Shown: piece by piece, positions 1 to 64,000 of the stretch
Layout of the letters: each line of letters starts with the position of its first letter
How positions within the stretch are numbered: the stretch's first letter is position 1
Source: Mytilus californianus
Taxonomy: Eukaryota
Direction of reading: 5' to 3'
Assembly: GCF_021869535.1 (NCBI RefSeq)
Contig: NW_026262723.1
Span: 63,984,001-64,048,000, forward strand
Length of the DNA stretch: 64,000 nucleotides
Notes under the pieces: model-generated
Seen by the model: only the letters and a program-made list of their open reading frames with translations
Told to the model about the DNA's origin: nothing
Databases searched by the model: none
Position numbers and translations under genes: made by a program

Positions 1-1666
1 CATTTCGTGTCTTTGCACTGTCTGATCTCAAGCGCGAGCCATAATCGGCTATCTGTGACCGCCGTATTAACTACAATATTGAAGACAACTTAAGAATTAC
101 TTAGATTGTCAAAGAGATTACAATGATATAACTAGTTTTTGTTTTACAATATTAAACTTTCTAAATTATATCAATTTCAAATCAGATGTCCTGAAACCAA
201 TGAACAAAAAAAATAAATAATCTATCAAGTGTCCAGTTTTAAACTACTAGTACGTCAAATTTATTATATTCTTTTCAATCGTATTTAAGTTTGATTTATG
301 TATAAACTTACATTGTTCCTCTTTTTTGATAAGTTTAATACTTTTATAGACTCGGAACGATGCAGTCTGAGAGTCTTTTTGTATATACACCTGTCGAATG
401 TTGAATACCTATTTCATGTCACCCTCTAGATGTCTTTCGGTTACTATTTTTGCTGGTTTGCTTTCTCATTGACTTGTACCAATTTTTATTTATAACTGTT
501 ATATACACTATCATGTGTTTTTCTTCATTAAATTGTATTTCAACCCACTAATACAATATTATTTTTTATTAACTATAGTAAGCACTTGTAAAGTAATCAC
601 AAAAACCAATTTTGGAAGTGCACGTAGTAAAAATAACTCCTTTTTCCCACAAGAAACTGTACATCTGAAAAAAAAACATTTAGTTGTCTAGCAAAAATGG
701 CGGGAGCCACAAGATACGTTTGCAGTTCCGGTTAAGTAATATAAAACAAAAAGACTCTAAAAACACAAAACATGCAACAAATGTAGTATTAGCTCAACTT
801 TAGTTCACTCCAATAATGTAACTAAGTGTACTTAACCAGTCACAACCAACAAATTGTTCTAACACTATTAAATTCTCATAACCATGTTATTTAAGACGCC
901 ATGTACGAACGCTGTTAACAGGATGTTTATTTGTGTTTTAGATATTATTCAATTAATATTCTATAAAAATTTCCTGAAGTAAAAAATTTACAGGAACATC
1001 AACCTAAAAAAATGTCAAATTTGATGAAATTTGCCTGCAGGCAGCGTTGTTTTGCACTGAATACCTTAAGTTTTAGATTAATCGTTTAATATGATTCTAT
1101 GAAAAGTGTAGAGTCTGTGAGTAAACGGTACTTGGGAAGTTTGTTACTCCTCGTTTTCAATACTATTAGCTATTCCTCGTATGCTCTAAAGTTGTGTCGG
1201 AGTCCGGCAGACCCAGTATAATATAAAGAGATATGGTATGATTGCAGATGAGACAACTAACCAGGAGAATCCATTTAACATAGGATTAGTAGGTCACAGT
1301 GATTGCTTTCAAAATTTTCACAAGTTTACAGCTCTTGGTTTCTCCGTACCATAGTAAAACTATATATCCTTTCTTGAATGGATCGTACATATAAAACGTT
1401 ACCTTCTGCAAAGTGTGTACGGTATAATCCATATTTTCTTTAAAATGCAACATATAAAAGACTACAATAATTAATTAATCTTTATTGCAAGTAAAACGTT
1501 AAATAAACTTTTAAATACAAGTAAACAAAACAAAAATTGGATAAATAAATATAACATACTAACAATTTCAACAAGTATATTCTAATACATCAACTACAAT
1601 TATATTGCTAAAACATTTTGTCATTTGATTGCACATTGTCATTCTTATATTACTTTAAATTGACTA

Positions 1667-1872
1667 CTGTAAATTCAGAAATTATTGCGTGCATTTATTA
1701 TTGCGATTTTGTCATTTTAGACTAAAATGCGATTCTAAGTTTTGCGATATTGAGACCAATCCTGTTTAATTCATATAAGATATTTCAAAATGCGAGTTTA
1801 AATTATTGCGATTATAACCCTGTCGCATTTTTCGCAATAATAAAAACATCGCAATAATTTCTGAATTTACAG
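1667..1872. mobile_element. Palindromic MITE with TA target duplication (Tc1/mariner-type non-autonomous), in the 3' UTR of precursor gene 1
   Basis: ctgtaaattcagaaattattgcg at 1667 is the reverse complement of cgcaataatttctgaatttacag ending at 1872; TA lies on both sides (1665-66, 1873-74). Superfamily is inferred only from the TA TSD. Confidence 0.8.
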
Positions 1873-1893
1873 TAAATGGTCTAAACAGTAACT

Positions 1894-4800
1894 CTATAGC
1901 ATTTTATATATGATATCTTTTGATATTTTTATGGCCATGCCATCTATGTTGGAGATTTCAAAAAGTCCGGAAAACTGAAATCGTTTCTTGATTTTGTTAG
2001 TTTGGTATGTAATAAATGATTTTTTAAATGCCAATTTCCCGTGAACGATAACGATACTGCTCGTTTCATATTCCACCTGAAAAAAAGCATAAAGTACAGG
2101 TATTAGTAGTTATTGAATTATAAAGTTTTAAAGTTATAAGGTTACAGAGCATTAATCGTGATGGAAAAATAAAAACTACCAAGGCAAGAAGGTAATCATA
2201 TATTTTAATTATTGAAAGGATATTTTTTTACACAAAATTGTAATGATGTTGTGTGTTTATTTTCGATTGATAGATTGATAGATTGGTGACTTCTTATATT
2301 TCTAACGACTACCTATTACATACCAATATTAAAATGGAGGTGAAACAGCACCAATTGAAAAATTAGCATTTAGAACTTATGTAAAAGAAGCCCTAATCTA
2401 ACAAAATATAGCTCGCTTTTGAATGTGTTGTCTACTAATAATTGCAAATAGATTTGCATACATGAACATTTGATGAATGAAAAATATTTGGACCATTTTG
2501 AGCCAGTATTAACTTGAGTTGAGTGGCCGTATCATTGACATTTACCAACTATCTACGTTTATTCATATTAAATTCCGGTCAGTAGTCATGTGATATCAAG
2601 AATAGCATCCCATTTTGTCCGAAAAGGGCTATACATGTATCAGCAAAATAAAATATCTTTGTTTCGATAGAACAACAACACAATTATTTAATCATATTAG
2701 TTTTGACTACATAATGGGTCTTTATAAAGGTCTCGTCCTAGCTTGCATGATTTTGAGAGACTGGTGAAAATATTACCTTGGTCACTATAGGTGCATTAGA
2801 AACAATATAGGTGTATGTGTCCTCTAAACCTCTCACTTTTTCATATAATTGTTTCTGTCTTCTAACAAAACTTAACCCACAAACTGCAAATAAAGGAAGA
2901 AAATGTACAGATAATTAATAAAATATGTATATTTAAACTCCATATTTGTTGTTCTTTACATTAAACTTTTTAAACTTTACACAGAGAAAAAATAAGCAAT
3001 TACAGGTCACGGCCTTCAACAATGAGAAAATCACATACCATAAAGTCGGCTATAAAAGGCTCCGACATTGAAAATGTGCAACAATTCAAACAAGACAACT
3101 AACGTCCTAATTCATAACAAAACCATTTTCGGAAAAACAAATATGATGAACATGAACCAACGTTAAGTTATTTCCTATAAAATAATGCAATATCTAAGTA
3201 TAATATATTGTTTCCTGTTTGGTATTAAATTAATAATTAAGATCCATTTTGTTTCATCTGGTGATCCGTTTATTTGGCAATCGCCATGGCAGTCAGCAGT
3301 GTTTAAGAACATCCGTTGTTCGACCTGCTAGTCAAATGCGTTTGGTTAAAATATACTTTTTCACTTTTTTGGTCTTTTGGAAAATATTGTTTGTGCTGTA
3401 TTTAGACCCCTCTACCAAGAAATTTGTTTTGCATGCACACGTATAAAAATTGCGGTTTTTATCCATCGCAATCATAGGTTTGAACGTTGTTTTCAATTTA
3501 GACTTGTTGGTAATATATGATATATATTTATTAATTATATACTTACTTTTTCCAACTATTTGTTCCTCAGTGTGTTTAGTTGTATCAAGTATATCACAAA
3601 CTGGACAACTGTTTACACAACGCTTTGCAATTAGATGTCTAGTTGATCGTTTTCCAAATATTTCTAAAAAGTAAATACCAAAATTGTCGAATACCACAGA
3701 GAAACAGTGTAATATTGCGATACGAAAAGAACAAATTAGAACATGTAGAAAACTGGTATTTAGAATTAGATGAATATTTAATGATAAAAAAGGAGAAGAT
3801 ACCAAAAGGAGGAACTTGCCAAATAATGCTTTAAAATCCGTGAGAGAAAAAATTTTGACATACAAATTATTTATTCACATTTTATAAATTCAACGAGTTA
3901 TTATTATTAACCATCACGAAGAAAATATATAAAATTGATTAATTTCGAACAATACAACTATAAATTTGATTAACACCTTTATCTATTTATTATAACATAC
4001 TTTTAATTCCCTTCCAAATCTTTTTGCCAGTTTTCTTGACTCCTCTTCCAAATTTCCTGATACCATGTCCAACTTTCTTGGTTATTTTGGCAACACCTCG
4101 TCCAATATTCCTGCCGATTTTTGCTACTCCCTTTCCTAATCTTTTAACATGACTTCCTATTTTGGATCCGATTTTCTTAATCCCGACTCTAACTTTTTTA
4201 ATAGCTCCTCCAACTTTTTTTATTGTACTTTTAACCTTTCCTCCTATTTTTTTTACGAACTTTCCTATCTTCTTTCCAAATCTAGCAGCTTCCTTTCCAA
4301 CTTTTTTACCGAAAGATCCCACTTCAGAAATCACTTTGCCAAATATTTTTTCTCCAGCTTTTTTTAAAGTGTCTTCTATCTTAGAAGTTATGCCTTTAAG
4401 TTTTCCAAGTACTTTATCGCTGATTTTTTTAACTACGTCCAATGTTCTTCCAATTACCTTAAGAAAATTCGCTACTTGTATAACAGGGTTATTGATCACA
4501 CTAAGTAACTTTCCTAATTTTATTTTCTTATGATCCTGTCTTGGTTCTCTATAAAGAATACAAATATTAACAAATTCAAATATAATCTGAGTGTTACTTA
4601 AAGATTATCATATGCTTATTTACTGTTAAATATGATATTATTTGTAACATTTTGTATTCTCTAATTGCAATATGGTGGGTAATAAACAATAATGTAAATT
4701 TTCACCGCTTAGAAATATGTGACTGCGAATATATTGTTTAACAATACATTGTTAAAAAAAAATACATAACGACCTGAAAACCCATTACTGTTAGGGTCAA

Positions 4801-6461
4801 TTCTGAAACTCAGATATTATTTTTTCATGCTGGCTGTATACATTCCACGTGCAAATGTGTCTCATATTTGTTGAAACCTTACGAATAACAGACATTCCGT
4901 CCGCTCCAGTTATATTTAATACACAAATGAAAATCTGTGTAAATATAATATTCAACGTGCTCTGTTAAATATGACTACACTTTTGAACATAATAATCCTA
5001 TCCAAATGTTCTTTTTATCAACTACAAAATCTAATTGTGTTTCTGTAGTAATTTATAAGATACACTTTTCCCTAATGCAACAATAATACTATAATAATCC
5101 GAAAGCGGACATATTTCTTAATACCACCTGCTGATTTATAGTTGTAAGTCTGTACAGGAGACAAACTCAAATATTAGACTTGCCTATGTGACACCTGGTT
5201 CAATTGGGGTGGGGGGTCAGATTTAAGATTTGTAGTATAAGATTTTGCTTTCTCTGTGTTTTATTCAATAACCATATACACTGTACTAACATTTCAATAT
5301 TCAAGTCTGTTAAATTATGAAATCAAGTCTACTTACTGTGGTGCACAAATATTTCCAGCACATTCATCACATGACTTTAACGTTCGGTTTACTTTGATTT
5401 CACACGATAATGTTATAACCTTCTCCTCATTTACAGTATCTTCAATTGCATCGACGATATATTTTACAATATCTGCTCGTGCTTGATCGTTTATTTCTGA
5501 AAAAATTTAATGTTTCAAATTATTTATAAGAAATTGTATTCATTTTATTATATTTTGAATTTTTTAGCTTTCTGAAGAGTTTGTTATACTCTATTCGGGA
5601 ACTGGTTTTTTTTTCAAACAACAGTGACATTCTAATTTCATGTTACACATAAGAAAAATAATTTTGAAAATCATGTAATGGTTAAATAAACTGCCTTCTT
5701 TTATTAAAACGATATTTGAACATTGTCATGAACGAAATAATTTTGTAAGATAATGCTTAGAAAATGATTAGGTACGTTGACTTATATATTCTCAATTCCT
5801 TACAATATATGACCAGTAGCTACAAAGTAAATACATAAATGGAAAAAGGACACATTGTAGATAAATAAACATATATGAAAGGAAGAGTGTTTTTATTCCT
5901 GATCTTCATCTTGCCACTGATTTGGTCTTCAGCGATGATTTGAAGAGATAAAAGCTTTAGCATTAAATAAATAAATTAATTGATAAATTAATAAAAAGAA
6001 ACTGTGTTGGATGCACGTCAGAAAAAAAACTAATAAAAATGAGGAAAGAACAAATTATCTAAGGAATAATGTTGTAATAGCCGTATTTCATCTCACATGA
6101 ACAAGTGTTCAACAATAATCCAAACCTCAAACCTCAACTCATAGTTAGGACAAAACGGTCCTTACTCATCGGTTGAAAAAATACATATGCTTGAAAAAAA
6201 TCCACACTAACGCGCACACGACGTGGTTCACTAGTAACGCTCGTAACATGAAATAGTAACGAAACCTGGTGTGGACTGCATAAAGGCATGTTGAAGACGA
6301 CGTGATATGATAATTATTACATGTAAATTAATGAATTTAAAAATCATTCAGTCTATTAAAACATTTAACTTACTATCCAAATTATTTTGTGGAAGTGAGA
6401 GTAGTTCTCCATTACAAGTACAAAGTGCTGCAACTACTGCCACGAGAAGAGGAATGAACAT
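1894..6461 (-). CDS. Secreted precursor gene 1 (400 aa): signal peptide, 4-Cys N-flank, ~180-aa Lys/Gly-rich amphipathic helix, GKR processing site, 4-Cys C-flank; family unassigned
   Basis: Six GT-AG coding exons join in frame: 6461-6374, 5496-5337, 4548-4001, 3663-3547, 2883-2777, 2076-1894 (intron phases 1,2,1,1,0; 1203 nt). Protein: MFIPLLVAVVAALCTCNG-ELLSLPQNNLDKINDQARADIVKYIVDAIEDTVNEEKVITLSCEIKVNRTLKSCDECAGNICAPQEPRQDHKKIKLGKLL...KKTGKKIWKGIKKIFGKRSTRHLIAKRCVNSCPVC...ICGLSF...ISKDIIYKML*. A paralog at 11-16 kb has the same exon phases. Confidence 0.9.
3190..3520. repeat. Dispersed ~300-bp repeat in an intron of gene 1; second copy at ~42140-42420
   Basis: ggtattaaattaat...atccattttgtt...ttggcaatcg...gtttaagaacatc.gttgttcgacctg.tagtcaaatg...gtttgaac.ttgttttcaatttagacttgtt is shared between the two sites. 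Confidence 0.75.
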
Positions 6462-6786
6462 TTCAAAGATTTTAAAAGCTGGATGATTTTGAAGCAGATT
6501 TTATTGTGTTTTTATAAGCAAAACTACGGCAGTTCCAAGAATTAATTACTAAAAAGCAATCCTATTAATATTTACGTGATATGTTCAGCCATCTGTGTTT
6601 ATAAAACGGGGGATGTTATGTGTTTCATCTGATTTTGTTAATGAAATATTATACATTTTTCCTTCATTATATTTTATTACTATCATAAAAAAATGTGTTT
6701 TTTGTTTGTGAAGTATTTTTTCATATTCTAAAAGAAAAAACATATCACTTTTTTTTTTAACTTACTTTAACTAACCTTTAATGTAC

Positions 6787-6965
6787 CTCAAGGAACTAAT
6801 GTCAATTTACCACAAGAACATATAAAACAATGCGATTACGTACTTGTCATATTTATAATTTATTATTTTTGTTGATATATTTTTTAGGAAACCACATCGA
6901 AATGAAAGTTTTCATGTTTACGACATCTCAAGAGTGTATTCGATAATAATGTGGAAATTTTCCTT
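6787..6965 (-). promoter_or_regulatory. Non-coding first exon and promoter of gene 1 (TATA-like box, kappaB-like site)
   Basis: Donor GAG|gtacat at 6786; acceptor for the signal exon at 6479; TATAAAT on the minus strand near 6857; GGAAATTTTCC at 6953-6963. The region aligns with 21300-21830 upstream of gene 2. Confidence 0.6.
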
Positions 6966-7705
6966 CACTTTCACAGCCACATTCTGTATCCTGTTACAAT
7001 TCAAACCTACTTAATATTGGCCAACTTCAAATCATGTACATGTAAATTTTGAATTGCACTGAAAGTTAACAGTTAAATCATGTTACACTTAACAATTATG
7101 TGAGTTTCAGATCGATACAGATTTGATAAGCATCGTAAACGGAAAACAATAGAATGAATAATTAGGGTCATGTACAACATTTTCTCATCATATGCAATGT
7201 TTGTGTACGATCAAGAATCACTTTGTAATTTTGTATACTTGTAAGGTAGTACAAACCGAGTTCATTAATGAATAAAAAGAACCAATTTCCTTATCTAATA
7301 AGCATGATACACAAAGCAGTACAGGGCAATTTAGTTAAGATTAGACCTATTGGTCCATTTAAAGATTATTTTAAATTTGACTTTTTTGTCTAACCCTTTT
7401 GTCGTATATGGTAGCAAACTTTTAAATATTTGGTTTTCAAGCTTTTTCTATCAAACAAACACTATACATGTCAGCTCTGATAAACACAAAAAAACTGTAT
7501 GTACAAACAATTTTTACATGATTTTCACATTTGCAGATCACCGAATAAACCTAACGATAACTGTAACCTCAAGATGGTGTACTCGATGCAAACTAGTTAT
7601 CTTCTCTTTGATATTTAAATTGATTTTTCAATACTGTTAATCTCTCTTTATTTCTGTGATAAATGTATCCTCACTATCCCTAATCTTAAGATCTAAGACA
7701 CCGAA

Positions 7706-9330
7706 AACATATTGTTAGTGAGTTGAGACACAGACATATCGTATCGGTACACCAATTTAGTGTCGATTTTGGGTTGTTCTTCCTCATAACTCTGTTGGAC
7801 ACTTTTTGACCACACCACTGTTAATTAAATTATAAACTGTTAACACGCACGGGCGTCACGTACTAATTGAGATATGTAAACGCTAAATGATGGAGCAGAG
7901 GGTATGTTACTACTGAGAAAAAGGTAGTTGACAAATGGAAAATTAAATCTATCACGTTTGTCATAAACTCCATTTTGAGGCCGTCCATCTTTACCATCGA
8001 GGAAAAGAGTAAGATATGAAGTAAACCTTCTAGTTTCGGTAGTATCCTTAATTTCAAGCACTCTTTTTGACTTTGGCACGGTTATGCATGAATTCTGGTT
8101 CATATGAGTAAAAACAAAACAAGTCGGCAAGCAGGGGTGTCCAATAAGTACCCATTTGAATACAATGGTTGTTAAAATATCAATCAACCAAACTCAACAA
8201 ATGTTTGTCTATCAAAAGGCCAGCATATTGATGATATTGTCTTCGGTATGTTTGTTGTTGGAATCAGAGTGGTTCTTTACGAAGAAAGATTTCGTGACCT
8301 AAAACAAGGAATTTGCATCTATGATTCCTGTTTTTGTAGAGAAAACCCTGTTAAATGAGACGATGCAGTTGATCTTTCAATTGAGCATTCGAAAAATTGT
8401 GAAGATTGGAGTTGCAGATTTTGAATATTTTGAAGTAAATATTTAGACCTTAAATTTTCAGCTACATATTCGATTGACACCACTGATAGAATATGCATTA
8501 TCACACATTGCTAAAGGCCATCTTTTACTTGTAGGAATATGATTATTCGAATAATTTGACGACGCAGCTATTTATCGTTTTTCTTTAAAAATGTATCTGT
8601 TTAGGTAGACAGTATAAAGACAGGAGAGTTTCATTGTCTGTTTTTATGTTAATACCAAGGGAGAGAAGGATGGATGTTTGATATTCTTACTTTTCTTCTT
8701 TTGTGAAAAAAGTAGAGATTCCGTTTTTAAGTAGACATTCTAAAGGATTCTTACCAAACCAAATTATTTGAGGCTTTGTCTGATGGAACAACAACATCAA
8801 CATAAAGAGAGGGTTCAGAGCTTTTTCAAAGGACAGAAACCCCTGTGATCATTGTATATTGTAGATTTTGAAGGCGTCTATATTTCAGTAGTTCTCCTTG
8901 GTTGCTGTCTGTAATATTTTTTAACATTAATCAGGCCGTTTGGCTTTTCGTTTGAATTGTTTTACATTTTCTCATGTCACGACTTTTTATAGCTGACTAT
9001 ATGCTATGCGTTTTGTCTGATTATCGAAGGTCGTACGGGGACCTACGGTGACTTTATTGGATTCTATTGGATAGTTGTCTCGTTGGCAATCATACCACAT
9101 ATCCTTGTTTTATTCTGAATGCATAACCGAACAGCTTTGATCCATTCAGATAAAATGTCCAGTTTTAGTTGATTTCGTTTGCGTTTTACCCATTTTCTGG
9201 CACAGTCCTCAACTGCATCCATCAATAACCAGAATGTTTTCCTTCCAGTTGATGGGTTAGAGAATCGGTATGTCATTTGGCTAACAACTCTCTCAGCTGT
9301 TCATTGCGTAGGAACTTTCATTAAATGTCT
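7706..9330 (-). mobile_element. Degraded Penelope-like retroelement (reverse transcriptase remnant), interrupted by a dispersed repeat at ~8890-9112
   Basis: Translated fragments LEIKDTTET...YDKRDRFNFPFVNYLFLSSNIP..P...VYISQL.R.ARAC and LMDAVEDCARKWVKR...LSEWIKAVR, plus a frameshifted FLIDNIFVEFG / P.LADLFL.SYE RT segment, match the abundant mollusc Penelope-like elements as I recall them. Many stops and frameshifts. Confidence 0.75.
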
Positions 9331-9448
9331 TAAGGCTTATTTAGACAAAGCAGTGCTATAAACATATTTGGTCAAAATATACTTGTTGTATTGAAATATT
9401 ATTGAAACAAAGCGAGAAGAAAACAATTTATTTTTGTTCCGATTCCAG

Positions 9449-9565
9449 AATAAACAATGTGCAATGTGTCACAACTGCGGATCACCTTTACCGTTATTTA
9501 GAGACAAAAATGTCGGATCAGTATGTTTCAATCAATGCAAAAGGCAATGTGAGCTTTTTTCCTGA
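9449..9565 (+). CDS. Candidate terminal exon of a small 6-Cys peptide (orphan; upstream exons not found)
   Basis: Strong acceptor (tttatttttgttccgattccag) followed by NKQCAMCHNCGSPLPLFRDKNVGSVCFNQCKRQCELFS*; ATTAAA about 100 nt downstream. Confidence 0.35.
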   Translation, partial: NKQCAMCHNCGSPLPLFRDKNVGSVCFNQCKRQCELFS

Positions 9566-10199
9566 CTTGGCGTTCGTCATCAAACCTACATTGTTGGGCC
9601 TAATTTATGATGGATTCATATAAGATATATTAGTTCATGTGTTTGTTTGTGTTATTTGTTTATACATTAAATACTTCATAGTTGGTTTTATTCTTATTTA
9701 CTGAGTTTATTTATTCACATCATCGTGTTTGTGTGTAAATCACATTACATAAACTGCTTGATGAATGAATAAGGTATTGACAATTCACTTGGAAACTCAA
9801 CAAATACCCGCTTTGGTATCTTTCGCCTCTCTTTTGTAAGCCATATTGGTGTTATGATATGCAAAATACAAAATGTATAAGACATCTACCTGTTCGTAGT
9901 GAGGTATCGCCTTTATGGTTGTCAATTTTTTTCTATTTTTGCTGCTTGTAACTTGGTTTTGATGACATACATTTGATCGCCTTTATTGAATAAACTCATA
10001 ACTTGTCACACGGTATGACCGTTGACCCTTCGGTAAAGACCATAGTCTATTTTGTTTAACTTGTGTTTCTAAGCTAACTCGTTAACGTTTACCCTGTATC
10101 TCAAAATGTTCTCTTATACAATACATAAATTTCAGAAACAACATATTTTGCATACATTTATTGTCAGTAAAATTGTAAATTAAGGTAAGTGACATATTA

Positions 10200-10725
10200 A
10201 ATAAATCTTTACAACGTTTGCATAAGGTTTGGGATTTTCAAATATTTTGGCTATCATTGAAGTTTCACCAGCCCAGTAGTCAGTACTTCTGTACTGGCAT
10301 GGAAATACGGATATTGTTTTGTCTGAAATTTGCTGTCATAAATTTTGAAAATCATTTTAAATTAAGGAATATATCTCCCTTATGCCAAGCTCTGATTCCT
10401 TGTCCGGTTTTGGCTATACTTTAATAGAAAAGAAAGGATTACGCGGTATCCATCCATGGCAAAAAATCAGTATGTGCACAGCAATTAACACAAAAAGTAA
10501 AGGAACAGCACTTATTCTTCATTTCAAAGTCACAGTAAGGCCTTCAACACGGAGCAAAAAAATCTCACCTCACTGAAAGTTTAGATCCTTCTTGGTTTGA
10601 TCAGCCCTTCAACGTTTGTATTAGGTTTTAGATTTTCAAATATTTTGGCATCAATAATCACAAGAGATATTATTTTCAAAATGCGCATCTGGTGCAGTAA
10701 AATTGGTATCGTTTATGTTATTAAA
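10200..10725. repeat. Two partial copies of a dispersed repeat (10200-10335, 10595-10725); related copy at ~13790-13880
   Basis: Shared gattttcaaatattttggc...aaatgcgcatctggtgcagtaaaattggta.cgtt.atgttatta motif. Confidence 0.55.
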
Positions 10726-11001
10726 GCTGAAATATTAAACGATTGAATTATACCAAACATAATGATTGGAAAAGGTTTCAACGGGGAGCACATCTTGTTT
10801 AACATGCAAAAAGGAGACACCTTATATCTAATACAATTATGTTTTATGTCTCAAGATAGCTTTTAATTTCATGTTTGAATCCTTTTTTTACTTTCAACGG
10901 GGACCATATCTCATTCTACATGCAAAAAGAAGACACTGTTTATTTAAAACAATTTTGTATTATGTCTAAAAATATTCAATAGTTTATTTTTCATATCTTT
11001 T

Positions 11002-14000
11002 TTAAAACATTCGGCTAAAAACTTCTTTTGATATTTTCATAGACATTCCGTTAATGTCAGAGATTTCAAACAATCCAGGAAGTCTAAATCGTTGTCTCAT
11101 TTTACCAGTTTGGAATGTTACAAATGATATCTTGAACTCTACTCTTCCGTCTGTAAAGAGAACACTATTCTTTTCATACTCCACCTGAAAGTGAAAAAAA
11201 AACTCCATACTGGTGTTGAAGATATGGTACTCTCGACTCTCCATATAATAGCCGGGTTGATATAAAAAAAAAAAAGGAAACGTTATAAAAAGAATATCCA
11301 TGACTGGGCATAGGTATTCGTCATGACAATCTATGCTATATATTTTTCAAAAATAATTTGAAAGTCGTCTAAGTTTTTTGTATATTCGGTCAAAGAATTT
11401 TTTTTCATTTTTTTTTAATCGCACATAATAATTACTTACTATTATGTATAGCAATATAACAGACAAAAATAATTCTTGTGTTTATATCATTAGAAAATGA
11501 AAATTCCTCATAACAAAAAAATATCCAAATAAATAAATTAACCAGCGACAATTATAGTTCTAGTGGTACCAAGTCGATTAAAATACGACCAACATTTTTA
11601 TTTCAAACTTTTATATCAAGTTTATACTGATATAGCAAGTGTCGAACTCTCATGTGTTTGCACTGGGTTTAAAAAAAACACAAAGAAAAAAATATTTACA
11701 TATTATAAAGTGTATTCAATACTTATAAATATAGTATTAACTGTTAGAGACTATTGATTTTAAATTGATTTCCTTCATAGGCTCATAACAGTGCACAAAA
11801 ACGGAGGGATTCAATAAATCTCAAACATCTAGAAAGTACATAAATTATAGTAAAAAATTATTCAGGAAATAGTGAGCATTGATTAAAAGCTAGAGACACG
11901 TGACAATTTTTGACCTTTACATTTTAGTTTTCATGAATGTATAGTGATAAGGTACCAATGCTTGACGGATGTTCTTATTACTCCCTCCTCCAATAGCAAT
12001 CCTCGACTAAATCAACACTTATGACTTATAATGGGTTTCGGGTTCCACAAGGAAACAATATGAACATAACCGCATATGTCCTCATGTTGTATTATGCAAA
12101 CTCATTCAATGTTACAATTTCGAAAGGCATTATATGTAAATGCTAAGAGGACTAACTATGTAACCTTCAAACTTATTGATATAGGGTTATTTCAAACTAT
12201 GCGTAGCAATGGCAGGCGAAATTAAAAAAAATACCTTTGAAACAATTGAGTTCTTGGAGAGTATGAATCTGTAAAGAGCTTTTAAATCTTTTATTTTTTC
12301 CGCTGCTATCTTCTGCTTTGTAACAAAAGTGGATCCACAAACTAAAATGACAATGAATATCGTACACATCGGCAAACAAATTTTTAAATGTAAAATAAAG
12401 TACATGTATATTTTGACATATTTATGCAACTGACAAAAGGCATCGAGAATTATTTTAAGATGCCCTTATTGGATCAACTGGAGTATACGGAACAAATGGT
12501 TCCCAGTTGCGCATTATTAATGAGTAAATTTGCAATTATTAAATTATAAATAAAAACATATCGACATATCGCCACATCGACATATCGACACATCGACACC
12601 TCTACATATCGACATATCGACACATCGACATATTGACACATCGACATATCGATACATAGACACATCGACACATTGAAACATAGACACATCGACACATCGA
12701 CATATCGAAGGACTATCGTAAAATTAAATCTATTAAATCGTAATTTTAAAGTTTTTTCAATTTGTGATTTCACATGAGAATATAATGCAAACGCAATAGT
12801 AAAGCTTCATGCTGTGTCAATGACAGTTCGAGTAGCGTATGATGTGTCAGTGTACAATCAAGCACCGTTGTTTGTGTCAATTTGCAGTCTGGCGCCGTAG
12901 GCTGTGTCAATATGTAGTTTAGCGCCGTAGGCTGTGTCAATGTGCCGTCTAGCGCCGTAGGCTGTGTTAATGTGTAAGGTTGAGCCAACTTGTTCTCGTA
13001 CCTCAAACAAATGACAAGATATATTCCTCACTGATATTACTGCCGCTCAATTTTAATGATTTTATTTTGTAGTAAAAATGTGAAACAATCAATTTGAAAC
13101 TTTTGCAAGAATAAAAGAGAGGACATAAAAACGTGTTTTATGGTATAGCATAATTAGATGAAACGTGATGCCATATATCAGGAAACTGACTTGTTAATTG
13201 CTGAGAAAAATTGTGTGAAAGTTTCATATATGTGCATGTTTTAAATATGTTAATGTACAAATATTTTAAATATAAGCTTTTGGCAAACAGGGAATTTACA
13301 AAGGAAATACATCATGGAAGAAACTGCAAACGTGTTGCAAAAGTATGGCATAACGAAATGAACTTTGGTCCCATATATCTAGACACTTTGACTTGTAGTT
13401 TCTGATAAAAATGCAACAGAAATGTGTTTCGGGCAGTTAGCCGCATGAACGTACGTACGGACGAACAGAAGTAAATAAATATATCCCAATCTTTTGAAGA
13501 AGGTTACATACACTGTTAAAATGTACATTTTGTTCTACTTACTTGTTAGTATTATTTTGTCCTGTTTATTCTTGCTGGTATCGACCCGATCACATTGTGG
13601 ACATTTTTTTGCGCAGCGTTTTTTCAGATGTCTGGTTGATCGTTTACCAAAAATACCTGAATTATGTAGAATGTGATATTTATTTCTAATTGTCAAATTG
13701 GTGCATGTATTTTGAAGTGAAAATATCAGTATATGAAAATATTAAAGAAATCTCAGTGTTGGAAAACAGTTTTAGTATTCATGAAACTTAAAGTTTTTGG
13801 TCATTCAAATATTTTGACCTCGAGCCTCCCTGTCTCAAAGCGCTTCTAGTGCAATAAAATTGGTACCGTTAATGTTATTAACAGATTAAGTAACTTATAA
13901 ACGATGCTACACATTTTCTTTTTTTTTCGATAATTTTGTACATGCATATTTTGAAATGTTCTGTAAAATAAAACAATATTCAGTAATTTTTGTGTTATAA

Positions 14001-16121
14001 TGATATCTTTAAAGTTAATCACAATCTTACTTTTAATGCCACCCCAAACTTTTTTACCAGTGTCAACAATACCATTTTTAACCTTATTAGCCTGTTCTTC
14101 AGCTTGATTTAACCATCCTTTCATTTTCCAAGTGACATCTTCGGACCAAGAATTAAGTTTTCTATCTAGATTTTGAACCAACTGCCCAACGTTCTGTCCG
14201 AACTTAGCAGCTTTTGTAATAGGTTTGTTAACTTCGATCAATAGTCCTTTAATGATCTGTTCGTGTATTTGTGGTGGTTTACTATAAATGAATAAAAGAA
14301 CAGTTTAGTATTCATATGCATGAAAGGGAGTCTTGGGTACACTTCAATGAGACAATAAACAAGATAAAAAAAAACAGTTACCATAGCAACAAGCAGTTTT
14401 GTTTTTTTCAAATAAAGAAATGTATATACTTGTTTGTGTGGCAGCTTTTAAAGTGTTATACTTGTTTCGTCATTATTCTTCCACTCCTTTATTTATTAGT
14501 TCAAGATTATTACCAACATGTTTAAGTCCTTTTAAATAAAGGTAGAAACACGCAATTATATGGTAACCGTTGTTTTCCATGTAATTTACTTATAATTGAT
14601 TGATTGTTGTTTGCTTAACGTCCAGTAATTTACTTATAATCAAACGGTTCAAATACTTGTGATCGTTGAATATGTTTAAAATATACAAGTGAGGTAAATT
14701 GTTATAGGTTGAGGGCATGATTCGCATGGGGTTATGGAATGCATACAAGGAGAAGCCTACTATATCGACGCATCTGATATCGCACTATTTTGGATTTCCT
14801 TTCTGTTCATCATTTATGCATGTCATCTGCAGCCTTCTGTGCTCTTATGTTGTAAATGTCAGAAGTGTTTTTAAGCGTTTTTAACACGGAACAAAACTAC
14901 GTATCTTAGTTGTATATATAATCTTATCATACATACGTGCATGTGTCCGTATTTTGCTACTTTTATAATTGAACCACTTATGTTGCTAATTTATTAACAT
15001 AATACCGAATTCCAAGGCAACTTAAAAAAAGGGGGAAGTCCATAAAACCAAACAAAACCAAACGCTCGACTATACCAACCAATGGTACGACTGGAAAACG
15101 GTGATCTATAGTTGCTTGCATACACGTCATTTGGTTTCTGGTGGATAGTTTGTTTCCTTGGCAATACTACCACTCATCCGTATTGTTATATTACAGAGAT
15201 TGGAATAAATTTAACACGGAATAAAATTGAGAATGCATATTTATTTGTATGATTGTCAATATTTCAGATATGAGTTTTGTGACTCAGGCCGGAAAATGTA
15301 TATCAAAAATATTAATCAAATTAAAGGACCAATTTTATATAAATTATAAGCCTGGTAGTTTTATTATCAATATTATCAATAACAAAATAAAACTTACGAT
15401 TGACAACGATTTTTTTCACATTGTGTGCATGATACCATTGTTTTGTTGATGTTGGCCTCGCATTCCAAAGTTGAAAGCGTCTGAATGTTTGTAATCTTTT
15501 CAATTTCATCAAGTATATAAAGTAAAATGTCTTTGCTCGTCTGAATATTTATTTCTAAAATCAAAAACCAAGACCATGTCATTCATAAGTATAATTTAAC
15601 AGTTTGAAATTAAAAAGAACTGTTGAGAAGTTCCAAAAGGCTATAAAAATATGTTGTATTAGATCTCATTTTCCAATTACAATAGGAAATGAGTGCACCT
15701 GATTTTAATGTATATCATAAAACAATTCTTATGTATACTGTCTATTTTCAAGAGAATATTTTGAAACAAACTCTATGTGAACAAGTGGTGACTTGATATT
15801 TACAGTTATAAATTAATGTGGTTGGTTGCCGCCAAACCTCCATATGTATGACAGTAAATAAAACTTCAATTATGTATTTTGGTAACGATGTTCCTTACTA
15901 GGGTAAGCAAAGTGTCTGGAATGACTGTACGCAGTTATATTAATTTTCATATAACCACACAATAAAATCAAACCTAACCTTCCTCTTTTTTTTTTACAAA
16001 ATATCTTATGTAAACATAACTTACTGTTCACGTTGTTTTGATGAAGGGACTCTAAATCTCCAAGACAAAAACAGAAAAATGTTACTACTACTACAAACAC
16101 GGAAAATATCATTTTGTTCAT
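11002..16121 (-). CDS. Secreted precursor gene 2 (302 aa), paralog of gene 1 with a shorter, less cationic helix exon
   Basis: Coding exons 16121-16025, 15554-15398, 14281-14031, 13656-13543, 12341-12235, 11184-11002 (phases 1,2,1,1,0; 909 nt). Protein: MNKMIFSVFVVVVTFFCFCLG-DLESLHQNNVNKINIQTSKDILLYILDEIEK...LECEANINKTMVSCTQCEKNRCQSKPPQ...TGKKVWGGIKSIFGKRSTRHLKKRCAKKCPQC...ICGSTF...ISKEVFSRMF*. The last two exons are the same length as in gene 1 (107 and 183 nt). Confidence 0.9.
12557..12708. repeat. Degenerate 8-bp micro/minisatellite (acatcgac / atatcgac)n, intronic
   Basis: Direct reading of tandem cgacatat/cgacacat units. Confidence 0.9.
12800..12985. repeat. 30-bp minisatellite, about 6 units, intronic
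   Basis: Anchor gctgtgtcaat or a variant recurs at 12811, 12841, 12871, 12901, 12931 and 12961. Confidence 0.9.
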
Positions 16122-17539
16122 TTTCAAAACTGCAATATATAGGCGAAATTTTTTTATTTATACTGAAAAGTTACGCCAGTTTTCAGAATCAAACACAAAA
16201 TAGGTCATGAATATTAGGACCTAACGGCTAAACAATATTTGAAAAATGAAAGAGATTCCCTCGGGTAAAAGAGAGGCGTAAAACATGTTAAATTGTTTTT
16301 TTTTATTCCAACATATGTCACATTGTTTTGAATTGTTCATATTCACAAAGGTCAGACTAGTGCTGCTTAAGATACTATCATAAAGTAGGTCTGCAAAAAT
16401 CTATTGTTTGACACAAACATAAGCACATTCATTTTAAAGTTTTTGTCATATACCACATCAGCAAATTAATAAATTGTTTTGTTTTCTTACCTTTTTTATT
16501 TATTATTTTATTAGCTCAATAATCAAATTATATTTCAAAACAGAATTGATCAGAAAAAGTTGGTTCACTTAGTTTTTTTCTCCAATTTTTTGGTATTACT
16601 GTAAGTCTTCCACAAGAAAGAAATCCACAAATATTTTATTCAAAATAAACATAAAACATAATTTGTAATTATTGAATTATCAAAGAGGAAAAGAAATGGG
16701 TGAGGATGTGGATGGGGTTTACAGAATAGAGAATAATGGGGAAAAATATAAAAAATAGAGAATAATGGGCAAAACGTATAAAAAATAGAGAAAAATGGCC
16801 TAAAAATTAAAGAATTCAGAAATAAAGGACCCCCATCTAGACCCTCATGGGTATGTTTCATTTGTAAAGTTTTTTTCACGTAAAATCAATATGTATAAAA
16901 ACTGACTGTATAAAAAGTAAAGAATATACTAGAACGCATAAAATAATTACTCCCACATATTATCAGATCTATTACAATATGTCACTTCATACGTAGTCAG
17001 GATAGTTTATCGGACTCGATTTGACATATTGTTTTTTTACATGCGCCTCCGGTTTGAATTAATTAAACATTCAAAAGTTATCATAAATTACAAAATAAAA
17101 AGCATTATGAAAATACAATCAAAACCGTGGTAAATCTCAATAAAAGAAACCTTAAATGTCCTTATGTTGAATACTGTGATATGTTGGCGTTCAAACTGAA
17201 AATTCGGTAACAAGATCAACAACGGTCTCCATGGAATGCTAATTAAAATAAATGCAAATCATTATTAAATGATAACATTGTGTAAAGGAGTACTAAATTT
17301 ATCCTCAAAATATGTGACGACAATTTCAATAACTGAAACTACCTCAATTGTCATGAACTTAAAGTAAGCTTAAGTAAACTCGCCAAAGTTCATTGATTCA
17401 TGGTTTTGTTTTCGAAATTGTCTAGTCTAACTTAGTGTTAATATCCTATTTTTGTGGTTAAAAAGTCTATATTTCCGTTTCTTTTCTTATTTGTGATTTA
17501 ATACTAATGATATTTATTAAAAAATAACCAACATAAAAA

Positions 17540-17854
17540 AATAAAAAACGAAAGTGTTTTCATTTTTCGTTTTTGATTTCATTATACAAAAAACGAAAAA
17601 CGAAAGTGTTTTCATTTTTCATTTTTGATTTCACAAAAAAAAAAAACGAAAAACGAAAGTGTTTTCATTTTTCATTTTTGCTTTCACAAAACAAAAAACG
17701 AAAGTGTATTCGGTCCGTGTATATTTGCGTCCATTCGTTTTTCGTTTTGAAATTATCAAAATCAAAAAACAAAAAACGAAAGTGTTTTCATTTTTCGTTT
17801 TTGATTTTGATATTTCAAAACGAAAAAACGAATGGACGCAAATATACACGGACC
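17540..17854. mobile_element. Foldback/MITE-like palindrome (17712-17854) with preceding tandem subunits
   Basis: ggtccgtgtatatttgcgtccattcgtttttcgttttgaaat at 17712 is inverted at ~17812-17854; the aaaaacgaaagtgttttcatttttc subunit is repeated five or more times from 17540. Confidence 0.8.
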
Positions 17855-18019
17855 CCTGATGCTCGCTTTTTCTTTTGTTTTTCTCACGTTTTCACATGTT
17901 TAAGAACGTTGGATACATATAATGACCTCTTATTGTCCCTTAAAGCTTCCTAGCGAATGTCAACCCTTTTTGTCCAAATGATATTTGATATTTGTGTCCT
18001 GCAGTATGTCCATATAATA

Positions 18020-18945
18020 TGAAAATAAGGAGGTGTGGTGTGATTGCCAAAGAGACAACTATCCACCAAAGTTCAAATGAAGTTGGTGTAAGCAATTATA
18101 GGCAACCGTAGGACCTTCAACAATGAGAAAAACCCATACCGTATAGTCGGCTATAAAAGGCCAAGTTTAAATTATCGTAAAAGAGATCTCTCAACTGTCT
18201 TGTAATGTGGAGTTTTCAACTAAATACTCTTTATAAATATTTTGTAATATGAAATGGTTTCCGAAGTTCAAGTGGACTACACCAGAATTGAAGACAATAT
18301 TACACATGACAGTTTGAGAAACTTCTCTTCATCTATAGTATTTTCGATTTTATCGAGATTAAAATTAAGAAAATAATAATTTGGTCATTTATTTCTGAAC
18401 TCATGCTACGTTTTAAAATATTATTCAATTATTCTATTATCTATTTGGTATTTTTCTATAATGTATCCATCAATAAATGTCTAAATTCTTGTGAATTTTA
18501 ACCCATGCTTTAAACATGTAAATGTAACGATTTTGTTCTAACCCCGATACTGACATTTTGAAGGAGTGTGGATTTGTATGGTAGGTGATGAATGCAAAGC
18601 AGAAGACGCTTATCATGTCGACGTACCCGGTCTCGCTAGTTTTGGAATTCATGCTATTCCCTCGGTTTTTGTTCTTATAAAAATAAGAAGATGTGGTATG
18701 ATTGCAAATGAGACAACTATCCACCAAAGTTCCAACGAATTGGATGTAAGCAGTTATACTTAGGCAAGCGTACAGCCTTCAACAACGAGAAAAACGCATA
18801 CCGTATAATCGGCCATTAAAGGCCCCGACATGAAAAATATGAAACAATTCAATTAAGAAACCTGAAGGACTAATTTATGACAACAAATATAACAGACATG
18901 AACCAACGACAACCACTAAACTTCAGGCTCCTGACTTGAGACAGA
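18020..18945 (+). repeat. Two copies (18020-18165, 18680-18945) of the dominant dispersed repeat family of this window
   Basis: Consensus aataagaagatgtggtatgattgccaatgagacaactatccacca...ggccttcaacaatgagaaaa.ccatacc.ta.agtc.gctataaaaggccccga. Other copies at ~1225, 3000, 8890(-), 20430(-), 28990(-), 31030(-), 34760(-), 41605 and 42430. Class (SINE versus non-autonomous DNA element) not determinable here. Confidence 0.85.
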
Positions 18946-19557
18946 CACAGTTGTGTAACAGAACGACACCAGGACAAACTTTAAAAATCAGTTGAAAAGG
19001 GCTTATCTCATCGATCGATACAAAGCAGAAAAAACATCTAACAAAAACACAGACCGGATCATTTGCCGGTATTTGTATTTTTGTAATGGATTTGTGAGGT
19101 TTGAACAGCGGTAAACTACTGTCGTCACACAAATCATAAATAAGAAAACAAATTAACAAGTAAAAAAATATATGGAAATGATAGTTGATAATTGTCATGA
19201 TCAAAACAACATAGGTTAGACAACGCCTAGAAAATAATTATAAACGTAGACCTATATATTTCATAACCCATAAAGTCTTATCAAGCAATATTAGAATAAA
19301 TAAAAAAAAAGAATGAAATGAAATGATATGGAATTGATATGAAAAAATAATCTTATATGAAAGGAAGAGAGCTTTTGATGACATCTTGTCACTCGCTAGG
19401 GCATTAACGATGGTCTGGAGAGATCTCATCTTTACATATGTCAAGTAGTTTTTTTTTGTCCTGATTTATATATCAAAATGTATTTACGAGTTTTGAACAT
19501 AAGTTATCTATTGCTACCTCTTAACGAGCAAATAGTTAAAGAATGAATGAATTAATA

Positions 19558-19900
19558 GAGGATTGATTGATTGTTGGTTGCTTAACGACCAGTGGCAAAT
19601 ATTTCATGCATGTTCAGGACGAGAACAAATTAACAATAAATACAATAGGTAGGTAGGCCGTCCAGGATAAAGGTCGGAGATATTTAGAATGTTACGGGAA
19701 AATTAGGGTATGTTGGATAGGGACAGAAATTTAGCCTTGCAACAGGCCACCTACGGACCCCTCAAAGAGTTGTTGCAGAGGTTCTTAAAGTGCAAAGAGC
19801 GTGACACTCTCTTTACACGAGACATCGGATTTAACGTCTTCATTCTGACGTGGCTGCGAACTTGTACATCCCGCACAGCCAAATGTACGCACAGTGCGAG
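19558..19900. repeat. GC-richer dispersed repeat beginning with (GATT)n, probably a SINE on the minus strand; short copy at ~14597-14630
   Basis: gattgattgattgttggttgcttaacg.ccagt is shared with 14597; the body is markedly more GC-rich than its flanks. Confidence 0.5.
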
Positions 19901-20429
19901 GGTTTTACTGACGGTTGGAGGAAGACCAATGGTAAACATATTTCTATTCCCCAGTCACCCTTCGGGATATCTATTAGAAGAGAAAGAATATTTGTGGAAG
20001 CAATTCACACAAAAATCTATTGACATACAAGGAAAGAATCAGTTATTTAAAGCATAATTCTTTTTTAGAACTTATATTGAACATCTATTCAGTTATGTGC
20101 TATAGTTTTAGTATGACGAAAAAAAAATTCACTTCTTTACTCGTACTATGAATAACACTTCTGTACTCGTACTATGAATAACAAATTTATTTTGTTAAAA
20201 ATGTTTCTGTACTCCTAACAACTAAATTATTATATTTAAATTTACCTGTGTACGTTACTTTATTTAACGCCATTTTGTCTTAGGTTAAAGTTGTCTTTTT
20301 GACATTGACATCTTTTTTATTTATATTGTGTCATAGATCAAACTTTTTCGTTCAGTGTATATTTACTTGTTTTTGTGTATTTTTTTTTTTTTTGATCGAG
20401 TAAAGCCATTTCAATTGATATTTTATTGT

Positions 20430-20810
20430 GTGTCGTTTTATGTTGTAATGTTATAACCACTGTTTCAGGTTAGGGTGAAGGTTGGCGCCTGTTAAAACGT
20501 TTGAACCCGCCGCATTGTTATGCACCTGTCCTAAGTCAGGAGCCTGTTGTTCAGTGGTTGTCGTTTGTTGGTTTGGTTCATAAGTGTTTCTCGTTTCTCG
20601 TTTTTTATATAGATTAGACCGTTCGTATTCCTGTTTGAATTATTTTATACTAGTCTTTTTGGTGCCCTTTATAGCTTTCTGTTCGGTGTGAGCCAAGGCT
20701 TCGTGTTGCATGAAGGCCGTACTTTGACCTATAATTGTTTACTTTTTACACATTGTGACTTGGATGGATAGTTGTCTCATTGGCACTCATACCACATCTT
20801 CTTATTTATA
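20430..20810 (-). repeat. Long copy of the dominant dispersed repeat family
   Basis: Reverse complement of the 18680 consensus (ends gatagttgtctcattggcactcataccacatcttctt). Confidence 0.85.
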
Positions 20811-21317
20811 GTTAAAAGCTCAAACCTCAATCAATTTCTGTCGTGTAAAGTGTTACTACTATTGTCAAAGCAACTTTTTCTAGGTTTTGAAAGGCACTTG
20901 ATTTTTTAAGTACATCTATCGTATAACCCGGTCTTGCTCCTTTTGGAGTTCGTGTGAGTCCCTCAGTATATTTTTTTACTTTGATTTTTCATTTCCTTAT
21001 CGATTTACGAGATTTCAACATCTGTAAACTGAAGCCTTAATTTAATCATGTATCTGTATTGTTCAATTACAAAATGTCCATTAAAAAGAAATATATTTAT
21101 TTACGTCATAAATTGGCTAATTCTATAAATCAAGCAATTCATACTGTTTCACCTGACTTGCATTTAAAAAAAAAAGATAAATTTTGACTACTATTATTTT
21201 TCTCTATCTTTAAAAAAATCATGTCATTTTTTTTTTCTGTAAACTTTGATGCTCATCTTCCAATAGAAATAACAAAATAAGGGTTTGTTTTGATTAATTA
21301 AAACAACTTTAACGTAC

Positions 21318-21490
21318 CTCAAGTAACTAATGTTACTTCATAGTATACACGTGTACAACAATGAAATTAATCTACTTTTTCGTGTCTATAATTTATGAGT
21401 TTTGCTCATATTCTCATTTCAAGTGTTTGTACGTACATGCACAAATGTAACGGGGAATCCATTGTTACATGTGAAAATATTCCCTACACT
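21318..21490 (-). promoter_or_regulatory. Non-coding first exon and promoter of gene 2 (first intron ~5.2 kb), with kappaB-like sites
   Basis: Donor GAG|gtacgt at 21317 is homologous to gene 1's donor; acceptor at 16130. GGGGAATCC at 21452-21460 and GGGAATATTT (minus) at 21475-21484, the latter in the position of gene 1's motif. Confidence 0.55.
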
Positions 21491-22368
21491 TTAACATACA
21501 CGTTATGGTTCCTGTTACAGATTTTAAACTAATGAATGGTTAATAGCGGTGACATGTAGATTTTGGCACTACTATATGAAACTGTTACATCCCATTAGAG
21601 GATGACCGATTTTTTTCTGGTTGTCTCTTCAGCATAGGTCAGGGAAACAAAGTAAAATAGAGTGAATATTAAAGATCATTTTCATGCGACATGTTTTTTT
21701 CTCAACAATATGTTGTTATATTTTCAAGAAGTGATTTTGTATGCTAGAGCAAGTATCATTCATTAATGATTACGAAGGCCTATCTTTGTAATATTAGAGA
21801 CAAATATGCAGACAGCAGTAACAGTGTTAGCATGCCATCTGAAAGCACTGTTTTGCATGATATCATATGTAATCTTCGCAAAAAACGTACAAAGCACTGA
21901 TTGTTCTCTATTGGCGTGTTTTATGGACTTTTATAGTCTTTTTTTTCGCCATGCTATTGTCTTTTCTTTAGTGTATATAAATCGAAATACACTTAAAAGC
22001 ATAGATGTTCCAGTGAAAAATTCGTCATTCCTCTCAAACACTATTCTCTAGGAAGATGGTGAATCAGAACTTCTGGATGAATCATCATCTGTGCCTTTGC
22101 TTGGTGACAAAACTATAACGGAAAATTAAGACAAGGTCAGTGGAAGCTTATAGATATATTCCTAATAAAAATAAATAGAAAGCAAGTACTTTTCGGAGGT
22201 AAATGCAATATTTTCCAATAGTTCTTTGTGTTTCGGCATTGAAATTATTTAGTTTGTTCTGGGCATTGCACATTATTGTTTATTTCATGTACTGTTTATG
22301 ATGTTGCTTTAAACAATCTTTTATAAAGTACAGCAACCGATAATAGAGGAAGTACGGCAAAATTACAT

Positions 22369-22497
22369 TTGATTTTGATTTTTGGTGTTTTAACGCCACG
22401 TTTAAGTACCGCTTTTGGGCTATTTCGTGGCGGCCAGTTTTTATTGGTGGAGGAAGCCGGAGTGCCCGGAGAAAACCACCGACCTTCGATAGGAAAA
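22369..22497 (-). mobile_element. 5'-truncated SINE with V-domain-like core and 12-bp TSD
   Basis: Minus strand reads ggtcggtggttttctccgggcactccggcttcctccaccaataaaaactggccgccacg with an (atcaa)n-like tail. gcaaaattacat is duplicated at 22357-22368 and 22498-22509. Confidence 0.75.
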
Positions 22498-22994
22498 GCA
22501 AAATTACATATCAATGGTCAAGTATACTTAGAGTTTGTTTTCAGTTTCTTAGAATGTTTTTACATGAATAATGTTGTTTGTTATTTTCTATTTGTACTTC
22601 TATGATATTTATCTAAAATATTGTAGAAAGCCTTATGCCAATTTTGAGTTTGTAGCCAATCCAAATTCAAGAAGGCCAACACCACTGGACACAGTTTAAC
22701 ATAAAAGTATGAGAAATACATATACAAAGCTCCTTCTCAGAAGTTGTCTCGCATATTTAAAGACAATATGACGGGGGTGATCCAATATTAATATTTGCGA
22801 TTTCGAGTGCAACCCTGAAATAAGATATGGCTACCACAGTGGAACATAATAACGCCATAGAAGACATATCCACATACAGCTTCTCAAAAACCATATCGCA
22901 TATTAAAATCCAAATTGTGCGCATAGGATGTTCCTCTACTAATTTTAAGTTCTGGTGTGTATCCGGAAAGAAACATTGTCACTAGAGTGTAATA

Positions 22995-24775
22995 GTAGTT
23001 CACCTTAGCTGTATTTGACAAAACCTTTCCGAATTATGAGTCCTAAATGTTCTTCAGCTTTGTACTTTATTTGGCCATTTCATTTTGATTTGAGTGTCAC
23101 TGATGAGTAATTTATGGACGAAAAGCGCCTATGACGCACTAAATTATAAGCCTTGTGTTTGTAATTTTTTTTTTTTTTTTCACAATGCAGTCATTTTGGA
23201 AATCCATACAAAAACAACAAAATATAGCTTCTTCAAATCTTTAACATTATAATTAAATATTGTATAAGTGACACTATCGTTGCTGGCTCTTAACAGCTGC
23301 TCAAATTTCCCTGGACAAGTAAAAAATCTAAAGTTGAAAAAGACAGAATCTGTTCTTCATTAACTCTCTTTTTAAATAAATAAATAATTATATCAATAAT
23401 CCCAGACAATATCGACAAACTTGCATAATTTTTAATATTTTCCTTTCTAAATATAAACATAGTAAAATGATGGCCCATTAGAGTAAAAATCAGTTGCTGA
23501 CGCATTCTTTGATGAACCATTCAGATTGGACCTGATTATTTAAGGAAAACTAATATAAGTTGGAAATCACCTTAAAATTGTTGACTTTCAAAAAACTTGA
23601 ACCAAAAAGAAATCAATGAAAATTAAAAAATATATATATTTATAGATAGATTTTAACTTGATAATTATGAGCTTTCTCAAAGTGCATCACTACTTTATTT
23701 AAGGAAACAAGATGCAGAACAATCAAGTATATTTGTGTATAAGAATGAACCAATTTTTACCACCCTTTTACCGAGGATAAAATATGCTTATCTATTGCTC
23801 AAAAAGACCATAAATTTTCCAGTAAAAGGCTCCATCCAACCTCTAAGGGAACAAATAATGTCCCTTAAAGGCAAAACAGCATAAAACCAACGTAGTTACT
23901 TAAACTCATCAATACATCGTCAAAAGGAAACGGCAACTTTATAGTTTTTTTTTACTAAAGCTATAAAATAAGAATTGTATAAGATCCATAAAGCAATGGA
24001 AGTCAACATTGTATATTTATATAAACGATAGTACTTGTAAATAAATAAATAAATAAATATAGTTAAATAAATAAAAATATGAGATAATATAGCATCTAAA
24101 TCGTTGCAATATGATACGATTTTGAAAATTGTATTCATTGTGTTGACCAGCTATCCTACACGTCTTGGTTCATTGACATTATATATCACCATGTTCACAC
24201 GACACACTATCGGTTTGCGTTCACACAAATTCCGGATTAAATGGCAATGAATCCGGAGTCAAAACACTTGAGGTAGCCTAGATTAATGTATGTGATGACG
24301 CAAATGCGTACTATTCTTATCCAGAGTATCAGTGCGTATGCTTTCTATTTACTATTTCTTGCGCAAAAAAAAACACGTGCATGCATAAATATTAATTTCA
24401 CTCGCGAATGTGAATTTTCGCTTTTTTATCTTAATTCAGGACACGACAGTAAAAGCTTGACATGTGACCTTCAAGCATGATCATCATTAATTAGTAAAGG
24501 TATTCTGATCTCTAGCTGTTTCTCTTTTTTTTTAGTGACTTTCCTATTATAAACTTTGACATTTTCGAAATGCTAAGGATTTTCTACCCCAGGAATAGAT
24601 TACCTTAGATGTATTCGGCAAAACTTTTGTTTCGAATTTTTGGTCCTCAATTCCTTTCAACTTCGTACTTTATTTGGCCTTTTTAACTTATTTTTCTATT
24701 TGAGCGTCACTGGTGAGTCTTTTGTAGACTGAACTCGCGTCTGGCGTACAACATTTTAATCCTGGCATCTTTTTA
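22995..24775. repeat. Two copies (22995-23165, 24560-24775) of another dispersed repeat family
   Basis: Shared accttag.tgtatt.g.caaaac.ttt...tcctcaat..t.ttcaacttcgtactttatttggcc...tttgagcgtcactg.tgagt...gtagacgaa.cgcg.ctgg motif; inverted partial copy near 31475-31530. Confidence 0.65.
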
Positions 24776-27404
24776 TATCTACATATCTTTTATATAAATT
24801 GGTTCTTTTGAGAGTATGTTAAGGTATTCATAAAACTTCTGAAAATATAATATTCTTCAAAACCAAGTTTTCCTGTAGAATATTTGGATTGATTTAAGTA
24901 ACTTCAGGAAATCCTTAAAATTTGAGATGTTCTATGAGACCAAAATAATTCTCAGAATATAAGAGGTCCCAATGAAGCTGGTGTGTTACTCTCAAGGAAA
25001 ATATACGAAACCTTCTTATAAGTTGCATGCCACAGGGTTTCACTTCACATGGAAATTGGACTTTAAATTTATCTATACAACATCTACCATGAGTACAGAC
25101 AGCTTCAATAACGAGTATAAGAATAATTGAAGGCATCCAGGAAACAAAATATTAAGATATGATAGATAAATAAATGCATCCAGATTATAAAGCAAGCTGA
25201 GTCCTTAAATTTATATTGCGATTGGTCTGTGCAATTTGCATTAGACATCCGGTTTGCAGAAACTGGGATTTGCAATGGGATAATGAAAAAATTATGTACA
25301 TTCTCAAGTTATAAATAAAATAGTCAAGTCTTAAAATGTAAATTCAAATAGTAGCTTCATATATATATACACTTTTCTATTCACAACTATCCAACATTGC
25401 TTTCAATTGACTTGTGCAAGAATCTTCACACAACTATACATTTTCAATAAAGGCGTTTTAACATCATCATTATCTTATTCTATTCAAGGTCAATTATTTC
25501 AAACCAAAAGCCAACAAAAATTCAGCAACAAATTTTTGGTGACCAGCAGCGGTCTCGGGTTCACGTATTGCTTTTCTTTTTTTTAAAGAAAGCAACTTGT
25601 TTTTACAAACCCATCGGTAATCATTTTAACGCCAAATTAAATATTGCACAAAAAATAATGAGTTCTGTTGAAAGATTTCCCATCTTCAGTTAGAAAACCT
25701 AATCCTTTTGTATCATCATAGAACTATTTTAGATGAAAAAAGAAATGCACTTTGAACTTATTAATTGACATATAAAATGAAGAACTAACAACTTATTAAG
25801 GCTACTATGTACATATCTGAGAATACTTGCAGTTACATAATGCAAGTTTGAGTGTAATAACAACTGATAGTAAGTAAGTAATTTTTATTGAAAAAAAGTC
25901 CAGACATTGGACTATCATAAAATACAACAATTACAAAATGAACATATACATGACTTGTGTTTATAAAATGGAACGAAATTATGAAAACAACTATACATTA
26001 AACAGAACACTTATCATCACTGATACCACGGCTGAGTTAATTAGAGTTAAGTCCCATGTTATATATATCTTAGTTATTACAAAGAATTTAGTGTTAGTGA
26101 TTATTCAGAATTCATCCATGACACGAAATCAGAACATACACACGGGCCATATCCCTAACATCAAAGGAACGGTGCTTTTATTGCAGTTCACAACAATGCC
26201 TTCAACATAGAACAAAAACTCTCACATCACTGCAAAGTTAAGACGGTCTTTAGCAAAGGTTTGAGTATGATTCTTTGCAAAATGACGATCATCCCACCAC
26301 CGTTTATTGAGAATCGAGCCGTGGAGTAATGTCAATAAATTAAAACGGTAAAACGTAACTATACTATCATACATGCATGTTTAAAAGAATGTGGCTAAAC
26401 TAAAAAAAATAACGACTAGGGTTTACCACTACTAACCTCACCATTAGATAGTTCTATGGGGAACTAAAGGAAACAAATGATACATCATGAAATTGAATAT
26501 TATGTCCAGAACAATGCAAGACATAGAGGTGTATACGAATGAAAGTTATGATAGATCCGAATTTTATTCAAAATGCACCAATAAGAAACCGTAGTTTTTC
26601 TTCAATTTATTTACCTAAAACTATTAAATCAGCTGCAAAATTATTAACCAGACTCAAGCTGACAGCCACTTTTAGCAGCCAATCAAGATAGCAGCCAATT
26701 TTCATAATATGTCTAAAAACCAAAAAACTGTATAAGACTCAAACGTTCCAAAAATCTCAAAATCTTATTTAAATATAATTTTAACATTGTCACGGCTTGT
26801 CGTGATTCTCAAAAGATGACAGTCCGTTTTAACTACCAATGATGATAGCAGCCACTTTTCTCGGAGGACACTGTTCGTTTAATAAAAAAATGTACAATTT
26901 AAAATCGTTTTTTCTGTTCTTTTTCTCGTTTTTTGAATCCTTATGATAAGGAGGTACAGAAAATTAAAAAAAATATAACTACCATTGTTAATAATGGTTT
27001 TAAGAAAGTTGTGAGGAATCGTGTTATATATATTATTCCAACCAATTTGGACTGAATAAAAAATAAAAAAGATGCAATGTACGATAGAAAAATTACATAC
27101 ATACTTTCCATACACTCGGCATCCTCAAATATCCAGTATTTCAGTTGAAACCATTTTTAATATCTATTTCTGTATATATAAAATGAAAACATTTTGATAT
27201 ACATGTAATGTTAATCTCTTTTTTGATGTGAAAAGTATTTTCTATACAAATCCTACGTGGACTATTTTGTACGGAATGCAACATTACAAATTCATTAATT
27301 TAAAACTGAAATTTTCCTTGTCAAATGTGCAAGTACAAATAATTGACATATAACTAAAACTTGTCATATGTGCCAGTACAAATAATTGACATATAACTAA
27401 AACT

Positions 27405-28115
27405 GTGGTGGCCAGACGGGCCCGGATCCCAGAAAAAAATTAAGTGGCGAATAGCCTGGGTCAATACCTTGGAAATGAGCTATGTCCGGTTCGGAACTTT
27501 GCCGTAGGGATATGCCGAGGAGTACCGAATAAGTGGTTGGTATGTAAAATACCCTAAGGGGCAGCTTTGAACCTTTGTGGTGGCCAGACGGGCCCGGATC
27601 CCCCAAAAAAATTTAAGTGGAGAATAGCCGCGGTCAACACCTTTGAAATGAGCTAGGTCTAGTTCGGAACTTTGCCGTAGGGACTTGTCGAGGAGTACCG
27701 AAAGAATGTGTGGTTAATATGAAAAGTACATAAAATGGCAAGTATGTTAAGGGGCAACTTTGAACCCCTGTGGTGGCCAGACGGGCCCGGATCCCAGACA
27801 AATATTTAAGCGGGGAATAGCCTGGGTCAATACCTTGGAAATGAGCTAGGTCCGGTTCGGAACTTTGCGTAGGGATATGCCGAGGAGTACTTGATGTGTG
27901 GTTGCCACGGTATGGAAAATACGCTATTAAAGGGGCAACTTTGAACCTCTATGTTGGCCAGACGAGCCCGGATCCCAAAATAAAATTAAGTGGCGATTAT
28001 CCTCGGTCAACACTTTTCAAATGAGCCAGGACTGGTTCGGAATTATGCCGTAAGGACTTGCAGAGGAGTACCGAAAGAAAGTGTGGTTAATATGAAAATT
28101 ACATTGAATGGCAAC
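27405..28115. repeat. Four-monomer satellite array (monomers 172, 193, 181 and ~165 bp)
   Basis: Monomers start gtggtggccagacgggcccggatccc at 27405, 27577, 27770 and 27951. Monomer size and the GGGCCC site recall the Mytilus ApaI satellite, but this was not aligned. Confidence 0.9.
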
Positions 28116-28117
28116 TT

Positions 28118-28165
28118 AAGAGAGAGAGAGAAAGAGAGAGAAATATAATAGATAGATAAGATAGA
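28118..28165. repeat. (AG)n / (AGAT)n microsatellite
   Basis: Direct reading. Confidence 0.9.
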
Positions 28166-28284
28166 TAGATAGACGATTCAATAGAAAGTATTAATCATCA
28201 GTATCAAATTCCTCAAATAAAACATATCGATGAACTATCAGAATTTAATCATCTCATTTACATGCAACAGTTATTGATTAGTTA

Positions 28285-29245
28285 AGTTTCCGACCGGGAG
28301 AAAAATAAATGTTGAACAACTTAACTGTATCCGTATAAGTAAATACGCAGTTTATAAACCTTGTATTGTGATGGCCTTTTGAAACTCAATAAGAATGGAC
28401 ACATTACTATTGGTCGATGCACATTATACATGTGATTAAAGGGTGAATTTCAATAAAACCTCAGTTCCTAAAGGTTGCACTTCTGTAAATATAGACAATG
28501 AAATTTCCCATAGGAACTCCTTTTACGGCTAAAACTGTGCCATTTTTACTATGAAGTTTCGTAAAAAATTATATCCTAGAATGGGAAGTTCATATACACT
28601 ACTATTTGTTTCCAAGGTCAAAACATAGGGCTGTGCGGCATATTTTCAACATTTATATGCCCCGAACTTCTAAGAGTTCAAACTTATACTAAAATTCTGT
28701 ACTACCCATCCCTTCACTTTGGGTCTACCTCATAATTCAATTTCGCTGCTATCCATGTGTATTTATACTGGTAACATTCCCCAAGTTATCTCTCTATGAG
28801 ATGAAACATCGATATCATATCTGGGAACCAGTACGATAACAAAACAAAATATCTATGAATATTATATATCTCCCCAAAAGAGGGGTGGTTTGTGAAACAG
28901 CTGTATTTACAAAGTGCAACCTAAAATATTGTGTCTTAGTAACGGAAAAAGGCAACTTAAAGGAAAACTAGTTATATGTCTATATCCATCAATAAGCAGA
29001 TCGATTTTTGTGGATCGTTGCCTCATTGGCAATCATACCAAACCTCCTTATTGTTATATCAGTAACGTATCTAACTAGGTCTTTCCAACTGTAAAAATTT
29101 TCTTGAAACAAATCATCAAGGAGCGGCGTACATTTTTAGGTATTGTGGACTTATTTATGCGTATGTCATATTATGGAAAAAGTATAGTACGCAACTAATA
29201 TTTGTCTATTAATTTTTTCATAGATATACTTCCATGCTAGTTACT
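28285..29245. repeat. Older, diverged third copy of the mytilin downstream-flank block
   Basis: tttccgaccgggag.aaaataaatgttg...aataaaacctcag and aaagtatagtacgcaa.taatatttgtc align with 32510-32956 and 58810-59290. Confidence 0.8.
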
Positions 29246-29609
29246 TAATAAACGTTAAAAAAAGATGTTTATTTAGTTTGGTATTTTGGCATGTTTGGTG
29301 ATGATCATCAATTCGCTAATTCATAGTTTGAAGCAGAATTAACATGTTTCTTAATTGAAACTCCCTACACATCTAGTATGGGCATTGCACAATATCGTGT
29401 CTTTAAAACCTACTCTAAAGTAGACAGCTGCGTATATAAGGCTGTAGGACGACATGAAAAAAGGGGGCTTGCTATGCGGTTTGGGTTTTGCTCATTGTGG
29501 AACGCTGTGCTATGATCTAAAGTGGCTACTATTTTCGTCTTTTGGTCTTTGGTTGATATTGATTTAATAGGCAATCGTTTTACATTTCTCTAATTTTCAT
29601 GCTATTTTT

Positions 29610-30040
29610 GCATTTCTCGATCGATTTGAGAAAACTATTTCTCATCTCTAGAGAAAACTTTGTTCTCGGCAAATTATTAGTCGAAATAAAATTATGACGT
29701 CAAACTTTCTTGATTTCTTCTGAGGTTCCTATTGTGACGTCATGAAAAAAGGCGACCATGCCTGATGACGTCATGAAAAAAAGGCGACCATGCCTGATGA
29801 CGCCAAATATAAAGAACACGACGTTCTGCAAATCTTTGAAAAGGAAGGATAAACTTTGTTTCGATATCGTCTTAAAATCATTAGAGAAACAGATTCCACC
29901 TTTATATCTCGTGTATTATGATATTTCTTCACTCTCAACAGTTAAATTTTAAATATTTAAAAAGCTCGGCAAGCCTCGCGGTTCAAACTTTAAAATTAAA
30001 CTGTCTCGAGTGGAGGAAATCTCGTAACATACTGGATGCA
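29610..30040. mobile_element. Non-autonomous element with internal inverted repeats around aaaagctcggcaagcctcgc (Crypton-like organisation) and a ~30-bp direct repeat
   Basis: atttcttcactctcaacagttaaattttaa ... ttaaaattaaactgtctcgagtggaggaaat is an imperfect inverted pair; tgacgtcatgaaaaaaggcgaccatgcctga occurs twice at 29735-29792. Family label is from memory. Confidence 0.45.
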
Positions 30041-31732
30041 GTCTTGGAATCTATATTTTCTTATTTTTTAAATGTTATGAATTTCAAAAGTTCGTTTTAA
30101 CGAAATACTTTGATATCTGTTTTCTTTTTTAGATGTCCAAAATGGACTTCCAGAATACTTGAAATCTTTTCATCTTTCAAGTTAATTCAATAGAAAACAT
30201 TCGTACACATTTTTTTAAATTTGAATCTAGATGATACATCAGTAAAAAGTAGAGAGGAAGTTACTTAACCATGCATGTATCAATTTAATTTAATACTTCA
30301 AAGGTTTAATCATAAAATAAACGAAAAGCTGAAGTTCAAATTTCAGATAGCTACAAGTTATCGTCTTCTTAAATATAAATACTTATATAAAGGGTGCCGT
30401 ATGCATATCTGAATCACTTCCGGTGAATAGCTGTAATACATTATCTTACATTTTCTAAAAGTAAAAGTGTCCTATAATCGAATGATGTCTTTAATGGTGT
30501 TTACACTTGTCTTATTTGCTTTTGATTTGTATTCCTCATTTGTGTCTTGTCCTTATTTCACCATTGGTATAGTTTCCAAGGTATATTGTACCTGTATGCT
30601 ATGTATACAATAATGAACTTACAGCAATATTTTTAACTAGAGACCAAATCTGTAAACTAATCAAAGATTTCGTGGCAGCTGTAGACATTCTCTGTTCACA
30701 AAACACGATATCATTGAACCATACTCTAAAAGTAGTACCGTAGGGCGAGGTAAATTATTCGTATAACATTCGCTTAGGTCATGGTTTTAACGCTTTTTGA
30801 TATATATCACGCAAATGAACAACTCGTAAAAGTAGGTTCTCTCACCCAAGTTTTTTTTTCTGGAATCATACTACTCATTAATGTACAGAGGAAGATACTG
30901 TTCTGTTACAAATGAAAAAGTATGCATCATAAAATGTGTGAATACACGGAGATGCAAATCAAGCGTCAATGAGATAGCGACAAAGCGACAAAATGACATG
31001 TTTTGCTGTTAGGGATGTACAAATACCCTGCCACGTCCGGTCTTTGTTTTTGTTAGATGTTTTTCTCCATGGTATCGACCTGATGAGTTAAGCCCTTTTA
31101 ACTTATTTTTATAGTTTGCATTGTTCTTGTGTTGTGCTGTAACACCACTGTCCCAGGTTAGTTGATGTTTGAGCGCTCACAAACATGGACTTGTCCCAAG
31201 TCAGAAGCCTGTAGTTCAGTGGTTGTCGTTGATTCATTTCTGTCATATTTGGTTTTCGTAAATTGTTTTGTTTTAAATTAGGCCGTAAGTTTTCTCAATT
31301 GAATTGTTTCATATTTTTTATGTCGAGACCTTATATAGCCGACTATACGGTATTTTTTTTCTCATTGTTGAAGGCCGTACGGTTGCCCTAAATTGCTTAC
31401 ATCCATTTCATTTGAACTTTGGTGGATAGTTGTCTTATTGGTTATCATACCACATCTTCTTATTTATATTTAAATAAACTCATCATAGATACAATGATTG
31501 AAATATTATACGACAGACGCGCGTTTCGTCTAATGGCCAAATAAAGGTCAGCATATGGTCTTCAACGGGACAAAGATCTATACAGTATGTTAAATTCAAT
31601 TCAATTCAAATTTAGAAAAGTTATGAGTAACTTAAATTTAGACTATCAAAGGTCAATCGTCAGTTTTAAAACCTTATATGACAAAAAACATTACGGTATA
31701 GAGATCTTAATACTACCCTTCATAATCTCGAC

Positions 31733-32956
31733 CAGTGGGCCTACACAAGGTACGTAACAGAACGTACAATGAAATCAGTACAGTGACAGGACTTATCTCT
31801 ATGATACCGGTAAAATAGTTAGCAAAATACAACTACACTATGTACAAGTAATAAGCAATACCGTATCAAAGTATGATAACATTTCCTTAAAACAAGGTCA
31901 AAGTACTTAAGCTGCTGATATGAAATCATGTCATGCCATGCTATACTTGTATTCTATTATCTATTATCGGCTATACGTTTTATCAACTCGTTGTCAAATA
32001 TCCCAATTTGAACATCTTACGATATTTATTGAAGAGGATTGAATGTCCAAATGCCTTTAAAGCAAAGGACAATAGCTTAAAATCTACAGATCATTATAAT
32101 CTCCATAAAAATAAGTACAGATCCAGGATGTAGGATAAGCTATAAAAAGCGTCTAGACAACATAATGTGAAACATAAATTGGAAAGTATATACAACAGTA
32201 CGAAAAAGGCACTGTACTACAGCATGTACAACCTCCTGTCTTCGGATAGGCACCTTTAGTATATATACTGATGGTATAATAAAATGAAAGATGTCGGGAA
32301 TATGTCAGTGGAAGCCAACTGCACCATAACCGCCTCTCCCAGTACATAAATGAATGAATAAATAAATAAATAATGAACTATCTGCACATAATCATCCCAT
32401 TTGCATGCAATAGTCCCTTTACAGTAAGCAGTTTATCAATGTTATTCCATTCGTATTTGTTTTTCTTGATAGGATTAACCGGATATTTGAGGTTTTTGAT
32501 TTGATAGATTTCCGACCGGGAGGAAAATAAATGTTGTTGAACAACTTAACTGTATCTGTATAAGTAAATATGCAGTTTATAAACCTTGTATTGTGATGGC
32601 CTTTTCAAACTTAATAAGAATGGACATATGACTATTGATCGATGCACATTATAAAGGTGATTGAAGGGTGAATTTCAATAAAACCTCAGGTCCTAAAATA
32701 TTTTGTCTTGTTAACGAAAAAAGGCAAGGGAAAAGAATGCTAGTTCTATATCAATGTTTATATCCATCAATGAAGCAGATTTGGTTGTCTCAGTAATATG
32801 TCTAATTTGGTCTTTCCTCTTTCCAGTTTTATAAATTTTCATTAAACAAATCATCGAGGAGCAGCGCACATGTATTTAAGGTCATTGCAGTGCTTATTGT
32901 CTGTTGATGTACCTGTCAACTACCTTATGCAAACATCATATTATTTAGAAAGTATA
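31733..32956. repeat. Left part of tandem-duplication unit A (continues at 55030-58020); paralog of 58027-59240
   Basis: Near-continuous alignment from gtgg.cctacacaaggtacgtaacagaacg to ttatttagaaagtata. Confidence 0.92.
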
Positions 32957-35900
32957 GACAGGTTTTTCCGATTATCTGCCTTAGTTTGTGACGCGACTCC
33001 TAGGCATCGTCGTAGTAAGATCGCCATTACAACCGTGAAAAAATATAAACAAGATATAGATCTATATGCCCTGACCGCATATAATTAAATGTAAACACAA
33101 GAATGTGAAGTCGTACTTGACCTCGGCAAAATTATATGTGCTATAAATAATAAAGTAATTAGATAAGGATTCTAAGTGTATTGCAGGCCAGGTGTCGTGT
33201 CCTTAAAATATAACTGTATTTAATATGTTACACGCGGGACATAATAAATTTTATACGAATACTAATCCCAGGTTACATGTCGATTATAATCATTTGGTAA
33301 TCAAAATATTAATAATTATAACGCATACATAAATAAAAAATAAATAGTCTTGACCGGTCGAATGTGATATATCAGAAAAACCAGGGTGCAATTTTATCAA
33401 ATCATAGAAATTTCTGTGGTCAGACCTATAATGAGACAGTCCTAAAACTTAACAATCCACTAATCAGACGGTCCTACAGAGACGAGAGTTTTGTGCTTTT
33501 TGCTTGACTCACGTATAATGCTCAAAATTGAGTGACATTTTCGTATTACTTTGGTGTTCGCATGAATTGCGCTATATGCTATCGATGCGTCGGACCATAT
33601 GTATATAGATATAACTTTGCGATTAGAATATGGGCTTAAGAAGTTTTGAACTTTCACGGCCCATGTATTCCTATAGTTATAATGTGTTCGATTCCAATTT
33701 CTTTTGCAGAAAATTACTCGACACACAACTACTATAGTATGTATAGTATATAACATCATGATCCAGTCCATGCATAATATAAATGAATGCCATTAAACCA
33801 CATATCCAACTATCTCGGTCATCACGTGACTTTTGTGATTTATCAATGGCCGATAGGGTGTCAGTGTAAATGTATGGGACACTTCGGTTTATCGGTTCTA
33901 ACTTTTTTATAACTTTATGTATTTAACCTTCCAACCCCACATTTTTTAAATCTTTCTTATCGGCAAATAAATATGTAATAAATTTCAGTTCAGAAGTAAC
34001 ATTTCTTGCTTCAAATTAGGTTTGAAAATCGAGGTTTAACAACTGGAAGGTCCCGTTAACGCCTTTGTTAAAACTCGATAAAAATGCTATAGGACCATCT
34101 TATATATTCAAATATCTTATCTTATTTATTGTTAATAATATCCTTCCAACCCCCAAAACTCTAAATAAGACATTAAAGTTGGAAATTCCGAGAACTAAAT
34201 CAGTTCAGGTAACGAACATTTTGCTTCAAAATTCGATTGAAAATTCTCAATTTTTGCAATCTCGTCGAAATTTTTAAAATGGCGGAGTCTACCGGAAGTA
34301 ATCATCATATAGCCACGGTGTGCGAAAGATTTGTCTGTTTATCGTGATTATATGTTTTATAAATATCGACTCTATATTTATAGTTTATATTTTAAACTTT
34401 ATAAGTCCTTGTTTTAATACATAAAATTTTCGAGAGAAAAACAAAAAATTTAGCTTGTCCAGACAGTTCAAAATGAGTATAAAGTGCATGAGAACATAAT
34501 ATGATTTGTAAATCACTGGTTGAATTTGTGTCTCGCATATGAACGTTTGAAACAGCAATAGAGGTTCCTTGTGATCACAAATGATCTGAATTAGACTTAA
34601 TATAAGAACAATATTATCTTTCCCTCTTCATTTTGTTGAAATGTCCTTTTTTTCACAATTCTGGTACTGTACTTGCAATTTTTTTATGACTTTATGGTTT
34701 CATTTTTTTGTATCATTTGTGAACGCCTGCGCTCTTACGAATGAATTATAATGTTTAAAGCATGTATATGGGGAGGGTAAGGCACCTGCAAACACCCCAC
34801 CACAATAAAATGTGCCTGTCCCAAGTCAGGAGCCTGTGATTCATTACTTGGTTGTCGTTTGTTGCTGTACATCATTTTTCTTCCTTCGTTTTCTTGGGAT
34901 CTTATTTTGTACATAGATCCGACCAATAGTCTCCTCATTTGAATTGTTTTATTTTTTGTCACTTCGTGGCCTTTCATACCTGGCTATGCGGTGTAGGTTT
35001 TGCTCATTGTTGAAAGCAGTACGATGACCTGTAGTTTTAAATTTCTGTGTCATTTGGTCTCTAGTATTGGCAATCATACCACATCTCCTTATTTTTATAA
35101 ATAGTCCTCAAGCCAGTTCTGGTTGTTTTTACTTGTGACAAATGTATCAAGTAGTTGCAATTGTGCGAGGAAAAGTGTACACAAAAGAATATTTATCCAT
35201 GATAATGATAGTTTTTTTTTTTCTCACACTAGTTATTCGCCCAGATGTTGTTTGCCTCACTGTTTTTTTTTATTAATTTTCTTTAAAACTCAAACGTTAT
35301 AGATTCTTAAGATTTGAAGAAAAATAGCTTCGGGTTTCACAAGTACTGAATTGTTTTAATTTTGTCAAGTGAAGACCTCGTACAGCTAATAATGTATGCT
35401 ATGTGGTAAAGGTTTTGCTTATTGATGAAGGAAGTTAAGGATGACCTACAGTTGTTGTAAATCACCCTTAATATCCAGTGGATATGTAATGTCTTAACGG
35501 CCATTATATTGCCTCTGCTTTTTATAAACCAATCTGGCAATATAGATCATTTTTACAAATGTTTATTGTTGAAGACCTTTGGATACGTGTCAGTTTTATG
35601 TGGTTAAATTTTAATTTTTTGTTTTTTTTTGTCTTATGATCTCTTATTTCAATATGTATGAAAATGATAACAGTTTCTATTTTAAATATCTCTGAATCTA
35701 ATAAAATACCAACAATAATAAGTTTAATATAAATTTATTTTGCATTTCATAAATAAATATCACATAAGATACATAAATATCACATAAGATACTCAGTTAT
35801 ATCTATATATATATACATTTGATAACTTAACAATGGGTTCATTTTGAACTTTCATAAACATAAATCTCTATTTCAAAATAAATTAAACATATAAAAAGCA

Positions 35901-36314
35901 TATGATAATAATGGTAAACTGTCTTTTAGTAAGCATTAATCTAGACATTTTGTACATAAGGGCCAATAATAATGTTCACATGTGTATATGTCCCATACAT
36001 TTATTGTATGTATAAACTTAACAAGATCCAAGCTTGCTTAAATAAAGATCTTCAATTTAAACAATTCTCGATTTACAATATTTAATTGTGAGAATTACAG
36101 CAATGTTTTCATCCAATGTGCATTTAATAAATTTAACACAGATAATATTTACACAAATATCTAAACAAAAATAGTTTTTTTGTCAAAATATTTATCAAAA
36201 TTGATGTTCTTGAAAATAAATCTTCTAATTGGTAAAGATTTACAAAAACTTTATAAAAATACACATGTTCACATAACTATTGGCACAATCATCAATAATA
36301 CATAAGTCTACTGA

Positions 36315-38843
36315 TCAAGTAAGACTTTTCAAGATATCTACAAGTTTCTTTCTATTTCTAACTCTTGTTTTTTCACCCTTTTTCTTAAAAATCAATTCTT
36401 TTATATCATTATCACTAAGATTTTCAATATCTAACTCATTTACAGTACTAGAACTTTCAACATGACCTGCAGCAAAAATCTCATCATCAATTTGCTTTCG
36501 TCTATCATGTCTACTAGTGAAAATATTATTTTCCCACCATTCTGATTTTTTAACATATTGCCGTTTAGGCCTAGCTACATTTTCTGCATGATTAAACTCT
36601 AACCTCTTTCTGACTTGCAAAGCCTCAGAGGGACCGTCCCATTTGGAACATTTACGTTGATGAATTGTCTTAATTACATCGTTATTTTTCTCAACACCTT
36701 GGTTCGAAAACCTTTTCAAAGAACCATATTTTGAAATAAAACAAGGTACATGGTAGATAAGACAGTGCATATAAGGTGTTACATTACATTTTAAATACCC
36801 TTGTCTCTCGATGGACAAAAAAAGTTCCATCCAACTCTTAATTTTACAAAATATATCAAATCCAGTTACATTTTCACATTCTTTGCTACATACAAATAAA
36901 TAAATGGCATAAAAATCCTGCCATACCTTTACAACCTTTTCTTTTGTATCAGTGTTCAGAACATCTGAATTTAACAATTTGTCTGGCAAATATTTTAACA
37001 ATTTAATTTTTTCACCACCAGATAAGCTGGTCCATTCTAAGTCGTTGCTACCCTTTGGTGTCCAAATATGGAAAACAACACCGCAACTTTGTACCAAATC
37101 TTCAAAATTGTCAATATTCACTGGTTTACAACCACTTTTGATTTCTTTTCTGATTTTATCATCTTTGTTTTTGCAATCATCTATCAAATTTCTTAATAAA
37201 ATGTCAGTTACCCTTAACATCAGATGCAATTCATCAGGTACATAGTGATCAACCCCAATTTCTAATAATGGTTTATGCTTGACACCAAACTGACTTTTAC
37301 TCTGACTACTCAGTGTAACAATTTCATCTATTGAACGCAACATATCTACATTATGGTAAAAATCCCATGCTTTGGAAGTGTCAAATCTGTTGTCTTTGTG
37401 AACTTTGCACCAAGGACAGGCAAAATTACCTGTTGACCCACCTAAACCAAGTAAAATTTGAATAAATTTCATATCCCCACCCACAAAAATGTCTAAATCA
37501 ATATTGTGATCATCAACAGAAATGACTTTTTCCTTAGCTAAAACACTTAGCTGCTCAAAAAGAGGTTTACAAGAAGACCTAAGGTTTTCATAATTCTCAC
37601 TACATTTAACTACAGCTACTGTATTTAAATCATTACAAGATAAGCTACATGTATCATCACTTGATAAAACCTGAACAGAAAAAATTACAAAGTTTGAAAT
37701 TCTGCTCACACGAGCACCATCACCTGAAAATTTAATGTCTAATTTGTTTACATTTGATAAATTCTGAAAGTTCTGCTTTATAACTCTTTTCAACTCTGTA
37801 TCTAAATTAATCATTGCCCCTGGCATGTTACCAGGTAACCTCTCTAAGTGAAAAATTTTGTTTATGTCATTTCTACTTTGAACCACAATATATTTTCGAG
37901 GCATGTTATCGAACAGCATTGAAAATTCATGATACGCGGAATCACTCACACAAAATTTGTCTAATAAAAAAACCAATTGTCTCAAATTGTCTTTCTCGCT
38001 TGCTTGTAGAGTGTCATAGCTGTCTTGTGATGGGGAGTTGCTCAAATTCAAGGAAACTTTTTTACCAGCATCTGATATACAGTCTAATTTAGTAGGATTC
38101 AAGCCAAAAGTGTTTGCAAAACACAATGCCTTTTCAGCATAGCTTTCTAATGTTTTCAACTTCCGGAGTCTTTGCCTTGGTTGTAAATCATCAAACTTTT
38201 TTCCACTATTAGAATATTGCTGTTTTTCGATGTTCTCTATATATGTGGTCAGTGTTGAATTTCTCTTTAAAATATATTCTATTTGGTCAATACATGTGTC
38301 TAAATTTTCAGCAATGTCTGCACTCTGATTTTGTTCACTTAACAATAAGTTAAAAAGATCTTTGCATTTTTTTTCAAGCTCTACTTTTTCATGGTTGAAT
38401 TCAGATATTCTGCAATTTAAAGAAGCTACATTTTCTAATTCACTCTTAAAAATGGTAATGTTGTATAACTTGTTGTCATACTGGTATCTCTTTGACCCGC
38501 TGCGGTATTTTACCTTGTAATCATTGTAAACTTTTGAACAGAGGCGATTTATATGTCTCTCAACTCTACCACTTGGCAAAAACTGGAGAAATGTCAATTG
38601 AGAATTTATTACAGCAATAAAAGACAATCCTGTATCTTCAGAGGTGTTAAGCAATCTCAATAAAAATTTACTACTAAGTTGTAACGTTAATGCTACTGAT
38701 GTTGAATCTACAGATTGTTTATTAACATGATATGGAGTCTGTTGAGATGTGAAGCTAACGGAATTTTGAAACTTTTGTAGCGAAAGAGGAGACAAAAAGT
38801 CAGACATTGTTAAAAAAGTCAAAAGCACCAAAGAGTGAAACAT
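36315..38843 (-). CDS. RAG1/Transib-like DDE transposase, 842 aa, uninterrupted ORF
   Basis: Motif order matches the RAG1 core: KFSGD375GARVS, VGGD457MKF, FAC476PWC479, VPDELHLMLR, TPYMH693CLIYH698V, SNQGVE718KNN (mouse RAG1 D600, D708, C727/C730, H937/H942, E962). An NBD-like FDDLQPRQRLRKLKTL segment lies upstream and a short helical tail at the C-terminus. Confidence 0.88.
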   Translation of the reverse strand: MFHSLVLLTFLTMSDFLSPLSLQKFQNSVSFTSQQTPYHVNKQSVDSTSVALTLQLSSKFLLRLLNTSEDTGLSFIAVINSQLTFLQFLPSGRVERHINRLCSKVYNDYKVKYRSGSKRYQYDNKLYNITIFKSELENVASLNCRISEFNHEKVELEKKCKDLFNLLLSEQNQSADIAENLDTCIDQIEYILKRNSTLTTYIENIEKQQYSNSGKKFDDLQPRQRLRKLKTLESYAEKALCFANTFGLNPTKLDCISDAGKKVSLNLSNSPSQDSYDTLQASEKDNLRQLVFLLDKFCVSDSAYHEFSMLFDNMPRKYIVVQSRNDINKIFHLERLPGNMPGAMINLDTELKRVIKQNFQNLSNVNKLDIKFSGDGARVSRISNFVIFSVQVLSSDDTCSLSCNDLNTVAVVKCSENYENLRSSCKPLFEQLSVLAKEKVISVDDHNIDLDIFVGGDMKFIQILLGLGGSTGNFACPWCKVHKDNRFDTSKAWDFYHNVDMLRSIDEIVTLSSQSKSQFGVKHKPLLEIGVDHYVPDELHLMLRVTDILLRNLIDDCKNKDDKIRKEIKSGCKPVNIDNFEDLVQSCGVVFHIWTPKGSNDLEWTSLSGGEKIKLLKYLPDKLLNSDVLNTDTKEKVVKVWQDFYAIYLFVCSKECENVTGFDIFCKIKSWMELFLSIERQGYLKCNVTPYMHCLIYHVPCFISKYGSLKRFSNQGVEKNNDVIKTIHQRKCSKWDGPSEALQVRKRLEFNHAENVARPKRQYVKKSEWWENNIFTSRHDRRKQIDDEIFAAGHVESSSTVNELDIENLSDNDIKELIFKKKGEKTRVRNRKKLVDILKSLT

Positions 38844-38880
38844 AACATGTGGTTTCTGGATAAAATATAATGTTAATTAT

Positions 38881-41800
38881 TCATAATGTGAAAGCGGTTT
38901 TTGAAGACGTGATGACTATCTTCTCTACAGGAATCTTTTTTGCTGATACAATTGTATTGTTGACATCTGGCAGGAACACCTTTTTGAATGTAACAGTTGG
39001 TTGCACTTTGAGTGGAAACTCTAATATTATACCCTGTCCATGAACATTGAGCTTTTTCTCCCAGTGGCAAGATAAAGGTAATTTGTCAAAGTCTGCTTTT
39101 ACAACGCTCTTGGTCTTTAAACAGCCAAACAGGTATTGGTATACATCTGTTGGAAAAGATAAAACTGTCCTACAGTTACGTGAGGTAAGTCTGGTGCTGA
39201 TAGCGTCCTCAAAAAGTTGACTATAAATCTTTAAACACTCATCACTTATGGTTGGATTGATGAATTTGTTGAAATCAGTTTCTGGAATATGCTGTCTTGG
39301 TTCCCAAGTTGTGTCATGAAGTGCAAATCCTTTCCATTTTACAAGGTACAGTTCACCCTGAAAAAAAATTAAAAAATTAATACTTAGTCAAAATAAAATG
39401 TTATCACAGAGATATGTCTCGCCTTTTTGTAATTTTGATAATACAAATGTTGACTCTGCCACCAACAGCATTAATATCTATGTCGTACTTTCTGACGGGA
39501 CAACAAACCAGAAGAAACACTGCCTTATGATAAGGGCATAACAAACAGTTTTGAAGAGATGCCAAGTAATGCTTAATATTTGACTGTCTACTCAAAAATT
39601 GTTGTCGGATTCAAATGTCACAATTATATTCAACAGAAGATACTGTATATGTTACCAAGAAACAAGTTTTATTGAGTTTAATAGCAATAAAAATTTAAAT
39701 TGCTACACATGGTATAGCTAGCACAATAAGACCAAGCTTTGAGCTAAAAATCAAATGTGTCCCATGATGTAGCTGTCAAGAAAGTCAACGAAAATATTTA
39801 AGATGAAGAGGACTGATAGCGATTCCAATATGTGGCTTCTAAGTAATGCATGCAATGTAATAAAAATTTCTTAGTCCGAGAAAAAAAATTAACTTGTCAA
39901 TTGAGTAGTACATCTATAACAATGGGTATGAATCTCACAACTCAAAATATGATTTATAAAGTACCTATTAATTATTGTTTTTCCTAAATATTTTCAAATA
40001 CATGGATTAACTTCAGAAGCTTCTGTGGTAAGCCTGTTTTCTTTAAAAACATTTATTGGGTGGTATTTATTTCTTACAATGTATTTTATTTACAATGTTG
40101 TAAAATTGAAATACATAAAGTTGATTTTGGAATAGACATGTATAATTATTCCAGAAAATTATAAAAAAAATTATTAAAATTTAATGTTGTATTAATCAAA
40201 GAGAAATAAAGCTAAAAAGTTAAATTCAGTCCAACATTCAATTTTTTCCATTTTTTTTGGAGAACAGAAGAAAATATAATACTTTTATTAAATTTAAATA
40301 AATACAAATAAATCATTTTATTTGAAGTCAATTAAGAGAATTAAGGGATTTACTTTCTTTAATTTAACAGACGAGGTAACACTGTGTAATAGTTTAAGTA
40401 TGCATGTGTATATTGTCAAGTGACAGATGCAACACACCTGAGGACATATCAACAGGGGGTAAACCTTAATATAACAGGATGTTACTTGTCAGGTGTGGTA
40501 AACAGGATGGTAATTGAGTGTTTATAAAATCTGACCAGGCACCTGAGGTCTGATAGTAGTTTCTGGATGGGGAATTAAAACAAAAATTCATTCTGCTTTT
40601 TCTGTTAATTTTTAAGATTTAAGCTGAATTTTGTATGCATATAAATAATACTCAGCTTTTTCTGATTCTGTACATTTTACCAAATTAATTTATGTATTGC
40701 TTTAATGATATTAACCACAACTATTTAAAGCTTTTTTATATCTATTGCATAGTAGTGGCATATTGGCCAGCGGTAAATAGCTCAGTGGAAAATTTCAAAC
40801 ATTTACATGTCACATTTTAATTAATTGTATATGGATACAAACTCATAAATATCATAAAATTGGGCTTCTTTAGCAGTGGTGGATCATAACTTTACTAAAG
40901 GAGGGGGGGGGGTTCCCTCTCAGTTAAGGGGGTCGCTCCAGTCATGCTTCAGTGATTCCATATGTTATCAGAATGTAGGACAGAAAGTCACAGGACAAAA
41001 AGTCACAGACAAAAAGTCACAGGACAAAAAGTCACAGTTCAGTTTTGAAATTATTTTTCTTTGAATAAGAAAAAACTTATTTTAAAAAAACATTTTTGTA
41101 TTTTTCTCTAACTATTATATATAAAGCAACTTTGTAATTAAAATCTTTTTAATAAATATCAAAAATTATCAAATAATTGTTAAGAAAACAAAGTGTCAAA
41201 GTGGCTTGGTACTTATATGGCTTCATGGTGCCATGAAATATATCCTTTGCATGATTAAAATTTAATAAATTTTCATTTATCAAGGCTAATGAACAATTTC
41301 ACAAACTGTAAAATGAATATATGGAATAAAAAGAAAAAAATCAAGATCTTTCTCTTATATATTCAAACAATTGTCAACAAATTATTTGTGACTTTTTGTC
41401 CTGTGACTTTTTGTCCTATCAAATTTGTGACTTTGTGTCCGGTGACTTTTTGTCCTGTGACTTTCTGTCCGTTTACGATGTTATCACAACCACACTGAAA
41501 AGGGGGGTGAGGGCTTGGCTTGGATGTGCCTATGTTAAGAATAAATAGATGGAAACCTATGAAATAAGCATTGATGTCTCACCTCTATACATGTATATAT
41601 AATTTTAAGATGTAAAGATGTGATATGATTGCCAGTGAGACAACTATTCAAGAATTATAACAGAAAGTCAAAGGACAAAATGTCACTATTCAGTTTTGAT
41701 ATTTTATACCTTTATAATTTTGCTTGGTTAAGACTTAATAATGTTTTGACTCTAGTATGAAGTTATGAAACACTACCTTTAAAGATGCACTTAAAAATGG

Positions 41801-44800
41801 TATATAAAATAATTAACAATCTTCATTAAAGTGTCTGGTTTAGAAAAGCAAATGGTACAGTTATCATATGCATAGACTATGAATCTAAATTAAGAAGCTG
41901 AAGTAAATAGTGTATAGTGGGTCAATATTCTATAAGAACAGAGGGTTTGTCATGTGTTGGAATGGGGGATGACATTTATGTGTCAGTTATAAGAGACAGT
42001 AACAGTTAAGACATTTTAAGCCTTTTAAAATTGGGTGGGCACTAAACACATGAAGATCGAGTTTTAAAATGTCACACAGAATAAATATGAAGTATATATA
42101 TATATGTTTGTGGTTTACCATCTTTGCCGCAAGTTTATTGTTTTCTGTTTGGTATTAAATTAATATAATGATCCATTTTGTTACATCTTGTGATCAATTT
42201 ATTTGGCAATCGTCAATGGCTGTCAGCAGGGTTTAAGAACATCAGTTGTTCGACCTGTTAGTCAAATGTGTTTTGTTAAAATATGCTTTTTCACTTTTTT
42301 TGGTCTTTTGGAAAATATTTAGACCCCTCTATCATGAAATCTGTTTTAGGCACATATAAAAATTGCAATCATAGCTATAGGTTTGAACATTGTTTTCAAT
42401 TTAGACTTGTTTTATAATATATATATATATAAAAGATGTGGTATGATTGCCAATGAGACAACTCTTCATAAGAGACCAAATGACACAGAAATTAACAACT
42501 ATCGGTCACTGTACAGCCTTTAACAATGAGCAAAGCCCATACCACATAGTCATCTGTGAAAGGACAAAAAAATGACAAATGTAAAACAACTTATAAGGGA
42601 AACGGCCTAACATTAATGTAGAACAAAATGAACGAAAAACAAATATGTAACACAGCAACAAACGACAAGTAATAAATTACAGGCTTCTAACTTGGGAAAG
42701 GTACATACAGAATGTGGCAGGGTATAACATGTAATTAAGCTGGTTCCTAACCCTCTCCATAACCTTGGACAGTATTGTAACCTTAAAAAGGGGGGGGGCT
42801 ATTTCAATACTTAATTGATAGTGGGTGCCGCTCAGGTTCTGTTACCAAAAAGTACCTAACCCTTTTCATATAATATAGAAAAATGTATACCTTTTTATTG
42901 AGTAGGTAAAAATGTAAACTTTTCCCACATTCTTTGGGTTTCATGTGTAGTGTAATGTACATTGTAAGAGTCAAATACCAAAAGGTAAAAAGAGAAAAAT
43001 TGGTTGATAAAAACAGCTGGGAATTCCAAGAAAGATGACAGACGAAGAAGTTATGGGAACTTTATTGACCTAATCATATATTTCTTTTAGTTGTCCGAAC
43101 CAATTCACATATTTTTTAGCTTAAAAAGGTGATGTGTATTCCACCTTGTTTATAAGAAGTGCCCTCTCCTGGTTCATGTGGTTATAACAGTACAACATAA
43201 GTACACACTTTAAACTAGACAAAGTGATCCCCCACCCCATCTCTACTCTGAAAGTAACTGTATTATAATAAAGTCAATGTGAGACTTTCTTTGAGATATC
43301 ATTGTGTCTGAGAGACACAAATGATGCCCTACAGATACAAAGTTTTTTACTTAAAAATACACAATAGTTGAGCATGGGAGCACATAGGATTATGTTCTCT
43401 GTAGGATTACATCTTATACAATAAATACTCCAAAATATCTGTACAAACAGCCAGCAAAGTAAAAACTTCCTAGCATTCAAACTGTTACGGAGGAGTTATC
43501 ATGAAATGCTATGTACCTTTTATGCAAGTATATACTCCACAAAATAAAAAGTATGTATGTTTCCCCTCCCCCCATCCGGATTAAAAATAAGTCCCCTAGT
43601 CAAAAACTTATATTCCACAAAAAAATTGAAATAATTCTTATTCCTGAAAATAATTTGTTTCCATTTTTGAAAAGTGCTTGAAAGCAAAAGGATTGATAAT
43701 CTAAATAAATACACTCAAATTGAGCATAAACAACTGATAAGTCAAACCATTCATGTGACCAGTGTATGACATCTAGTTAAAAAAAAATGACCTGCCTTCC
43801 TGGTCTGTTTACAAAGGGTAGAGGCTGGGGAGGGGAAAAAGACATTCTTTTAAATGTGGCCCAAAGTTCAACAATCTCCCAAAGAAAAAGTATTGATAAA
43901 AAAAAAGACAGATGTATGGAGAGGAGTAAAACAATATGTCCCCCAACTTACAGTTGTGGGGGCATATATTAATCAGTTAATAAGGCTTAACTCACCAGAA
44001 TGAGATGGATACAAATAGAAAAACATATAACAAAAACATAGAGTGGATGTGGCCTTGAACTTGTACTTTTCAACATTTAACAGACAATAAGTACAGATCT
44101 GAGAGTACTTGCAGTTACTGACTGCGAGTTCAAAGCCAATAACAATTTAAAAAAATCATGCATCAAGACTTAATTATCTATCGGTACACATACATGTTAT
44201 GATGAATCTTATACATGTTATATATTTACCAATGGTATATAAAACACTGTATCTGAACTGATTTAAATGTTTATGTCTAACTGATTTGCTAATATATATG
44301 TAAGTTAAATGAACACGTGTATTTATACACATCTAATATGCTGAAAGAATAATTTACAGAATAAAATTGATGGGAAGTCAGATTTTTTTATACGACCGCA
44401 AAAAATTTTTGCGGTCGTATATTGGTATGATCGCAAAGAATTTTTGAGGTCGAATATTGGTATGACGTTGGCGTCGTCATGCATAGACACATTGGATTTC
44501 GCACAATAACTTTAGTTTAAGTGAATGGATCTCTATGAAATTTTACCATAAGGTTCAATACCACAAATGAAAGGTTGGGATTGATTTTGGGGGTTATGGT
44601 ACCAACAGTTAAGGAATTAGGGGCCAAAAATAAGCATTTATGTAACTTCCAGACAATAACTAGTGTGTTAGTGTATGGATCTCTCTGACATTGTACCACA
44701 AGGTTCAATATCACAAAGGGAAAGCTGGGTTTGAGTTTGGGGGTAATTGCCCTAAACGTTTAGAAATATGGGGCCAAAAAGGGGTGAAAAAAAACAAGCA

Positions 44801-47800
44801 TTTTTCTAGTTTCCAGACAATAACTTGTGTTCAAGTGTATGGATCTCTCTGAAATTGTACTGCAAGGTACCTTACCACAAAGGGAACGCTGGGATTGAGT
44901 TTGAGGGTGATGAGTCATAAGGGGGTTCAAAAAAATTGGGGGGGGGGATTTTTTTTTCCATTTTAAGACTTACGATGTATTTAAATTGGTAATTATGATT
45001 GAAAACTCCATTGGAAATTTGAATTGAGATTATGAAATATCTTGGGGAAAAAATTTTTTTTTGGAAAAGATATTTCTTCAAATATTTATTCTTTTTTTTA
45101 TTGAGGGGGGGGGGTCAATACACAAACAACATAGTGTATTTCAAGAAAGCCAAAAAAAGGGGGTTAATTTTTTTTTTTGGGGGGGGGGGGTTGAATTTCG
45201 CAACAGCATAGTCATGATAGTGTATTGCACAAAAGCAAAAACTGAATATAAATTCAAATCATATAACCAATTCTAAGTTCTTTGACTACAGTTATTTGGT
45301 GTCAGAAACCTATTATGTGTCAAATATTTAATTACAATCCAAATTCAGACCGGTATCAAGTGCAAATATTGTGTCCATTTTTGCCCCAACTGTTCAGGGT
45401 TGGACCTCTGCGGTCGTATCCAGCTGCGCTCAACGAAGCATTTTATTTTTTTTATAGTTGACTTTTTTTATTTAAGAAGTTACTTTTAAATTGCAACTAA
45501 TAAACAATGTTACCATGTAGAGTTTTTCTTGTAATATTGCTGTCTCCATGACATTTTCCCCAACTATATTTAATTCAAGAAGAAAACATTTTTAAACTAG
45601 GATTGAAGGCCAGGGGTTCACAAGAAGGAAACATAAGCAGTTATTTCTTGTCTTAATAGATCACCATATATCTTGGATTGTAATATAGCAGTAAAAGAAC
45701 ACTATTTCTTTTCCTGATTCTGCAAATTTTGAGACAGAACTGCAATTCCTGAAAAGGACTCTTATTTTAACTTACAAAAAAGTAATAAGTATAATTTTAA
45801 CATGCGTTTTGTTTAAACAGACTATTAGACTTTGTTCAATTAAATTTTTGATGTAACATTAATTAAATTTTCAATAGCAATTTATACTCAAAATTTGACA
45901 ATTCTGACCAACTTTTATTTGAAAAATTATCAGCCTGATGAGAGACTTATTCTTTTTAAAAAAGCATTATGAAAACTAAGTATTAAAAAATGTTAAAAGA
46001 GAAATTATTTAGTTATGATCTACCAACATACTGAAAGTTTTCCATCTGTTGAATTGGTGTTTTATATTTTAACCTTTGTACTTTATAATTGTATACTTAA
46101 AGAAACTATTAAATTGTAGCCACAATCACATCCCCACTGTGGAGTTAACTTATGGTTTATGTTTTACAAGCCCACTTCTAATGTTTTAAAATTAATTTGG
46201 ATCCATGAATTGTTATATATAGCAGTACATGAGCACTCTTTTTATATATACATGTATCTGCAAATTTTGAGACAGCAAAAGGGGGGCCCTTTTTCTTCTT
46301 CAATATTATGGAACTGCCCCAAAGTTATTTTATGTATTGGAACATAAATTATTTGTATCATTGTTCAATAATGAGTCTTGCCACTTTATGTTAAATAAAT
46401 GTATATTCTGAATGGACACTACATGCATGTACTTCATAGACAACCACTTTATACCATGTATACCCTTTAAAGTTTAAGCATGTTAAATAAAAAAATATTA
46501 AATCTTTACTTACATAAAAGTTTTCTTTTCTTTTATGGTAACTCTTCTTATGAATAAATGTTTATTTTCACTAATCACTCAAAACTCAAGTTATAAAATC
46601 CTTGAAAAATATTCACAAACTCATCACCCAAGTCTAGTTTATAACAATTATAATATTCTTCTGTAAAATTTAGCAGTTCACTTGAATGCTTTGAGAAGAT
46701 AACTGAATTTTTTAAATTAAAACCCTTATTTAATATAGTTGAAAGGATGGCATTGTCTAGACGAATATCCTCCAAAAGTGAAAAGCTTTGTCTCACATGT
46801 GTGCAACTGCCATAAAGGGGGGACCCATATTTTTTAGACAGTCATAAAATATCAACTTGGTAGAATATTTGCATATTGGCATGGCATTTCTAATAAACGA
46901 AGCCATAAAGTTATGACAGTTATTCACTTTGTATATAACCAATTCATATAAATGTTACAAAGTAAAATTTTGGAAATGAGTCAAAAGTGATTTATCATAA
47001 TATATCTTGTAAAAAAGAAATATATCAATTGAAAAAAAAAAATTAAAAAAAAAATTGGAATGATCAATTCCCAAATTTTCTTTATGTCATCTTTACATTT
47101 AAATTTAAAACAATTTATAAAGTAAATTTTTTATACATCACACCATGCAAATTAAAAAATTATTATTTTACATCAAGAATATCATATGGTACCGTATAGA
47201 CACTGTAAATTACCTTTGGAAAAAAAGATTATGTCCTCTCTGTATAAAGGAGGTAGAAGATGAATATCATTTTGCTTTAAAATGTCAAATTTTAGAAGAA
47301 TGTAGGCAAAAACTTTTTCAGGAAGTAGAGAGTATAGTTCCAGATTTCATCAAAATGTCTGATGAGGAAAAATTTGCATTTATGTTTACATTTATGAGTA
47401 TGACGTAACTAAAATTATTGTCAAGGGAATTAATGATTTATATGTTTTAATAAATAGCCTAGCTGATAAGAAAAACTAGTCGATGTAACAAAGTTATGAC
47501 TATTTTATATTTTTCTTATAGTATTTGTTATGATATATTTTATAACAATTGCATTATGAATTTTTGTACTTTTACTTTCAAATTTGCAAAAGTATCACCT
47601 CCTCCAAAACATCTAAATATAGTCTTATAGAATATGAATGTTGTTTTAAATTCAAATATTGTATGTTTGTAATGATTGTTATGTTTGTCTTGGTAACAAT
47701 CCAAGATTTGGATTTTATACCAATAAAATGATTTGATTTGATTTGATTTATGGCTTTTTCAATATCACACCTGTATCAACTTAAGGTGGTATGGGTGTCT

Positions 47801-50800
47801 TTCACCATCTTGGATTGTAAAAAGCAAGAGAACCTAAGGTCCAGATTTTCAATCAAGTTAGCAAAATTTGATGAAGCAATGCAGAAAACTAATCTGAATT
47901 TGCATTTAAAAGAACAAATTTATAAGATAATAACTTATAAAAATTAATATTTATTCCAGTGTATATTATTTTTGCTTGATTTTTAATGTTTTTAAATTGG
48001 CATTTTAAGGGGAGGTAATTGTGTAACTGCATTTTCTGAAGGAATCTACATGGAATTTTGCTATTCTATATTTTAGCCAGAAAAACATACGGTGACCCTG
48101 TCTTTTCTTTTGATATTCTCAAAGCATTTTCTTAAAGCTGTAATCTCGAATTTTATTTTACAATGCTATCATTTAGTTTAGATTCTTATCATATGATGAT
48201 GTTTTTTCCTGTATAATCCATACAAAATGTGTCATTTTGTCACAACCTGTAGCTTGAGAAAATGCATGGTGACCTATCATTTTTATTATATTTTTGAATA
48301 TATTTCAATAAAAACTACGTTTTTGGCAAAGTATGAACAAATTCTATCATTTTTATACACCCTTTTACAGGAGTATTTAATATGGTATACAGTTGACTGT
48401 CCATCGTCAACATGTCAGACATTAATTCAAAAACGCTTGTTCCAATATGCATGAAACTTTGGTGAATTAGTTTATATCTATTGACGTGAGCTCCCTTTCG
48501 TTTTTTATAAATTTCGGATTTACCGTTTCCTAATAATAATATAATAAAAAAGATTCTTTTATCGTTTAACATGTGTGATGATGAGGGACTTGTTTTTTAA
48601 TAAATGATTTTAAGATGATTTTATTGAAAAACATATTCTGTAAATTCAGTATTTAAAGTTTTCTTATAAATTCTTTTTTTTTTTTTTTAATTAATCAATT
48701 TTATTGCACCTTTGCTGTTAACAATTTACTCAATCTACAGCTTCAATTAAGTATCCCTTTAAATTAGTTATTGAATATCTAGGGAAAGATATTCAATAAA
48801 GTATATCTATAAAGTAAGTTATATTAATACAGATCAATACATTAGAACAATTCTACATAATTTTTGTTTTTTTACCGGAATACGGTACGTTTCTTAACCT
48901 ATACTGTATATGATTTTTTTATCAAAGCTTCACTGAACCGCGAAATTGATGATGTATTGATCTTTGATACTGATAGCATGACTCTTCAGTCGACAATAGA
49001 ATTTTGAACTTAAAACTTTTTGTTTTGTTTACAACACTGAATTATATAAGAAGTCTTGGATGATGAGGTAAAAATGTTTTTTTTTTCACACATTATTTTT
49101 TAACAGTAAATGTTGATTTCTATGATAAAGCCGAAGATCGAAAGTTGATCGAAAGTACACGTGGTCTTCAAATTATACATGTATGCAGTAACGTTGCATT
49201 GTGTTGTGTATTCTGCTCGCTCTCCTGCTGATTATAATTTTGCATTGTGAACAGGAATAAACATATTTAATAACAATTCTAATTCAGTGTAGCTGCAAGG
49301 ATTTGTATAGTGAGCTCACTATACAAATCCTTGGTAGCTGTAATAAATTATAAAAGAGTAAAATTGCAAATTTCAGTTAATGCACACCAATTGACTGGAC
49401 ACATGTGCAGTCATGTATTAATGAGGTCACAGCTAAGACTTGTATCTAATAATTGTCATTTCATTTAAAGGAATTCGAAATATTCCCTTGTTTTAAGTAT
49501 TATTTTCTTGTTTTTTTTGCTTCTGATTTTATTTATGTTTATAATGTCCCAGATTTCATTTTTGAAGATTTTGAAGATATCAATGACCTTATCTTTCTTG
49601 TCAGACATATAATATGCTTTATAGATGGAAAAGAAAATTATAGTTAATAGATAGTTCATATCAAAATAAGCTTCATCATCAATTTTATAGCCAGTTACTA
49701 AACTTTCAAGACTAAGTATATGCTTATCAATTTTTAAAAATGCTAATAGCTGGTCAACTTTATGCCAATAATGAACATTATATGAACAGGAAAAAAAGAA
49801 GTGTTTATAATCATCATGTTGCTTACAATAGAAGCACAAACCACTTGGTACTATTTTCCATTTATAAAGTAATTCATTACAGGCTAATATATAATGTATT
49901 ATTTTCCATTTAAACATTTTAAATTTGTTGTTTTCAAGGTAGTTAAAAATAAAGTTAAATGTGGACTTCAATTTTGTAGTCATTTTTTTATGAAGAATTC
50001 TTTCCCACATTAAAACTCCTGTCGGTTAATCATGTGTAAATTGACTTTGCAAGAAAGTATATACTTCTTTGTTACTCATATCTGGTGAAATTTCATGTTT
50101 TAGTAGTATATTTAACTTCACTGATGTTTTTATGTTGACAACAGTTTTGTAAGAGCTTTCTTGTTTTAAAATATTTTGCCAGTGCTTTGGTATAGCTTTT
50201 TTAACTAATGAAAATTTTCTAATCCAATCTTGTTTATTCTTTAAATTTTTTAGTACAGTTTCTGATGATATGTATCCGTTTTCATCTAATATATTATTGA
50301 TGTACAAAATATTACTATTAATCCAGTTTTGAAAGAACAAACATTTCCCATTTTCTTTGATAAGATGATTTCCCCATATAAGTTGTTTTCTAACCTGAAG
50401 AAAGTTTCTTGGTATGATTGTTTGGCCTCCTTTTATTTCTACCCATGTTTTAATTAATTGTTTATAGAATTCAGGTAAAGATTTATAATCTATTTTATTA
50501 AGCAAATTAACATTTGTTAAATTCATTCTGAATAAAAGAAAATCTTTCCCAAATTTATCAAGGTAAAATCTTGGAATAATTTTCCAGTTATCATTTTCCT
50601 TTTTGATTAGTTTTAAAACCCATCTGATTTGTAATGATTTAAGATAGCAGTCTAAATCAATCATTTGTAATCCTCCCTCAAGATATGGTTTACATAATAT
50701 AGTACGTTTAACTTTATCTTTTTTTCCACTCCATATAAAATTATATATTAAATTCTTGAACTTTTGCTTTATTTCCTGTGTTATTATCATACTTGATGCA

Positions 50801-53577
50801 ATGTATGTTAGGTTTGGTAAAATTAAAGACTTAACTACAGTTATCTTTCCTATTAATGTTTAGTTTCGTTTGTTCCATCCTTGAATTATTTTTTCACATT
50901 TGTCTATTTGCTTTTCTGTATTTAATTTATGACATTCTTGATAATTGTATCCAAAATATATTCCTAGACTTTTAATGTGGTCTTGTTTCCAGTTTATATT
51001 TTCAAATTTATCTTTTGAATGTTTAAGTTTCCCAAGCCACAAACCTTCTGTTTTATTTCTATTCAATTTAAGTCCAGAAAGGCTTCCAAAAGTTTCAATA
51101 ATGTTAAGGGCTATACTTATTTCTTTGCGTGTTTTTAAAATCAATTGAGTATCGTCTGCCAACTGACATATTTTTAGCGAGCAAGATTTTCCATCTAATT
51201 TGATTTCAAATCCTTTTAGTTTGTTATTTTCCCTTAATTTAATTGCCATTATTTCAACAGATAAAACGAAAATTAACGAGGATAACGGACACCCTTGTCT
51301 AATCCCACGGAATGTATTAAAGGGGGCAGACACCCATCCATTATTTAAAATACACCCTTTTATATCTGTATACATAGTTTCAACCCATTTAATGAATTCC
51401 TTTTTAAAACCAAATTTTTTTAAAGATTCAAACATAAAACACCACTCCAGTGAGTCGAAAGCTTTAGTAAAGTCTAAAAATAAAATTGCACCATCTACTT
51501 TAAATTTTTCAGAATAATCAATGATGTCTTGGATTTGTCTAATATTAAATCCTATGTATCTGTTTTTTATGTAACCTTTTTGATCAGAGTGAATTATTTT
51601 TGGAAGTACTGATTTTAATCTTTGCGCTAAGGCATAGGCTAATAATTTAACATCATAATTTAATAATGTGATAGGTCTATAGTTATCAAGGGAGAGTGGA
51701 TCATTTTTTTTTATACAAAAGAGATATAGCTCCAATTTTTTGGGAGTTGGTTAATTCACCTTTTTTAAAGCAATAATTGAAAACGGGTACTATCAAATCT
51801 TTAATTTGTTCCCAGAATTTTCTATAAAACTCAACATTTAGTCCGTCCAAACCTGGGGCTTTGTTCAGTTTCATTTTAAATATAGCCTCTGTGCATTCAC
51901 TTATAGTAATTTTTCCTTCACATATATTGCTTTCATTTTCATTAATTTTTTTACATTCTTTAATAGTTTCAAAGTACTTTCTTACCTCTTCTGTGTCAGA
52001 TTTTGTTGAAGTATATAATTTAGTATAATAATTAACTTCTAGATTTATTATTTTGTTTTGGTCATATGTTACCTGTTTATTTTCATCATACAGTTGAGTT
52101 ATAGTTTTCTTATAAATTCTGATTGATATAATTATAATTTATTACAAGCCTGAAGGGAACCTGTAAAAGTAAACCTAAGCTGGGTTTATCCTTAATCAAC
52201 TGAAAAATTATGAAGTTAATTAATCAATAATGGATTATAATCTTGATGATCAGATATGTTTTCATAATCATATAAAATAAATAATTGGCCATAAAGTTCA
52301 AAGAAAATTAGAAAAGGGACACAGGCTAATTTTCACTCAACAACGAAGCCATCAATGTTCATGTTTGCACAATAATTTTCACCTTATATATGTGTTCAAT
52401 CAAGTAAATTGTTATGACCCTTTATTTTTTGTAAAAAAAATATTCTTTTAATATCTGAGATGGTCTTCTGCAAGAATTGAAGGAACAAATTGACAGACAT
52501 ATTTATTCTACTTTTGATATCAAATTCCAAACATAAACTCAGCCTTCACGCTTAACTTTTGAGTCCACAAGCCAGATGCTCAATATTTTGAAAATTTTAG
52601 TTGGATTCTGTTGGCTTGTAGAGGAGAATTTTACAAGCCCGAAAGCAATGTTACAAGCCATGGCCGTAGGACTTGTGGTTAAGCGTGAAGACTGTAAACT
52701 AAAGCATTAAAATCTTATTTAAAGTTGGATATACATATATATATAACAATACAATATACATGTATTAAAGCTCTAAACATATATAAATATTCAAAATGTT
52801 CAATAATGTCATATATATTATTTTTATGTAGAATTACTTCATTATTTCTCATCTATATAAGAATAACTGATGTATAGGATTCTGACTGCCTACTAAATCA
52901 GATTAGACTCTAATATTTTTGACAATCAATGCTTTTGAATGGGTTCACATGGTTTGAACCCTCCCTTTTGCAAATTGCTGGATCTGCCCCTTTAGGCTAT
53001 ACTTCTGATCATGTCTACTATAAAATTAAATGACTATTTAAGAATATTGTATAATTGTTGAAAGCAGTATAGTATAGACTATAGTGTCCTGTAAGTATTC
53101 ACATTTTCTTCTTATCAATTATATACCTGTTGGTTAACTTAAACTTAAATGTATGTATAAGGTTTTATTGGTTTTTATTTTTTTATTTTGGGAAAAAAAG
53201 AGGGGGGGGGGTAGTGAATATTACCGACATGTATTAAATGCCACAGACATATATATATATATATGTCTCTGCAAATGCACTATACTTCTAAACATTACAA
53301 GAACCGTAGGATGGAAATGTATTATAAATAAGCGGGTTTAAGTATGTCTGCATTGAATTATTGACGAGAACTCTCGGAAAACTATAAATTAAAGTAATCA
53401 TAAAATCATACAAATCCTTACCTCTTTAGGAAAATACTTTGCAGTGATGATTCTCTCAATCTCATACTCTTCAGGCAGTACTTCGTGTCTCTGCACCATC
53501 TTCTTACTGTCTTTTGGAAGGCTTTCGCCGGAATCCAATAACTTATAGTTGATCTGACGATTAGGTCTTAAGAACAT
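38881..53577 (-). CDS. Two-exon chromodomain protein, 210 aa (exons 53577-53422 and 39357-38881; 14,064-bp intron)
   Basis: GAG|gtaagg donor and ttttttttcag|GGT acceptor join in phase 0 to give ...EEYEIERIITAKYFPKE|GELYLVKWKGFALHDTTWEPRQHI..., a canonical chromodomain, followed by ~130 aa without stops to TGA at 38881. Confidence 0.87.
40971..41477. mobile_element. 507-bp foldback MITE with 9-bp TSD (Mutator-type)
   Basis: Inverted arms built of ggacaaaaagtcaca repeats; ATGTTATCA duplicated at 40962-40970 and 41478-41486. Confidence 0.85.
42430..42780 (+). repeat. Long copy of the dominant dispersed repeat family
   Basis: Begins aaagatgtggtatgattgccaatgagacaactct, matching the 18680 consensus. 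Confidence 0.85.
44383..45447 (+). mobile_element. Non-autonomous Helentron/HINE-like element with an internal ~160-bp tandem array
   Basis: 5' hairpin tatacgaccgc...gcggtcgtata; three internal units (acaataact...gtgaatggatctct.tgaaatt.tacc..aaggtt) at ~44500, 44650 and 44815; 3' gcggtcgtatccagctgcgctcaacgaagca; T-rich flanks. Confidence 0.7.
47185..47748 (+). mobile_element. 3' fragment of a CR1/L2-group LINE
   Basis: KRLCPLCIKEVEDEYHFALKC...CRQKLF C-terminal Cys/His motif, then a 3' UTR, AATAAA at 47722 and an (ATTTG)4 tail. Confidence 0.75.
48675..52102 (-). mobile_element. 5'-truncated L1/Tx1-type retrotransposon, inactive ORF2
   Basis: RT motifs (NYRPITLLNYDVK, GIRQGCPLS, QLADD) and a C-terminal zf-RVT region. 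ORF pieces 51735-50860, 50790-50026 and 50010-49465 are in one frame, separated by two in-frame TAA; there is one homopolymer frameshift near 51710. Poly(A) tail and AATAAA near 48675-48705; 18-bp TSD agttttcttataaattct at 48657-74 and 52103-20. Confidence 0.93.
52540..52694. mobile_element. 155-bp MITE with CAG...CTG termini and 6-bp TSD
   Basis: cagccttcacgcttaac / gttaagcgtgaagactg inverted termini; taaact at 52534-39 and 52695-700. Confidence 0.8.
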
Positions 53578-54564
53578 GTTGTATCGTTAATTAGTCGTGT
53601 AATAGTGAATGGTTATTCAGATTACGCGCGTCTATAGTGACGGAAGTATAACACTACCGCCACCTAGGAAGTTTAATTACCTCCCTTGCTCAATTACCTG
53701 GTCCCAAAAAAGTTATCGGGAACCAGCTAAAAAGTAATTACAGAGTTATCTACCGTAATTATGACCGTTATAGTTGCATATGACCAAAGAATCCAACATG
53801 TAAATTCAAAGCGATGATTAGTTATGTTTTAAAGCGTCATTTAGTGAACTGCACCCAGGAATAAAATATTTTACAAGCCTTACTTTTCGAAATATTAAAG
53901 CGCCGTCCCAAATAACCAAATATCAAACTAAGTGTTAACCTCATCAGTACGATCGAGCCACAGCTGATCTGCAATATCTTAGTCGAAAATTAAATTGTGT
54001 AGTAATTCCACTAAAGTAAAGAAAACTTAGTTACATAAGTATACAATAAGGCGTCACTGTCATTCATAATATTTTTTAAACGGCTGACGAGGTCCCCCTC
54101 CTTTTATTTAATTTTCAACTCCTTACTCCTCTGTTAACAATATTTTTGTCTGAGTTAATATAGTCGGAATGTCTGTCCATTTTGCAGCATAAAGATACTA
54201 TAGAAGTCGTCATGAATGAAAAAAGTTCGTCTCTTCACACTGGGTTGATTTGCTTGCAATTATAAATACATGTAGCCTCGGGGTCTGTTTCATTGTTATT
54301 AGCTTCATTTATGGTTAATCCAGACATTTTTCCGTTTCCACTACAAAAGTTTGGGGGCACGCGGGGTCCCCTCTTTTTTTCAAATTCCTGGATCTGCATC
54401 TGATGTCGAGGTGGATCTTCTATACAAAAGAGGCAGATGCACTGTAGTCATCGGATTAAATTTTATAGATTAATTTAAGTTTTTAACAGTCGTTTTACAT
54501 CGTGTAAACATTCGTCAGCCAGTGTTATTTTACTTTCATAACAAGTTTTATTAAAAAAAAAACG

Positions 54565-54859
54565 GATTGTGTGCAGTGGCGCATCATCCAAAAAAAATGT
54601 CCGGACCATACAAAAACCTGTTTATGCAAAGTTTTTTTTATGTTGATACGGCTTTGGTCCACTCAGGTTTGTTGGCTCGTCTGAAGGCATCACAGTCATA
54701 AGTCGTATATGAAATCAAACCAGGGCAGTCATCGTGCAACTCGTTGTGTAATTCGCATATTGATTTTTTCCACACCTGAAGTTTTTTACGATTATTTGTA
54801 CAACTATTAACTGCACAAGAAATGCTTCCGTGTTTTTTATAACTTTCGGCAGCATCCAT
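54565..54859 (-). pseudogene. Decayed THAP-domain ORF just inside the right end of the 22-kb element
   Basis: MDAAESYKKHGSISCAVNSCTNNRKKLQVWKKSICELH...WTKAV, then frameshifted V.SGHF..DDAP.AHNP, resembling the THAP C2CH end (VCSxHF...PT..NP). Contains stops and frameshifts. Confidence 0.6.
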
Positions 54860-55140
54860 TGTAAAATAAATCAGAAAATGAAAGAAATACAAATGTAAAC
54901 AGAAAATCGATAATGTTTTGATCAATACACGTGCGTTATTTTTCACGGTTGTAATGGCGGATCGGTCACGTGAGAGGTTAATGGATACGCCCATGTTTTC
55001 TAGGTCAATTACAGATAAACCCGTCTATAGTACGCAAACAATATTTGTCTCATATTACGTTTTTTCATAGATATGCCTTTAAGCTAGATACTTTTAATAA
55101 GGTGAATATAAACAAATATATACACAGGCAACTGGTGTCA

Positions 55141-55227
55141 ATGGAATCTACTCTCTCTATGGAATCTACTCTCTCTATGGAATCTACTCTCTCTATGGAA
55201 TTTACTCTCTCTATGTAATCTACTATG
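55141..55227. repeat. 18-bp minisatellite downstream of mytilin copy 1 (4 units plus a partial; 3 plus a partial at 59351-59420)
   Basis: Unit atggaatctactctctct. Confidence 0.9.
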
Positions 55228-55381
55228 TCACTAAATATATTTTGTACTTAGTGAAACATGGTTATGTTTAAGTATTTATTGGATAAGAACTACAATAACA
55301 GAAATAAAAGACATCTCTAAATTGGAGCTAAATAAAGAGTAGAAGTATATAATGCCATCATCTTCGCATTAAACCGTTCCT

Positions 55382-57180
55382 TTACGTGTCAGTTTCACCT
55401 GCCTTGGTTTCTCCTTTTGACATGTCGTGAAAGAAGTCAGTGTCCTTATTGTCATTCATATGTGGAAACATCTCAGATGGAGATGATCTAAAAATAAAAT
55501 AAAGGAATAAATTAAGGAAGGAAGGAAATAATTGTAGATTTAAAGAAAATGTTTTACATTATGTTTAGGAAGTGGATTGAAGTAGAAATCAAAGGTTGGT
55601 TGACAGTCCTTGTCTTTTTCTACTCTTTATCTCGATATTTTCAACCACGTAAATGACATAGTGTGATATAGTTACTATTTCAAGGCAAGTGAAGTGGAGA
55701 TTGAAAAATTATTAAAAATAGAAATTCTTTTTATCTGATGTAAACAATATCAAATAAATAAATCGTTCAGTGTGTCTTTTAAATATGCATAACGAGAAGA
55801 TAATCAGACTTGCATACACTAATAAAGGATGCTTAATCCACAACATATGTTCTGACATGGTCTGACAATGTACATATTAAAGAACTGTTCCGTACGTAGC
55901 ACGTTGAAATGCAATTAAGATGTCTAACTTATACCCAAATACGCCCTTTGTTCAGTAGTGTTCAAAATATTTGTCCAATTCATACGGTCAAAAGTAGAGA
56001 GACAATAAAAGGGTGCAACCACATTAACAAATCAACCTAACTTTCAAATTCTGCCAACTGATATATGCATAAAATATTTACCACAGTACACAAGGCAGCC
56101 AAAAAATACCAAATTAATCATTGTTTCAATTGCAACATACCCTTCATTTTTAAGGAATTTCATGGTATGGTCAATGGCACATCTAGAGCATTTGCAGAAG
56201 CAATGTCCTCTCCAAAGAACCCAAGCATATTCTGCACAGTGTCTTCTTCTGCAAAAGGCTTTACATCTTGAATCACAACCTGCATCTGCCTCGTGGACTA
56301 AATCAAAATATCATAAATGTAATCAATAAAAGCGAGATATTTTTTAAAGATATTGGTTATTTGGGAATATTTCAGAGAATCGTTGTCTAATGCATGTATA
56401 ACCACACCTGAACTTTTTCTTGTCATTTACTCAGCACAAAGTATTTAAGTATTCGTCAAGAGATAATACAGACCACAAAAAGAATAGCATAAATTTGAAG
56501 AGGGATGAACATTTATGACAAAATGTGGCCGGCATAGTTTTAATTTATAGAGACATCCGGAAATTAATTTTGTTAATATTAGTTTGATAAGCGTAACAGT
56601 TTATAAACCTGAATCGAAGATGAAATATTGAGACAATAACAATTTGGAGTTCGGTATTTTTGTCATTTTATTTTTGACTTATTTTTTGTAAATTCGTTAA
56701 AGTTTATTTTGCAACCGCGAAGCAAAAAGTCCTTTATCGAAGCCACAATTCCGTCCTCTTTTCTACGATTGTGACATTCCCGAATGAGACTTATCATCAT
56801 TCGTAGCAGTTGGGATGGCCGTAGGTGTTTTGTGAGTTCGTCTTGCTCAGTCTTTAGTTTTCTTTTTAGTGGTGTGTAGACTGTTCGATTTGTTTCTGTT
56901 TTTCAGGACATAGTATTGTCGGTTTTTCGTCGACTTGTGTATCCTCTTTAGAAACATTTTATTGATACTGCTCCCCATGATCAAATCCATCTTTACTGTA
57001 ACAAATACTTTGACGTCGTCGTTCCTAATGAGTTTAAAGCGAACGCAGCAAGGACTTAAAACTTTTTAATCTGATTTTCTCACATTTTTGTATGCCATTG
57101 CATTATACTTCAAAAAAAATTGTTTTCATACCTGCAAGAATTACTGCAAGAGCAATAGCCAGAATAATTGCTACCTTCAT
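55382..57180 (-). CDS. mytilin: Mytilin antimicrobial peptide precursor, copy 1 (103 aa, intact)
   Basis: Exons 57180-57132, 56297-56141 and 55487-55382 give MKVAIILAIALAVILAVHEADA-GCDSRCKAFCRRRHCAEYAWVLWRGHCFCKCSRC-AIDHTMKFLKNEGSSPSEMFPHMNDNKDTDFFHDMSKGETKAGETDT*. This is co-linear with the mytilin B precursor (8-Cys, 34-aa mature peptide, acidic C-terminal extension). A non-coding exon ends at 57416. Confidence 0.96.
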
Positions 57181-57478
57181 ATTCTTCTAAAGGAACGTTG
57201 ATATTGATCTAAATGGTAAGGGTGGTTACGTCATTGCCACATACATGAAAAGTTATACAATGAAAAAGGAAGACGCAATGAATTGGAACATTAACACAGT
57301 AAACTCTCGTGAAGTATCAAATACGAAATTTTGAAATGTCTAATCGAAACAAGATTAAAGTATTTAGATTTAAATAATCATTGCAAAAATCAGAACAATC
57401 CCCAAAGTTACCTACCTTATGTGTATAATTCAGCTAATCAGCAGGCTTCGATTGAATTTAATTGGACAAATTAGCGAG

Positions 57479-57485
57479 TTTTATA
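57479..57485 (-). promoter_or_regulatory. TATA box of mytilin copy 1
   Basis: TATAAAA about 30 nt upstream of the inferred start of the non-coding first exon (donor AAG|gtaggt at 57415); conserved in copy 2. Confidence 0.75.
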
Positions 57486-59724
57486 GCATTTAATCCAGAA
57501 AATAATGACAATTACGTCGGAGGAAGTTGGTTTGTAAAACGAAATTGCGTCTTGTTTTTACTGTATTATGTCTGAAATCTAGACCGTTTAAATAACTAGT
57601 ACAAACAAATCAAATTAGAAATAAAAATACATGATACCGGTAAAATAGTAAGGAAAACACAAGTACAAACTATACAATAATACAATAATAAGCAATATCG
57701 TTTCAAAGTAAGATAACATTTCCTAAAAACAAGCTCAAAGTACTTACTGTAAGCTGCTGATATGAAATCCTTTCATTTCATATCCTTATATTATCGGCGA
57801 AATATTTGCTTATCTTCAGTGAATTTGAGGGAAATTTCTTACTTTTGTTTTATCAACTCGTTGACAAATATCCCAATTTGAACATTCTACGATATTTATT
57901 GAGGGATTGAATGTCCAAATGCTTTTTAAGCAAAATAGCGTAAAATCAACAGGTCATCATAATCTGAAGAAAAAAATATAAGCAAAGATCCTTGATGTAA
58001 GATAAGCTATAAAAACGTCTAGGCCCTAGTGGTCCTACACAAGGTACGTAACAGAACGTACAATGAAATCAGTACAGTGACAGGACTTATCTCTATGATA
58101 CCGGTAAAATAGTTAGCAAAATACAACTACACTATGTACAAGTAATAAGCAATCACGAATCAAGGTATGAAAACATTTACTTAAAACAAGGTCAAAGTAC
58201 TTAAGCTGCTGATATGAAATCATGTCATGCCATGCTATGCTATACTAGTATTCTATTATCTATTATCGGCTAAATGTTTTATCAAATCGTTGTCAAATAT
58301 CCCAATTTTAACATCTTACGATATTTATTGAAGAGGATTAAATGTCCAAATGCTTTTAAAGCAAAGGACAATAGCATAAATCTACAGATCATTATTATCT
58401 CCAAAAAAATAAGTATAAAGATCCAGGATGTAGGATTAGCTTTAAAAAGCGTCTAGACAACATAATGTGAAACATAAATTGGAAAGTATATACAACAGTA
58501 CGAAAAAAGCACTGTACTACAGCATCTACAACCTCCTGTCTTCGGATAGGCACATTTAGTATATATACAGATGGTATAATAAAATGAAAGATGTCGGGAT
58601 TATGTCAGTGGAAGCCAACTGCACCATAACCGCCTCTCCCAGTACATAAATGAATGTATAAATAAGTAAATAATGAACTATCTGCACATAATCATCCAAT
58701 TTGCATGCAATAGTCCCTTTACAGTAAGCAGTCTATCATTGTTATTCCATTCGTATTTGTTTTCTTGATAGGATTAACCGGATATTTGAGGTTTTTGATT
58801 TGATAGATTTCCGACCGGGAGTAAAATAAATGTTGTTGAACAACTTAACTGTATCTGTATAAGTAAATATGCAGTTTATAAACCTTGTATTGTGATGGCC
58901 TTTTGAAACTAAATAAGAATGGACATATGAATTTATAAAGGTGGTTGAAGGGTGAATTTCAATAAAACCTCAGGTCCTAAAATATTTTGTCTTGTTAACG
59001 AAAAAAGGCAAGGGAAAAGAAAGCTAGTTCTATATCAATGTTTATATCCATCAATGAAGCAGATTTGATTGTCTCAGTAATATGTCTAATTAGGTCTTTC
59101 CTCTTTCCAGTTTTATAAATTTTCATTAAACAAATCATCGAGGAGCAGCGCACATGTATTTAAGGTCATTGCAGTGCTTATTGTCTGTTGATGTACCTGT
59201 CAACTACCTTATGCAAACATCATATTATTTAGAAAGTATAGTAGGCAAACAATATTTGTCTCATATTACTTTTTTTCATAGATATGCCTTTAAGCTAGAT
59301 ACTTTTAATAAGGTGAATATAAACAAATATATACACAGGCAACTGGTGTCAATGGAATCTACACTCTCTATGGAATCTACTCTCTCTATGGAATTTACTC
59401 TCTCTATGTAATCTACTATGTCACTAAATATATTTTGTACACTACAATAACAGAAATAAAAGACATCTCTAAATTGGAGCTAAATAAAAAGTAGAAGTAT
59501 ATAATGCCATCATCTTCGCATTAAACCGTTCCTTTACGTGTCAGTTTCACCTGCCTTGGTTTCTCCTTATGGCATGTCGTGAAAGAAGTCAGTGTCCTTA
59601 TTGTCATTCATATGTGGAAACATCTCAGATGAAGATTATCTAAAAATAAGATAAAGTAATAAATAAAGGAAGGAAGGAAATTGTCCTCATTGTCATTCAT
59701 ATGTGGAAACATCTCAGATGGAGA

Positions 59725-61413
59725 TTATCTAAAAATAAGATAAAGTAATAAATAAAGGAAGGAAGGAAACAACTGTAGATTTAAAGAAAATGTTTTACAT
59801 TATGTTTAGGAAGTGGATTGAAGTAGAAATCAAAGGTTGGTTGACAGTCCCTGTCTTTTTTTACTCTTTATCTCGATATTTCCAACCACGTAAATGACAT
59901 AGTGTGATATACTTACTATTTCAAGGCAAGTGAAGTGAAGATGGAAAAAAGATTAAAAATAGAAATTGTTTTTATCTGATGTAAATAAATCGTTCAGTGT
60001 GTCTTTTAAATATGCATAACGAGAAGATAATCAGACTTGCATACTCTAATAAAGGATGCTTAATCCACAACATATGTTCTGAGATGGTCTGACAATGTAC
60101 ATGTTAAAGAACTAGCTGTTCCGTACGTAGCACGTTGAAATGCAATTAAGATGTCTAAATTATACCCAAATACGCAAGTAGTGTTCAAAATATTTGTCCA
60201 ATTCATACGGCCAAAAGGAGAGAGACAATAAAAGGGTGCAACCACATTAACAAATCAACCGAACTTTCAAATTCTGCCAACTGATATATGCATAAAATAT
60301 TTACCACAGTACATAAGGCAGCCAAAAAATACCAAATTAATCATTGTTTCAATTGCAACATACCCTTCATTTTTAAGGAATTTCATGGTATGGTCAATGG
60401 CACATCTAGAGCATATGCAGTAGCAACGTCCTCCCCAAAGGACCCAATCATAACCTGCACAGCGTCTTCTTCTGCAAACGGCTTTACATTTTGAAGCACA
60501 ACCTGCATCTGCCTCGTGGACTAAAACAAAATATCATAAATGTAATCAATGAAAGCGAGATATTTTTTGAAAGATATTGGTTATTGGCGAATATTTCAGA
60601 GAATCGTTGTCTAATGCATGTATAACCACACCTTAATTTTTCCTCGTCATTTACTCAGCACAAAGTATTTAAGTATTCGTCAAGAGATAATACAGACCAC
60701 AAAAAGAATAGCATAAATTTGAGTGGGGATGAACATTTATGACAAAATATGGCCGGCATAGTTTTAATTTATAGAGACATCCGGAAATTAATTTTGTTAA
60801 TATTAATTTGATAAGCGTAACAGTTTATAAACCTGAATCGAAGATGAAATATTGAGACAATAACAATTCGAAGATCGGTATTTTTGTCATTTTACTTTTG
60901 ACTTATTTTTTGTAAATTCATTAAAGTTTATTTTGCAACCGCGAAGCAAAAAGTCCTTTATCGAAGTCACAATTCCGTCCTCTTATCTACAATTGTGACA
61001 TTCCTGAATGAGACTTATCATCATTGATAGCATCTGAAATGGCCCTAGGTGTTTTGTGAGTTCGTCTTGCTCAGTCTTTAGTTTTCTATTTAGTGTTGTG
61101 TCGACTGTTGTTTGACTTTTCGATTTTGTTTTTGTTTTTCAGGACATAGTATTGTCGGTTTTTCTTCGACTTGTGTATCCTCTTTAGACACATTTTATTG
61201 GTACTGCTCCCCATAATCACATCCATCTTTACTGTAACAAATACTTTGACGTCGTCGTTCCTAATGAGTTTAAAGCGAACGCAGCAAGGACTTAAAACTT
61301 TTAAATCTGATTTTCAAACATTTTTATATGCCATTAAATTATAGTAAAAACATTGTGTCCATACCTTCAAGAATTACTGCAAGAGCAATAGCCAGAATAA
61401 TTGCTACCTTCAT
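59725..61413 (-). CDS. mytilin: Mytilin precursor, copy 2: mature peptide intact, C-terminal propeptide truncated (69 aa); possibly pseudogenising
   Basis: Exons 61413-61365, 60520-60364 and 59728-59725 give MKVAIILAIALAVILEVHEADA-GCASKCKAVCRRRRCAGYDWVLWGGRCYCICSRC-AIDHTMKFLKNEG*. TCA>TAA occurs at the first full codon of the last exon; there is an extra in-frame ATG at 61419. Confidence 0.9.
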
Positions 61414-61743
61414 ATTCATCTAAAGGAACGTTGATATTGATCTAAATGGAAAGGGTTGTTACGTCATTGCCACAAACATGAAAAGTTATACAATGAAAAA
61501 GGAAGACGCAATGAATTGGAACATTAACACAGTAAACTCTCGTGAAGTATCAAATACGAAAGTTTGAAATGTCTATTCGAAACAAGATTAAAATATTTAG
61601 ATTTAAATAATCATTTCAAAAATCAGAACAACCCCCCTATACATAGAGTGATCCAATTTATTTTTTGACAAAGTTACCTACCTTATGTGTATGATTCAGC
61701 TAATCAGCAGGTTTCGGTGAATTTAATTGGAAAAATTAGCGGG

Positions 61744-61750
61744 TTTTATA
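61744..61750 (-). promoter_or_regulatory. TATA box of mytilin copy 2
   Basis: TATAAAA upstream of the non-coding exon ending at 61682. Confidence 0.75.
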
Positions 61751-62574
61751 GCTTTTGATCTAGAAATGACAATTACGTCGGAGGAAGTTGGTTTGTAAAA
61801 CGAAATTGGGATTGTTTTTACTGTATTATGTCTGAAATCTAGACCGTTTAAATAACTAGCACAAGCAAATCAAATTAGAAATAAAAATACATGATACCGG
61901 TGAAATAGTAAGGAAAACACAAGTACAAACTATACAATAATACAATAATAAGCAATATCGTATCAAAGTAAGATAACATTTACTAAAAACAAGCTCAAAG
62001 TACTTAAACTGCTGATATGAAATCATTTCATTCCATATTCTTATATTATCGGTGAAATATTTGCTTATCTTCTGTGAATTTGAGGGAAATGTTTTACTTT
62101 TGTTTTATCATACATTATATTTGATATGTTTCCCTCAGTTTTAGTTTGTAACCCAGATTTGTTTTTTTCTCAATCGATTTATGAATTTCGAACAGTGGTA
62201 TACTACTGTTGCCTTTATTTATCAACTCGTTGACAAATATCCCAATTTGAACATTCTACGGTATTTATTAAGGGATTGAATGTCCAAATGCTTTTAAAGC
62301 CAAATAGCGTAAAATCAACAGGTCATCATAATCTGAAGAAAAAAATATAAGCAAAGATCTTTGATGTAAGATAAGCTATAAAAACGTCTAAACAACAAAA
62401 TGTAAAACACTAAATGGAAAGTAGATACAACAGGAAGACAACGGCACTGTACTACAGCATCCTGTCTTCGAATAGGCACATTTAGTATGAAAATGAAATA
62501 ATAAAATGGAAATTGCTTGGGCAGTGCAAGCCATAACTAAAATTATATATAAATATACTAAATAAATGATTTGG

Positions 62575-62662
62575 AAAATACGTTGAGGGTATAAAAAGTC
62601 ATGAGAATTCTGAATGCAAAATACGTTGAAGGTATAAAAAGTCATGAGAATTCCGAATGCAA
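62575..62662. repeat. ~43-bp tandem duplication
   Basis: aaaatacgttga.ggtataaaaagtcatgagaattc.gaatgc occurs twice. Confidence 0.85.
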
Positions 62663-64000
62663 TTAGGTAAATTTCCGTTAATATGTTAACATGTTGAACT
62701 TCGACCCCGGATTCAACCTGGGTTAATAAACCAATTGACAAATAGAGATCTCGATCCTTGCGCTCAAAATGTAATTCTAAGTGAAGTATACTGGCAATTT
62801 TTTTTTACAGAAATATATACACATTTTATCATTAATATATTGTCATGCTTCTGCATATTCACGTTTGTGCACGCTGAACTTTAGTTAAATTTGATTCTAT
62901 ACAAATTTTATTACGTCAAGCAATAGGAGTAAGAATATATTTTCGCGCCAAAATAACCTGCATCACTGCCTGCATCAGTATTCTATCGTAATCTGTCTGA
63001 CATTTCATTTAAATAGCGTTTAATAATATAGAGTAATTTTGGTAAGTATTACTTATTAATGTTAAGGTTCTCCAGAGGTGGTTCTCTAGACCTTCTTGAC
63101 GGTCAGTTTAATCCCATTTATCAACAGAGACATATAGTATTATATGTCTCTGTTATCAATTATCCCCGATGACAGAAATGTTAACCCAGTCGATTTGTGT
63201 CGTGAGTGAAAATCTTATCTATTTGATGAACTAATTTCTTCATTAACTGTACATGCGATATTTTTGTATTATTTGACAACCAATCACATTCACTTTGCAT
63301 GATAAATGGGTTATGCATGTGTGAATTGTGTAGTGTGTTGTAAGGGCGATGCAAAATTGTGACGTCAGTGCGCGATCACGTGACATTATTATTTGTAAAC
63401 AAACCGGCTCCCCATGTAACACGTGTGGGAATTATCCATACAAAGTGCAATCAATCTTGTATTTCACTATTTTATGATATTTTTGTGTCTGTTTGTAGGT
63501 TTGCAGATCAGTAGTCAAAGTAAAAATAGACATAGTGTTATTGTTCCTGTTCTGAGTTGTGATTTTTTTTATATATCCCGGATAGAATTAGAAGGTAAGT
63601 ACATTAGTCATTATTTAATTTAAGTCTGAAAAGATGACCCAACTTCCCTATAATTTTTCCTCAATTTTTGAAACACGCAAAATTTAAAGAGCATTTGCTT
63701 CCCTTGAACACTATTTGACCCCCTCTACTCCCCATTTCCCTCCAAATTTGTTCAAAAGTCATACTCAAAGTCCAACGGCTGTTTTGTGATTTTGACATTT
63801 TAACTATTATTTTCATATTGAACACATTCATTCATTCAGCTTCCATGTATTTGCATCTCAAGTTATATGAACGAGGTGTTAGGTCATGTTTTCCTATACA
63901 CCTTATTTTTATTTGTCTGCCATTACTGGACATCACCCAGGCTCCTGTAAAATTTTGATGTCACAATACAAAATATCTGATGCCACAATTGAAAATGATT

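Follow-up and report, generated by a model that had tools for sequence, protein, structure and literature searches.

A tandem gene family of Mytilus encoding predicted secreted proteins with two cysteine ladders and a layout resembling that of clusterin

Introduction

Clusterin (apolipoprotein J; PF01093; PDB 7ZET/7ZEU) is described as a vertebrate protein, and has five antiparallel inter-chain disulfides: 102-313, 113-305, 116-302, 121-295 and 129-285. A cut between its Cys clusters makes functional tails, and identity among clusterin homologues is itself only about 15%. In prohormones of the insulin/relaxin type, the disulfides are formed before cleavage and the connecting peptide between dibasic sites is then excised. 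The exchangeable apolipoproteins (ApoLp-III, PF07464; ApoA1/A4/E, PF01442) are known for long amphipathic helices made of 11-residue units. Linear cationic helical AMPs of the cecropin, dermaseptin and piscidin types are another point of comparison, as are the myticalins, the known Cys-free linear mussel AMPs (PMC5577615, PMC12294457).

The window analysed here is a 64,000-nucleotide stretch of Mytilus californianus DNA (assembly GCF_021869535.1, contig NW_026262723.1, positions 63,984,001 to 64,048,000), and it contains two neighbouring genes, A and B. The layout of their products resembles that of vertebrate clusterin more than that of a classical AMP precursor.

Gene models and family

Both genes, with all of their features given below, are on the minus strand, and each has six exons in a splice model that includes the terminal stop. 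Gene A (1894..6461) encodes 400 aa from exons 6461-6374, 5496-5337, 4548-4001, 3663-3547, 2883-2777 and 2076-1894, and gene B (11002..16121) encodes 302 aa from exons 16121-16025, 15554-15398, 14281-14031, 13656-13543, 12341-12235 and 11184-11002. Each of the ten introns is canonical GT-AG, with phases 1,2,1,1,0 in both genes, which bears out a preliminary description of this DNA that had taken the two for tandem paralogs with identical intron phases. Aligned pairwise, the proteins are 32% identical (E=4e-66).

Four independent lines back the splice models. The M. californianus protein XP_052069419.1 (P0007) is identical to the gene A product from residue 30 on, and an M. coruscus annotation of 400 aa (P0022) shares its N-terminus and length with gene A. 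In M. coruscus, locus L006 runs collinear with the window and keeps the B to A synteny, and exons 3-6 of gene B are 86-98% identical to it. The fourth line is dN/dS: gene A has a value of 0.18, and gene B one of about 0.1-0.2 over exons 3-6; the value of ~0.18 indicates that these genes are functional. The orthologue models of gene B in the databases (P0013 and P0017) are all partial, and a full-length protein is absent from them.

Five Mytilus species have tandem arrays of orthologues and paralogues, and every one of these genes is labelled "uncharacterized". M. galloprovincialis has eight consecutive models (VDH98830-37) and M. trossulus at least 5 loci, with copy number and length differing strongly between species. 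Besides A and B there are further paralogue types, A2 and C (gene C). In Pfam, no family member passes any threshold, and no paper mentioning the family was found in the literature. Genes A and B are members of a real, unnamed Mytilus-lineage family of predicted secreted proteins. The family had been called unrecognised and unlike the mussel AMP families from the outset, and both statements stood: it has no name, Pfam domain or literature, and the sequence and profile searches with A and B matched no AMP family. The motifs that had been listed for the two proteins, namely a signal peptide, both Cys patterns, FGKRSTRHL..KR and a tail of ~95 aa, were likewise all found in A and B.

Conserved flanks

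The signal peptides were predicted by inspection. That of gene A covers residues 1-18 (6408..6461), with a hydrophobic core, small residues at -3/-1 and a cut at ...CNG/ELL, and that of gene B covers residues 1-21 (16059..16121), with a cut at ...CLG/DLE. Motif reading then gives an N-terminal Cys ladder (ladder 1), C61-x10-C72-x2-C75-x4-C80 in gene A (5345..5404) and C64-x10-C75-x2-C78-x4-C83 in gene B (15403..15462), whose Cys columns are invariant in six exon-2 sequences from four paralogue types. Within this ladder lies an N-x-T sequon in gene A (5389-5381) and a sequon in gene B (15447-15439); five of the six exon-2 sequences have one.

The C-terminal ladder (ladder 2) runs across intron 4 in both genes, as C281-x3-C285-x2-C288-x17-C306 in gene A (2879..3619) and C183-x3-C187-x2-C190-x17-C208 in gene B (12337..13615). 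In gene A, exon 4 holds the first three Cys, and exon 5 has C306 as its first full codon. The Cys of this ladder, together with the Pro of C-P-x-C, are invariant.

Exons 5 and 6 encode the C-terminal domain, which spans residues 306-400 in gene A (1897..2881, from AF2 secondary structure) and residues 208-302 in gene B (11005..12339, from the alignment and structure matches). Conservation is highest in exon 6. For gene A, AF2 predicts this domain (pLDDT 62-79) as a long helix leading into four antiparallel strands and closing with a terminal helix. The predicted order of the protein is a ladder-1 helix, a helical middle, coil at the processing motif, short ladder-2 helices and then the long helix, the four strands and the terminal helix. 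Both flanks are the confident parts of models that are weak as wholes (mean pLDDT 53 and 47). In the C-terminal sheet, Foldseek gave local matches to NTF2/SnoaL-like rolls in both independent models.

Processing motif

The processing motif is FGKRSTRHLIAKR in gene A (3620..3658), with its K-R directly before C281, and FGKRSTRHLKKR in gene B (13616..13651, by motif reading). FGKRSTRHLIAKR contains G-K-R (a dibasic cut and amidation signal), R-S-T-R (a minimal furin R-x-x-R) and K-R. Wherever exon 4 is retained, the A, A2 and B members all have the G-K-R, as F-G-K-R, and the second K-R. Gene C has no G-K-R and carries FRRKR directly before ladder 2, placing RRKR, an optimal furin site, exactly at the (K/R)-R-C junction. 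This junction is the sole basic site common to all paralogue types. Since gene C has only FRRKR and lacks G-K-R, the ancestral feature would be the predicted furin-type cut at the arm/ladder junction and not amidation. The convertase and amidation signal that had been read at G-K-R is a motif of the exon-4-retaining A, A2 and B types, as in linear AMPs, but is absent from gene C.

Across paralogues, no conserved cleavage site was found upstream of the arm; A orthologues alone keep HKK (HKK/RKK) near its start, with none in A2 or B. The short peptide (about 20-40 aa) bounded by sites on both sides, which typifies linear AMP precursors, is not seen. The arm of gene A does hold 15 dibasic sites and might be broken down further, into small peptides. 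R-F-G-K-K/R and F-G-K-R sites also occur within the arm, the first of them well conserved, and the B and C types have no such sites.

The amphipathic arm

The arm of gene A (residues 81-268) is Cys-free, lies mostly in exon 3 (4001..4548) and has a net charge of +46, with 24% Lys, 15% Gly and an 11-residue periodicity. That of gene B (residues 84-171; exon 3, 14031..14281) is shorter, at net +6, and arm length across the family is 88-216 aa. The arm had been proposed to be an amphipathic helix, and this was strongly supported against shuffled sequences, with a peak at 100 degrees and z=16.3 in gene A and z=7.0 in gene B. Helical amphipathic periodicity at 98-100 degrees is present in the arms of all four paralogue types (z = 16, 23, 7, 11), with A and A2 at z = 16-23 and a hydrophobic moment of up to 0.89. 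A further part of that proposal, that the helix is cationic, held for the A and A2 arms (+38 to +48) and failed as a property of the family, with B at +6 and gene C about neutral. Amphipathic helicity is the one property of the arm that is conserved in all four types.

The identity autocorrelation of the arm peaks at lags 11, 18, 7 and 29. In A2, the arm exon has a 33-nt tandem repeat of 4.6 copies, with Gly at 4/11 positions of the repeats; the B and C arms are without the Lys/Gly tandem repeats. The arm exon of gene A is under purifying selection (dN/dS 0.12), and the N-flank is acidic (pI 4.4). On the arm, the best sub-threshold Pfam match is ApoLp-III, at 25.7-27.9 bits against a cutoff of 36.3. 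Phasin, REF and ApoC-I recur with it below threshold, all of these being lipid-surface helix families, and there are weak compositional matches to suprabasin and collagen-like repeat families.

Comparison with clusterin and the apolipoproteins

The likeness to clusterin begins with ladder 1, whose C-x10-C-x2-C-x4-C has the spacing of human Cys102/113/116/121 and also lies on a helix. The parts follow one another as in clusterin: a secreted precursor, with the signal peptide assigned by inspection, has a central amphipathic or disordered region with a furin-type basic motif between the Cys clusters, followed by a second cluster with C-x2-C (the only shared core of ladder 2) and then, as predicted by AF2, by a long helix, a small sheet of antiparallel strands and a helix at the end. 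There are also differences. The mussel proteins have 4+4 Cys whereas clusterin has 5+5, and their predicted cut is directly before ladder 2 whereas that of clusterin is ~58 residues upstream. About 42 residues precede the first Cys, compared with 80, and the tail has 94 residues, compared with 136. The mussel arm is an 11-residue repeat that is polycationic in the A types, while the tails of clusterin are Phe-rich and Lys-poor.

Pfam Clusterin was not matched at E<=10 by the exons or by P0001, P0022, P0008, P0010 and P0013, and 7ZET/7ZEU were absent at E<=10 from PDB profile searches with the whole family, ladder 1 or ladder 2. The clusterin hypothesis had been stated before the Foldseek search, which covered 350,542 chains and placed 7zet_A at rank 8 (E 0.32) and 7zeu_D at rank 12 (E 0.45), both non-significant. 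These alignments are near full-length but have a TM of 0.16-0.20, with a weak AF2 model as the query, and clusterin was not among the best 50 matches of a truncated B-type model. Given that clusterin was not recovered by sequence and only non-significantly by Foldseek, homology to it is unproven and the function discussed below is inferred.

With the exchangeable apolipoproteins, the arm shares long amphipathic helices of 11-residue units. The 11/22-residue amphipathic repeat of those proteins is found here in the autocorrelation lags, the 33-nt repeat and the 98-100 degree periodicity. In Pfam, PF01442 gave no match and PF07464 stayed below threshold. Unlike the mussel proteins, the apolipoproteins are without two Cys ladders, a convertase motif and a beta-sheet tail, and both the extreme charge of the A arm (+46) and the four Gly in 11 residues of the A2 repeats set the mussel family apart from them.

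A two-chain model and its alternatives

Our tentative reading, to which we give a little less than an even chance, is of a secreted frame with two Cys ladders that is cut before ladder 2 and leaves the amphipathic arm as a surface-binding tail. In the ER, the signal peptide would be removed and the ladder-1 helix and the ladder-2 segment would then pair antiparallel through up to four disulfides, which by analogy with clusterin would be C61-C306, C72-C288, C75-C285 and C80-C281 in gene A. The x17 spacer of ladder 2 lies opposite x10 of ladder 1, so this pairing would need a loop. The stapled core would pack against the C-terminal helix/beta-sheet domain. Late in the secretory pathway, a furin/PC-type convertase would cut the invariant basic site directly before ladder 2, and in the A, A2 and B types a second cut at G-K-R would release a connecting peptide of 7-9 residues and possibly leave a Phe-amide. 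The product would be two disulfide-linked chains whose long arm, free at one end, forms a flexible tail. This arm would be the variable working part, growing by 11-codon tandem duplication, with the polycationic A-type arm suited to binding anionic membranes or other polyanionic targets, for example microbial envelopes, and the weakly charged B- and C-type arms suited to neutral lipid or hydrophobic surfaces. The insulin/relaxin prohormones offer a functional analogy only, in that a predicted short connecting peptide is excised and two disulfide-linked chains are left; there is no relation in sequence or fold, the mussel chains would measure 150-250 and 120 aa, with a Cys pattern of their own.

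The conserved features are better matched by two chains joined by disulfides, as in clusterin or insulin, than by the cage-and-release AMP precursor that had been proposed for this locus, in which disulfide-linked flanks cage a cationic helix and convertases free one or more amidated, membrane-permeabilising peptides. The secreted-type precursor, the G-K-R and the helix of that proposal were all found. The invariance of G-K-R in A, A2 and B, the strongly cationic and amphipathic A and A2 arms, the dibasic sites of the A arm with HKK/RKK near its start, an acidic N-flank like that of many AMP propieces and the myticin/mytilin-type genes in the same window agree with it. To free the helix, however, a further cut would have to fall upstream of the arm, where paralogues share no site, and the B and C arms are not AMP-like in charge although the whole frame is kept. 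Gene C lacks the amidation signal, and a flank charge of -5 cannot neutralise +46. An arm of 88-216 aa at dN/dS 0.12 also contrasts with the short, fast-evolving mature peptides of the mussel AMP families, none of which was matched. Linear helical AMP precursors and myticalins share the signal peptide, the cationic amphipathic helix and the Gly-Lys-Arg signal, but the mussel helix occupies the middle of a disulfide-rich frame, and the other discrepancies are those just given. We consider cage-and-release unlikely. By analogy, the A and B products most likely act in the way of a clusterin or exchangeable apolipoprotein equipped with a cationic arm, and not as a small released peptide, and their most likely role would be that of an extracellular surface- or membrane-binding humoral factor, serving host defence in the A types.

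Two readings would make the kinship with clusterin a real one. That clusterin has a genuine invertebrate relative in this family, with the central tail region replaced by an expandable 11-residue repeat and a polycationic, Phe-amidated A-type arm that targets anionic or microbial surfaces, is rather doubtful; if true, a two-chain "clusterin-scaffold" humoral effector would be arrayed beside classical mussel AMP genes. It is improbable, too, that these are true, highly diverged clusterin/apolipoprotein-type proteins that mainly carry lipid or hydrophobic ligands or act as extracellular chaperones in the haemolymph, and do not serve to kill microbes. An apolipoprotein-like role had been named as an alternative for this locus and is still a candidate. 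A carrier would account for the clusterin-like part order and first three Cys spacings, the helicity kept in all four arm types, the 11-residue repeat, the sub-threshold ApoLp-III, ApoC-I, phasin and REF matches and the non-significant Foldseek ranks, and the low identity among clusterin homologues themselves would allow for such divergence. Against this, no sequence or profile search reached a clusterin or apolipoprotein threshold, clusterin is described as vertebrate, A-type charge and four Gly per 11 residues are atypical of lipid carriers, and variation of copy number and length between species is commoner in defence or interface proteins. A structural or interface role, for instance in byssus, mucus or shell matrix, with the cationic Lys/Gly repeats binding polyanions or mineral and the Cys frame cross-linking, would suit repeats that expand by unit duplication, a lineage-restricted family of variable copy number and the suprabasin and collagen-like matches. 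Known mussel byssal and shell proteins have Tyr/DOPA-, Gly- or Pro-rich patterns, unlike the strict helical amphipathic phase seen here (z up to 23); the invariant convertase motif and predicted globular C-terminal domain suggest a soluble, processed protein, and B and C are without the repeats, all of which makes this reading very unlikely. A multi-peptide neuroendocrine precursor, yielding several short amidated peptides at the R-F-G-K-K, F-G-K-R and similar sites of the arm, is hardly credible. The good conservation of the first site would favour it, but the sites are in phase with the 11-residue repeat and flank no repeated identical peptides, and the B and C types lack them. We know of no neuropeptide precursor that carries two conserved Cys ladders plus a 95-aa folded tail, as A and B do.

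The myticin/mytilin neighbourhood

The locus had been described as next to the mytilin locus, and this is borne out within the window. Cys-rich exons at 56310-56047 and 60533-60270 match Pfam Myticin-prepro (PF10690; E about 1e-10), ~40 kb from genes A and B, with retroelement ORFs between. A proximity of 40 kb to these myticin/mytilin-type genes is weak evidence of an immune role. Genes A and B themselves do not match PF10690, and their sequence, size and Cys pattern are unrelated to those of the mytilin/myticin family; what the two groups share is the chromosomal neighbourhood, with secreted, Cys-containing products on both sides.

Gene models and their correction

Mussels are a reference system for the humoral immunity of invertebrates, and nearly all of their known effectors are small Cys-knotted peptides. 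A different layout is seen in two neighbouring genes, A and B. An ORF listing, a three-frame reading of the minus strand and a region-to-region comparison revealed two tandem units with six conserved coding blocks apiece, in a window that has no runs of N. When joined, the blocks give an open reading frame in each unit, with 400 amino acids for gene A (minus strand, exons 6461-6374, 5496-5337, 4548-4001, 3663-3547, 2883-2777 and 2076-1894) and 302 for gene B (minus strand, exons 16121-16025, 15554-15398, 14281-14031, 13656-13543, 12341-12235 and 11184-11002). All ten introns are GT-AG, with phases 1,2,1,1,0 in each gene, and the two proteins are 32% identical end to end (E=4e-66), the sole large gap being in the middle. 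Both start with a hydrophobic signal sequence, followed by C-x10-C-x2-C-x4-C (ladder 1), a long middle that has no Cys (the arm), a processing motif (FGKRSTRHLIAKR in gene A and FGKRSTRHLKKR in gene B), C-x3-C-x2-C-x17-C (ladder 2) and a tail of about 95 residues. With the spliced models in hand, the preliminary description of the pair, which had listed the tandem arrangement, phases, signal peptide, ladders, motif and tail, proved right in every particular.

The models also correct the existing annotation of both genes. The RefSeq protein for gene A, P0007 (XP_052069419.1, M. californianus LOC127708553), agrees with our model at every residue from position 30 on, which places the window in that species. 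P0007 begins with 'MT', lacking the signal-peptide exon (window 6374-6461, minus). Since that exon is found in the window as well as in M. coruscus, M. galloprovincialis and the paralogue models, the RefSeq first exon was probably mis-called. A 400-residue M. coruscus protein, P0022 (CAC5403944.1), has the signal peptide and the exon-1/2 junction of the gene A model, and this shared N-terminus supports exon 1. For gene B, no full-length protein of its type exists in any species among the databases searched, and the closest entries are the partial models P0013 (242 aa) and P0017 (235 aa). Its M. coruscus orthologue (locus L006, 1089-3929) has exons 3-6 intact and is unannotated; the L006 locus runs collinear with the window, shares 90-94% nucleotide identity with it and keeps the order B then A. 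Between M. californianus and M. coruscus, gene A has a dN/dS (Nei-Gojobori) of 0.18 overall and 0.12 for its arm exon, and gene B one of about 0.1-0.2 over exons 3-6; both genes are under purifying selection. Tandem repeats occur in intron 4 of gene B at 12556-12708 and 12836-12974 (an 8/24-nt unit in about 19 copies and a 30-nt unit in 4.6 copies), and a 116-nt unit in two copies (10776-11003) starts directly past the gene B stop codon.

A family of at least four paralogue types

The exon 6 profile, searched against 1.84 billion cluster representatives, matched five clusters and brought up no distant kin. One of the five, P0001 of M. galloprovincialis, was the first full-length relative and, used as a query, recovered the family. 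Eight consecutively numbered models (VDH98830-37) lie on a single 207-kb contig of M. galloprovincialis, at least five loci are present in M. trossulus, and there are several in each of M. edulis, M. coruscus and M. californianus. The A2 type (P0008/P0023 and P0009/P0010) has an arm of near-perfect 11-residue units that come from a 33-nt tandem repeat in 4.6 copies. In M. californianus as in M. coruscus, A2 is followed directly, on its downstream side, by the more divergent gene C (L004 17050-25435; L005 17847-25437), which keeps the C-x10-C-x2-C-x4-C exon and whose helix exon is long and amphipathic yet uncharged (K+R 23, D+E 19). Its junction is just FRRKR, directly before C-x3-C-x2-C; equivalents of exons 5 and 6 were not found within the stretch retrieved.

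Exon-5-like and exon-6-like pieces, 30-48% identical and divided at the same intron position, were found on short contigs (L001-L003) of two metagenomes and a sequencing run, and the family is thus present in at least one further organism. L001 (1-1139) and L003 (192-965) have a GC content of 0.32-0.34, and two exon-6-like genes sit about 1 kb from each other on L001. No relatives came up in metagenome scans that used exon 6 and P0003 as queries.

All members are annotated as 'uncharacterized' or 'hypothetical', and their sole precomputed domain is compositional. Pfam searches with the exons and the whole proteins of five members gave nothing above threshold, and the searchable literature yielded no mention of the family's accessions, locus names, motifs, characteristic peptides or sample ids. 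The suggestion that this family had gone unrecognised is supported on these grounds: it is conserved, tandemly expanded and of at least four paralogue types, while having no name, domain assignment or literature.

Two variant forms were also seen. A second B-like copy in M. coruscus, between A and A2 (L006 17540-20577, equal to L005 about 1691-1869), yielded exon-4-like and exon-6-like pieces only and, given its interrupted matches, looks fragmentary or decaying. A predicted isoform in M. trossulus (P0012, LOC134727041 isoform X2) skips exon 4 in frame and is left with no processing motif and with one of the four ladder-2 Cys.

A conserved frame around a variable arm

All four paralogue types keep the eight Cys of the mature protein, the Pro of C-P-x-C and a (K/R)-R that directly precedes the first ladder-2 Cys, and an N-x-T sequon lies within the first x10 spacer in five of six sequences. 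Wherever exon 4 is retained, members of the A, A2 and B types all carry the G-K-R…S-T-R-H-L insertion; gene C lacks it. A thioredoxin-like function of C-P-x-C was considered and rejected, as there was just a 24-residue sub-threshold match and the model has no thioredoxin fold.

The arm ranges from 88 to 216 residues across the types and from a net charge of +6 (B) up to +48 (A types). What all arms have in common is helical amphipathicity, with the hydrophobicity spectrum peaking at 98-100 degrees and a periodicity far above that of shuffled sequences (z = 16.3 for A, 23.0 for A2, 7.0 for B and 10.8 for C). In the A-type 11-residue unit, as read from the alignment, three of 11 positions are hydrophobic and Gly is on the flanks. 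The parts of gene A differ in pI, with 4.4 for the acidic N-flank, 11.3 for the arm and 9.2 for the C-terminal chain.

The recurrent sub-threshold Pfam matches were to families of amphipathic helices at lipid surfaces (ApoLp-III, phasin, REF, ApoC-I and CsmC) and are compositional, that to ApoLp-III scoring 27.9 bits against a cutoff of 36.3. Sequence and profile searches of the PDB returned designed coiled coils and chance matches only. One metagenomic candidate, P0018 (JGI, 488 aa), was rejected as a relative, since the likeness of its arm is one of composition only (E 1e-3) and its flanks differ. It is an unrelated secreted protein in which an RFKR site is followed by a cationic 11-residue repeat that reaches the ApoLp-III threshold, and so polycationic 11-residue arms occur on other frames too.

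Resemblance to clusterin

A likeness of ladder 1 to the Cys spacing of vertebrate clusterin (PF01093) was noted ahead of any structural search. The disulfides of human clusterin are 102-313, 113-305, 116-302, 121-295 and 129-285, and the protein is cleaved at Arg227/Ser228 (PMC10488069); the spacings x10, x2 and x4 are therefore identical in clusterin and in mussel ladder 1. The central C-x2-C of ladder 2 likewise has a counterpart in clusterin. In the crystal structure of clusterin, the short α-chain helices of the disulfide domain zigzag along a single Cys-bearing helix and a coiled-coil is present, the furin cut makes functional tails, and clusterin homologues share only about 15% identity with each other (PMC12527946).

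P0007 was modelled by AF2 with a 12-sequence family alignment, and the result was weak overall (pLDDT 53) and moderate in both flanks (62-79). The predicted order is a long helix bearing ladder 1, a helical middle, a coil at the motif, two short ladder-2 helices, a 25-residue helix, four strands and a terminal helix. A Foldseek comparison of this model against 350,542 PDB chains placed both clusterin entries at ranks 8 and 12, near full-length (TM 0.16-0.20) but non-significant, as was the whole list (best E 0.065). The B-type model, built on the N-terminally truncated P0013, was poor (pLDDT 47) and its Foldseek list did not repeat clusterin. The C-terminal sheet of both models gave local matches to NTF2/SnoaL-like rolls. 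Run against the PDB sequences, neither a profile of ladder 1 alone nor one of ladder 2 alone brought up clusterin, and literature searches on clusterin and bivalves found nothing relevant. Membership of the clusterin family is not borne out by sequence, and the structural matches (E 0.32 and 0.45) are not significant. The family has its parts in a clusterin-like order, and the likeness goes beyond the casual. If the relationship is real, the origin of the fold moves outside the vertebrates, and a single frame with cationic, weakly charged and neutral arms would be a natural series with which to probe clusterin-like tails.

A proposed tethered arm

The preliminary description had proposed that conserved flanks, possibly joined by disulfides, cage a cationic helix and then free it as an amidated host-defence effector. 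This idea is partly supported at best, for G-K-R is present in A, A2 and B and the arms are amphipathic, but gene C has no G-K-R, and comparison of the paralogue types found no conserved basic site upstream of the arm. Common to all paralogues are the pair of ladders, the furin-type junction site, the amphipathic arm and the folded tail, and for this reason we propose that folding with N-to-C disulfides would come first, followed by one cut at the furin-type site between arm and ladder 2. A, A2 and B would be cut twice, whereby a connecting peptide of 7-9 residues would be lost and a Phe might become amidated. The product would be two chains that are still linked, the arm being free at its C-terminal end, as in two-chain prohormones and in clusterin, where cleavage makes the working tails; in the caged-helix proposal, by contrast, the arm departs from the scaffold. 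The gene A arm may be cut further at its dibasic sites, of which there are 15.

In the two-chain model, the charge and narrow hydrophobic face of the A-type arms would favour anionic membranes or polyanions, and the arms of B and C would favour neutral hydrophobic surfaces. Beyond the presence of the motifs, every step of this scheme is one that we infer, as is the function of the family. It is best filed with convertase-processed, disulfide-linked two-chain secreted proteins; its layout is clusterin-like, its repeat arm resembles apolipoproteins, and it joins such a processed frame to a very long, evolvable amphipathic helix. If the two-chain model is right, a membrane-active helix would here be presented in a new way, staying attached to a folded scaffold instead of being released.

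Other features of the window

The proximity of the pair to a mytilin locus was borne out by two Cys-rich Myticin-prepro exons (PF10690, E about 1e-10) on the minus strand at 56047-56310 and 60270-60533. On their sequence, they belong to tandem AMP genes of the mytilin/myticin type, which lie some 40 kb away from gene B. An uninterrupted ORF of 842 amino acids (36315-38843, minus), with no Pfam match at E<=0.01, may be transposon-derived or an orphan gene. Three consecutive ORFs at 49465-51735 on the minus strand come from a retroelement of the non-LTR type, with matches to reverse transcriptase (PF00078, E 1e-34) and zf-RVT (E 9e-8).

What the first reader, a model, noticed from the sequence alone, without database searches (positions are those of the whole stretch)
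4001..4548. Single exon encoding a ~180-residue, net about +47, Cys-free Lys/Gly helix with 11-mer-like periodicity
Seen: by my count 54 Lys/Arg against 7 Asp/Glu over ~179 residues, with no acidic residue in the last ~100. Hydrophobic residues recur every 3-4 positions (FGKKIGKFVKKIGGKVKSTIKKVGGAIKKV...). Established: 11/3 amphipathic repeats occur in apolipoproteins, perilipins, LEA proteins and synuclein, but those are usually charge-balanced. Inference: either an unusually long polycationic membrane-disrupting or nucleic-acid/LPS-binding helix, or a polyprotein of several cecropin-like peptides.
Basis: partly seen in the sequence, partly recalled or inferred. Interest (0 to 1): 0.75.

Follow-up and report, generated by a model that had tools for sequence, protein, structure and literature searches.

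The report
Giant polycationic helix in mussel protein
The flagged stretch is a real exon of a California-mussel gene that encodes a 182-residue, +45-charged amphipathic helix sitting inside a 400-residue secreted, disulfide-clamped, protease-processed protein of an undescribed bivalve family, most likely a surface- or membrane-binding defence module, though its function is untested.

Summary
Window 4548..4001 (minus strand) is one exon with canonical AG/GT borders. It has 182 codons: 45 Lys, 9 Arg, 9 Asp/Glu (net +45, not +47), no Cys, and no acidic residue in the last 96 positions. Hydrophobic periodicity is 99.3° (3.63 residues per turn), far above shuffles.

It is not a stand-alone peptide. 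It is exon 3 of a 6-exon, 400-aa Mytilus californianus gene (LOC127708553). The order is signal peptide, N-helix with C-x10-C-x2-C-x4-C, this exon, a conserved F-G-K-R convertase/amidation site, C-x3-C-x2-C-x17-C, then a helix plus beta C-domain.

Relatives occur only in pteriomorph bivalves (mussels, oysters, scallops, ark shells). All are annotated as uncharacterised and none has a Pfam domain. Their central regions are also amphipathic repeats but have net charge from -12 to +7. Only one Mytilus clade is polycationic (+42 to +52), and its alleles or paralogs differ by exact 11-residue steps.

The architecture resembles clusterin, which was the top Foldseek hit but not significant (E=0.07). 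The repeats resemble exchangeable apolipoproteins.

Best reading: a tethered cationic amphipathic tail freed by convertase cleavage that binds anionic membranes or polymers. The polyprotein reading is unsupported. Function remains inferred.

The parts
6374..6461 (-). Gene 1 exon 1: ATG plus signal peptide (MFIPLLVAVVAALCTCNG...), donor GTAAGT, phase 1.
   Evidence: tblastn with P0006 and P0004; splice sites and spliced ORF. M. coruscus P0075 (400 aa) is collinear and 95% identical. The exon is missing from RefSeq model P0005.
5337..5496 (-). Gene 1 exon 2: N-terminal helix with a conserved N-x-T sequon and Cys cluster C61-x10-C72-x2-C75-x4-C80 (Cys cluster at 5404..5345).
   Evidence: Three of these Cys and the N-x-T are invariant or nearly so in 21 family members. 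AF2 gives a helix with pLDDT 76-83.
4001..4548 (-). Gene 1 exon 3 (the finding): 182 codons, net +45, Cys-free Lys/Gly/Ile/Val amphipathic helix region.
   Evidence: It is 100% identical to P0005. Identity to orthologs is 85% (M. galloprovincialis) and 96% (M. coruscus), as high as or higher than the flanking domains.
4314..4547 (-). Exon 3 residues 1-78: moderately basic (+2 to +3 per 20 residues) amphipathic segment that holds all but one of the exon's nine acidic residues. Its hydrophobic phase is offset from the rest of the exon.
   Evidence: AF2 gives a helix; pLDDT is 61-73 over the first ~45 residues and falls below 50 after about residue 55.
4002..4313 (-). Exon 3 residues 79-182: polycationic core (+6 to +8 per 20 residues; one acidic residue, E86). 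One nearly constant hydrophobic stripe, with Gly at the polar/non-polar interface.
   Evidence: No short stand-alone relatives in the 5.8-billion-protein word search.
3547..3663 (-). Gene 1 exon 4: K-I-F-G-K-R (FGKR = 3658..3647), spacer STRHLIA, a second K-R (3625..3620), then Cys cluster C281-x3-C285-x2-C288.
   Evidence: The G plus di/tetrabasic motif is conserved across the family.
2777..2883 (-). Gene 1 exon 5: invariant C306-G307 and a long helix.
   Evidence: AF2 pLDDT is 84-88.
1894..2076 (-). Gene 1 exon 6: beta-sheet plus terminal helix of the C-domain (VTKVEYE.. motif); stop at 1896..1894.
   Evidence: AF2 pLDDT is 86-91 over most of the C-domain, falling to 79 at the last residues.
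11002..16121 (-). Gene 2: intact tandem paralog (302 aa) with the same 6-exon plan and phases. Exons: 16121-16025, 15554-15398, 14281-14031, 13656-13543, 12341-12235, 11184-11002. Its exon 3 has only 83 codons and net +6.
   Evidence: It groups with the polycationic clade (100/99 support). M. trossulus orthologs are P0072 and the N-half of P0071.

Best explanation
Exon 3 encodes the lineage-specifically expanded, polycationic central module of a secreted glycoprotein from a bivalve-restricted, so far undescribed family.

Shown:
- The gene has 6 exons and a signal peptide.
- The module lies between two mirrored Cys clusters (10-2-4 and 3-2-17).
- It ends at a family-wide F-G-K/R-K/R motif.
- It carries a coherent alpha-helical amphipathic pattern, with a hydrophobic stripe about 120 degrees wide, Gly at the interface and Lys/Arg on the remaining face.
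- It is as conserved between Mytilus species as the folded flanking domains.

Inferred:
- The Cys clusters form an antiparallel disulfide ladder (C61-C306, C72-C288, C75-C285, C80-C281), so in the precursor the module is a closed loop.
- A furin/prohormone-convertase cut at GKR (plus the second KR) turns the protein into a two-chain, disulfide-linked molecule. The module is then a free, probably C-terminally amidated tail about 185 residues long on the N-chain.
- The Gly-rich, highly charged tail is loosely structured or folded back in solution.
- It becomes helical when it lies flat on anionic surfaces: bacterial membranes, LPS or lipoteichoic acid, or other polyanions.
- This gives a tethered, multivalent antimicrobial or opsonin-like function in humoral or mucosal defence.

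The ancestral family module is a near-neutral, apolipoprotein-like amphipathic repeat. The polycationic state is a derived feature of one Mytilus clade.
For: - Gene model with canonical splice sites and an intact 400-aa ORF, confirmed by P0005 (identical) and the gapless 400-aa M. coruscus P0075.
- Charge and periodicity statistics.
- Family found with a C-domain profile in Mytilus, Magallana, Pinctada, Mizuhopecten, Pecten and Tegillarca.
- Invariant Cys, the N-x-T sequon and the G-dibasic motif.
- The 4th N-side and 1st C-side Cys are present together or absent together.
- All family central regions peak at 97-101 degrees, apart from the two 38-residue ones (90-91 degrees). Net charge is -12 to +7, except the Mytilus clade at +42 to +52.
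- Central-region identity is 85% against 81-83% in the flanks for M. galloprovincialis, with a single 7-residue indel. It is 96% against 94% for M. coruscus.
- Length variants of 194, 205 and 216 residues differ by exact 11-residue steps.
- AF2 predicts helices throughout the module and confident flanks.
- The family profile hits ApoA-IV (2e-8) and apolipophorin III (7e-5) over the central region.
- Human clusterin is the top Foldseek hit. Published clusterin biology has the same logic: a furin cut in the central region frees tails that bind clients and lipid (PMC12527946).
Against: - There are no expression, proteomic or activity data. No transcript contigs for the polycationic members were on record.
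- AF2 confidence in the module is low: block means are pLDDT 31-73, and above 60 only in its first ~45 residues.
- The clusterin match is not significant (E=0.07, TM 0.18). The Pfam Clusterin model hits none of 21 members.
- The Cys co-occurrence may rest on only one or two evolutionary events.
- The hydrophobic face is narrow and the Gly content is 16%, which is also compatible with a flexible polyelectrolyte role rather than membrane attack.
- Cleavage and amidation are read from motifs only.
Confidence: 0.5

Rival explanations
1. Polyprotein precursor. The module is cut at several of its Lys-Lys/Lys-Arg pairs to release a set of short cecropin-like or amidated peptides, for example at the F-G-K-K, R-F-G-K-K and F-G-K-R sites.
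For: There are 14 dibasic pairs in the exon. The G-K-K/G-K-R motifs recur, and the E-A-A-R-F-G-K block (followed by K or R) is invariant in the Mytilus clade. The terminal FGKR is a classical cleavage/amidation signal. There is a weak resemblance of the last 25 residues to the sheep cathelicidin peptide SMAP-29 (E=0.34).
Against: There are no repeated spacer-plus-site units and no acidic pro-pieces. The dibasic pairs sit on the polar face as part of the helix pattern. Only the C-terminal sites are conserved family-wide. The hydrophobic phase is continuous over about 115 residues, which would serve no purpose for separate peptides. No Cecropin or other AMP Pfam family was hit.
Confidence: 0.12
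2. Structural polycation. The module acts as a flexible polyelectrolyte that condenses or cross-links anionic polymers (mucins, byssal or shell-matrix acidic proteins, extracellular DNA), not as a membrane-active agent.
For: The net charge is extreme, Gly is high at 16%, and the hydrophobic face is narrow. Mussels secrete many Lys/Gly-rich materials proteins (own knowledge). Other family members have very different charge, and one (P0029) is His-rich, which suggests a tunable 'materials' module.
Against: Tyr is entirely absent from the exon, so no DOPA chemistry is possible (own knowledge of mussel foot proteins). A strict amphipathic helical phase is conserved, which a pure polyelectrolyte would not need. 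The convertase/amidation motif and the clusterin-like scaffold are more typical of soluble humoral proteins.
Confidence: 0.15
3. Lipid-carrier or extracellular-chaperone function retained from the family ancestor (apolipoprotein- or clusterin-like). The positive charge would merely tune lipid or client preference.
For: The central regions of all family members are amphipathic repeats. The profile is similar to ApoA-IV, apoLp-III and ApoE, with sub-threshold ApoLp-III Pfam hits. The architecture is clusterin-like and clusterin is the top Foldseek hit.
Against: Class A apolipoprotein helices are zwitterionic (own knowledge). A charge of +45 with no acidic residue over 96 positions is a sharp departure found only in one clade. 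All matches to apolipoprotein families lie below curated cut-offs or are confined to the repeats.
Confidence: 0.15
4. Neutral low-complexity expansion. AT-rich replication slippage produced a Lys-rich spacer with no function of its own.
For: The genome is about 30% GC, Lys codons are AAA 30 and AAG 15, and repeat copy number varies.
Against: The module is as conserved as the folded flanks across three species, substitutions are mostly conservative (K/R, I/V), and the one indel is a 7-residue step. Phase coherence is far beyond shuffles. No DNA tandem array covers the exon, only one 21-bp, 2.3-copy repeat.
Confidence: 0.05

Closest known systems
Clusterin (apolipoprotein J), vertebrate secreted chaperone; PDB 7ZET/7ZEU
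   Same: - Signal peptide and an N-glycan sequon.
- Two Cys clusters in mirrored order. The N-side spacing 10-2-4 equals that of clusterin Cys102/113/116/121, but the clusterin positions are recalled from UniProt and were not checked here.
- A convertase site in the central region between the clusters.
- Amphipathic or hydrophobic 'tails' created by that cut.
[quoted passage not shown]
- Top Foldseek hit.
   Different: - There are 3-4 Cys pairs, not 5, and the C-side spacing differs.
- Pfam Clusterin does not match any of 21 members.
- Foldseek E=0.07 and TM 0.18 are not significant.
- The central region is a repeat module of about 200 residues in the window's protein (38-276 across the family) rather than two short tails, and in Mytilus it is polycationic.
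Exchangeable apolipoproteins (ApoA-IV, ApoA-I, ApoE) and insect apolipophorin III
   Same: Tandem amphipathic helical repeats with 11-residue register. Profile matches over the central region: ApoA-IV 2e-8, apoLp-III 7e-5. Sub-threshold ApoLp-III Pfam hit of 25.8 bits.
   Different: The hit is below the Pfam cut-off of 36.3 bits. There is no zwitterionic class A polar face and no Pro punctuation. The module is embedded between disulfide clusters. The similarity may be periodicity only.
Linear cationic alpha-helical antimicrobial peptides (cecropins, magainin/PGLa, cathelicidin SMAP-29)
   Same: Lys-rich amphipathic helix with Gly, a C-terminal Gly plus dibasic amidation signal, and secretion. 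Weak local resemblance to SMAP-29 (E=0.34).
   Different: The module is five to eight times longer (182 against about 23-40 residues). It is not released as a short peptide as far as the motifs show. It is tethered to a folded two-chain scaffold. There is no Pfam AMP family hit and no short relatives.
   Same: A long helical amphipathic periodicity maintained over more than 100 residues.
   Different: Those proteins are cytosolic and roughly charge-balanced (own knowledge). This one is secreted and carries +45, and here the register is 18/5 (mixed 7 and 11) rather than pure 11/3.
Designed antiparallel coiled-coil barrels and helical repeat proteins (e.g. sc-apCC-6, PDB 8QAD)
   Same: A hydrophobic seam flanked by small residues (Ile/Val followed by Gly/Ala) and Lys on the outside. 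Profile hits 3.8e-8 with A3 and 0.017 with A1.
   Different: These are synthetic sequences, so the similarity is one of pattern, not descent. Whether the mussel helices bundle or form pores is unknown.

Membership tests
Clusterin (Pfam PF01093) | Significant match to the Clusterin profile. | tested here: not met
   No Clusterin hit at E<=10 in any of 21 family members, nor in the isolated N- and C-parts.
Clusterin (Pfam PF01093) | Two Cys clusters forming five antiparallel interchain disulfides. | tested here: inconclusive
   There are 4+4 Cys (3+3 in oysters and scallops) with mirrored spacing 10-2-4 and 3-2-17. The inner pair is gained or lost together. The bonds themselves were not determined.
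Clusterin (Pfam PF01093) | Furin-type cleavage site between the clusters, giving two disulfide-linked chains. | tested here: met
   Met at the motif level only. A di- or tetrabasic site (G-K-R, G-R-R, RRRR; RRKR without Gly in P0017) is conserved just before the second cluster in all full-length members. Cleavage itself is not testable here.
Clusterin (Pfam PF01093) | Three-domain fold: coiled coil, disulfide domain, C-terminal alpha/beta roll. | tested here: inconclusive
   AF2 gives a long N-helix, Cys region, helix, 5 strands and a helix, with flank pLDDT 76-91. Foldseek ranks human clusterin first but at E=0.07 and TM 0.18.
Cecropin-type linear cationic AMPs | Cationic amphipathic alpha-helix. 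| tested here: met
   Net +45, mean hydrophobic moment 0.59 against 0.25 for shuffles, and 45 of 54 basic residues opposite the hydrophobic face.
Cecropin-type linear cationic AMPs | Short mature peptide (about 20-50 residues) excised from a precursor. | tested here: not met
   The module is 182 residues long with a continuous phase. The only conserved processing sites lie at the module's C-terminal end, before the second Cys cluster.
Cecropin-type linear cationic AMPs | Sequence membership (Pfam Cecropin or another AMP family). | tested here: not met
   No such family among the Pfam hits at E<=10. The word search for short kin was blank.
Cecropin-type linear cationic AMPs | Antimicrobial or membrane-permeabilising activity. 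| not testable with these tools
   Needs peptide or protein assays.
Exchangeable apolipoproteins / apolipophorin III | Tandem 11/22-residue amphipathic repeats. | tested here: met
   Self-similarity at lags 7, 11, 18, 29 and 36. Paralog length steps of exactly 11 residues. Profile hits to ApoA-IV and apoLp-III.
Exchangeable apolipoproteins / apolipophorin III | Score above the curated family threshold. | tested here: not met
   ApoLp-III scores 25.8 bits against a cut-off of 36.3. No Apolipoprotein (PF01442) hit was listed.
Exchangeable apolipoproteins / apolipophorin III | Zwitterionic class A polar face. | tested here: not met
   The polar face is almost purely Lys/Arg, with no acidic residue in the last 96 positions.
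New bivalve family (this report) | Signal peptide; C-x10-C-x2-C N-cluster with N-x-T; amphipathic central repeats; F-G-basic-basic; C-x2-C...C-G; V-T-K-V-E-Y-D-type C-domain. | tested here: met
   All features are present in the window's gene 1 and gene 2 and across alignment A3. The C-domain profile gives E=3e-76 to 1e-5 for the bivalve members listed. Searches identify them.

The most novel reading that the evidence does not exclude
The bivalve family is a true, highly diverged invertebrate relative of clusterin. In Mytilus, the post-cleavage client- and lipid-binding 'tail' has been converted, by 7/11-residue repeat expansion, into a tethered cationic amphipathic helix of about 180 residues and +45 charge. 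This would be a new class of giant, scaffold-anchored antimicrobial (possibly bundle- or pore-forming) effector, and would show how an extracellular chaperone or apolipoprotein scaffold can be weaponised.
Probability: 0.2. Interest if true: 0.85.

Novelty: new variant of a known kind. Interest (0 to 1): 0.62.

Why it matters
Mussels are a classic source of antimicrobial peptides, and to my knowledge the described families are mostly small Cys-rich peptides plus the short linear myticalins. A conserved, tandemly duplicated, length-polymorphic gene cluster encoding a +45, 180-residue amphipathic helix on a processed disulfide scaffold would be a different design: a multivalent, tethered membrane or polyanion binder.

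The wider family spans mussels, oysters, scallops and ark shells. It has no Pfam domain and no description that I could find, yet its layout parallels clusterin, which I know only from vertebrates. It therefore offers two things:
- A testable case of how amphipathic 'tails' freed by convertase cleavage can be retuned (neutral, His-rich, polycationic).
- A possible deep origin for clusterin-like extracellular proteins.

For annotation, two points follow. The RefSeq model lacks the signal-peptide exon. An intact paralog in the window is not called in the GenBank assembly record.

Tried and rejected
- **Pfam scans.** I scanned the exon, the N- and C-parts and all 21 family members. Only sub-threshold, composition-driven hits appeared: ApoLp-III, Suprabasin GxHH, Collagen_mid, DUF948 and others.
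- **PDB sequence searches.**
  - The C-domain profile found nothing meaningful.
  - The exon core alone found only designed helical proteins, at E >= 0.14.
  - The family profile found apolipoproteins and designed bundles, over the repeats only.
- **Bacterial hits in the big search.** The long bacterial proteins P0018, P0022 and P0030 are BACON, SpaA and subtilase proteins, so I rejected them as spurious.
- **Glycine zipper.** GxxxG is not enriched (5 observed against 4.4 expected) and there is no GxxxGxxxG. Rejected for this gene.
- **Third paralog.** The only trace is a 22-residue, E=0.02-0.04 match at 18304-18369, flanked by stop codons. I treat it as a relic or chance.
- **Opposite-strand ORFs.** The ORFs at 4024-4533 (+) are mirror images of the Lys/Gly codons, not genes.
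- **DNA tandem repeats.** One 21-bp, 2.3-copy repeat only, so the periodicity in this gene is at the protein level.
- **Literature.** Locus and accession numbers and six peptide strings returned nothing. A keyword search for lysine-rich amphipathic Mytilus AMPs found nothing relevant. A 'clusterin + bivalve' search was swamped by the word 'clustering'.
- **Other look-ups.** The look-up of encoding contigs had no record for P0001. The first AF2 run with 7 close sequences was too poor to use (pLDDT 43.5).
- **Not possible here.** I could not run a profile-profile comparison with a clusterin alignment, because no tool-supplied clusterin sequences were available. I could not inspect model coordinates for Cys-Cys distances.
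Full report
**1. The observation**

The window has no N runs and is about 30% GC. It is 100% identical over 16,850 bp to Mytilus californianus assembly GCA_021869535.1, scaffold JAKFGE010000007.1. It is not human.

On the minus strand, 4548..4001 is bounded by a polypyrimidine/AG acceptor and a GTATGT donor. It reads as 182 whole codons plus one split base at each end.

Counts:
- 45 Lys, 9 Arg, 4 Asp, 5 Glu, 29 Gly, 22 Ile, 20 Val, 0 Cys.
- Net charge is +45.
- The last acidic residue is at position 86, so 96 residues follow without one.

Periodicity:
- The hydrophobicity spectrum peaks at 99.3 degrees (3.63 residues per turn) with power 44. The shuffle maximum averages 8.2 +/- 1.8, and 0 of 1000 shuffles reach the observed value.
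- The mean 18-residue hydrophobic moment is 0.59 against 0.25 +/- 0.03 for shuffles.
- Sequence self-similarity peaks at lags 7, 11, 18, 29 and 36. This is a mix of heptads and hendecads giving 18/5, not a pure 11/3 register.
- From residue 67 to 182 the local phase drifts by only about 55 degrees, which amounts to one straight hydrophobic stripe.
- 45 of 54 basic residues lie more than 90 degrees from that stripe.
- 18 of 29 Gly sit at the polar/non-polar interface.

**2. What it is part of**

The word search with the exon found one hit, a M. galloprovincialis hypothetical protein (P0001). The same sequence lies downstream in the window.

Searching with the C-terminal part found seven more Mytilus proteins. 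One of them, P0005, is RefSeq 'uncharacterized protein LOC127708553 [M. californianus]' and is identical to the window across this exon.

Using these as guides I built a six-exon model on the minus strand:
- 6461-6374
- 5496-5337
- 4548-4001
- 3663-3547
- 2883-2777
- 2076-1894

All introns are GT-AG and the ORF is an intact 400 residues. The M. coruscus protein P0075 is also 400 residues, gapless and 95% identical, and it includes the signal-peptide exon that the RefSeq model lacks.

The product reads, in order:
- signal peptide;
- a long helix with an N-x-T sequon, ending in C61-x10-C72-x2-C75-x4-C80;
- the exon-3 module (residues 84-265);
- K-I-F-G-K-R, a 7-residue spacer, then K-R;
- C281-x3-C285-x2-C288-x17-C306-G;
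- a helix, about five beta strands and a terminal helix.

A tandem paralog, gene 2 (16121..11002, minus strand), has the same exon plan and phases and is intact at 302 aa. Its exon 3 has only 83 codons and net +6. It is not called in the GenBank assembly record. It has orthologs in M. trossulus, where one gene model even fuses a gene-2-like and a gene-1-like unit in the same order.

**3. The family**

No Pfam family passes its threshold for any part. Because the protein remained open, I ran the exhaustive profile search with the C-part alignment (A2).

After removing spurious bacterial proteins, it found 26 hits. These come from Mytilus spp., Magallana gigas and M. angulata, Pinctada imbricata, Mizuhopecten yessoensis, Pecten maximus and Tegillarca granosa, plus unnamed transcript-length contigs. 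Every named hit is a pteriomorph bivalve and every name is 'uncharacterized' or 'hypothetical'.

In a 21-sequence alignment (A3), the conserved features are:
- invariant residues: three N-side Cys, Asn of the N-x-T sequon, three C-side Cys and the following Gly;
- near-invariant residues: Thr of the sequon, Phe of the F-G-basic-basic motif, and the V-T-K-V-E-Y-D block.

The innermost Cys of each cluster (C80 and C281 in gene 1) are either both present or both absent. The Tegillarca-type members carry C80 but have their partner Cys at a different spacing, among extra Cys. This pattern is what an antiparallel disulfide ladder predicts. On the tree the 'both absent' state may reflect only one or two events, so the evidence is suggestive rather than strong.

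Every member has a G plus dibasic or tetrabasic site (G-K-R, G-R-R, RRRR; RRKR without Gly in P0017) at the end of the central region. Many have a second dibasic pair immediately before the first C-side Cys.

**4. The central module across the family**

In the members with a central region longer than 40 residues, it shows its hydrophobicity peak at 97-101 degrees. Amphipathic helical repeats are therefore the ancestral state.

Net charge is -12 to +7 everywhere except in one Mytilus clade, where it is +42 to +52. One unnamed member is His-rich.

A tree built from the flanking domains alone groups the polycationic genes with the window's gene 2 at 100/99 support. The polycationic state is therefore derived and Mytilus-specific.

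Evidence for constraint:
- Against M. galloprovincialis P0006 the module is 85% identical, compared with 81% (N part) and 83% (C part). Substitutions are mostly K/R and I/V, and the single indel is 7 residues.
- Against M. coruscus the module is 96% identical, compared with 94% in the flanks.
- In the P0002-type genes and alleles the central length takes the values 194, 205 and 216, which are steps of exactly 11 residues (5, 6 or 7 copies of a G-K-N-I-G-R-G-V-G-R-I-like unit).

These facts argue for selection on an uninterrupted amphipathic register and against a neutral low-complexity spacer.

**5. Structure prediction and comparison**

With seven close sequences AF2 was uninformative (pLDDT 43.5). 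With the 21-sequence alignment:
- the flanks reach pLDDT 76-91;
- the module is predicted as four to five long helices at block-mean pLDDT 31-73;
- predicted breaks fall near exon-3 residues 65-69, 113-116 and 146-155;
- pTM is 0.54.

Foldseek against the PDB gave no hit at E <= 0.001. The first-ranked chain of 350,542 was human clusterin (7ZEU_D) at E=0.07, probability 0.25 and TM 0.18, and clusterin also ranked 6th and 13th.

I had reached clusterin independently from the Cys pattern. The N-side spacing 10-2-4 equals that between clusterin Cys102, 113, 116 and 121. Those positions are recalled from UniProt P10909 and were not verified with a tool.

The published clusterin structure paper (PMC12527946) describes:
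- a signal peptide;
- five antiparallel disulfides;
- furin cleavage in the central region;
- disordered hydrophobic tails created by that cut, which mediate client, receptor and lipid binding;
- a coiled coil;

The layout is therefore parallel. Membership is not established: the Pfam Clusterin model matches none of 21 members, and the fold match is not significant.

Separately, the family profile matches ApoA-IV (2e-8), apolipophorin III (7e-5), ApoE and designed antiparallel helical barrels, always over the repeat region. I read this as shared periodicity, not descent.

The polycationic core alone has no relatives of 55-182 residues in the 5.8-billion-protein word search. In the PDB it matches only designed helical proteins at E >= 0.14.

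**6. Mechanism**

Shown:
- a secretory signal;
- conserved Cys clusters in mirrored order;
- a conserved Gly plus dibasic site;
- a coherent cationic amphipathic pattern;
- purifying conservation;
- repeat-unit length variation;
- a tandem gene cluster. Eight consecutive gene models lie on one 207-kb M. galloprovincialis contig, and three lie on one M. coruscus contig.

Inferred:
- The precursor folds with the two Cys clusters zipped antiparallel, so the module is a closed loop.
- A convertase cuts at G-K-R and at the second K-R.
- Carboxypeptidase and amidating enzyme leave ...K-K-I-F-amide.
- The module becomes a free tail of about 185 residues on the N-chain, which is held to the C-chain by disulfides.
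- With 16% Gly and +45 charge the tail should be loosely structured, or folded back on its own hydrophobic seam, in solution.
- On anionic surfaces it should become helical, lying flat with Ile/Val/Phe inserted and Lys/Arg on the phosphates. This is the behaviour of linear cationic antimicrobial peptides and of apolipoprotein helices (established knowledge of those classes).

I commit to a tethered, multivalent binder of anionic membranes or polymers with a probable defence role, at confidence about 0.5.

Rivals:
- polyprotein precursor, 0.12;
- structural polycation for mucus, byssus or shell, 0.15;
- retained lipid-carrier or chaperone role, 0.15;
- neutral expansion, 0.05.

The polyprotein idea is weakened by the absence of spacers and of conserved internal sites, and by the continuous phase. 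It keeps some weight because F-G-K-K and R-F-G-K-K motifs recur, and one such block is invariant in the clade.

**7. Novelty and limits**

I found no paper that mentions these loci, accessions or peptide strings. All database names are 'uncharacterized'.

The kind of element, a cationic amphipathic helix, is known. What appears new is:
- its length;
- its charge density without acidic balance;
- its tethering inside a processed disulfide scaffold;
- the family that carries it.

Hence the rating 'new variant of a known kind', with a more novel reading (a true invertebrate clusterin relative weaponised in mussels) at about 0.2.

Limits:
- no expression or protein evidence was available;
- the module's structure is predicted at low confidence;
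- cleavage, amidation and disulfides are motif-level inferences;
- the clusterin Cys positions come from memory.

Noticed in passing
window 11002-16121 (minus): Intact six-exon paralog (gene 2, 302 aa) of the same family, with a short, near-neutral exon 3. It is not called in the GenBank assembly record within the 10-kb flank. Orthologs are annotated in M. trossulus (P0072, and the N-half of the fused model P0071).
   Followed up: yes
window 6374-6461 (minus): The RefSeq model of LOC127708553 (P0005, 373 aa, starting 'MTK') lacks the signal-peptide exon found here. The M. coruscus ortholog P0075 (400 aa) includes it.
   Followed up: yes
window 36315-38843 (minus): An 842-aa uninterrupted ORF with no Pfam hit (E<=0.01) and no PDB sequence hit (E<=0.1). 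It coincides with the strongest negative GC skew in the window. It may be derived from a mobile element, but it remains unidentified.
   Followed up: partly
window 49465-51735 (minus): LINE-type retroelement remnant split into three ORFs: RVT_1 (1e-34) and zf-RVT (9e-8), with an unassigned middle piece.
   Followed up: partly
window 18304-18369 (minus): A 22-residue match (E=0.02-0.04) to the exon-2 helix of the family, flanked by stop codons. It is either a decayed relic of a third copy or chance.
   Followed up: partly
P0002, P0066-P0069, P0003, P0076 (M. galloprovincialis, M. edulis, M. trossulus): Central-region lengths of 194, 205 and 216 residues differ by exact 11-residue units. Eight consecutive gene models of this type lie on one 207-kb M. 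galloprovincialis contig, which suggests copy-number and repeat-number polymorphism.
   Followed up: partly
P0029 (unnamed transcript-length contig) and P0016 (Mizuhopecten): Family members whose central module is His-rich (12 His in 78 residues, G-H-x-I-x-H-type repeats) or acidic (net -12). The same scaffold carries very different chemistries.
   Followed up: no
P0008 (M. trossulus LOC134727041 isoform X2): A predicted isoform that skips the 39-codon exon 4. It thereby loses the FGKR site and three of the four C-side Cys.
   Followed up: no
window 4265-4285 (minus), gene-1 residues 171-177: The block E-A-A-R-F-G-K is invariant in all seven Mytilus clade sequences (the next residue is K or R). 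It reads like an RF-amide type cleavage/amidation signal, but nothing shows that it is used.
   Followed up: no
window 17535-17703 and 12556-12974: Intergenic and intronic minisatellites (52-bp x3.2; 8/24-bp x19; 30-bp x4.6) near the two genes.
   Followed up: no

Follow-up and report, generated by a model that had tools for sequence, protein, structure and literature searches.

Strictly defined, Transib transposons combine a transposase homologous to the RAG1 core (a DDE RNase H fold with ZnC2/ZnH2), a 5-bp target site duplication (TSD), and terminal inverted repeats (TIRs) that start with a heptamer-like CAC(A/T)(A/G)TG. The PHD finger of RAG2 couples V(D)J cleavage to H3K4me3. In RAG-like transposons, the RAG1L and RAG2L genes are convergent (tail-to-tail) (PMC7204232). 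The CMCT clade comprises EnSpm/CACTA, Mirage, Chapaev, Transib, and ESTA, and its features are C(2)C and H(3-4)H motifs, 5'-CA..TG-3' termini, and TSDs of 2-5 bp (PMC12730594). Chapaev, represented by DUF1280, falls into one clade with RAG1 (PMC3985635), and its transposases consistently retain an N-terminal Chapa zinc finger (preprint 10.64898/2026.01.24.700457).

We analyzed a stretch of 64,000 nucleotides from the mussel Mytilus californianus (contig NW_026262723.1; hereafter the window) that contains a 22-kb insertion. Very probably this block consists of two unrelated cut-and-paste transposons, the inner one lying 844 bp into the outer one. Judged by its sequence and by a structural model of its transposase, the inner element is a transposon of the RAG1/Transib/Chapaev (CMCT) kind.

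Transposase of the inner element

The inner element spans 33801-53782 (19,982 bp) and has its genes on the minus strand. Its transposase ORF (36315-38843, minus strand) is intact and encodes 842 aa with a RAG1/Transib fold, in which we recognized D375, D457, C476-x2-C479, H-x4-H, E, and a SAP-like C terminus; the zinc motifs of the CMCT clade are present as C476-x2-C479 and as YMHCLIYH followed by GVEKNND. At 100% identity the ORF is single-copy in the genome, the next best match being 54% identical. Pfam returned no model above cut-off for this protein, its RAG1 model scoring below its own cut-off. Homology to the RAG1 core, as in Transib, was found both with a PDB profile search and with Foldseek. 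In the PDB, all 15 sequences that a profile of 19 homologs matched at E ≤ 0.01 were RAG1/RAG1L (best E 5e-5). With the AF2 model (pLDDT 80) as query, the Foldseek matches listed down to rank 48 were all RAG1, BbRAG1L, or HzTransib (best E 2e-14, TM 0.65 over ~570 columns), and the next match was the P element transposase (E 1e-3). A search at E ≤ 1e-3 gave 9,351 cluster representatives, and homologs are recorded from mussels, a coral, and a sponge.

With Transib and the RAG-like transposons (ProtoRAG, RAGL), the protein has in common the RAG1 core fold over ~570 residues and the DDE, C(2)C, and H(4)H motifs, but its identity to RAG1 is 13-16%. It shares C(2)C and H(3-4)H motifs with Chapaev and the wider CMCT clade, as the element shares their 5'-CA..TG-3' termini, and the language-model clusters nearest to it carry DUF1280 (score 0.91, 195/256 shared features). 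In contrast to Chapaev, however, it has no N-terminal Chapa zinc finger: no Cys/His cluster was found in the first 300 residues, and the N terminus is a long coiled coil (residues 139-207 in the model). DUF1280 itself was touched by only one of the 19 family members (E 0.04), and no regular TSD in the 2-5-bp range expected for the CMCT clade was seen in the inner family, where the window junction allows a duplication of A (1 bp) or AC (2 bp).

A chromodomain partner gene

Directly upstream of the transposase on the same strand lies a second gene, with a stop codon (38881-38883) between the two ORFs. Its exon 1 (53422-53577, minus strand) has 52 codons, ends in ...EEYEIERIITAKYFPKE, and is followed by the donor GTAAGG; exon 2 (38884-39357, minus strand), preceded by the acceptor ttttttcag, encodes the second half of a chromodomain and a conserved C-terminal domain of ~120 aa. 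The predicted splice keeps the reading frame and uses GT-AG signals, and the predicted intron (39358-53421, minus strand) would be ~14 kb long, swollen by nested repeats that include a non-LTR retrotransposon fragment (49465-52138, minus strand; RVT_1 E 1e-34, zf-RVT E 9e-8). In paralogs the intron measures ~0.55-8 kb. Later insertions, the LINE fragment among them, would have enlarged it from roughly 0.5-1 kb to 14 kb, which would account for the 20-kb size of the inner element.

The two exons were searched against Pfam separately, and our conclusions on this gene draw on exon-wise tblastn results. Exon 2 alone matched Chromo at E 7e-8, and in two intron-less relatives (L079 and L113) the Chromo domain was matched over its full length, with 58 and 50 bits. 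The chromodomain superposes on CBX1/HP1 at 1.2-1.5 Å r.m.s.d., and by motif inspection the Y/W/F positions of the aromatic cage are kept. The C-terminal domain is a conserved alpha/beta domain for which neither Foldseek nor a wider structural search gave a match (Z at most 4.3). Neither kelch nor PHD was detected in any ORF scanned.

The linkage of the two genes is conserved. Homologs of exon 2 lie on the same strand, <0.1 to ~1.4 kb upstream, at no fewer than 17 paralogous transposase ORFs, and homologs of exon 1 lie upstream of at least 12, so that the mussel pair stands in tandem in at least 17 paralogs; in 25 metagenome loci the partner is convergent to the transposase. This conserved linkage suggests that the partner may be a subunit of the transposase.

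Like the RAG-like transposons, the inner element has two genes, the second with a histone-mark reader, as RAG2 has its PHD finger, and in its relatives from other hosts this gene is convergent to the transposase, as in RAG1L-RAG2L. The RAGL and ProtoRAG elements, however, are defined by convergent RAG1L-RAG2L genes and a kelch propeller with or without a PHD finger, whereas the mussel genes are in tandem and the partner consists of a chromodomain and a small alpha/beta domain. A mobile element with an HP1/CBX-type chromodomain is also known from the chromoviruses (Ty3/gypsy), but there the chromodomain is fused to a retroviral-type integrase, whereas here it belongs to a separate small protein of a DNA transposon. 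The partner could act as an accessory subunit that ties the transposase to methylated histone tails, and its function would in that case be analogous to that of the PHD finger in RAG2 or the integrase chromodomain in chromoviruses.

Termini of the inner element

The left TIR (33801-33822, plus strand; 22 nt, CATATCCAACTATCTCGGTCAT) matches the right TIR (53761-53782, minus strand; 22 nt, CATATGCAACTATAACGGTCAT read inward) at 19 of 22 positions, and the tips read 5'-CATAT...ATATG-3' (CATATCC/CATATGC), conforming to the 5'-CA..TG-3' termini of the CMCT clade. At 100% identity the element is single-copy in the genome and its ends are likewise unique. At its right end, a 54%-identical paralog on C99 is homologous to the inner element: the TIR motif is found at C99:73795738, exon 2 at 73804138, and the transposase ORF at 73804820. 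The same CAT(A/G)NCCA tip also delimits two-gene relatives in metagenome contigs of other hosts; tips in relatives are CATAGCC, CATGGCC, and CATACC. In independent metagenome families, TIRs starting CATAGCCAG (L065, 148/5384) or CATGGCCAG (L122 and L126) enclose the same two genes. A heptamer-like start of the Transib type was found neither in CATATCC/CATATGC nor in the tips of these relatives, the family having CATAT/CATAG/CATGG where Transib and RAG-like elements have CAC..TG heptamers. The transposase would bind and cut at the CATAT tips.

One alternative assigns the CATAT TIRs to a 1.3-kb MITE-like carrier, within which the two-gene RAG1-like unit would be nested or captured, its own ends unrecognized. 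A related 1.3-kb MITE-like family of ~180 copies does have tips in common with the inner element (the right 42 nt are 90% and the left 175 nt 72-75% identical), and the inner element is full of nested repeats. However, from the right TIR inward it is 205 bp to the partner ATG in the window copy and 226 bp to exon 1 in the C99 paralog, and in compact metagenome elements (5.2 and 6.8 kb) TIRs with the same tip enclose nothing but the two genes. A second TIR pair around the genes was not found either; a long inverted repeat at 34813-35106 / 42411-42781 was weighed as a candidate for the ends of the RAG1-like unit and rejected, being a dispersed repeat that also occurs in unrelated loci. We regard a MITE-like carrier as unlikely and, on the sequence evidence, assign the inner TIRs to the transposase.

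A regular target duplication is apparently absent from the inner-element family. No 5-bp duplication flanks the inner element; with the short copies of the outer element as the empty site, only 1-2 bp are duplicated at its junction, which permits A (1 bp) or AC (2 bp). Around three complete metagenome elements no target duplication was seen. Among 26 pairs of 1.3-kb MITE ends, at least one flanking base was shared in 15, where 8.8 would be expected by chance; a 5-bp repeat abutted the ends in one pair, and in another such a repeat was displaced by 4 nt. The flanks of the MITEs and of the mussel paralogs were read from the short strings matched in pattern searches. The 5-bp TSD of Transib was thus not found at the window junction or around the three metagenome elements, and the 26 MITE pairs show no regular TSD. 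A subterminal TTATCGG motif was not clearly enriched (9 matches against 4.8 expected), and an Rfam search of 32-56 kb of the window gave no match. The inner element has the sequence organization of an autonomous transposon; as a single-copy element with a heavily invaded intron, it may have lost its mobility.

We propose, tentatively, that the inner element could represent an undescribed, phylum-spanning lineage of RAG1-fold transposons, in which the obligate second gene encodes a chromodomain reader and not RAG2 and integration proceeds without the canonical 5-bp duplication. If this holds, the pairing of a RAG1-type cutter with a chromatin reader either arose more than once or predates the RAG1-RAG2 pair. 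A second, different pairing of this kind would let chromatin-reader coupling be tested as a general property of the transposase class, and the apparent lack of a regular target duplication, should it prove genuine, would be an uncommon trait among DDE transposases of the CMCT clade. The true ends of the RAG1-fold element are now given, and both these ends and the chromodomain partner are conserved between the mussel and the relatives from other hosts. In the literature searched we found no paper that pairs 'RAG1-like' with 'chromodomain'.

The outer element and its insertion

The outer element is divided into a left arm (32957-33800, plus strand, 844 bp) and a right arm (53783-55025, plus strand, 1,243 bp). 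It starts at 32957, directly after TATA, with GACAGGTTTTTC and stops at 55025 with GATAAACCCGTC, directly before TATA. A first-pass annotation of this DNA had described an insertion here with 12-bp imperfect terminal repeats, an inverted subterminal motif at the same offset from both ends, and an empty paralogous site with one TATA, and we could confirm all of these together with the flanking TATA. The terminal repeats at 32957 and 55025 agree at 10 of 12 positions, and one extra base on each side extends them to AGAC.GGGTT..TC. The subterminal inverted repeat CGCCATTACAACCGTGAAAAA (33022-33042 and 54939-54959) is 21 nt long, 100% complementary, and 65/66 nt from each end; the 26-nt version in the first-pass annotation begins at offset 62.

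The insertion is flanked by TATA at 32953-32956, of which probably just the central AT is duplicated, and at 55026-55029. The left flank (31734-32956) aligns to 58028-59240 at 95%, the right flank (55026-55529) to 59237-59681 at 86%, and 55441-57855 to 59682-62110 at 92%. Because the left and right flank alignments overlap by exactly four bases, TATA (59237-59240), the paralogous tandem unit (58028-62110, plus strand) represents the empty site. The 4-kb unit is duplicated in tandem, and in one of its copies the outer element, a non-autonomous TIR element of 2.1 kb, has entered at a TATA site.

Genome-wide, the outer ends gave 170-187 candidate matches per end, and all 40 places scored for each end were 93-100% identical, far above chance expectation. 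The family numbers >170 copies with AGAC...GTCT tips and the subterminal inverted motif. The first-pass annotation had read the bipartite GAC...GTC ends as RSS-like ends of a distinct RAG1-like lineage and had suggested a search for copies that carry the transposase; this reading did not survive the search, in that none of the 26 paired copies (1.8-4.9 kb) has a RAG1-like ORF in or near it. The bipartite ends are those of an ordinary non-autonomous element and are uninformative on RAG evolution, which removes a false lead.

Thirty other copies align collinearly with the left arm as far as 33801, at identities of 93-99%. All short outer copies (~50 loci) join 33800/33801 directly to 53783 with 1-2 bp of overlap at the junction, and the block absent from them is 33801-53782, which opens with CATATCCAACTAT, closes with ATAGTTGCATATG, and is bounded by its own 22-nt TIRs. 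Since the short copies are joined in this way, the window copy is a 2.1-kb outer element with a 19,982-bp element nested in it; the inner element would have entered an outer element already in place. Nesting of a RAG1-like unit had been the second reading of the first-pass annotation, which called the outer element THAP-type, and of this proposal the nesting is borne out.

Alternatively, the whole 22 kb might be one autonomous master of the outer family, whose RAG1-like transposase uses the GAC...GTC ends and from which the 2-kb copies arose by internal deletion. One long copy beside many uniform short copies with a common internal junction is the usual pattern of deletion derivatives, and relative to the empty site the block acts as one insertion. 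This reading is, however, already contradicted, and we consider it very unlikely: the limits of the segment that the short copies lack coincide exactly with its own TIRs; in the 54% paralog and in families from other hosts, the transposase again goes with those TIRs and not with the GAC ends; outer and inner ends have no sequence in common; and most short copies hold ~420-480 bp at 53846 that the window copy lacks, so they are not derived from it. That the junctions, known from the assembly in a repeat-rich region, are an artefact of collapsed or mis-joined repeats is very improbable, given that the window is gap-free (zero N), that both nested junctions are base-precise with orientation and the internal outer breakpoint in agreement, and that a false join would not re-create a complete outer element that encloses an equally complete inner one with both TIRs.

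The target duplication of the outer element was assessed across its family. The apparent 4-bp TATA duplication of the first-pass annotation suits the window copy and fails in 6 of 16 paired copies. Its alternative, a 5-bp TATAG, was rejected because the G of the GAC tip is invariant (30/30 copies) and the fifth right-flank base varies among copies with TATA flanks (G 8, C 4, A 4, T 4). Readings of 3 bp and of TA were also rejected against the 16 pairs and the empty site. A 2-bp AT duplication in a T/AT/A target is the sole tested reading that fits all 16 pairs and the empty site.

In THAP-bearing superfamilies, the THAP zinc finger is recognizable by profile and the TSD is 8 bp (P) or TTAA (Kolobok). 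The right arm of the outer element carries an ORF of 118 aa (54638-54994, minus strand) with a THAP-like Cys/His pattern, C-x4-C...C-x2-H, for which a Pfam search gave no match, and the outer copies are flanked by TATA/TAT(A/T); we therefore do not assign the outer element to P, Kolobok, or any other superfamily, and do not adopt the THAP label of the first-pass annotation. With its TIRs, its TSD, many near-identical short copies, and no transposase ORF, the outer element has the characters of a non-autonomous TIR element. It resembles MITE-like elements mobilized in trans in being ~2 kb long, uniform, and of high copy number, but it differs from them in its THAP-like, Pfam-negative first exon, its AGAC...GTCT tips, and its TATA target with duplication of the AT core.

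Junctions of the 22-kb block and the outer element family

Self-comparison of the window revealed a ~4.1-kb tandem unit in which 31734-32956 plus 55026-57855 correspond to 58028-62110 with 86-95% identity, and the two paralog alignments join at the four bases TATA, 59237-59240. The inserted block reads ...AAAGTATA/GACAGGTTTTTCC at its left junction and ...GATAAACCCGTC/TATAGTACG at its right, the paralogous empty site is ...AAAGTATAGTAGG, and the window contains no N. Terminal repeats, subterminal motif and empty site all match their description in the first-pass annotation, the inverted motif being a perfect 21 nt located 65/66 nt inside each end. An ~18-nt tandem repeat (TATGGAATCTACTCTCTC) lies immediately to the right of the insertion site (55140-55200) and is also found in the paralogous unit (59345-59400).

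A genome search with each 160-nt end found 170-187 candidate places; the 40 that were scored all matched, at 93-100% identity. Paired left and right ends occur at 26 places with a spacing of 1.8-4.9 kb, and none of these coincides with a genome match to the 842-aa transposase ORF of the block (36315-38843, minus strand), which has a single match at 100% identity and others at 54% or lower. Compared with the fetched loci, the block is homologous only over 32957-33801 and 53783-55025, and at ~50 loci the alignment passes directly from 33801 to 53783 with 1-2 bp of overlap, as in the uninterrupted copy L002 (...GCCATTAAACCACCAAAGACTCC). The outer element of the window is therefore an ordinary 2.1-kb member of its family, split by 19,982 bp (33801-53782); it lacks ~420-480 bp that most other copies carry at position 53846. 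The first of two readings proposed earlier, that the GAC...GTC bipartite ends are RSS-like ends of a distinct RAG1-like lineage, was wrong, as such ends mark a short, abundant element whose paired copies are without the 842-aa ORF. The 22-kb block is a nested pair, and the second reading, a RAG1-like unit within an outer element, is thus the right one. Its "THAP-type" label is not established, and the outer element was assigned to no superfamily: a 118-aa ORF in the outer right arm (54638-54994, minus strand) contains ...SCAVNSCTNNRKKLQVWKKSICELH... with a THAP-like Cys/His pattern (C-x4-C...C-x2-H), but gave no Pfam match. This ORF may be what is left of exon 1 of a transposase that the outer family has lost. 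At C110:45364734-45371742 (L014, L015 and L033) in the mussel genome, two outer left ends with the same flank lie 3.4 kb apart ahead of a single right end, an arrangement suggestive of a local duplication or of one outer element nested in another.

The outer left flanks end in NTATA in 27 of 30 copies, and the right flanks begin with TATA in 20 of 29 and TATT in 7 of 29. As flank pairs (n = 16) these give TATA/TATA in 10 cases, TATA/TATT in 4 and AATA/TATA in 2, every departure from TATA falling on the outermost base. Judged from these flanks, an element AGAC...GTCT that generates a 2-bp AT duplication at a preferred T/AT/A target is the sole reading to fit all of the pairs and the empty site. 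A TA duplication is compatible with the pairs, but under it the empty site should read GTATATAG, whereas the actual sequence there is GTATAG. The 4-bp TATA duplication suggested previously fails in 6 of 16 pairs because of the deviations at the outermost base, and the invariance of the G across all outer copies excludes the 5-bp TATAG alternative.

Ends of the inner element and their target sites

The inner element has CATATCCAACTATCTCGGTCAT as its left TIR at 33801-33822 and, in reverse complement, CATATGCAACTATAACGGTCAT as its right TIR at 53761-53782, the two matching at 19 of 22 positions; compared with uninterrupted outer copies, its insertion duplicated no more than A or AC. A degenerate 22-nt motif of the inner tip gave 359 genome matches versus 0 for the reversed control, most of which fall at one or other end of members of a 1.3-kb family. 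This family resembles the inner element over the right-hand 42 nt (90% identity) and the left-hand 175 nt (72-75%). A paralog on mussel contig C99, with a transposase 54% identical to that of the window, carries the tip motif (73795738), a homolog of exon 1 of the partner gene (73795964-73796110), its exon 2 (73804138-73804596) and the transposase ORF (73804820-73807291), all oriented to one another as they are in the window. Among 80 metagenome loci encoding transposase relatives, comparable ends were found in three families, namely a 5.2-kb element with 23-nt TIRs beginning CATAGCCAGAAATTCC (L065), a 6.8-kb element with 21-nt TIRs beginning CATGGCCAGAA (L122 and L126), and L073, which has long TIRs with CATA before them. 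The transposases of these tip-sharing families have merely ~28-34% identity to the mussel protein. The tip CAT(A/G)NCCA is therefore conserved across families, and CATAT-type ends go with the RAG1-fold transposase.

For the 1.3-kb relatives, we compared 10-20-nt flanks, taken from pattern matches, in 26 left/right pairs. In 15 pairs the same base closes the left flank and opens the right (8.8 expected from base frequencies), 3 others have 2-3 bases in common, 8 have nothing in common, and 5 bp are shared directly at the ends in 1 of the 26. No target duplication was seen at the ends of L065, L122 and L073. Taken together, the flanks of the 1.3-kb relatives and the metagenome elements rule out a regular 5-bp TSD.

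Relationship of the transposase to RAG1

The 842-aa transposase ORF is intact. No Pfam family reached its cut-off for the transposase; below the cut-off, the RAG1 model matched 4 of 19 homologs (best E 1e-4) and DUF1280 matched 1 of 19. A SAP-like helix-extended-helix motif at the C-terminus (36315-36420, minus strand) scores below threshold in 7 of 19 homologs, with a best E of 7.5e-4, and may serve as a DNA-binding tail. When a profile built from the 19 homologs was searched against the PDB with E up to 0.01, it retrieved RAG1 and RAG1L only (15 sequences, best E 5e-5), placing GGDMKF...C-x2-C on the D708/ZnC2 region of RAG1 and YMH-x4-H...GVEK on the H937/H942/E962 region, in mouse RAG1 numbering. 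With the AlphaFold model (pLDDT 80), all Foldseek matches listed to rank 48 were RAG1, amphioxus RAG1L or HzTransib (best E 2e-14, TM 0.65, ~570 columns), followed by P element transposase at E 1e-3. Language-model neighbours are clusters with DUF1280.

A fungal lineage with TA TSDs also resembles RAG1 by HHpred (PMC12730594), and a RAG1 match alone therefore does not put a family within Transib. The transposase motifs and CA..TG tips of the inner element match features given for the CMCT clade in the same study. DUF1280 has been equated with Chapaev and grouped with RAG1 (PMC3985635); the inner transposase differs from Chapaev at its N-terminus, where it forms a coiled coil and lacks the Chapa zinc finger. 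We class the inner element with the RAG1-fold transposons of the CMCT clade, in a large family missed by Pfam that numbers 9,351 cluster representatives (E up to 1e-3). Named homologs returned by a word search include proteins of Mytilus species, a coral and a sponge. One homolog (P0013) carries the label of a 'Candidatus Thiodiazotropha taylori' MAG protein and most likely derives from DNA of the animal host that was binned with the symbiont. On some metagenome contigs, RING/TRAF, death-effector-domain and Las1 genes adjoin the transposase (L134:3129-3776, L099:6362-7048 and L131:3858-5288, all minus strand), which shows that these contigs are of animal-host origin.

The chromodomain partner gene

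The predicted exon 1 of the partner gene (53577-53422, minus strand) has its ATG at 53577 and 52 codons, and ends ...EEYEIERIITAKYFPKE/GTAAGG; the predicted exon 2 begins at 39357 after ttttttcag, keeps the phase and continues GELYLVKWKGFALHDTTWEP... to 38884, with the stop codon at 38881-38883, 40 nt ahead of the transposase ATG. Exon 2 by itself matches Pfam Chromo positions 17-45, and the intron-less relatives L079 and L113 have the full Chromo domain (58 and 50 bits). An alignment of 15 sequences revealed a further conserved domain of ~120 aa with the motifs DVxRYLFxGKG, LPxxW, HGQG and FPVK. The structure model (pLDDT 86) superposes on HP1/CBX chromodomains at 1.2-1.5 Å, and its C-terminal alpha/beta domain gave no structural match above Z 4.3.

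At least 17 paralogous transposase ORFs have an exon-2 homolog on their own strand, <0.1 to ~1.4 kb upstream, and at least 12 have an exon-1 homolog another 0.55-8 kb upstream. The mussel elements have therefore long carried the split chromodomain gene as a conserved component; in the window, nested repeats, including a non-LTR reverse transcriptase, have locally expanded its predicted intron to 14 kb. Searches with the separate exons placed the partner downstream of the transposase, and on the other strand, in 25 metagenome loci, a tail-to-tail layout like that called characteristic of RAGL transposons (PMC7204232). The inner family is defined by CATNNCCA tips, the lack of a 5-bp TSD and the chromodomain partner gene. 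A literature search on RAG1-like or Transib elements with a chromodomain found no paper describing this pairing; the family may already have a Repbase entry under a different name.

An inverted pair flanking the transposase ORF (34813-35106 and 42411-42781, ~76% identical) mimics long TIRs and was rejected as a dispersed repeat that is also present in flanking sequence of the unrelated loci L010, L016, L020, L024, L055 and L057. Dense direct and inverted GTGACTTTTTGTCC(T) repeats at 40976-41686, with arms up to 100% complementary, match a part of L038 and are probably a separate MITE nested in the partner intron.

Follow-up and report, generated by a model that had tools for sequence, protein, structure and literature searches.

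A probable two-gene transposon of Mytilus californianus that pairs a RAG1-fold transposase with a chromodomain protein

Vertebrate antibody genes are assembled by the enzyme RAG1, whose partner RAG2 reads H3K4me3. A locus of the mussel Mytilus californianus, in which a RAG1-like open reading frame follows a chromodomain gene, raises the question of whether a transposase of this fold can travel with a different kind of histone reader inside a single mobile element. The locus was analyzed within a window of 64,000 nucleotides (contig NW_026262723.1, positions 63,984,001 to 64,048,000; coordinates below count from the first base of the window). We interpret it as one copy of an autonomous two-gene cut-and-paste transposon, comprising a RAG1-fold transposase (ORF2) and a chromodomain accessory protein (ORF1), and assign this reading as a whole a probability of about 0.7.

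The host repeat that received the insertion occurs elsewhere in copies that are unbroken across the insertion site, while the window copy is split exactly between 33801 and 53783. Since the uninterrupted copies span the site, the boundaries of the element are fixed at 33801–53782 (minus strand, about 19,982 bp), an interval that includes the two-gene transposon and later nested repeats. The range of 36315–53577 proposed in an earlier note holds for the coding part but falls short of the whole element. The 5′ terminal inverted repeat (53761–53782, minus strand) starts with CATATGCAACTAT on the element strand, and 19 of its 22 bases are complementary to the opposite end. The 3′ terminal inverted repeat (33801–33822, minus strand) reads CATATCCAACTAT... 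and then CACGTGAC on the plus strand. This single pair of 22-bp inverted repeats, of the form CAT...ATG, encloses both genes, which, together with the empty-site reference, supports the earlier placement of the two genes in one element. Where the empty site has one A, the insertion is flanked by two, at 33800 and at 53783, indicating a 1-bp target duplication. A second lineage of the family, represented by six copies of 4.9 kb with 85–100% identity, also has CAT...ATG termini, and one flanking base is common to both sides in all four copies with both flanks. The duplication is based on these five insertions; a 1-bp duplication is unusual among DDE transposons. Set against the RSS heptamer (CAC...), the termini CATATGC/CATATCC and CATACGG/CATGTGG share the CA, and their third base is T. 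An automatic inverted-repeat search in individual contigs with related elements returned nothing convincing. A 240-bp inverted repeat (34843–35086 and 42434–42677) was rejected as a pair of long terminal repeats, since each arm is a copy of an abundant short repeat.

The transposase gene ORF2 (36315–38843, minus strand) is an intact reading frame of 842 residues; the start that its homologues share is M13 (38807). Across 32 aligned homologues (21–43% identity), D375, D457, C476, C479, H693, and H698 do not vary and E718 is conserved in at least 90%, so that the seven RAG1-type residues named in the earlier note are all present and nearly or fully constant. In HMM alignments, D457, C476/C479, H693/H698, and E718 match RAG1L and RAG1 positions, which we take to be D708, C727/C730, H937/H942, and E962 of RAG1; D375 lies outside this residue-by-residue set. 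The profile built from the 32 homologues matches RAG1L at 3.5e-10 and RAG1 at 2e-9 to 2e-7, and HzTransib is absent among the best 60 profile matches listed (E up to 0.47). The AF2 model of ORF2 (pLDDT 84.5) was compared with known structures by Foldseek and VIA-align. In the latter, it aligns to residues 457–1007 of mouse RAG1 with a Z score of 26.9 (450 residues aligned, rmsd 3.5), to amphioxus BbRAG1L with 24.7, and to HzTransib (PDB 6PQX) with 22.6 (413 residues aligned). Among other transposases, the P element comes next at 12.6, and ISCth4 and Hermes score 9–10. The RAG1/Transib-like core spans residues about 281–762 and includes the CxxC and HxxxxH zinc sites. With a DDE core carrying ZnC2 and ZnH2, and a whole-core similarity well above that to other transposases, ORF2 belongs to the RAG1/Transib superfamily in the broad sense. 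The N-terminus is predicted as a coiled coil and lacks a RING or N-terminal zinc domain; residues 1–280 contain six cysteines and four histidines, none in a conserved column. The C-terminal tail is SAP-like, and SAP domain matches occur in two homologues. Both the sequence profile and the predicted fold thus support a RAG1-like nature of ORF2.

The partner gene ORF1 lies on the same strand, as the earlier note had stated, although its 210 residues are encoded not by one reading frame but by two exons separated by an intron of about 14 kb. Exon 1 (53422–53577, minus strand, 52 residues) contributes the start codon as well as the first strand of the chromodomain, EEYEIERII; exon-1 peptides from other copies located it in a tblastn search (E 8e-9). 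It ends in KE at a phase-0 donor, GAG|gtaagg. Exon 2 (38881–39357, minus strand, 158 residues plus stop) follows a ttttttcag acceptor, with coding bases 39357–38884 and the stop codon at 38881–38883, and encodes the remaining chromodomain and a C-terminal domain. The two exons join by a direct phase-0 splice in this model, which is based on sequence and homology; a micro-exon once considered just upstream of exon 2 was dropped, as exon 1 (53577–53422) splices directly in phase 0. The intron (39358–53421, minus strand) measures 500–1,100 nt in compact copies and is swollen here by nested repeats. These include a non-LTR retrotransposon fragment (49465–51735, minus strand; RVT_1 E 1e-34) and an unoriented short inverted-repeat element (MITE) of about 500 bp (40971–41476; at least 40 genomic copies at 90–93% identity), neither of which belongs to the two-gene system.

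Exon 2 alone scores 32.7 bits for Pfam Chromo (PF00385; cut-off 25.1; E 6.9e-8) over positions 17–45 of 53. The ORF1 chromodomain profile matches SUV39H1 at 1.6e-8, followed by CDY, CBX8, and HP1, all four within 1e-8 to 1e-6. The aromatic cage residues previously noted as Y, W, and F are retained as Y38, W60, and F63. In eight lineages the second cage position is W and the third is F or Y, and the first cage tyrosine is found in exon 1 of six other copies. By the HMM match and the three cage aromatics, ORF1 is assigned a chromodomain of the HP1/Polycomb/CDY class. The C-terminal domain of about 120 residues is likewise conserved in eight lineages; Foldseek and VIA-align identified no known fold in it and returned just weak matches, the best being an R3H domain (Z 4.0). 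Across lineages with 26–40% identity, ORF1 retains 17 invariant columns. A word-based search with exon 2 returned no homologue, a limit of that tool, since tblastn and the Atlas did find them; one Atlas cluster, made up of 98 cnidarian Chromo proteins 194 residues long, matches the ORF1 model at TM 0.61.

The stop codon of ORF1 precedes the ATG of ORF2 by 37 nt rather than by the 38 nt counted earlier, or by 73 nt if translation starts at M13, and the gap ranges from 5 to 147 nt among copies. An ORF1 homologue lies just 5′ of the transposase at at least 13 loci of the M. californianus genome, and 17 of the 31 ORF1 matches are followed immediately, on the same strand, by a match to the transposase. 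The tandem also occurs in four contigs, including those of other invertebrates, and in an octocoral contig an ORF1-like gene is convergent with the transposase. The pairing, whose co-occurrence in other genomes the earlier note proposed to check, thus recurs both in many divergent copies of the M. californianus genome and in contigs of other invertebrates. Chromodomains are common, and the two ORF1 exons lie 14 kb apart in the window copy, so a host chromodomain fragment might have come to rest beside this transposase or been captured by it once. Such a chance neighborhood is scarcely credible, since ORF1, complete with its non-chromo part and with a phase-0 intron at the same position, stands before transposases that are just 27–54% identical, in other taxa too. 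These data support the chromodomain gene as a constant partner of the transposase across divergent lineages and phyla, as judged from sequence comparison. An uncontrolled complex prediction with ORF2 and ORF1 exon 2 returned no answer (score 0.00) and speaks neither for nor against binding.

The short gap also allows for a single gene, in which splicing or read-through would yield a chromodomain–transposase fusion. In the window, a pyrimidine tract and cag are located 12 nt before the ATG at 38843, in frame with the exon-1 donor. However, this candidate acceptor would skip exon 2, and most of the chromodomain would be lost. Furthermore, the ORF1 stop is conserved, the two frames differ (by an offset of 1 in the window), and no database homologue of 463–1473 residues carries a Chromo domain. 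No junction reads were seen in RNA, whose depth is about one read from 6% of one run. We consider a fusion unlikely. Domestication of the window pair as host genes under selection is less likely again. In its favor, both frames have stayed intact although nested insertions add 14 kb, while the nearest genomic copies (84–91% DNA identity) are full of stops; sparse RNA reads in a single orientation fall on ORF2, on exon 2, and on the region 3′ of ORF2; and the locus is also present in runs labelled as other organisms. Against it, ORF2 has 1-nt indels at 36745, 36817, 37679, and 38717 in the DNA contigs of another individual, X18, which is about 2% divergent. A set of 5.8 billion proteins contains no long match above 60% identity, apart from one fragment of 390 residues. 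In addition, the insertion sits inside a repeat and retains intact inverted repeats. Because the X18 allele has frameshifts and RNA is barely detectable, the window copy, an old insertion, is probably immobile, most likely a relic whose reading frames survive by chance in the sequenced haplotype.

Having weighed these alternatives, we retain the two-gene transposon and compare it with known systems. RAG1/RAG2 and RAGL (ProtoRAG) resemble the mussel element in the core fold from the pre-RNase H region to the C-terminal domain (Z 24.7–26.9), in the DDE residues, and in the CxxC/HxxxxH sites, and they likewise have a second gene with a histone methyl-lysine reader domain, the function predicted for the ORF1 chromodomain. 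The RAGL partner is a kelch propeller with a PHD finger, whereas the mussel partner is a 210-residue chromodomain protein; the RAGL genes are convergent and the mussel genes tandem; and RAGL shows a 5-bp duplication and a CAC heptamer, in contrast to 1 bp and CAT ends. ORF2 also differs from RAG1 in lacking a RING or N-terminal zinc domain and in having a coiled-coil N-terminus and a SAP-like tail. In 34000–56000, every reading frame of at least 100 residues is accounted for by the transposase, the pieces of the nested LINE, a frame on the strand opposite to the LINE, or a frame within the host repeat. None of them is RAG2-like (kelch plus PHD), in agreement with the earlier note. The parallel to RAG1/RAG2 drawn there holds for the RAG1-like transposase, the constant partner, and the shared ends, and is supported as a formal one. 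Chromoviral (Ty3/gypsy), Maverick, and Ginger-type integrases also carry a mobile-element chromodomain, presumably for chromatin choice, but fused to a retroviral-type integrase rather than encoded as a separate protein beside a RAG1-fold transposase. PIF/Harbinger (Myb-like protein) and En/Spm (TnpA, TnpD) likewise combine a transposase with a smaller accessory protein; these accessory proteins bind DNA, while ORF1 carries a histone-reader domain.

The most serious competitor is an already catalogued family, such as one filed under Chapaev or Transib in Repbase or Dfam, whose chromodomain gene went unremarked; we regard this as a considerable minority possibility. Language-model and structural neighbors of ORF2 in the ESM Atlas include clusters with DUF1280 on 16–51% of members, and DUF1280 has been identified with the transposases of Chapaev and placed in one group with RAG1 (PMC3985635). 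Chapaev has been placed within the Transib superfamily and described with an N-terminal Chapa zinc finger (PMC4411706). However, the DUF1280 model (PF06918) matches neither ORF2 (E up to 1) nor the 32 homologues (E up to 0.01), and the lack of conserved N-terminal Cys/His means that there is no Chapa zinc finger. A search of the genome with the DUF1280 model found no match, as did the controls of the same search. Chapaev and Chapaev3 are, like ORF2, distant RAG1-related invertebrate transposases, but the CAC ends and TWA 3-bp duplication of Chapaev3 (PMC3014272) and the zinc finger of Chapaev are all absent from the mussel element. Transib elements share the core fold (HzTransib), the cut-and-paste type, and short inverted repeats, but encode one protein and make 5-bp duplications (PMC4411706, PMC9435367). 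The element does not conform to Transib, with its 5-bp duplication and single protein, or to Chapaev, with its 3-bp duplication and N-terminal zinc finger. No paper was found in which Transib, Chapaev, or EnSpm comes with a chromodomain gene, in line with the earlier note, which knew of no described DNA-transposon family with the pairing; the comparison covered papers, with Repbase and Dfam outside it. Among named transposon groups, Chapaev may be closer to the element than RAG1 itself is, and the Chapaev–RAG1 kinship is already published. In our reading, the element represents a hitherto undescribed clade within the RAG1/Transib/Chapaev group, set apart from Transib and Chapaev by their descriptions.

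In the proposed mechanism, both genes are probably transcribed from one promoter at the 5′ end, and ORF2 could be translated by re-initiation or after alternative splicing; at the RNA depth given above, no splice junctions were seen. The predicted fold suggests that ORF2 would recognize the CAT...ATG inverted repeats and cut in the RAG/Transib manner, and the flanks show integration with a 1-bp stagger. ORF1 may read methylated H3 tails (K9me3 or K27me3 type) and in this way guide the transposase on chromatin or license its action there. Such targeting would resemble that of chromoviral integrases and, in form, the action of the RAG2 PHD finger. The window copy entered an older repeat and later gained about 14 kb of nested repeats.

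A broader reading is more tentative, and we hold it somewhat less probable than its denial: an uncatalogued RAG1-fold clade across bivalves, cnidarians, and sponges, with a separately encoded methyl-lysine reader as an obligate partner, recruited independently of RAG2, and with a 1-bp stagger. If true, RAG1-type cleavage was coupled to chromatin marks at least twice in evolution. The dependence of RAG1 on the H3K4me3-reading RAG2 is a central question for the origin of V(D)J recombination, and a widespread natural relative that combines the same catalytic fold with another histone reader would offer an independent point of comparison. This comparison could tell whether chromatin-reader partners recur for the RAG1 fold, whether such a partner serves to target, license, or restrain the enzyme, and how far transposases of this fold differ in the width of the stagger they cut. 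The annotation of mollusc and cnidarian genomes would gain a defined two-gene family with its ends.

The window holds a genuine, well-delimited two-gene transposon, in which a RAG1-fold transposase (ORF2) is accompanied by a chromodomain accessory gene (ORF1), both on the minus strand. ORF2 runs unbroken over 36315..38843 and encodes 842 amino acids, as the earlier note had claimed. It has no match in Pfam, and its sole match among PDB sequences is amphioxus RAG1L (E 0.5), in an alignment where D457, the CxxC and HxxxxH motifs, and E718 fall on the equivalent RAG1L residues. A complete search of 1.84 billion representative proteins yielded 3,170 homologous clusters at E ≤0.001; the named homologues, which come from Mytilus, Mercenaria, an octocoral, and a sponge, lack annotation. 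An alignment of 32 homologues (21–43% identity) shows no variation at D375, D457, C476, C479, H693, or H698 and ≥90% conservation at E718, in agreement with the proposed RAG1-type catalytic and zinc-binding residues. The profile of this alignment matches RAG1L (3.5e-10), zebrafish RAG1 (2.3e-9), and mouse RAG1 (2e-7). The AlphaFold model of ORF2 (mean pLDDT 84.5) retrieved RAG1 as the top Foldseek hit (E 4e-14), followed by RAG1L and then HzTransib. In VIA-align, model residues 281–761 align with residues 457–1007 of mouse RAG1 (Z 26.9; 450 residues aligned, rmsd 3.5); the scores are 24.7 for BbRAG1L, 22.6 for HzTransib (413 residues aligned), 12.6 for the P element transposase, and 9–10 for ISCth4 and Hermes. 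Neither Cys nor His is conserved in the first 280 residues, which the model folds into an alpha/beta portion and a helix of 70 residues. The C terminus has a SAP-like tail, and two homologues match SAP in Pfam.

No single 210-aa ORF was found upstream of ORF2. The chromodomain gene indeed encodes exactly 210 residues, as previously proposed, but in two exons split by a 14-kb intron. The exon 2 frame (GELYLVKWKGF...TWEP) begins immediately 3′ of a ttttttcag acceptor, ends at a TGA stop (38881–38883), and matches Pfam Chromo at 32.7 bits (cut-off 25.1) over model positions 17–45 of 53. Exon 1 (53577..53422), located through the exon-1 peptides of other copies, lies 14 kb upstream; it reads MFLRPN...EVLPEEYEIERIITAKYFPKE, followed by GAG/gtaagg, and supplies the first chromodomain strand absent from exon 2. 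Spliced in phase 0, the exons retain aromatic residues at all three expected cage positions (Y38, W60, and F63). The ORF1 stop is separated from the ORF2 ATG by 37 nt, rather than the 38 nt given before, and from the conserved start M13 by 73 nt. A pyrimidine tract with cag (within 38844–38880) also lies 12 nt before the ATG at 38843, in frame with the exon-1 donor; splicing at this acceptor would add 52 shared N-terminal residues to the transposase, and no reads backing it were found.

The element extends beyond the previously assigned range of 36315–53577. The segment just upstream of exon 1 (53783–55029) is part of an abundant repeat, unbroken copies of which (five loci) run on into the window sequence at 33801 and downwards; the insertion therefore occupies the 19,982 bp between 33800 and 53783. 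It is bounded by 22-bp inverted repeats, 19/22 complementary, starting CATATGCAACTAT and CATATCCAACTAT. The empty site contains a single A, which flanks the insertion on both sides. A second lineage of six copies (85–100% identity; element of 4.9 kb) has a sharp 5′ end, CATACGGCAAAAT, and a 3′ end, ...ATTTTGCCACATG, present in 4/6 copies; the bases before and after the element are identical in 4/4 complete copies (c/c, t/t, a/a, t/t). AT...AT ends with a 2-bp duplication fit the window but fail in this second lineage; our reading is therefore that the element has CAT...ATG ends and duplicates 1 bp. The octamer CACGTGAC lies directly inside the ends of two otherwise end-divergent lineages (window 33823–33830; 7624–7631 of locus L036), and may be a transposase-binding site. 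In the young 4.9-kb lineage (copies 96–99% alike), the transposase frames are split or shortened in both copies read (L007:962–3357 and L008:1429–3459), so that recent spread does not imply that those copies are autonomous.

The remainder of the 20-kb insertion consists of later insertions. These include a LINE fragment (49465–51735; RVT_1, E 1e-34) and, nested in the ORF1 intron, a MITE of ~500 bp (40971–41476) with ~30-bp inverted ends of GTCAC-containing repeats and at least 40 copies genome-wide at 90–93% identity. The inverted pair at 34843–35086 and 42434–42677 resembles long terminal inverted repeats flanking the genes, but both members are copies of a ~290-bp repeat present thousands of times in the genome (77–79% identity). 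Within the intron, a ~60-nt piece (39392–39453) reaches a depth of about 1e5 in DNA contigs and is also deeply covered by RNA; it is apparently an expressed, hyper-abundant short repeat. The host repeat at the insertion site (33012–33801 and 53783–55029) has hundreds of copies at 93–97% identity, many with an indel of ~420 bp close to the site, and encodes a 118-aa ORF (54638–54994) without a Pfam match.

Both genes thus lie in one insertion with inverted-repeat ends, and the pairing also recurs elsewhere. At 13 or more further loci of the same genome, a transposase 27–54% identical to ORF2 is immediately preceded by a homologue of ORF1 exon 2, and 17/31 genomic ORF1 matches have a same-strand transposase match just downstream, in a count covering 54/187 scored transposase candidates. 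Most matches without one are broken fragments. The intron recurs at the same position (phase 0, before G/E-x-x-Y/F-LVKW), as does the exon 1 motif LPExY-[IV]-ER-[IL], in L032, L033, L034, L036/37/40, L039, and L067. A Chromo ORF and a transposase also stand in the same tandem in a JGI metagenome contig (11-nt gap), in a clam-symbiont MAG contig and its Logan twin (5-nt gap), which are probably host DNA, and in two further Logan contigs. The C-terminal ~120 residues of ORF1 are conserved (17 invariant columns in 8 sequences) and modeled with confidence (pLDDT 88.6), with no match among solved folds; an Atlas cluster of 98 cnidarian Chromo proteins of 194 aa reaches a TM of 0.61 to the ORF1 model. 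The recurrent tandem, shared intron position, and conserved C-terminal region rule out a chance neighbor. Because the pairing recurs, this region is conserved, and the cnidarian cluster matches, ORF1 is, judged from comparative sequence, a functional, co-inherited transposon gene. Overall, the structural claims about the gene pair are upheld. In an octocoral contig (Paramuricea clavata, L064:5424–8658), an ORF1-like gene follows the transposase and is encoded on the other strand, a layout matching the convergent RAG1L/RAG2L of RAGL.

In a portion (about 6%) of one stranded RNA-seq run, ORF2, its 3′ flank, and exon 2 are covered at a depth of ~1 read, with all reads in a single orientation, which would be sense if the library follows the usual convention; the same portion contains no RNA in unique intron bins (39600–40500) and no splice-junction reads. 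In a second individual, about 2% divergent, the ORF2 sequence in DNA contigs has single-base indels at 36745, 36817, 37679, and 38717; broken alleles of this locus are therefore present in the population. Since protein databases also contain no close orthologue, a domesticated gene is disfavored, and we read the window copy as an old insertion, intact by luck in this haplotype.

We read the transposon as a member of a separate clade of the RAG1/Transib/Chapaev group. It shares the fold and active site of this broad group, and the published descriptions of Transib, RAGL, and Chapaev each set it apart from these narrower families. The Transib superfamily comprises Transib, TransibSU, Chapaev, and Chapaev3; Transibs are described as single-protein elements, and Chapaevs as having an N-terminal 'Chapa' zinc finger (PMC4411706). 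Chapaev3 has TWA duplications and CAC ends (PMC3014272), RAGL has 5-bp duplications (PMC9435367), and DUF1280 has been equated with Chapaev and grouped with RAG1 (PMC3985635). The Atlas neighbors of ORF2 are unnamed clusters, partly DUF1280-carrying clusters, and RAG1, with Transposase_21 more distant. Full-text literature searches, with Repbase and Dfam outside their scope, returned no element pairing a chromodomain with Transib, Chapaev, EnSpm, or 'DNA transposons', and no 1-bp duplications in a transposon context.

The ORF1 chromodomain profile is closest to SUV39H1 (1.6e-8), CDY/CDYL, CBX8, and HP1. The chromodomains of these proteins are readers of H3K9me3 or H3K27me3. Given the intact cage, this reader-like profile, and the parallel of chromoviral integrases, ORF1 may steer or license integration via methylated histone tails. 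We hypothesize that the two-gene transposon would constitute a functional parallel to RAG1/RAG2.
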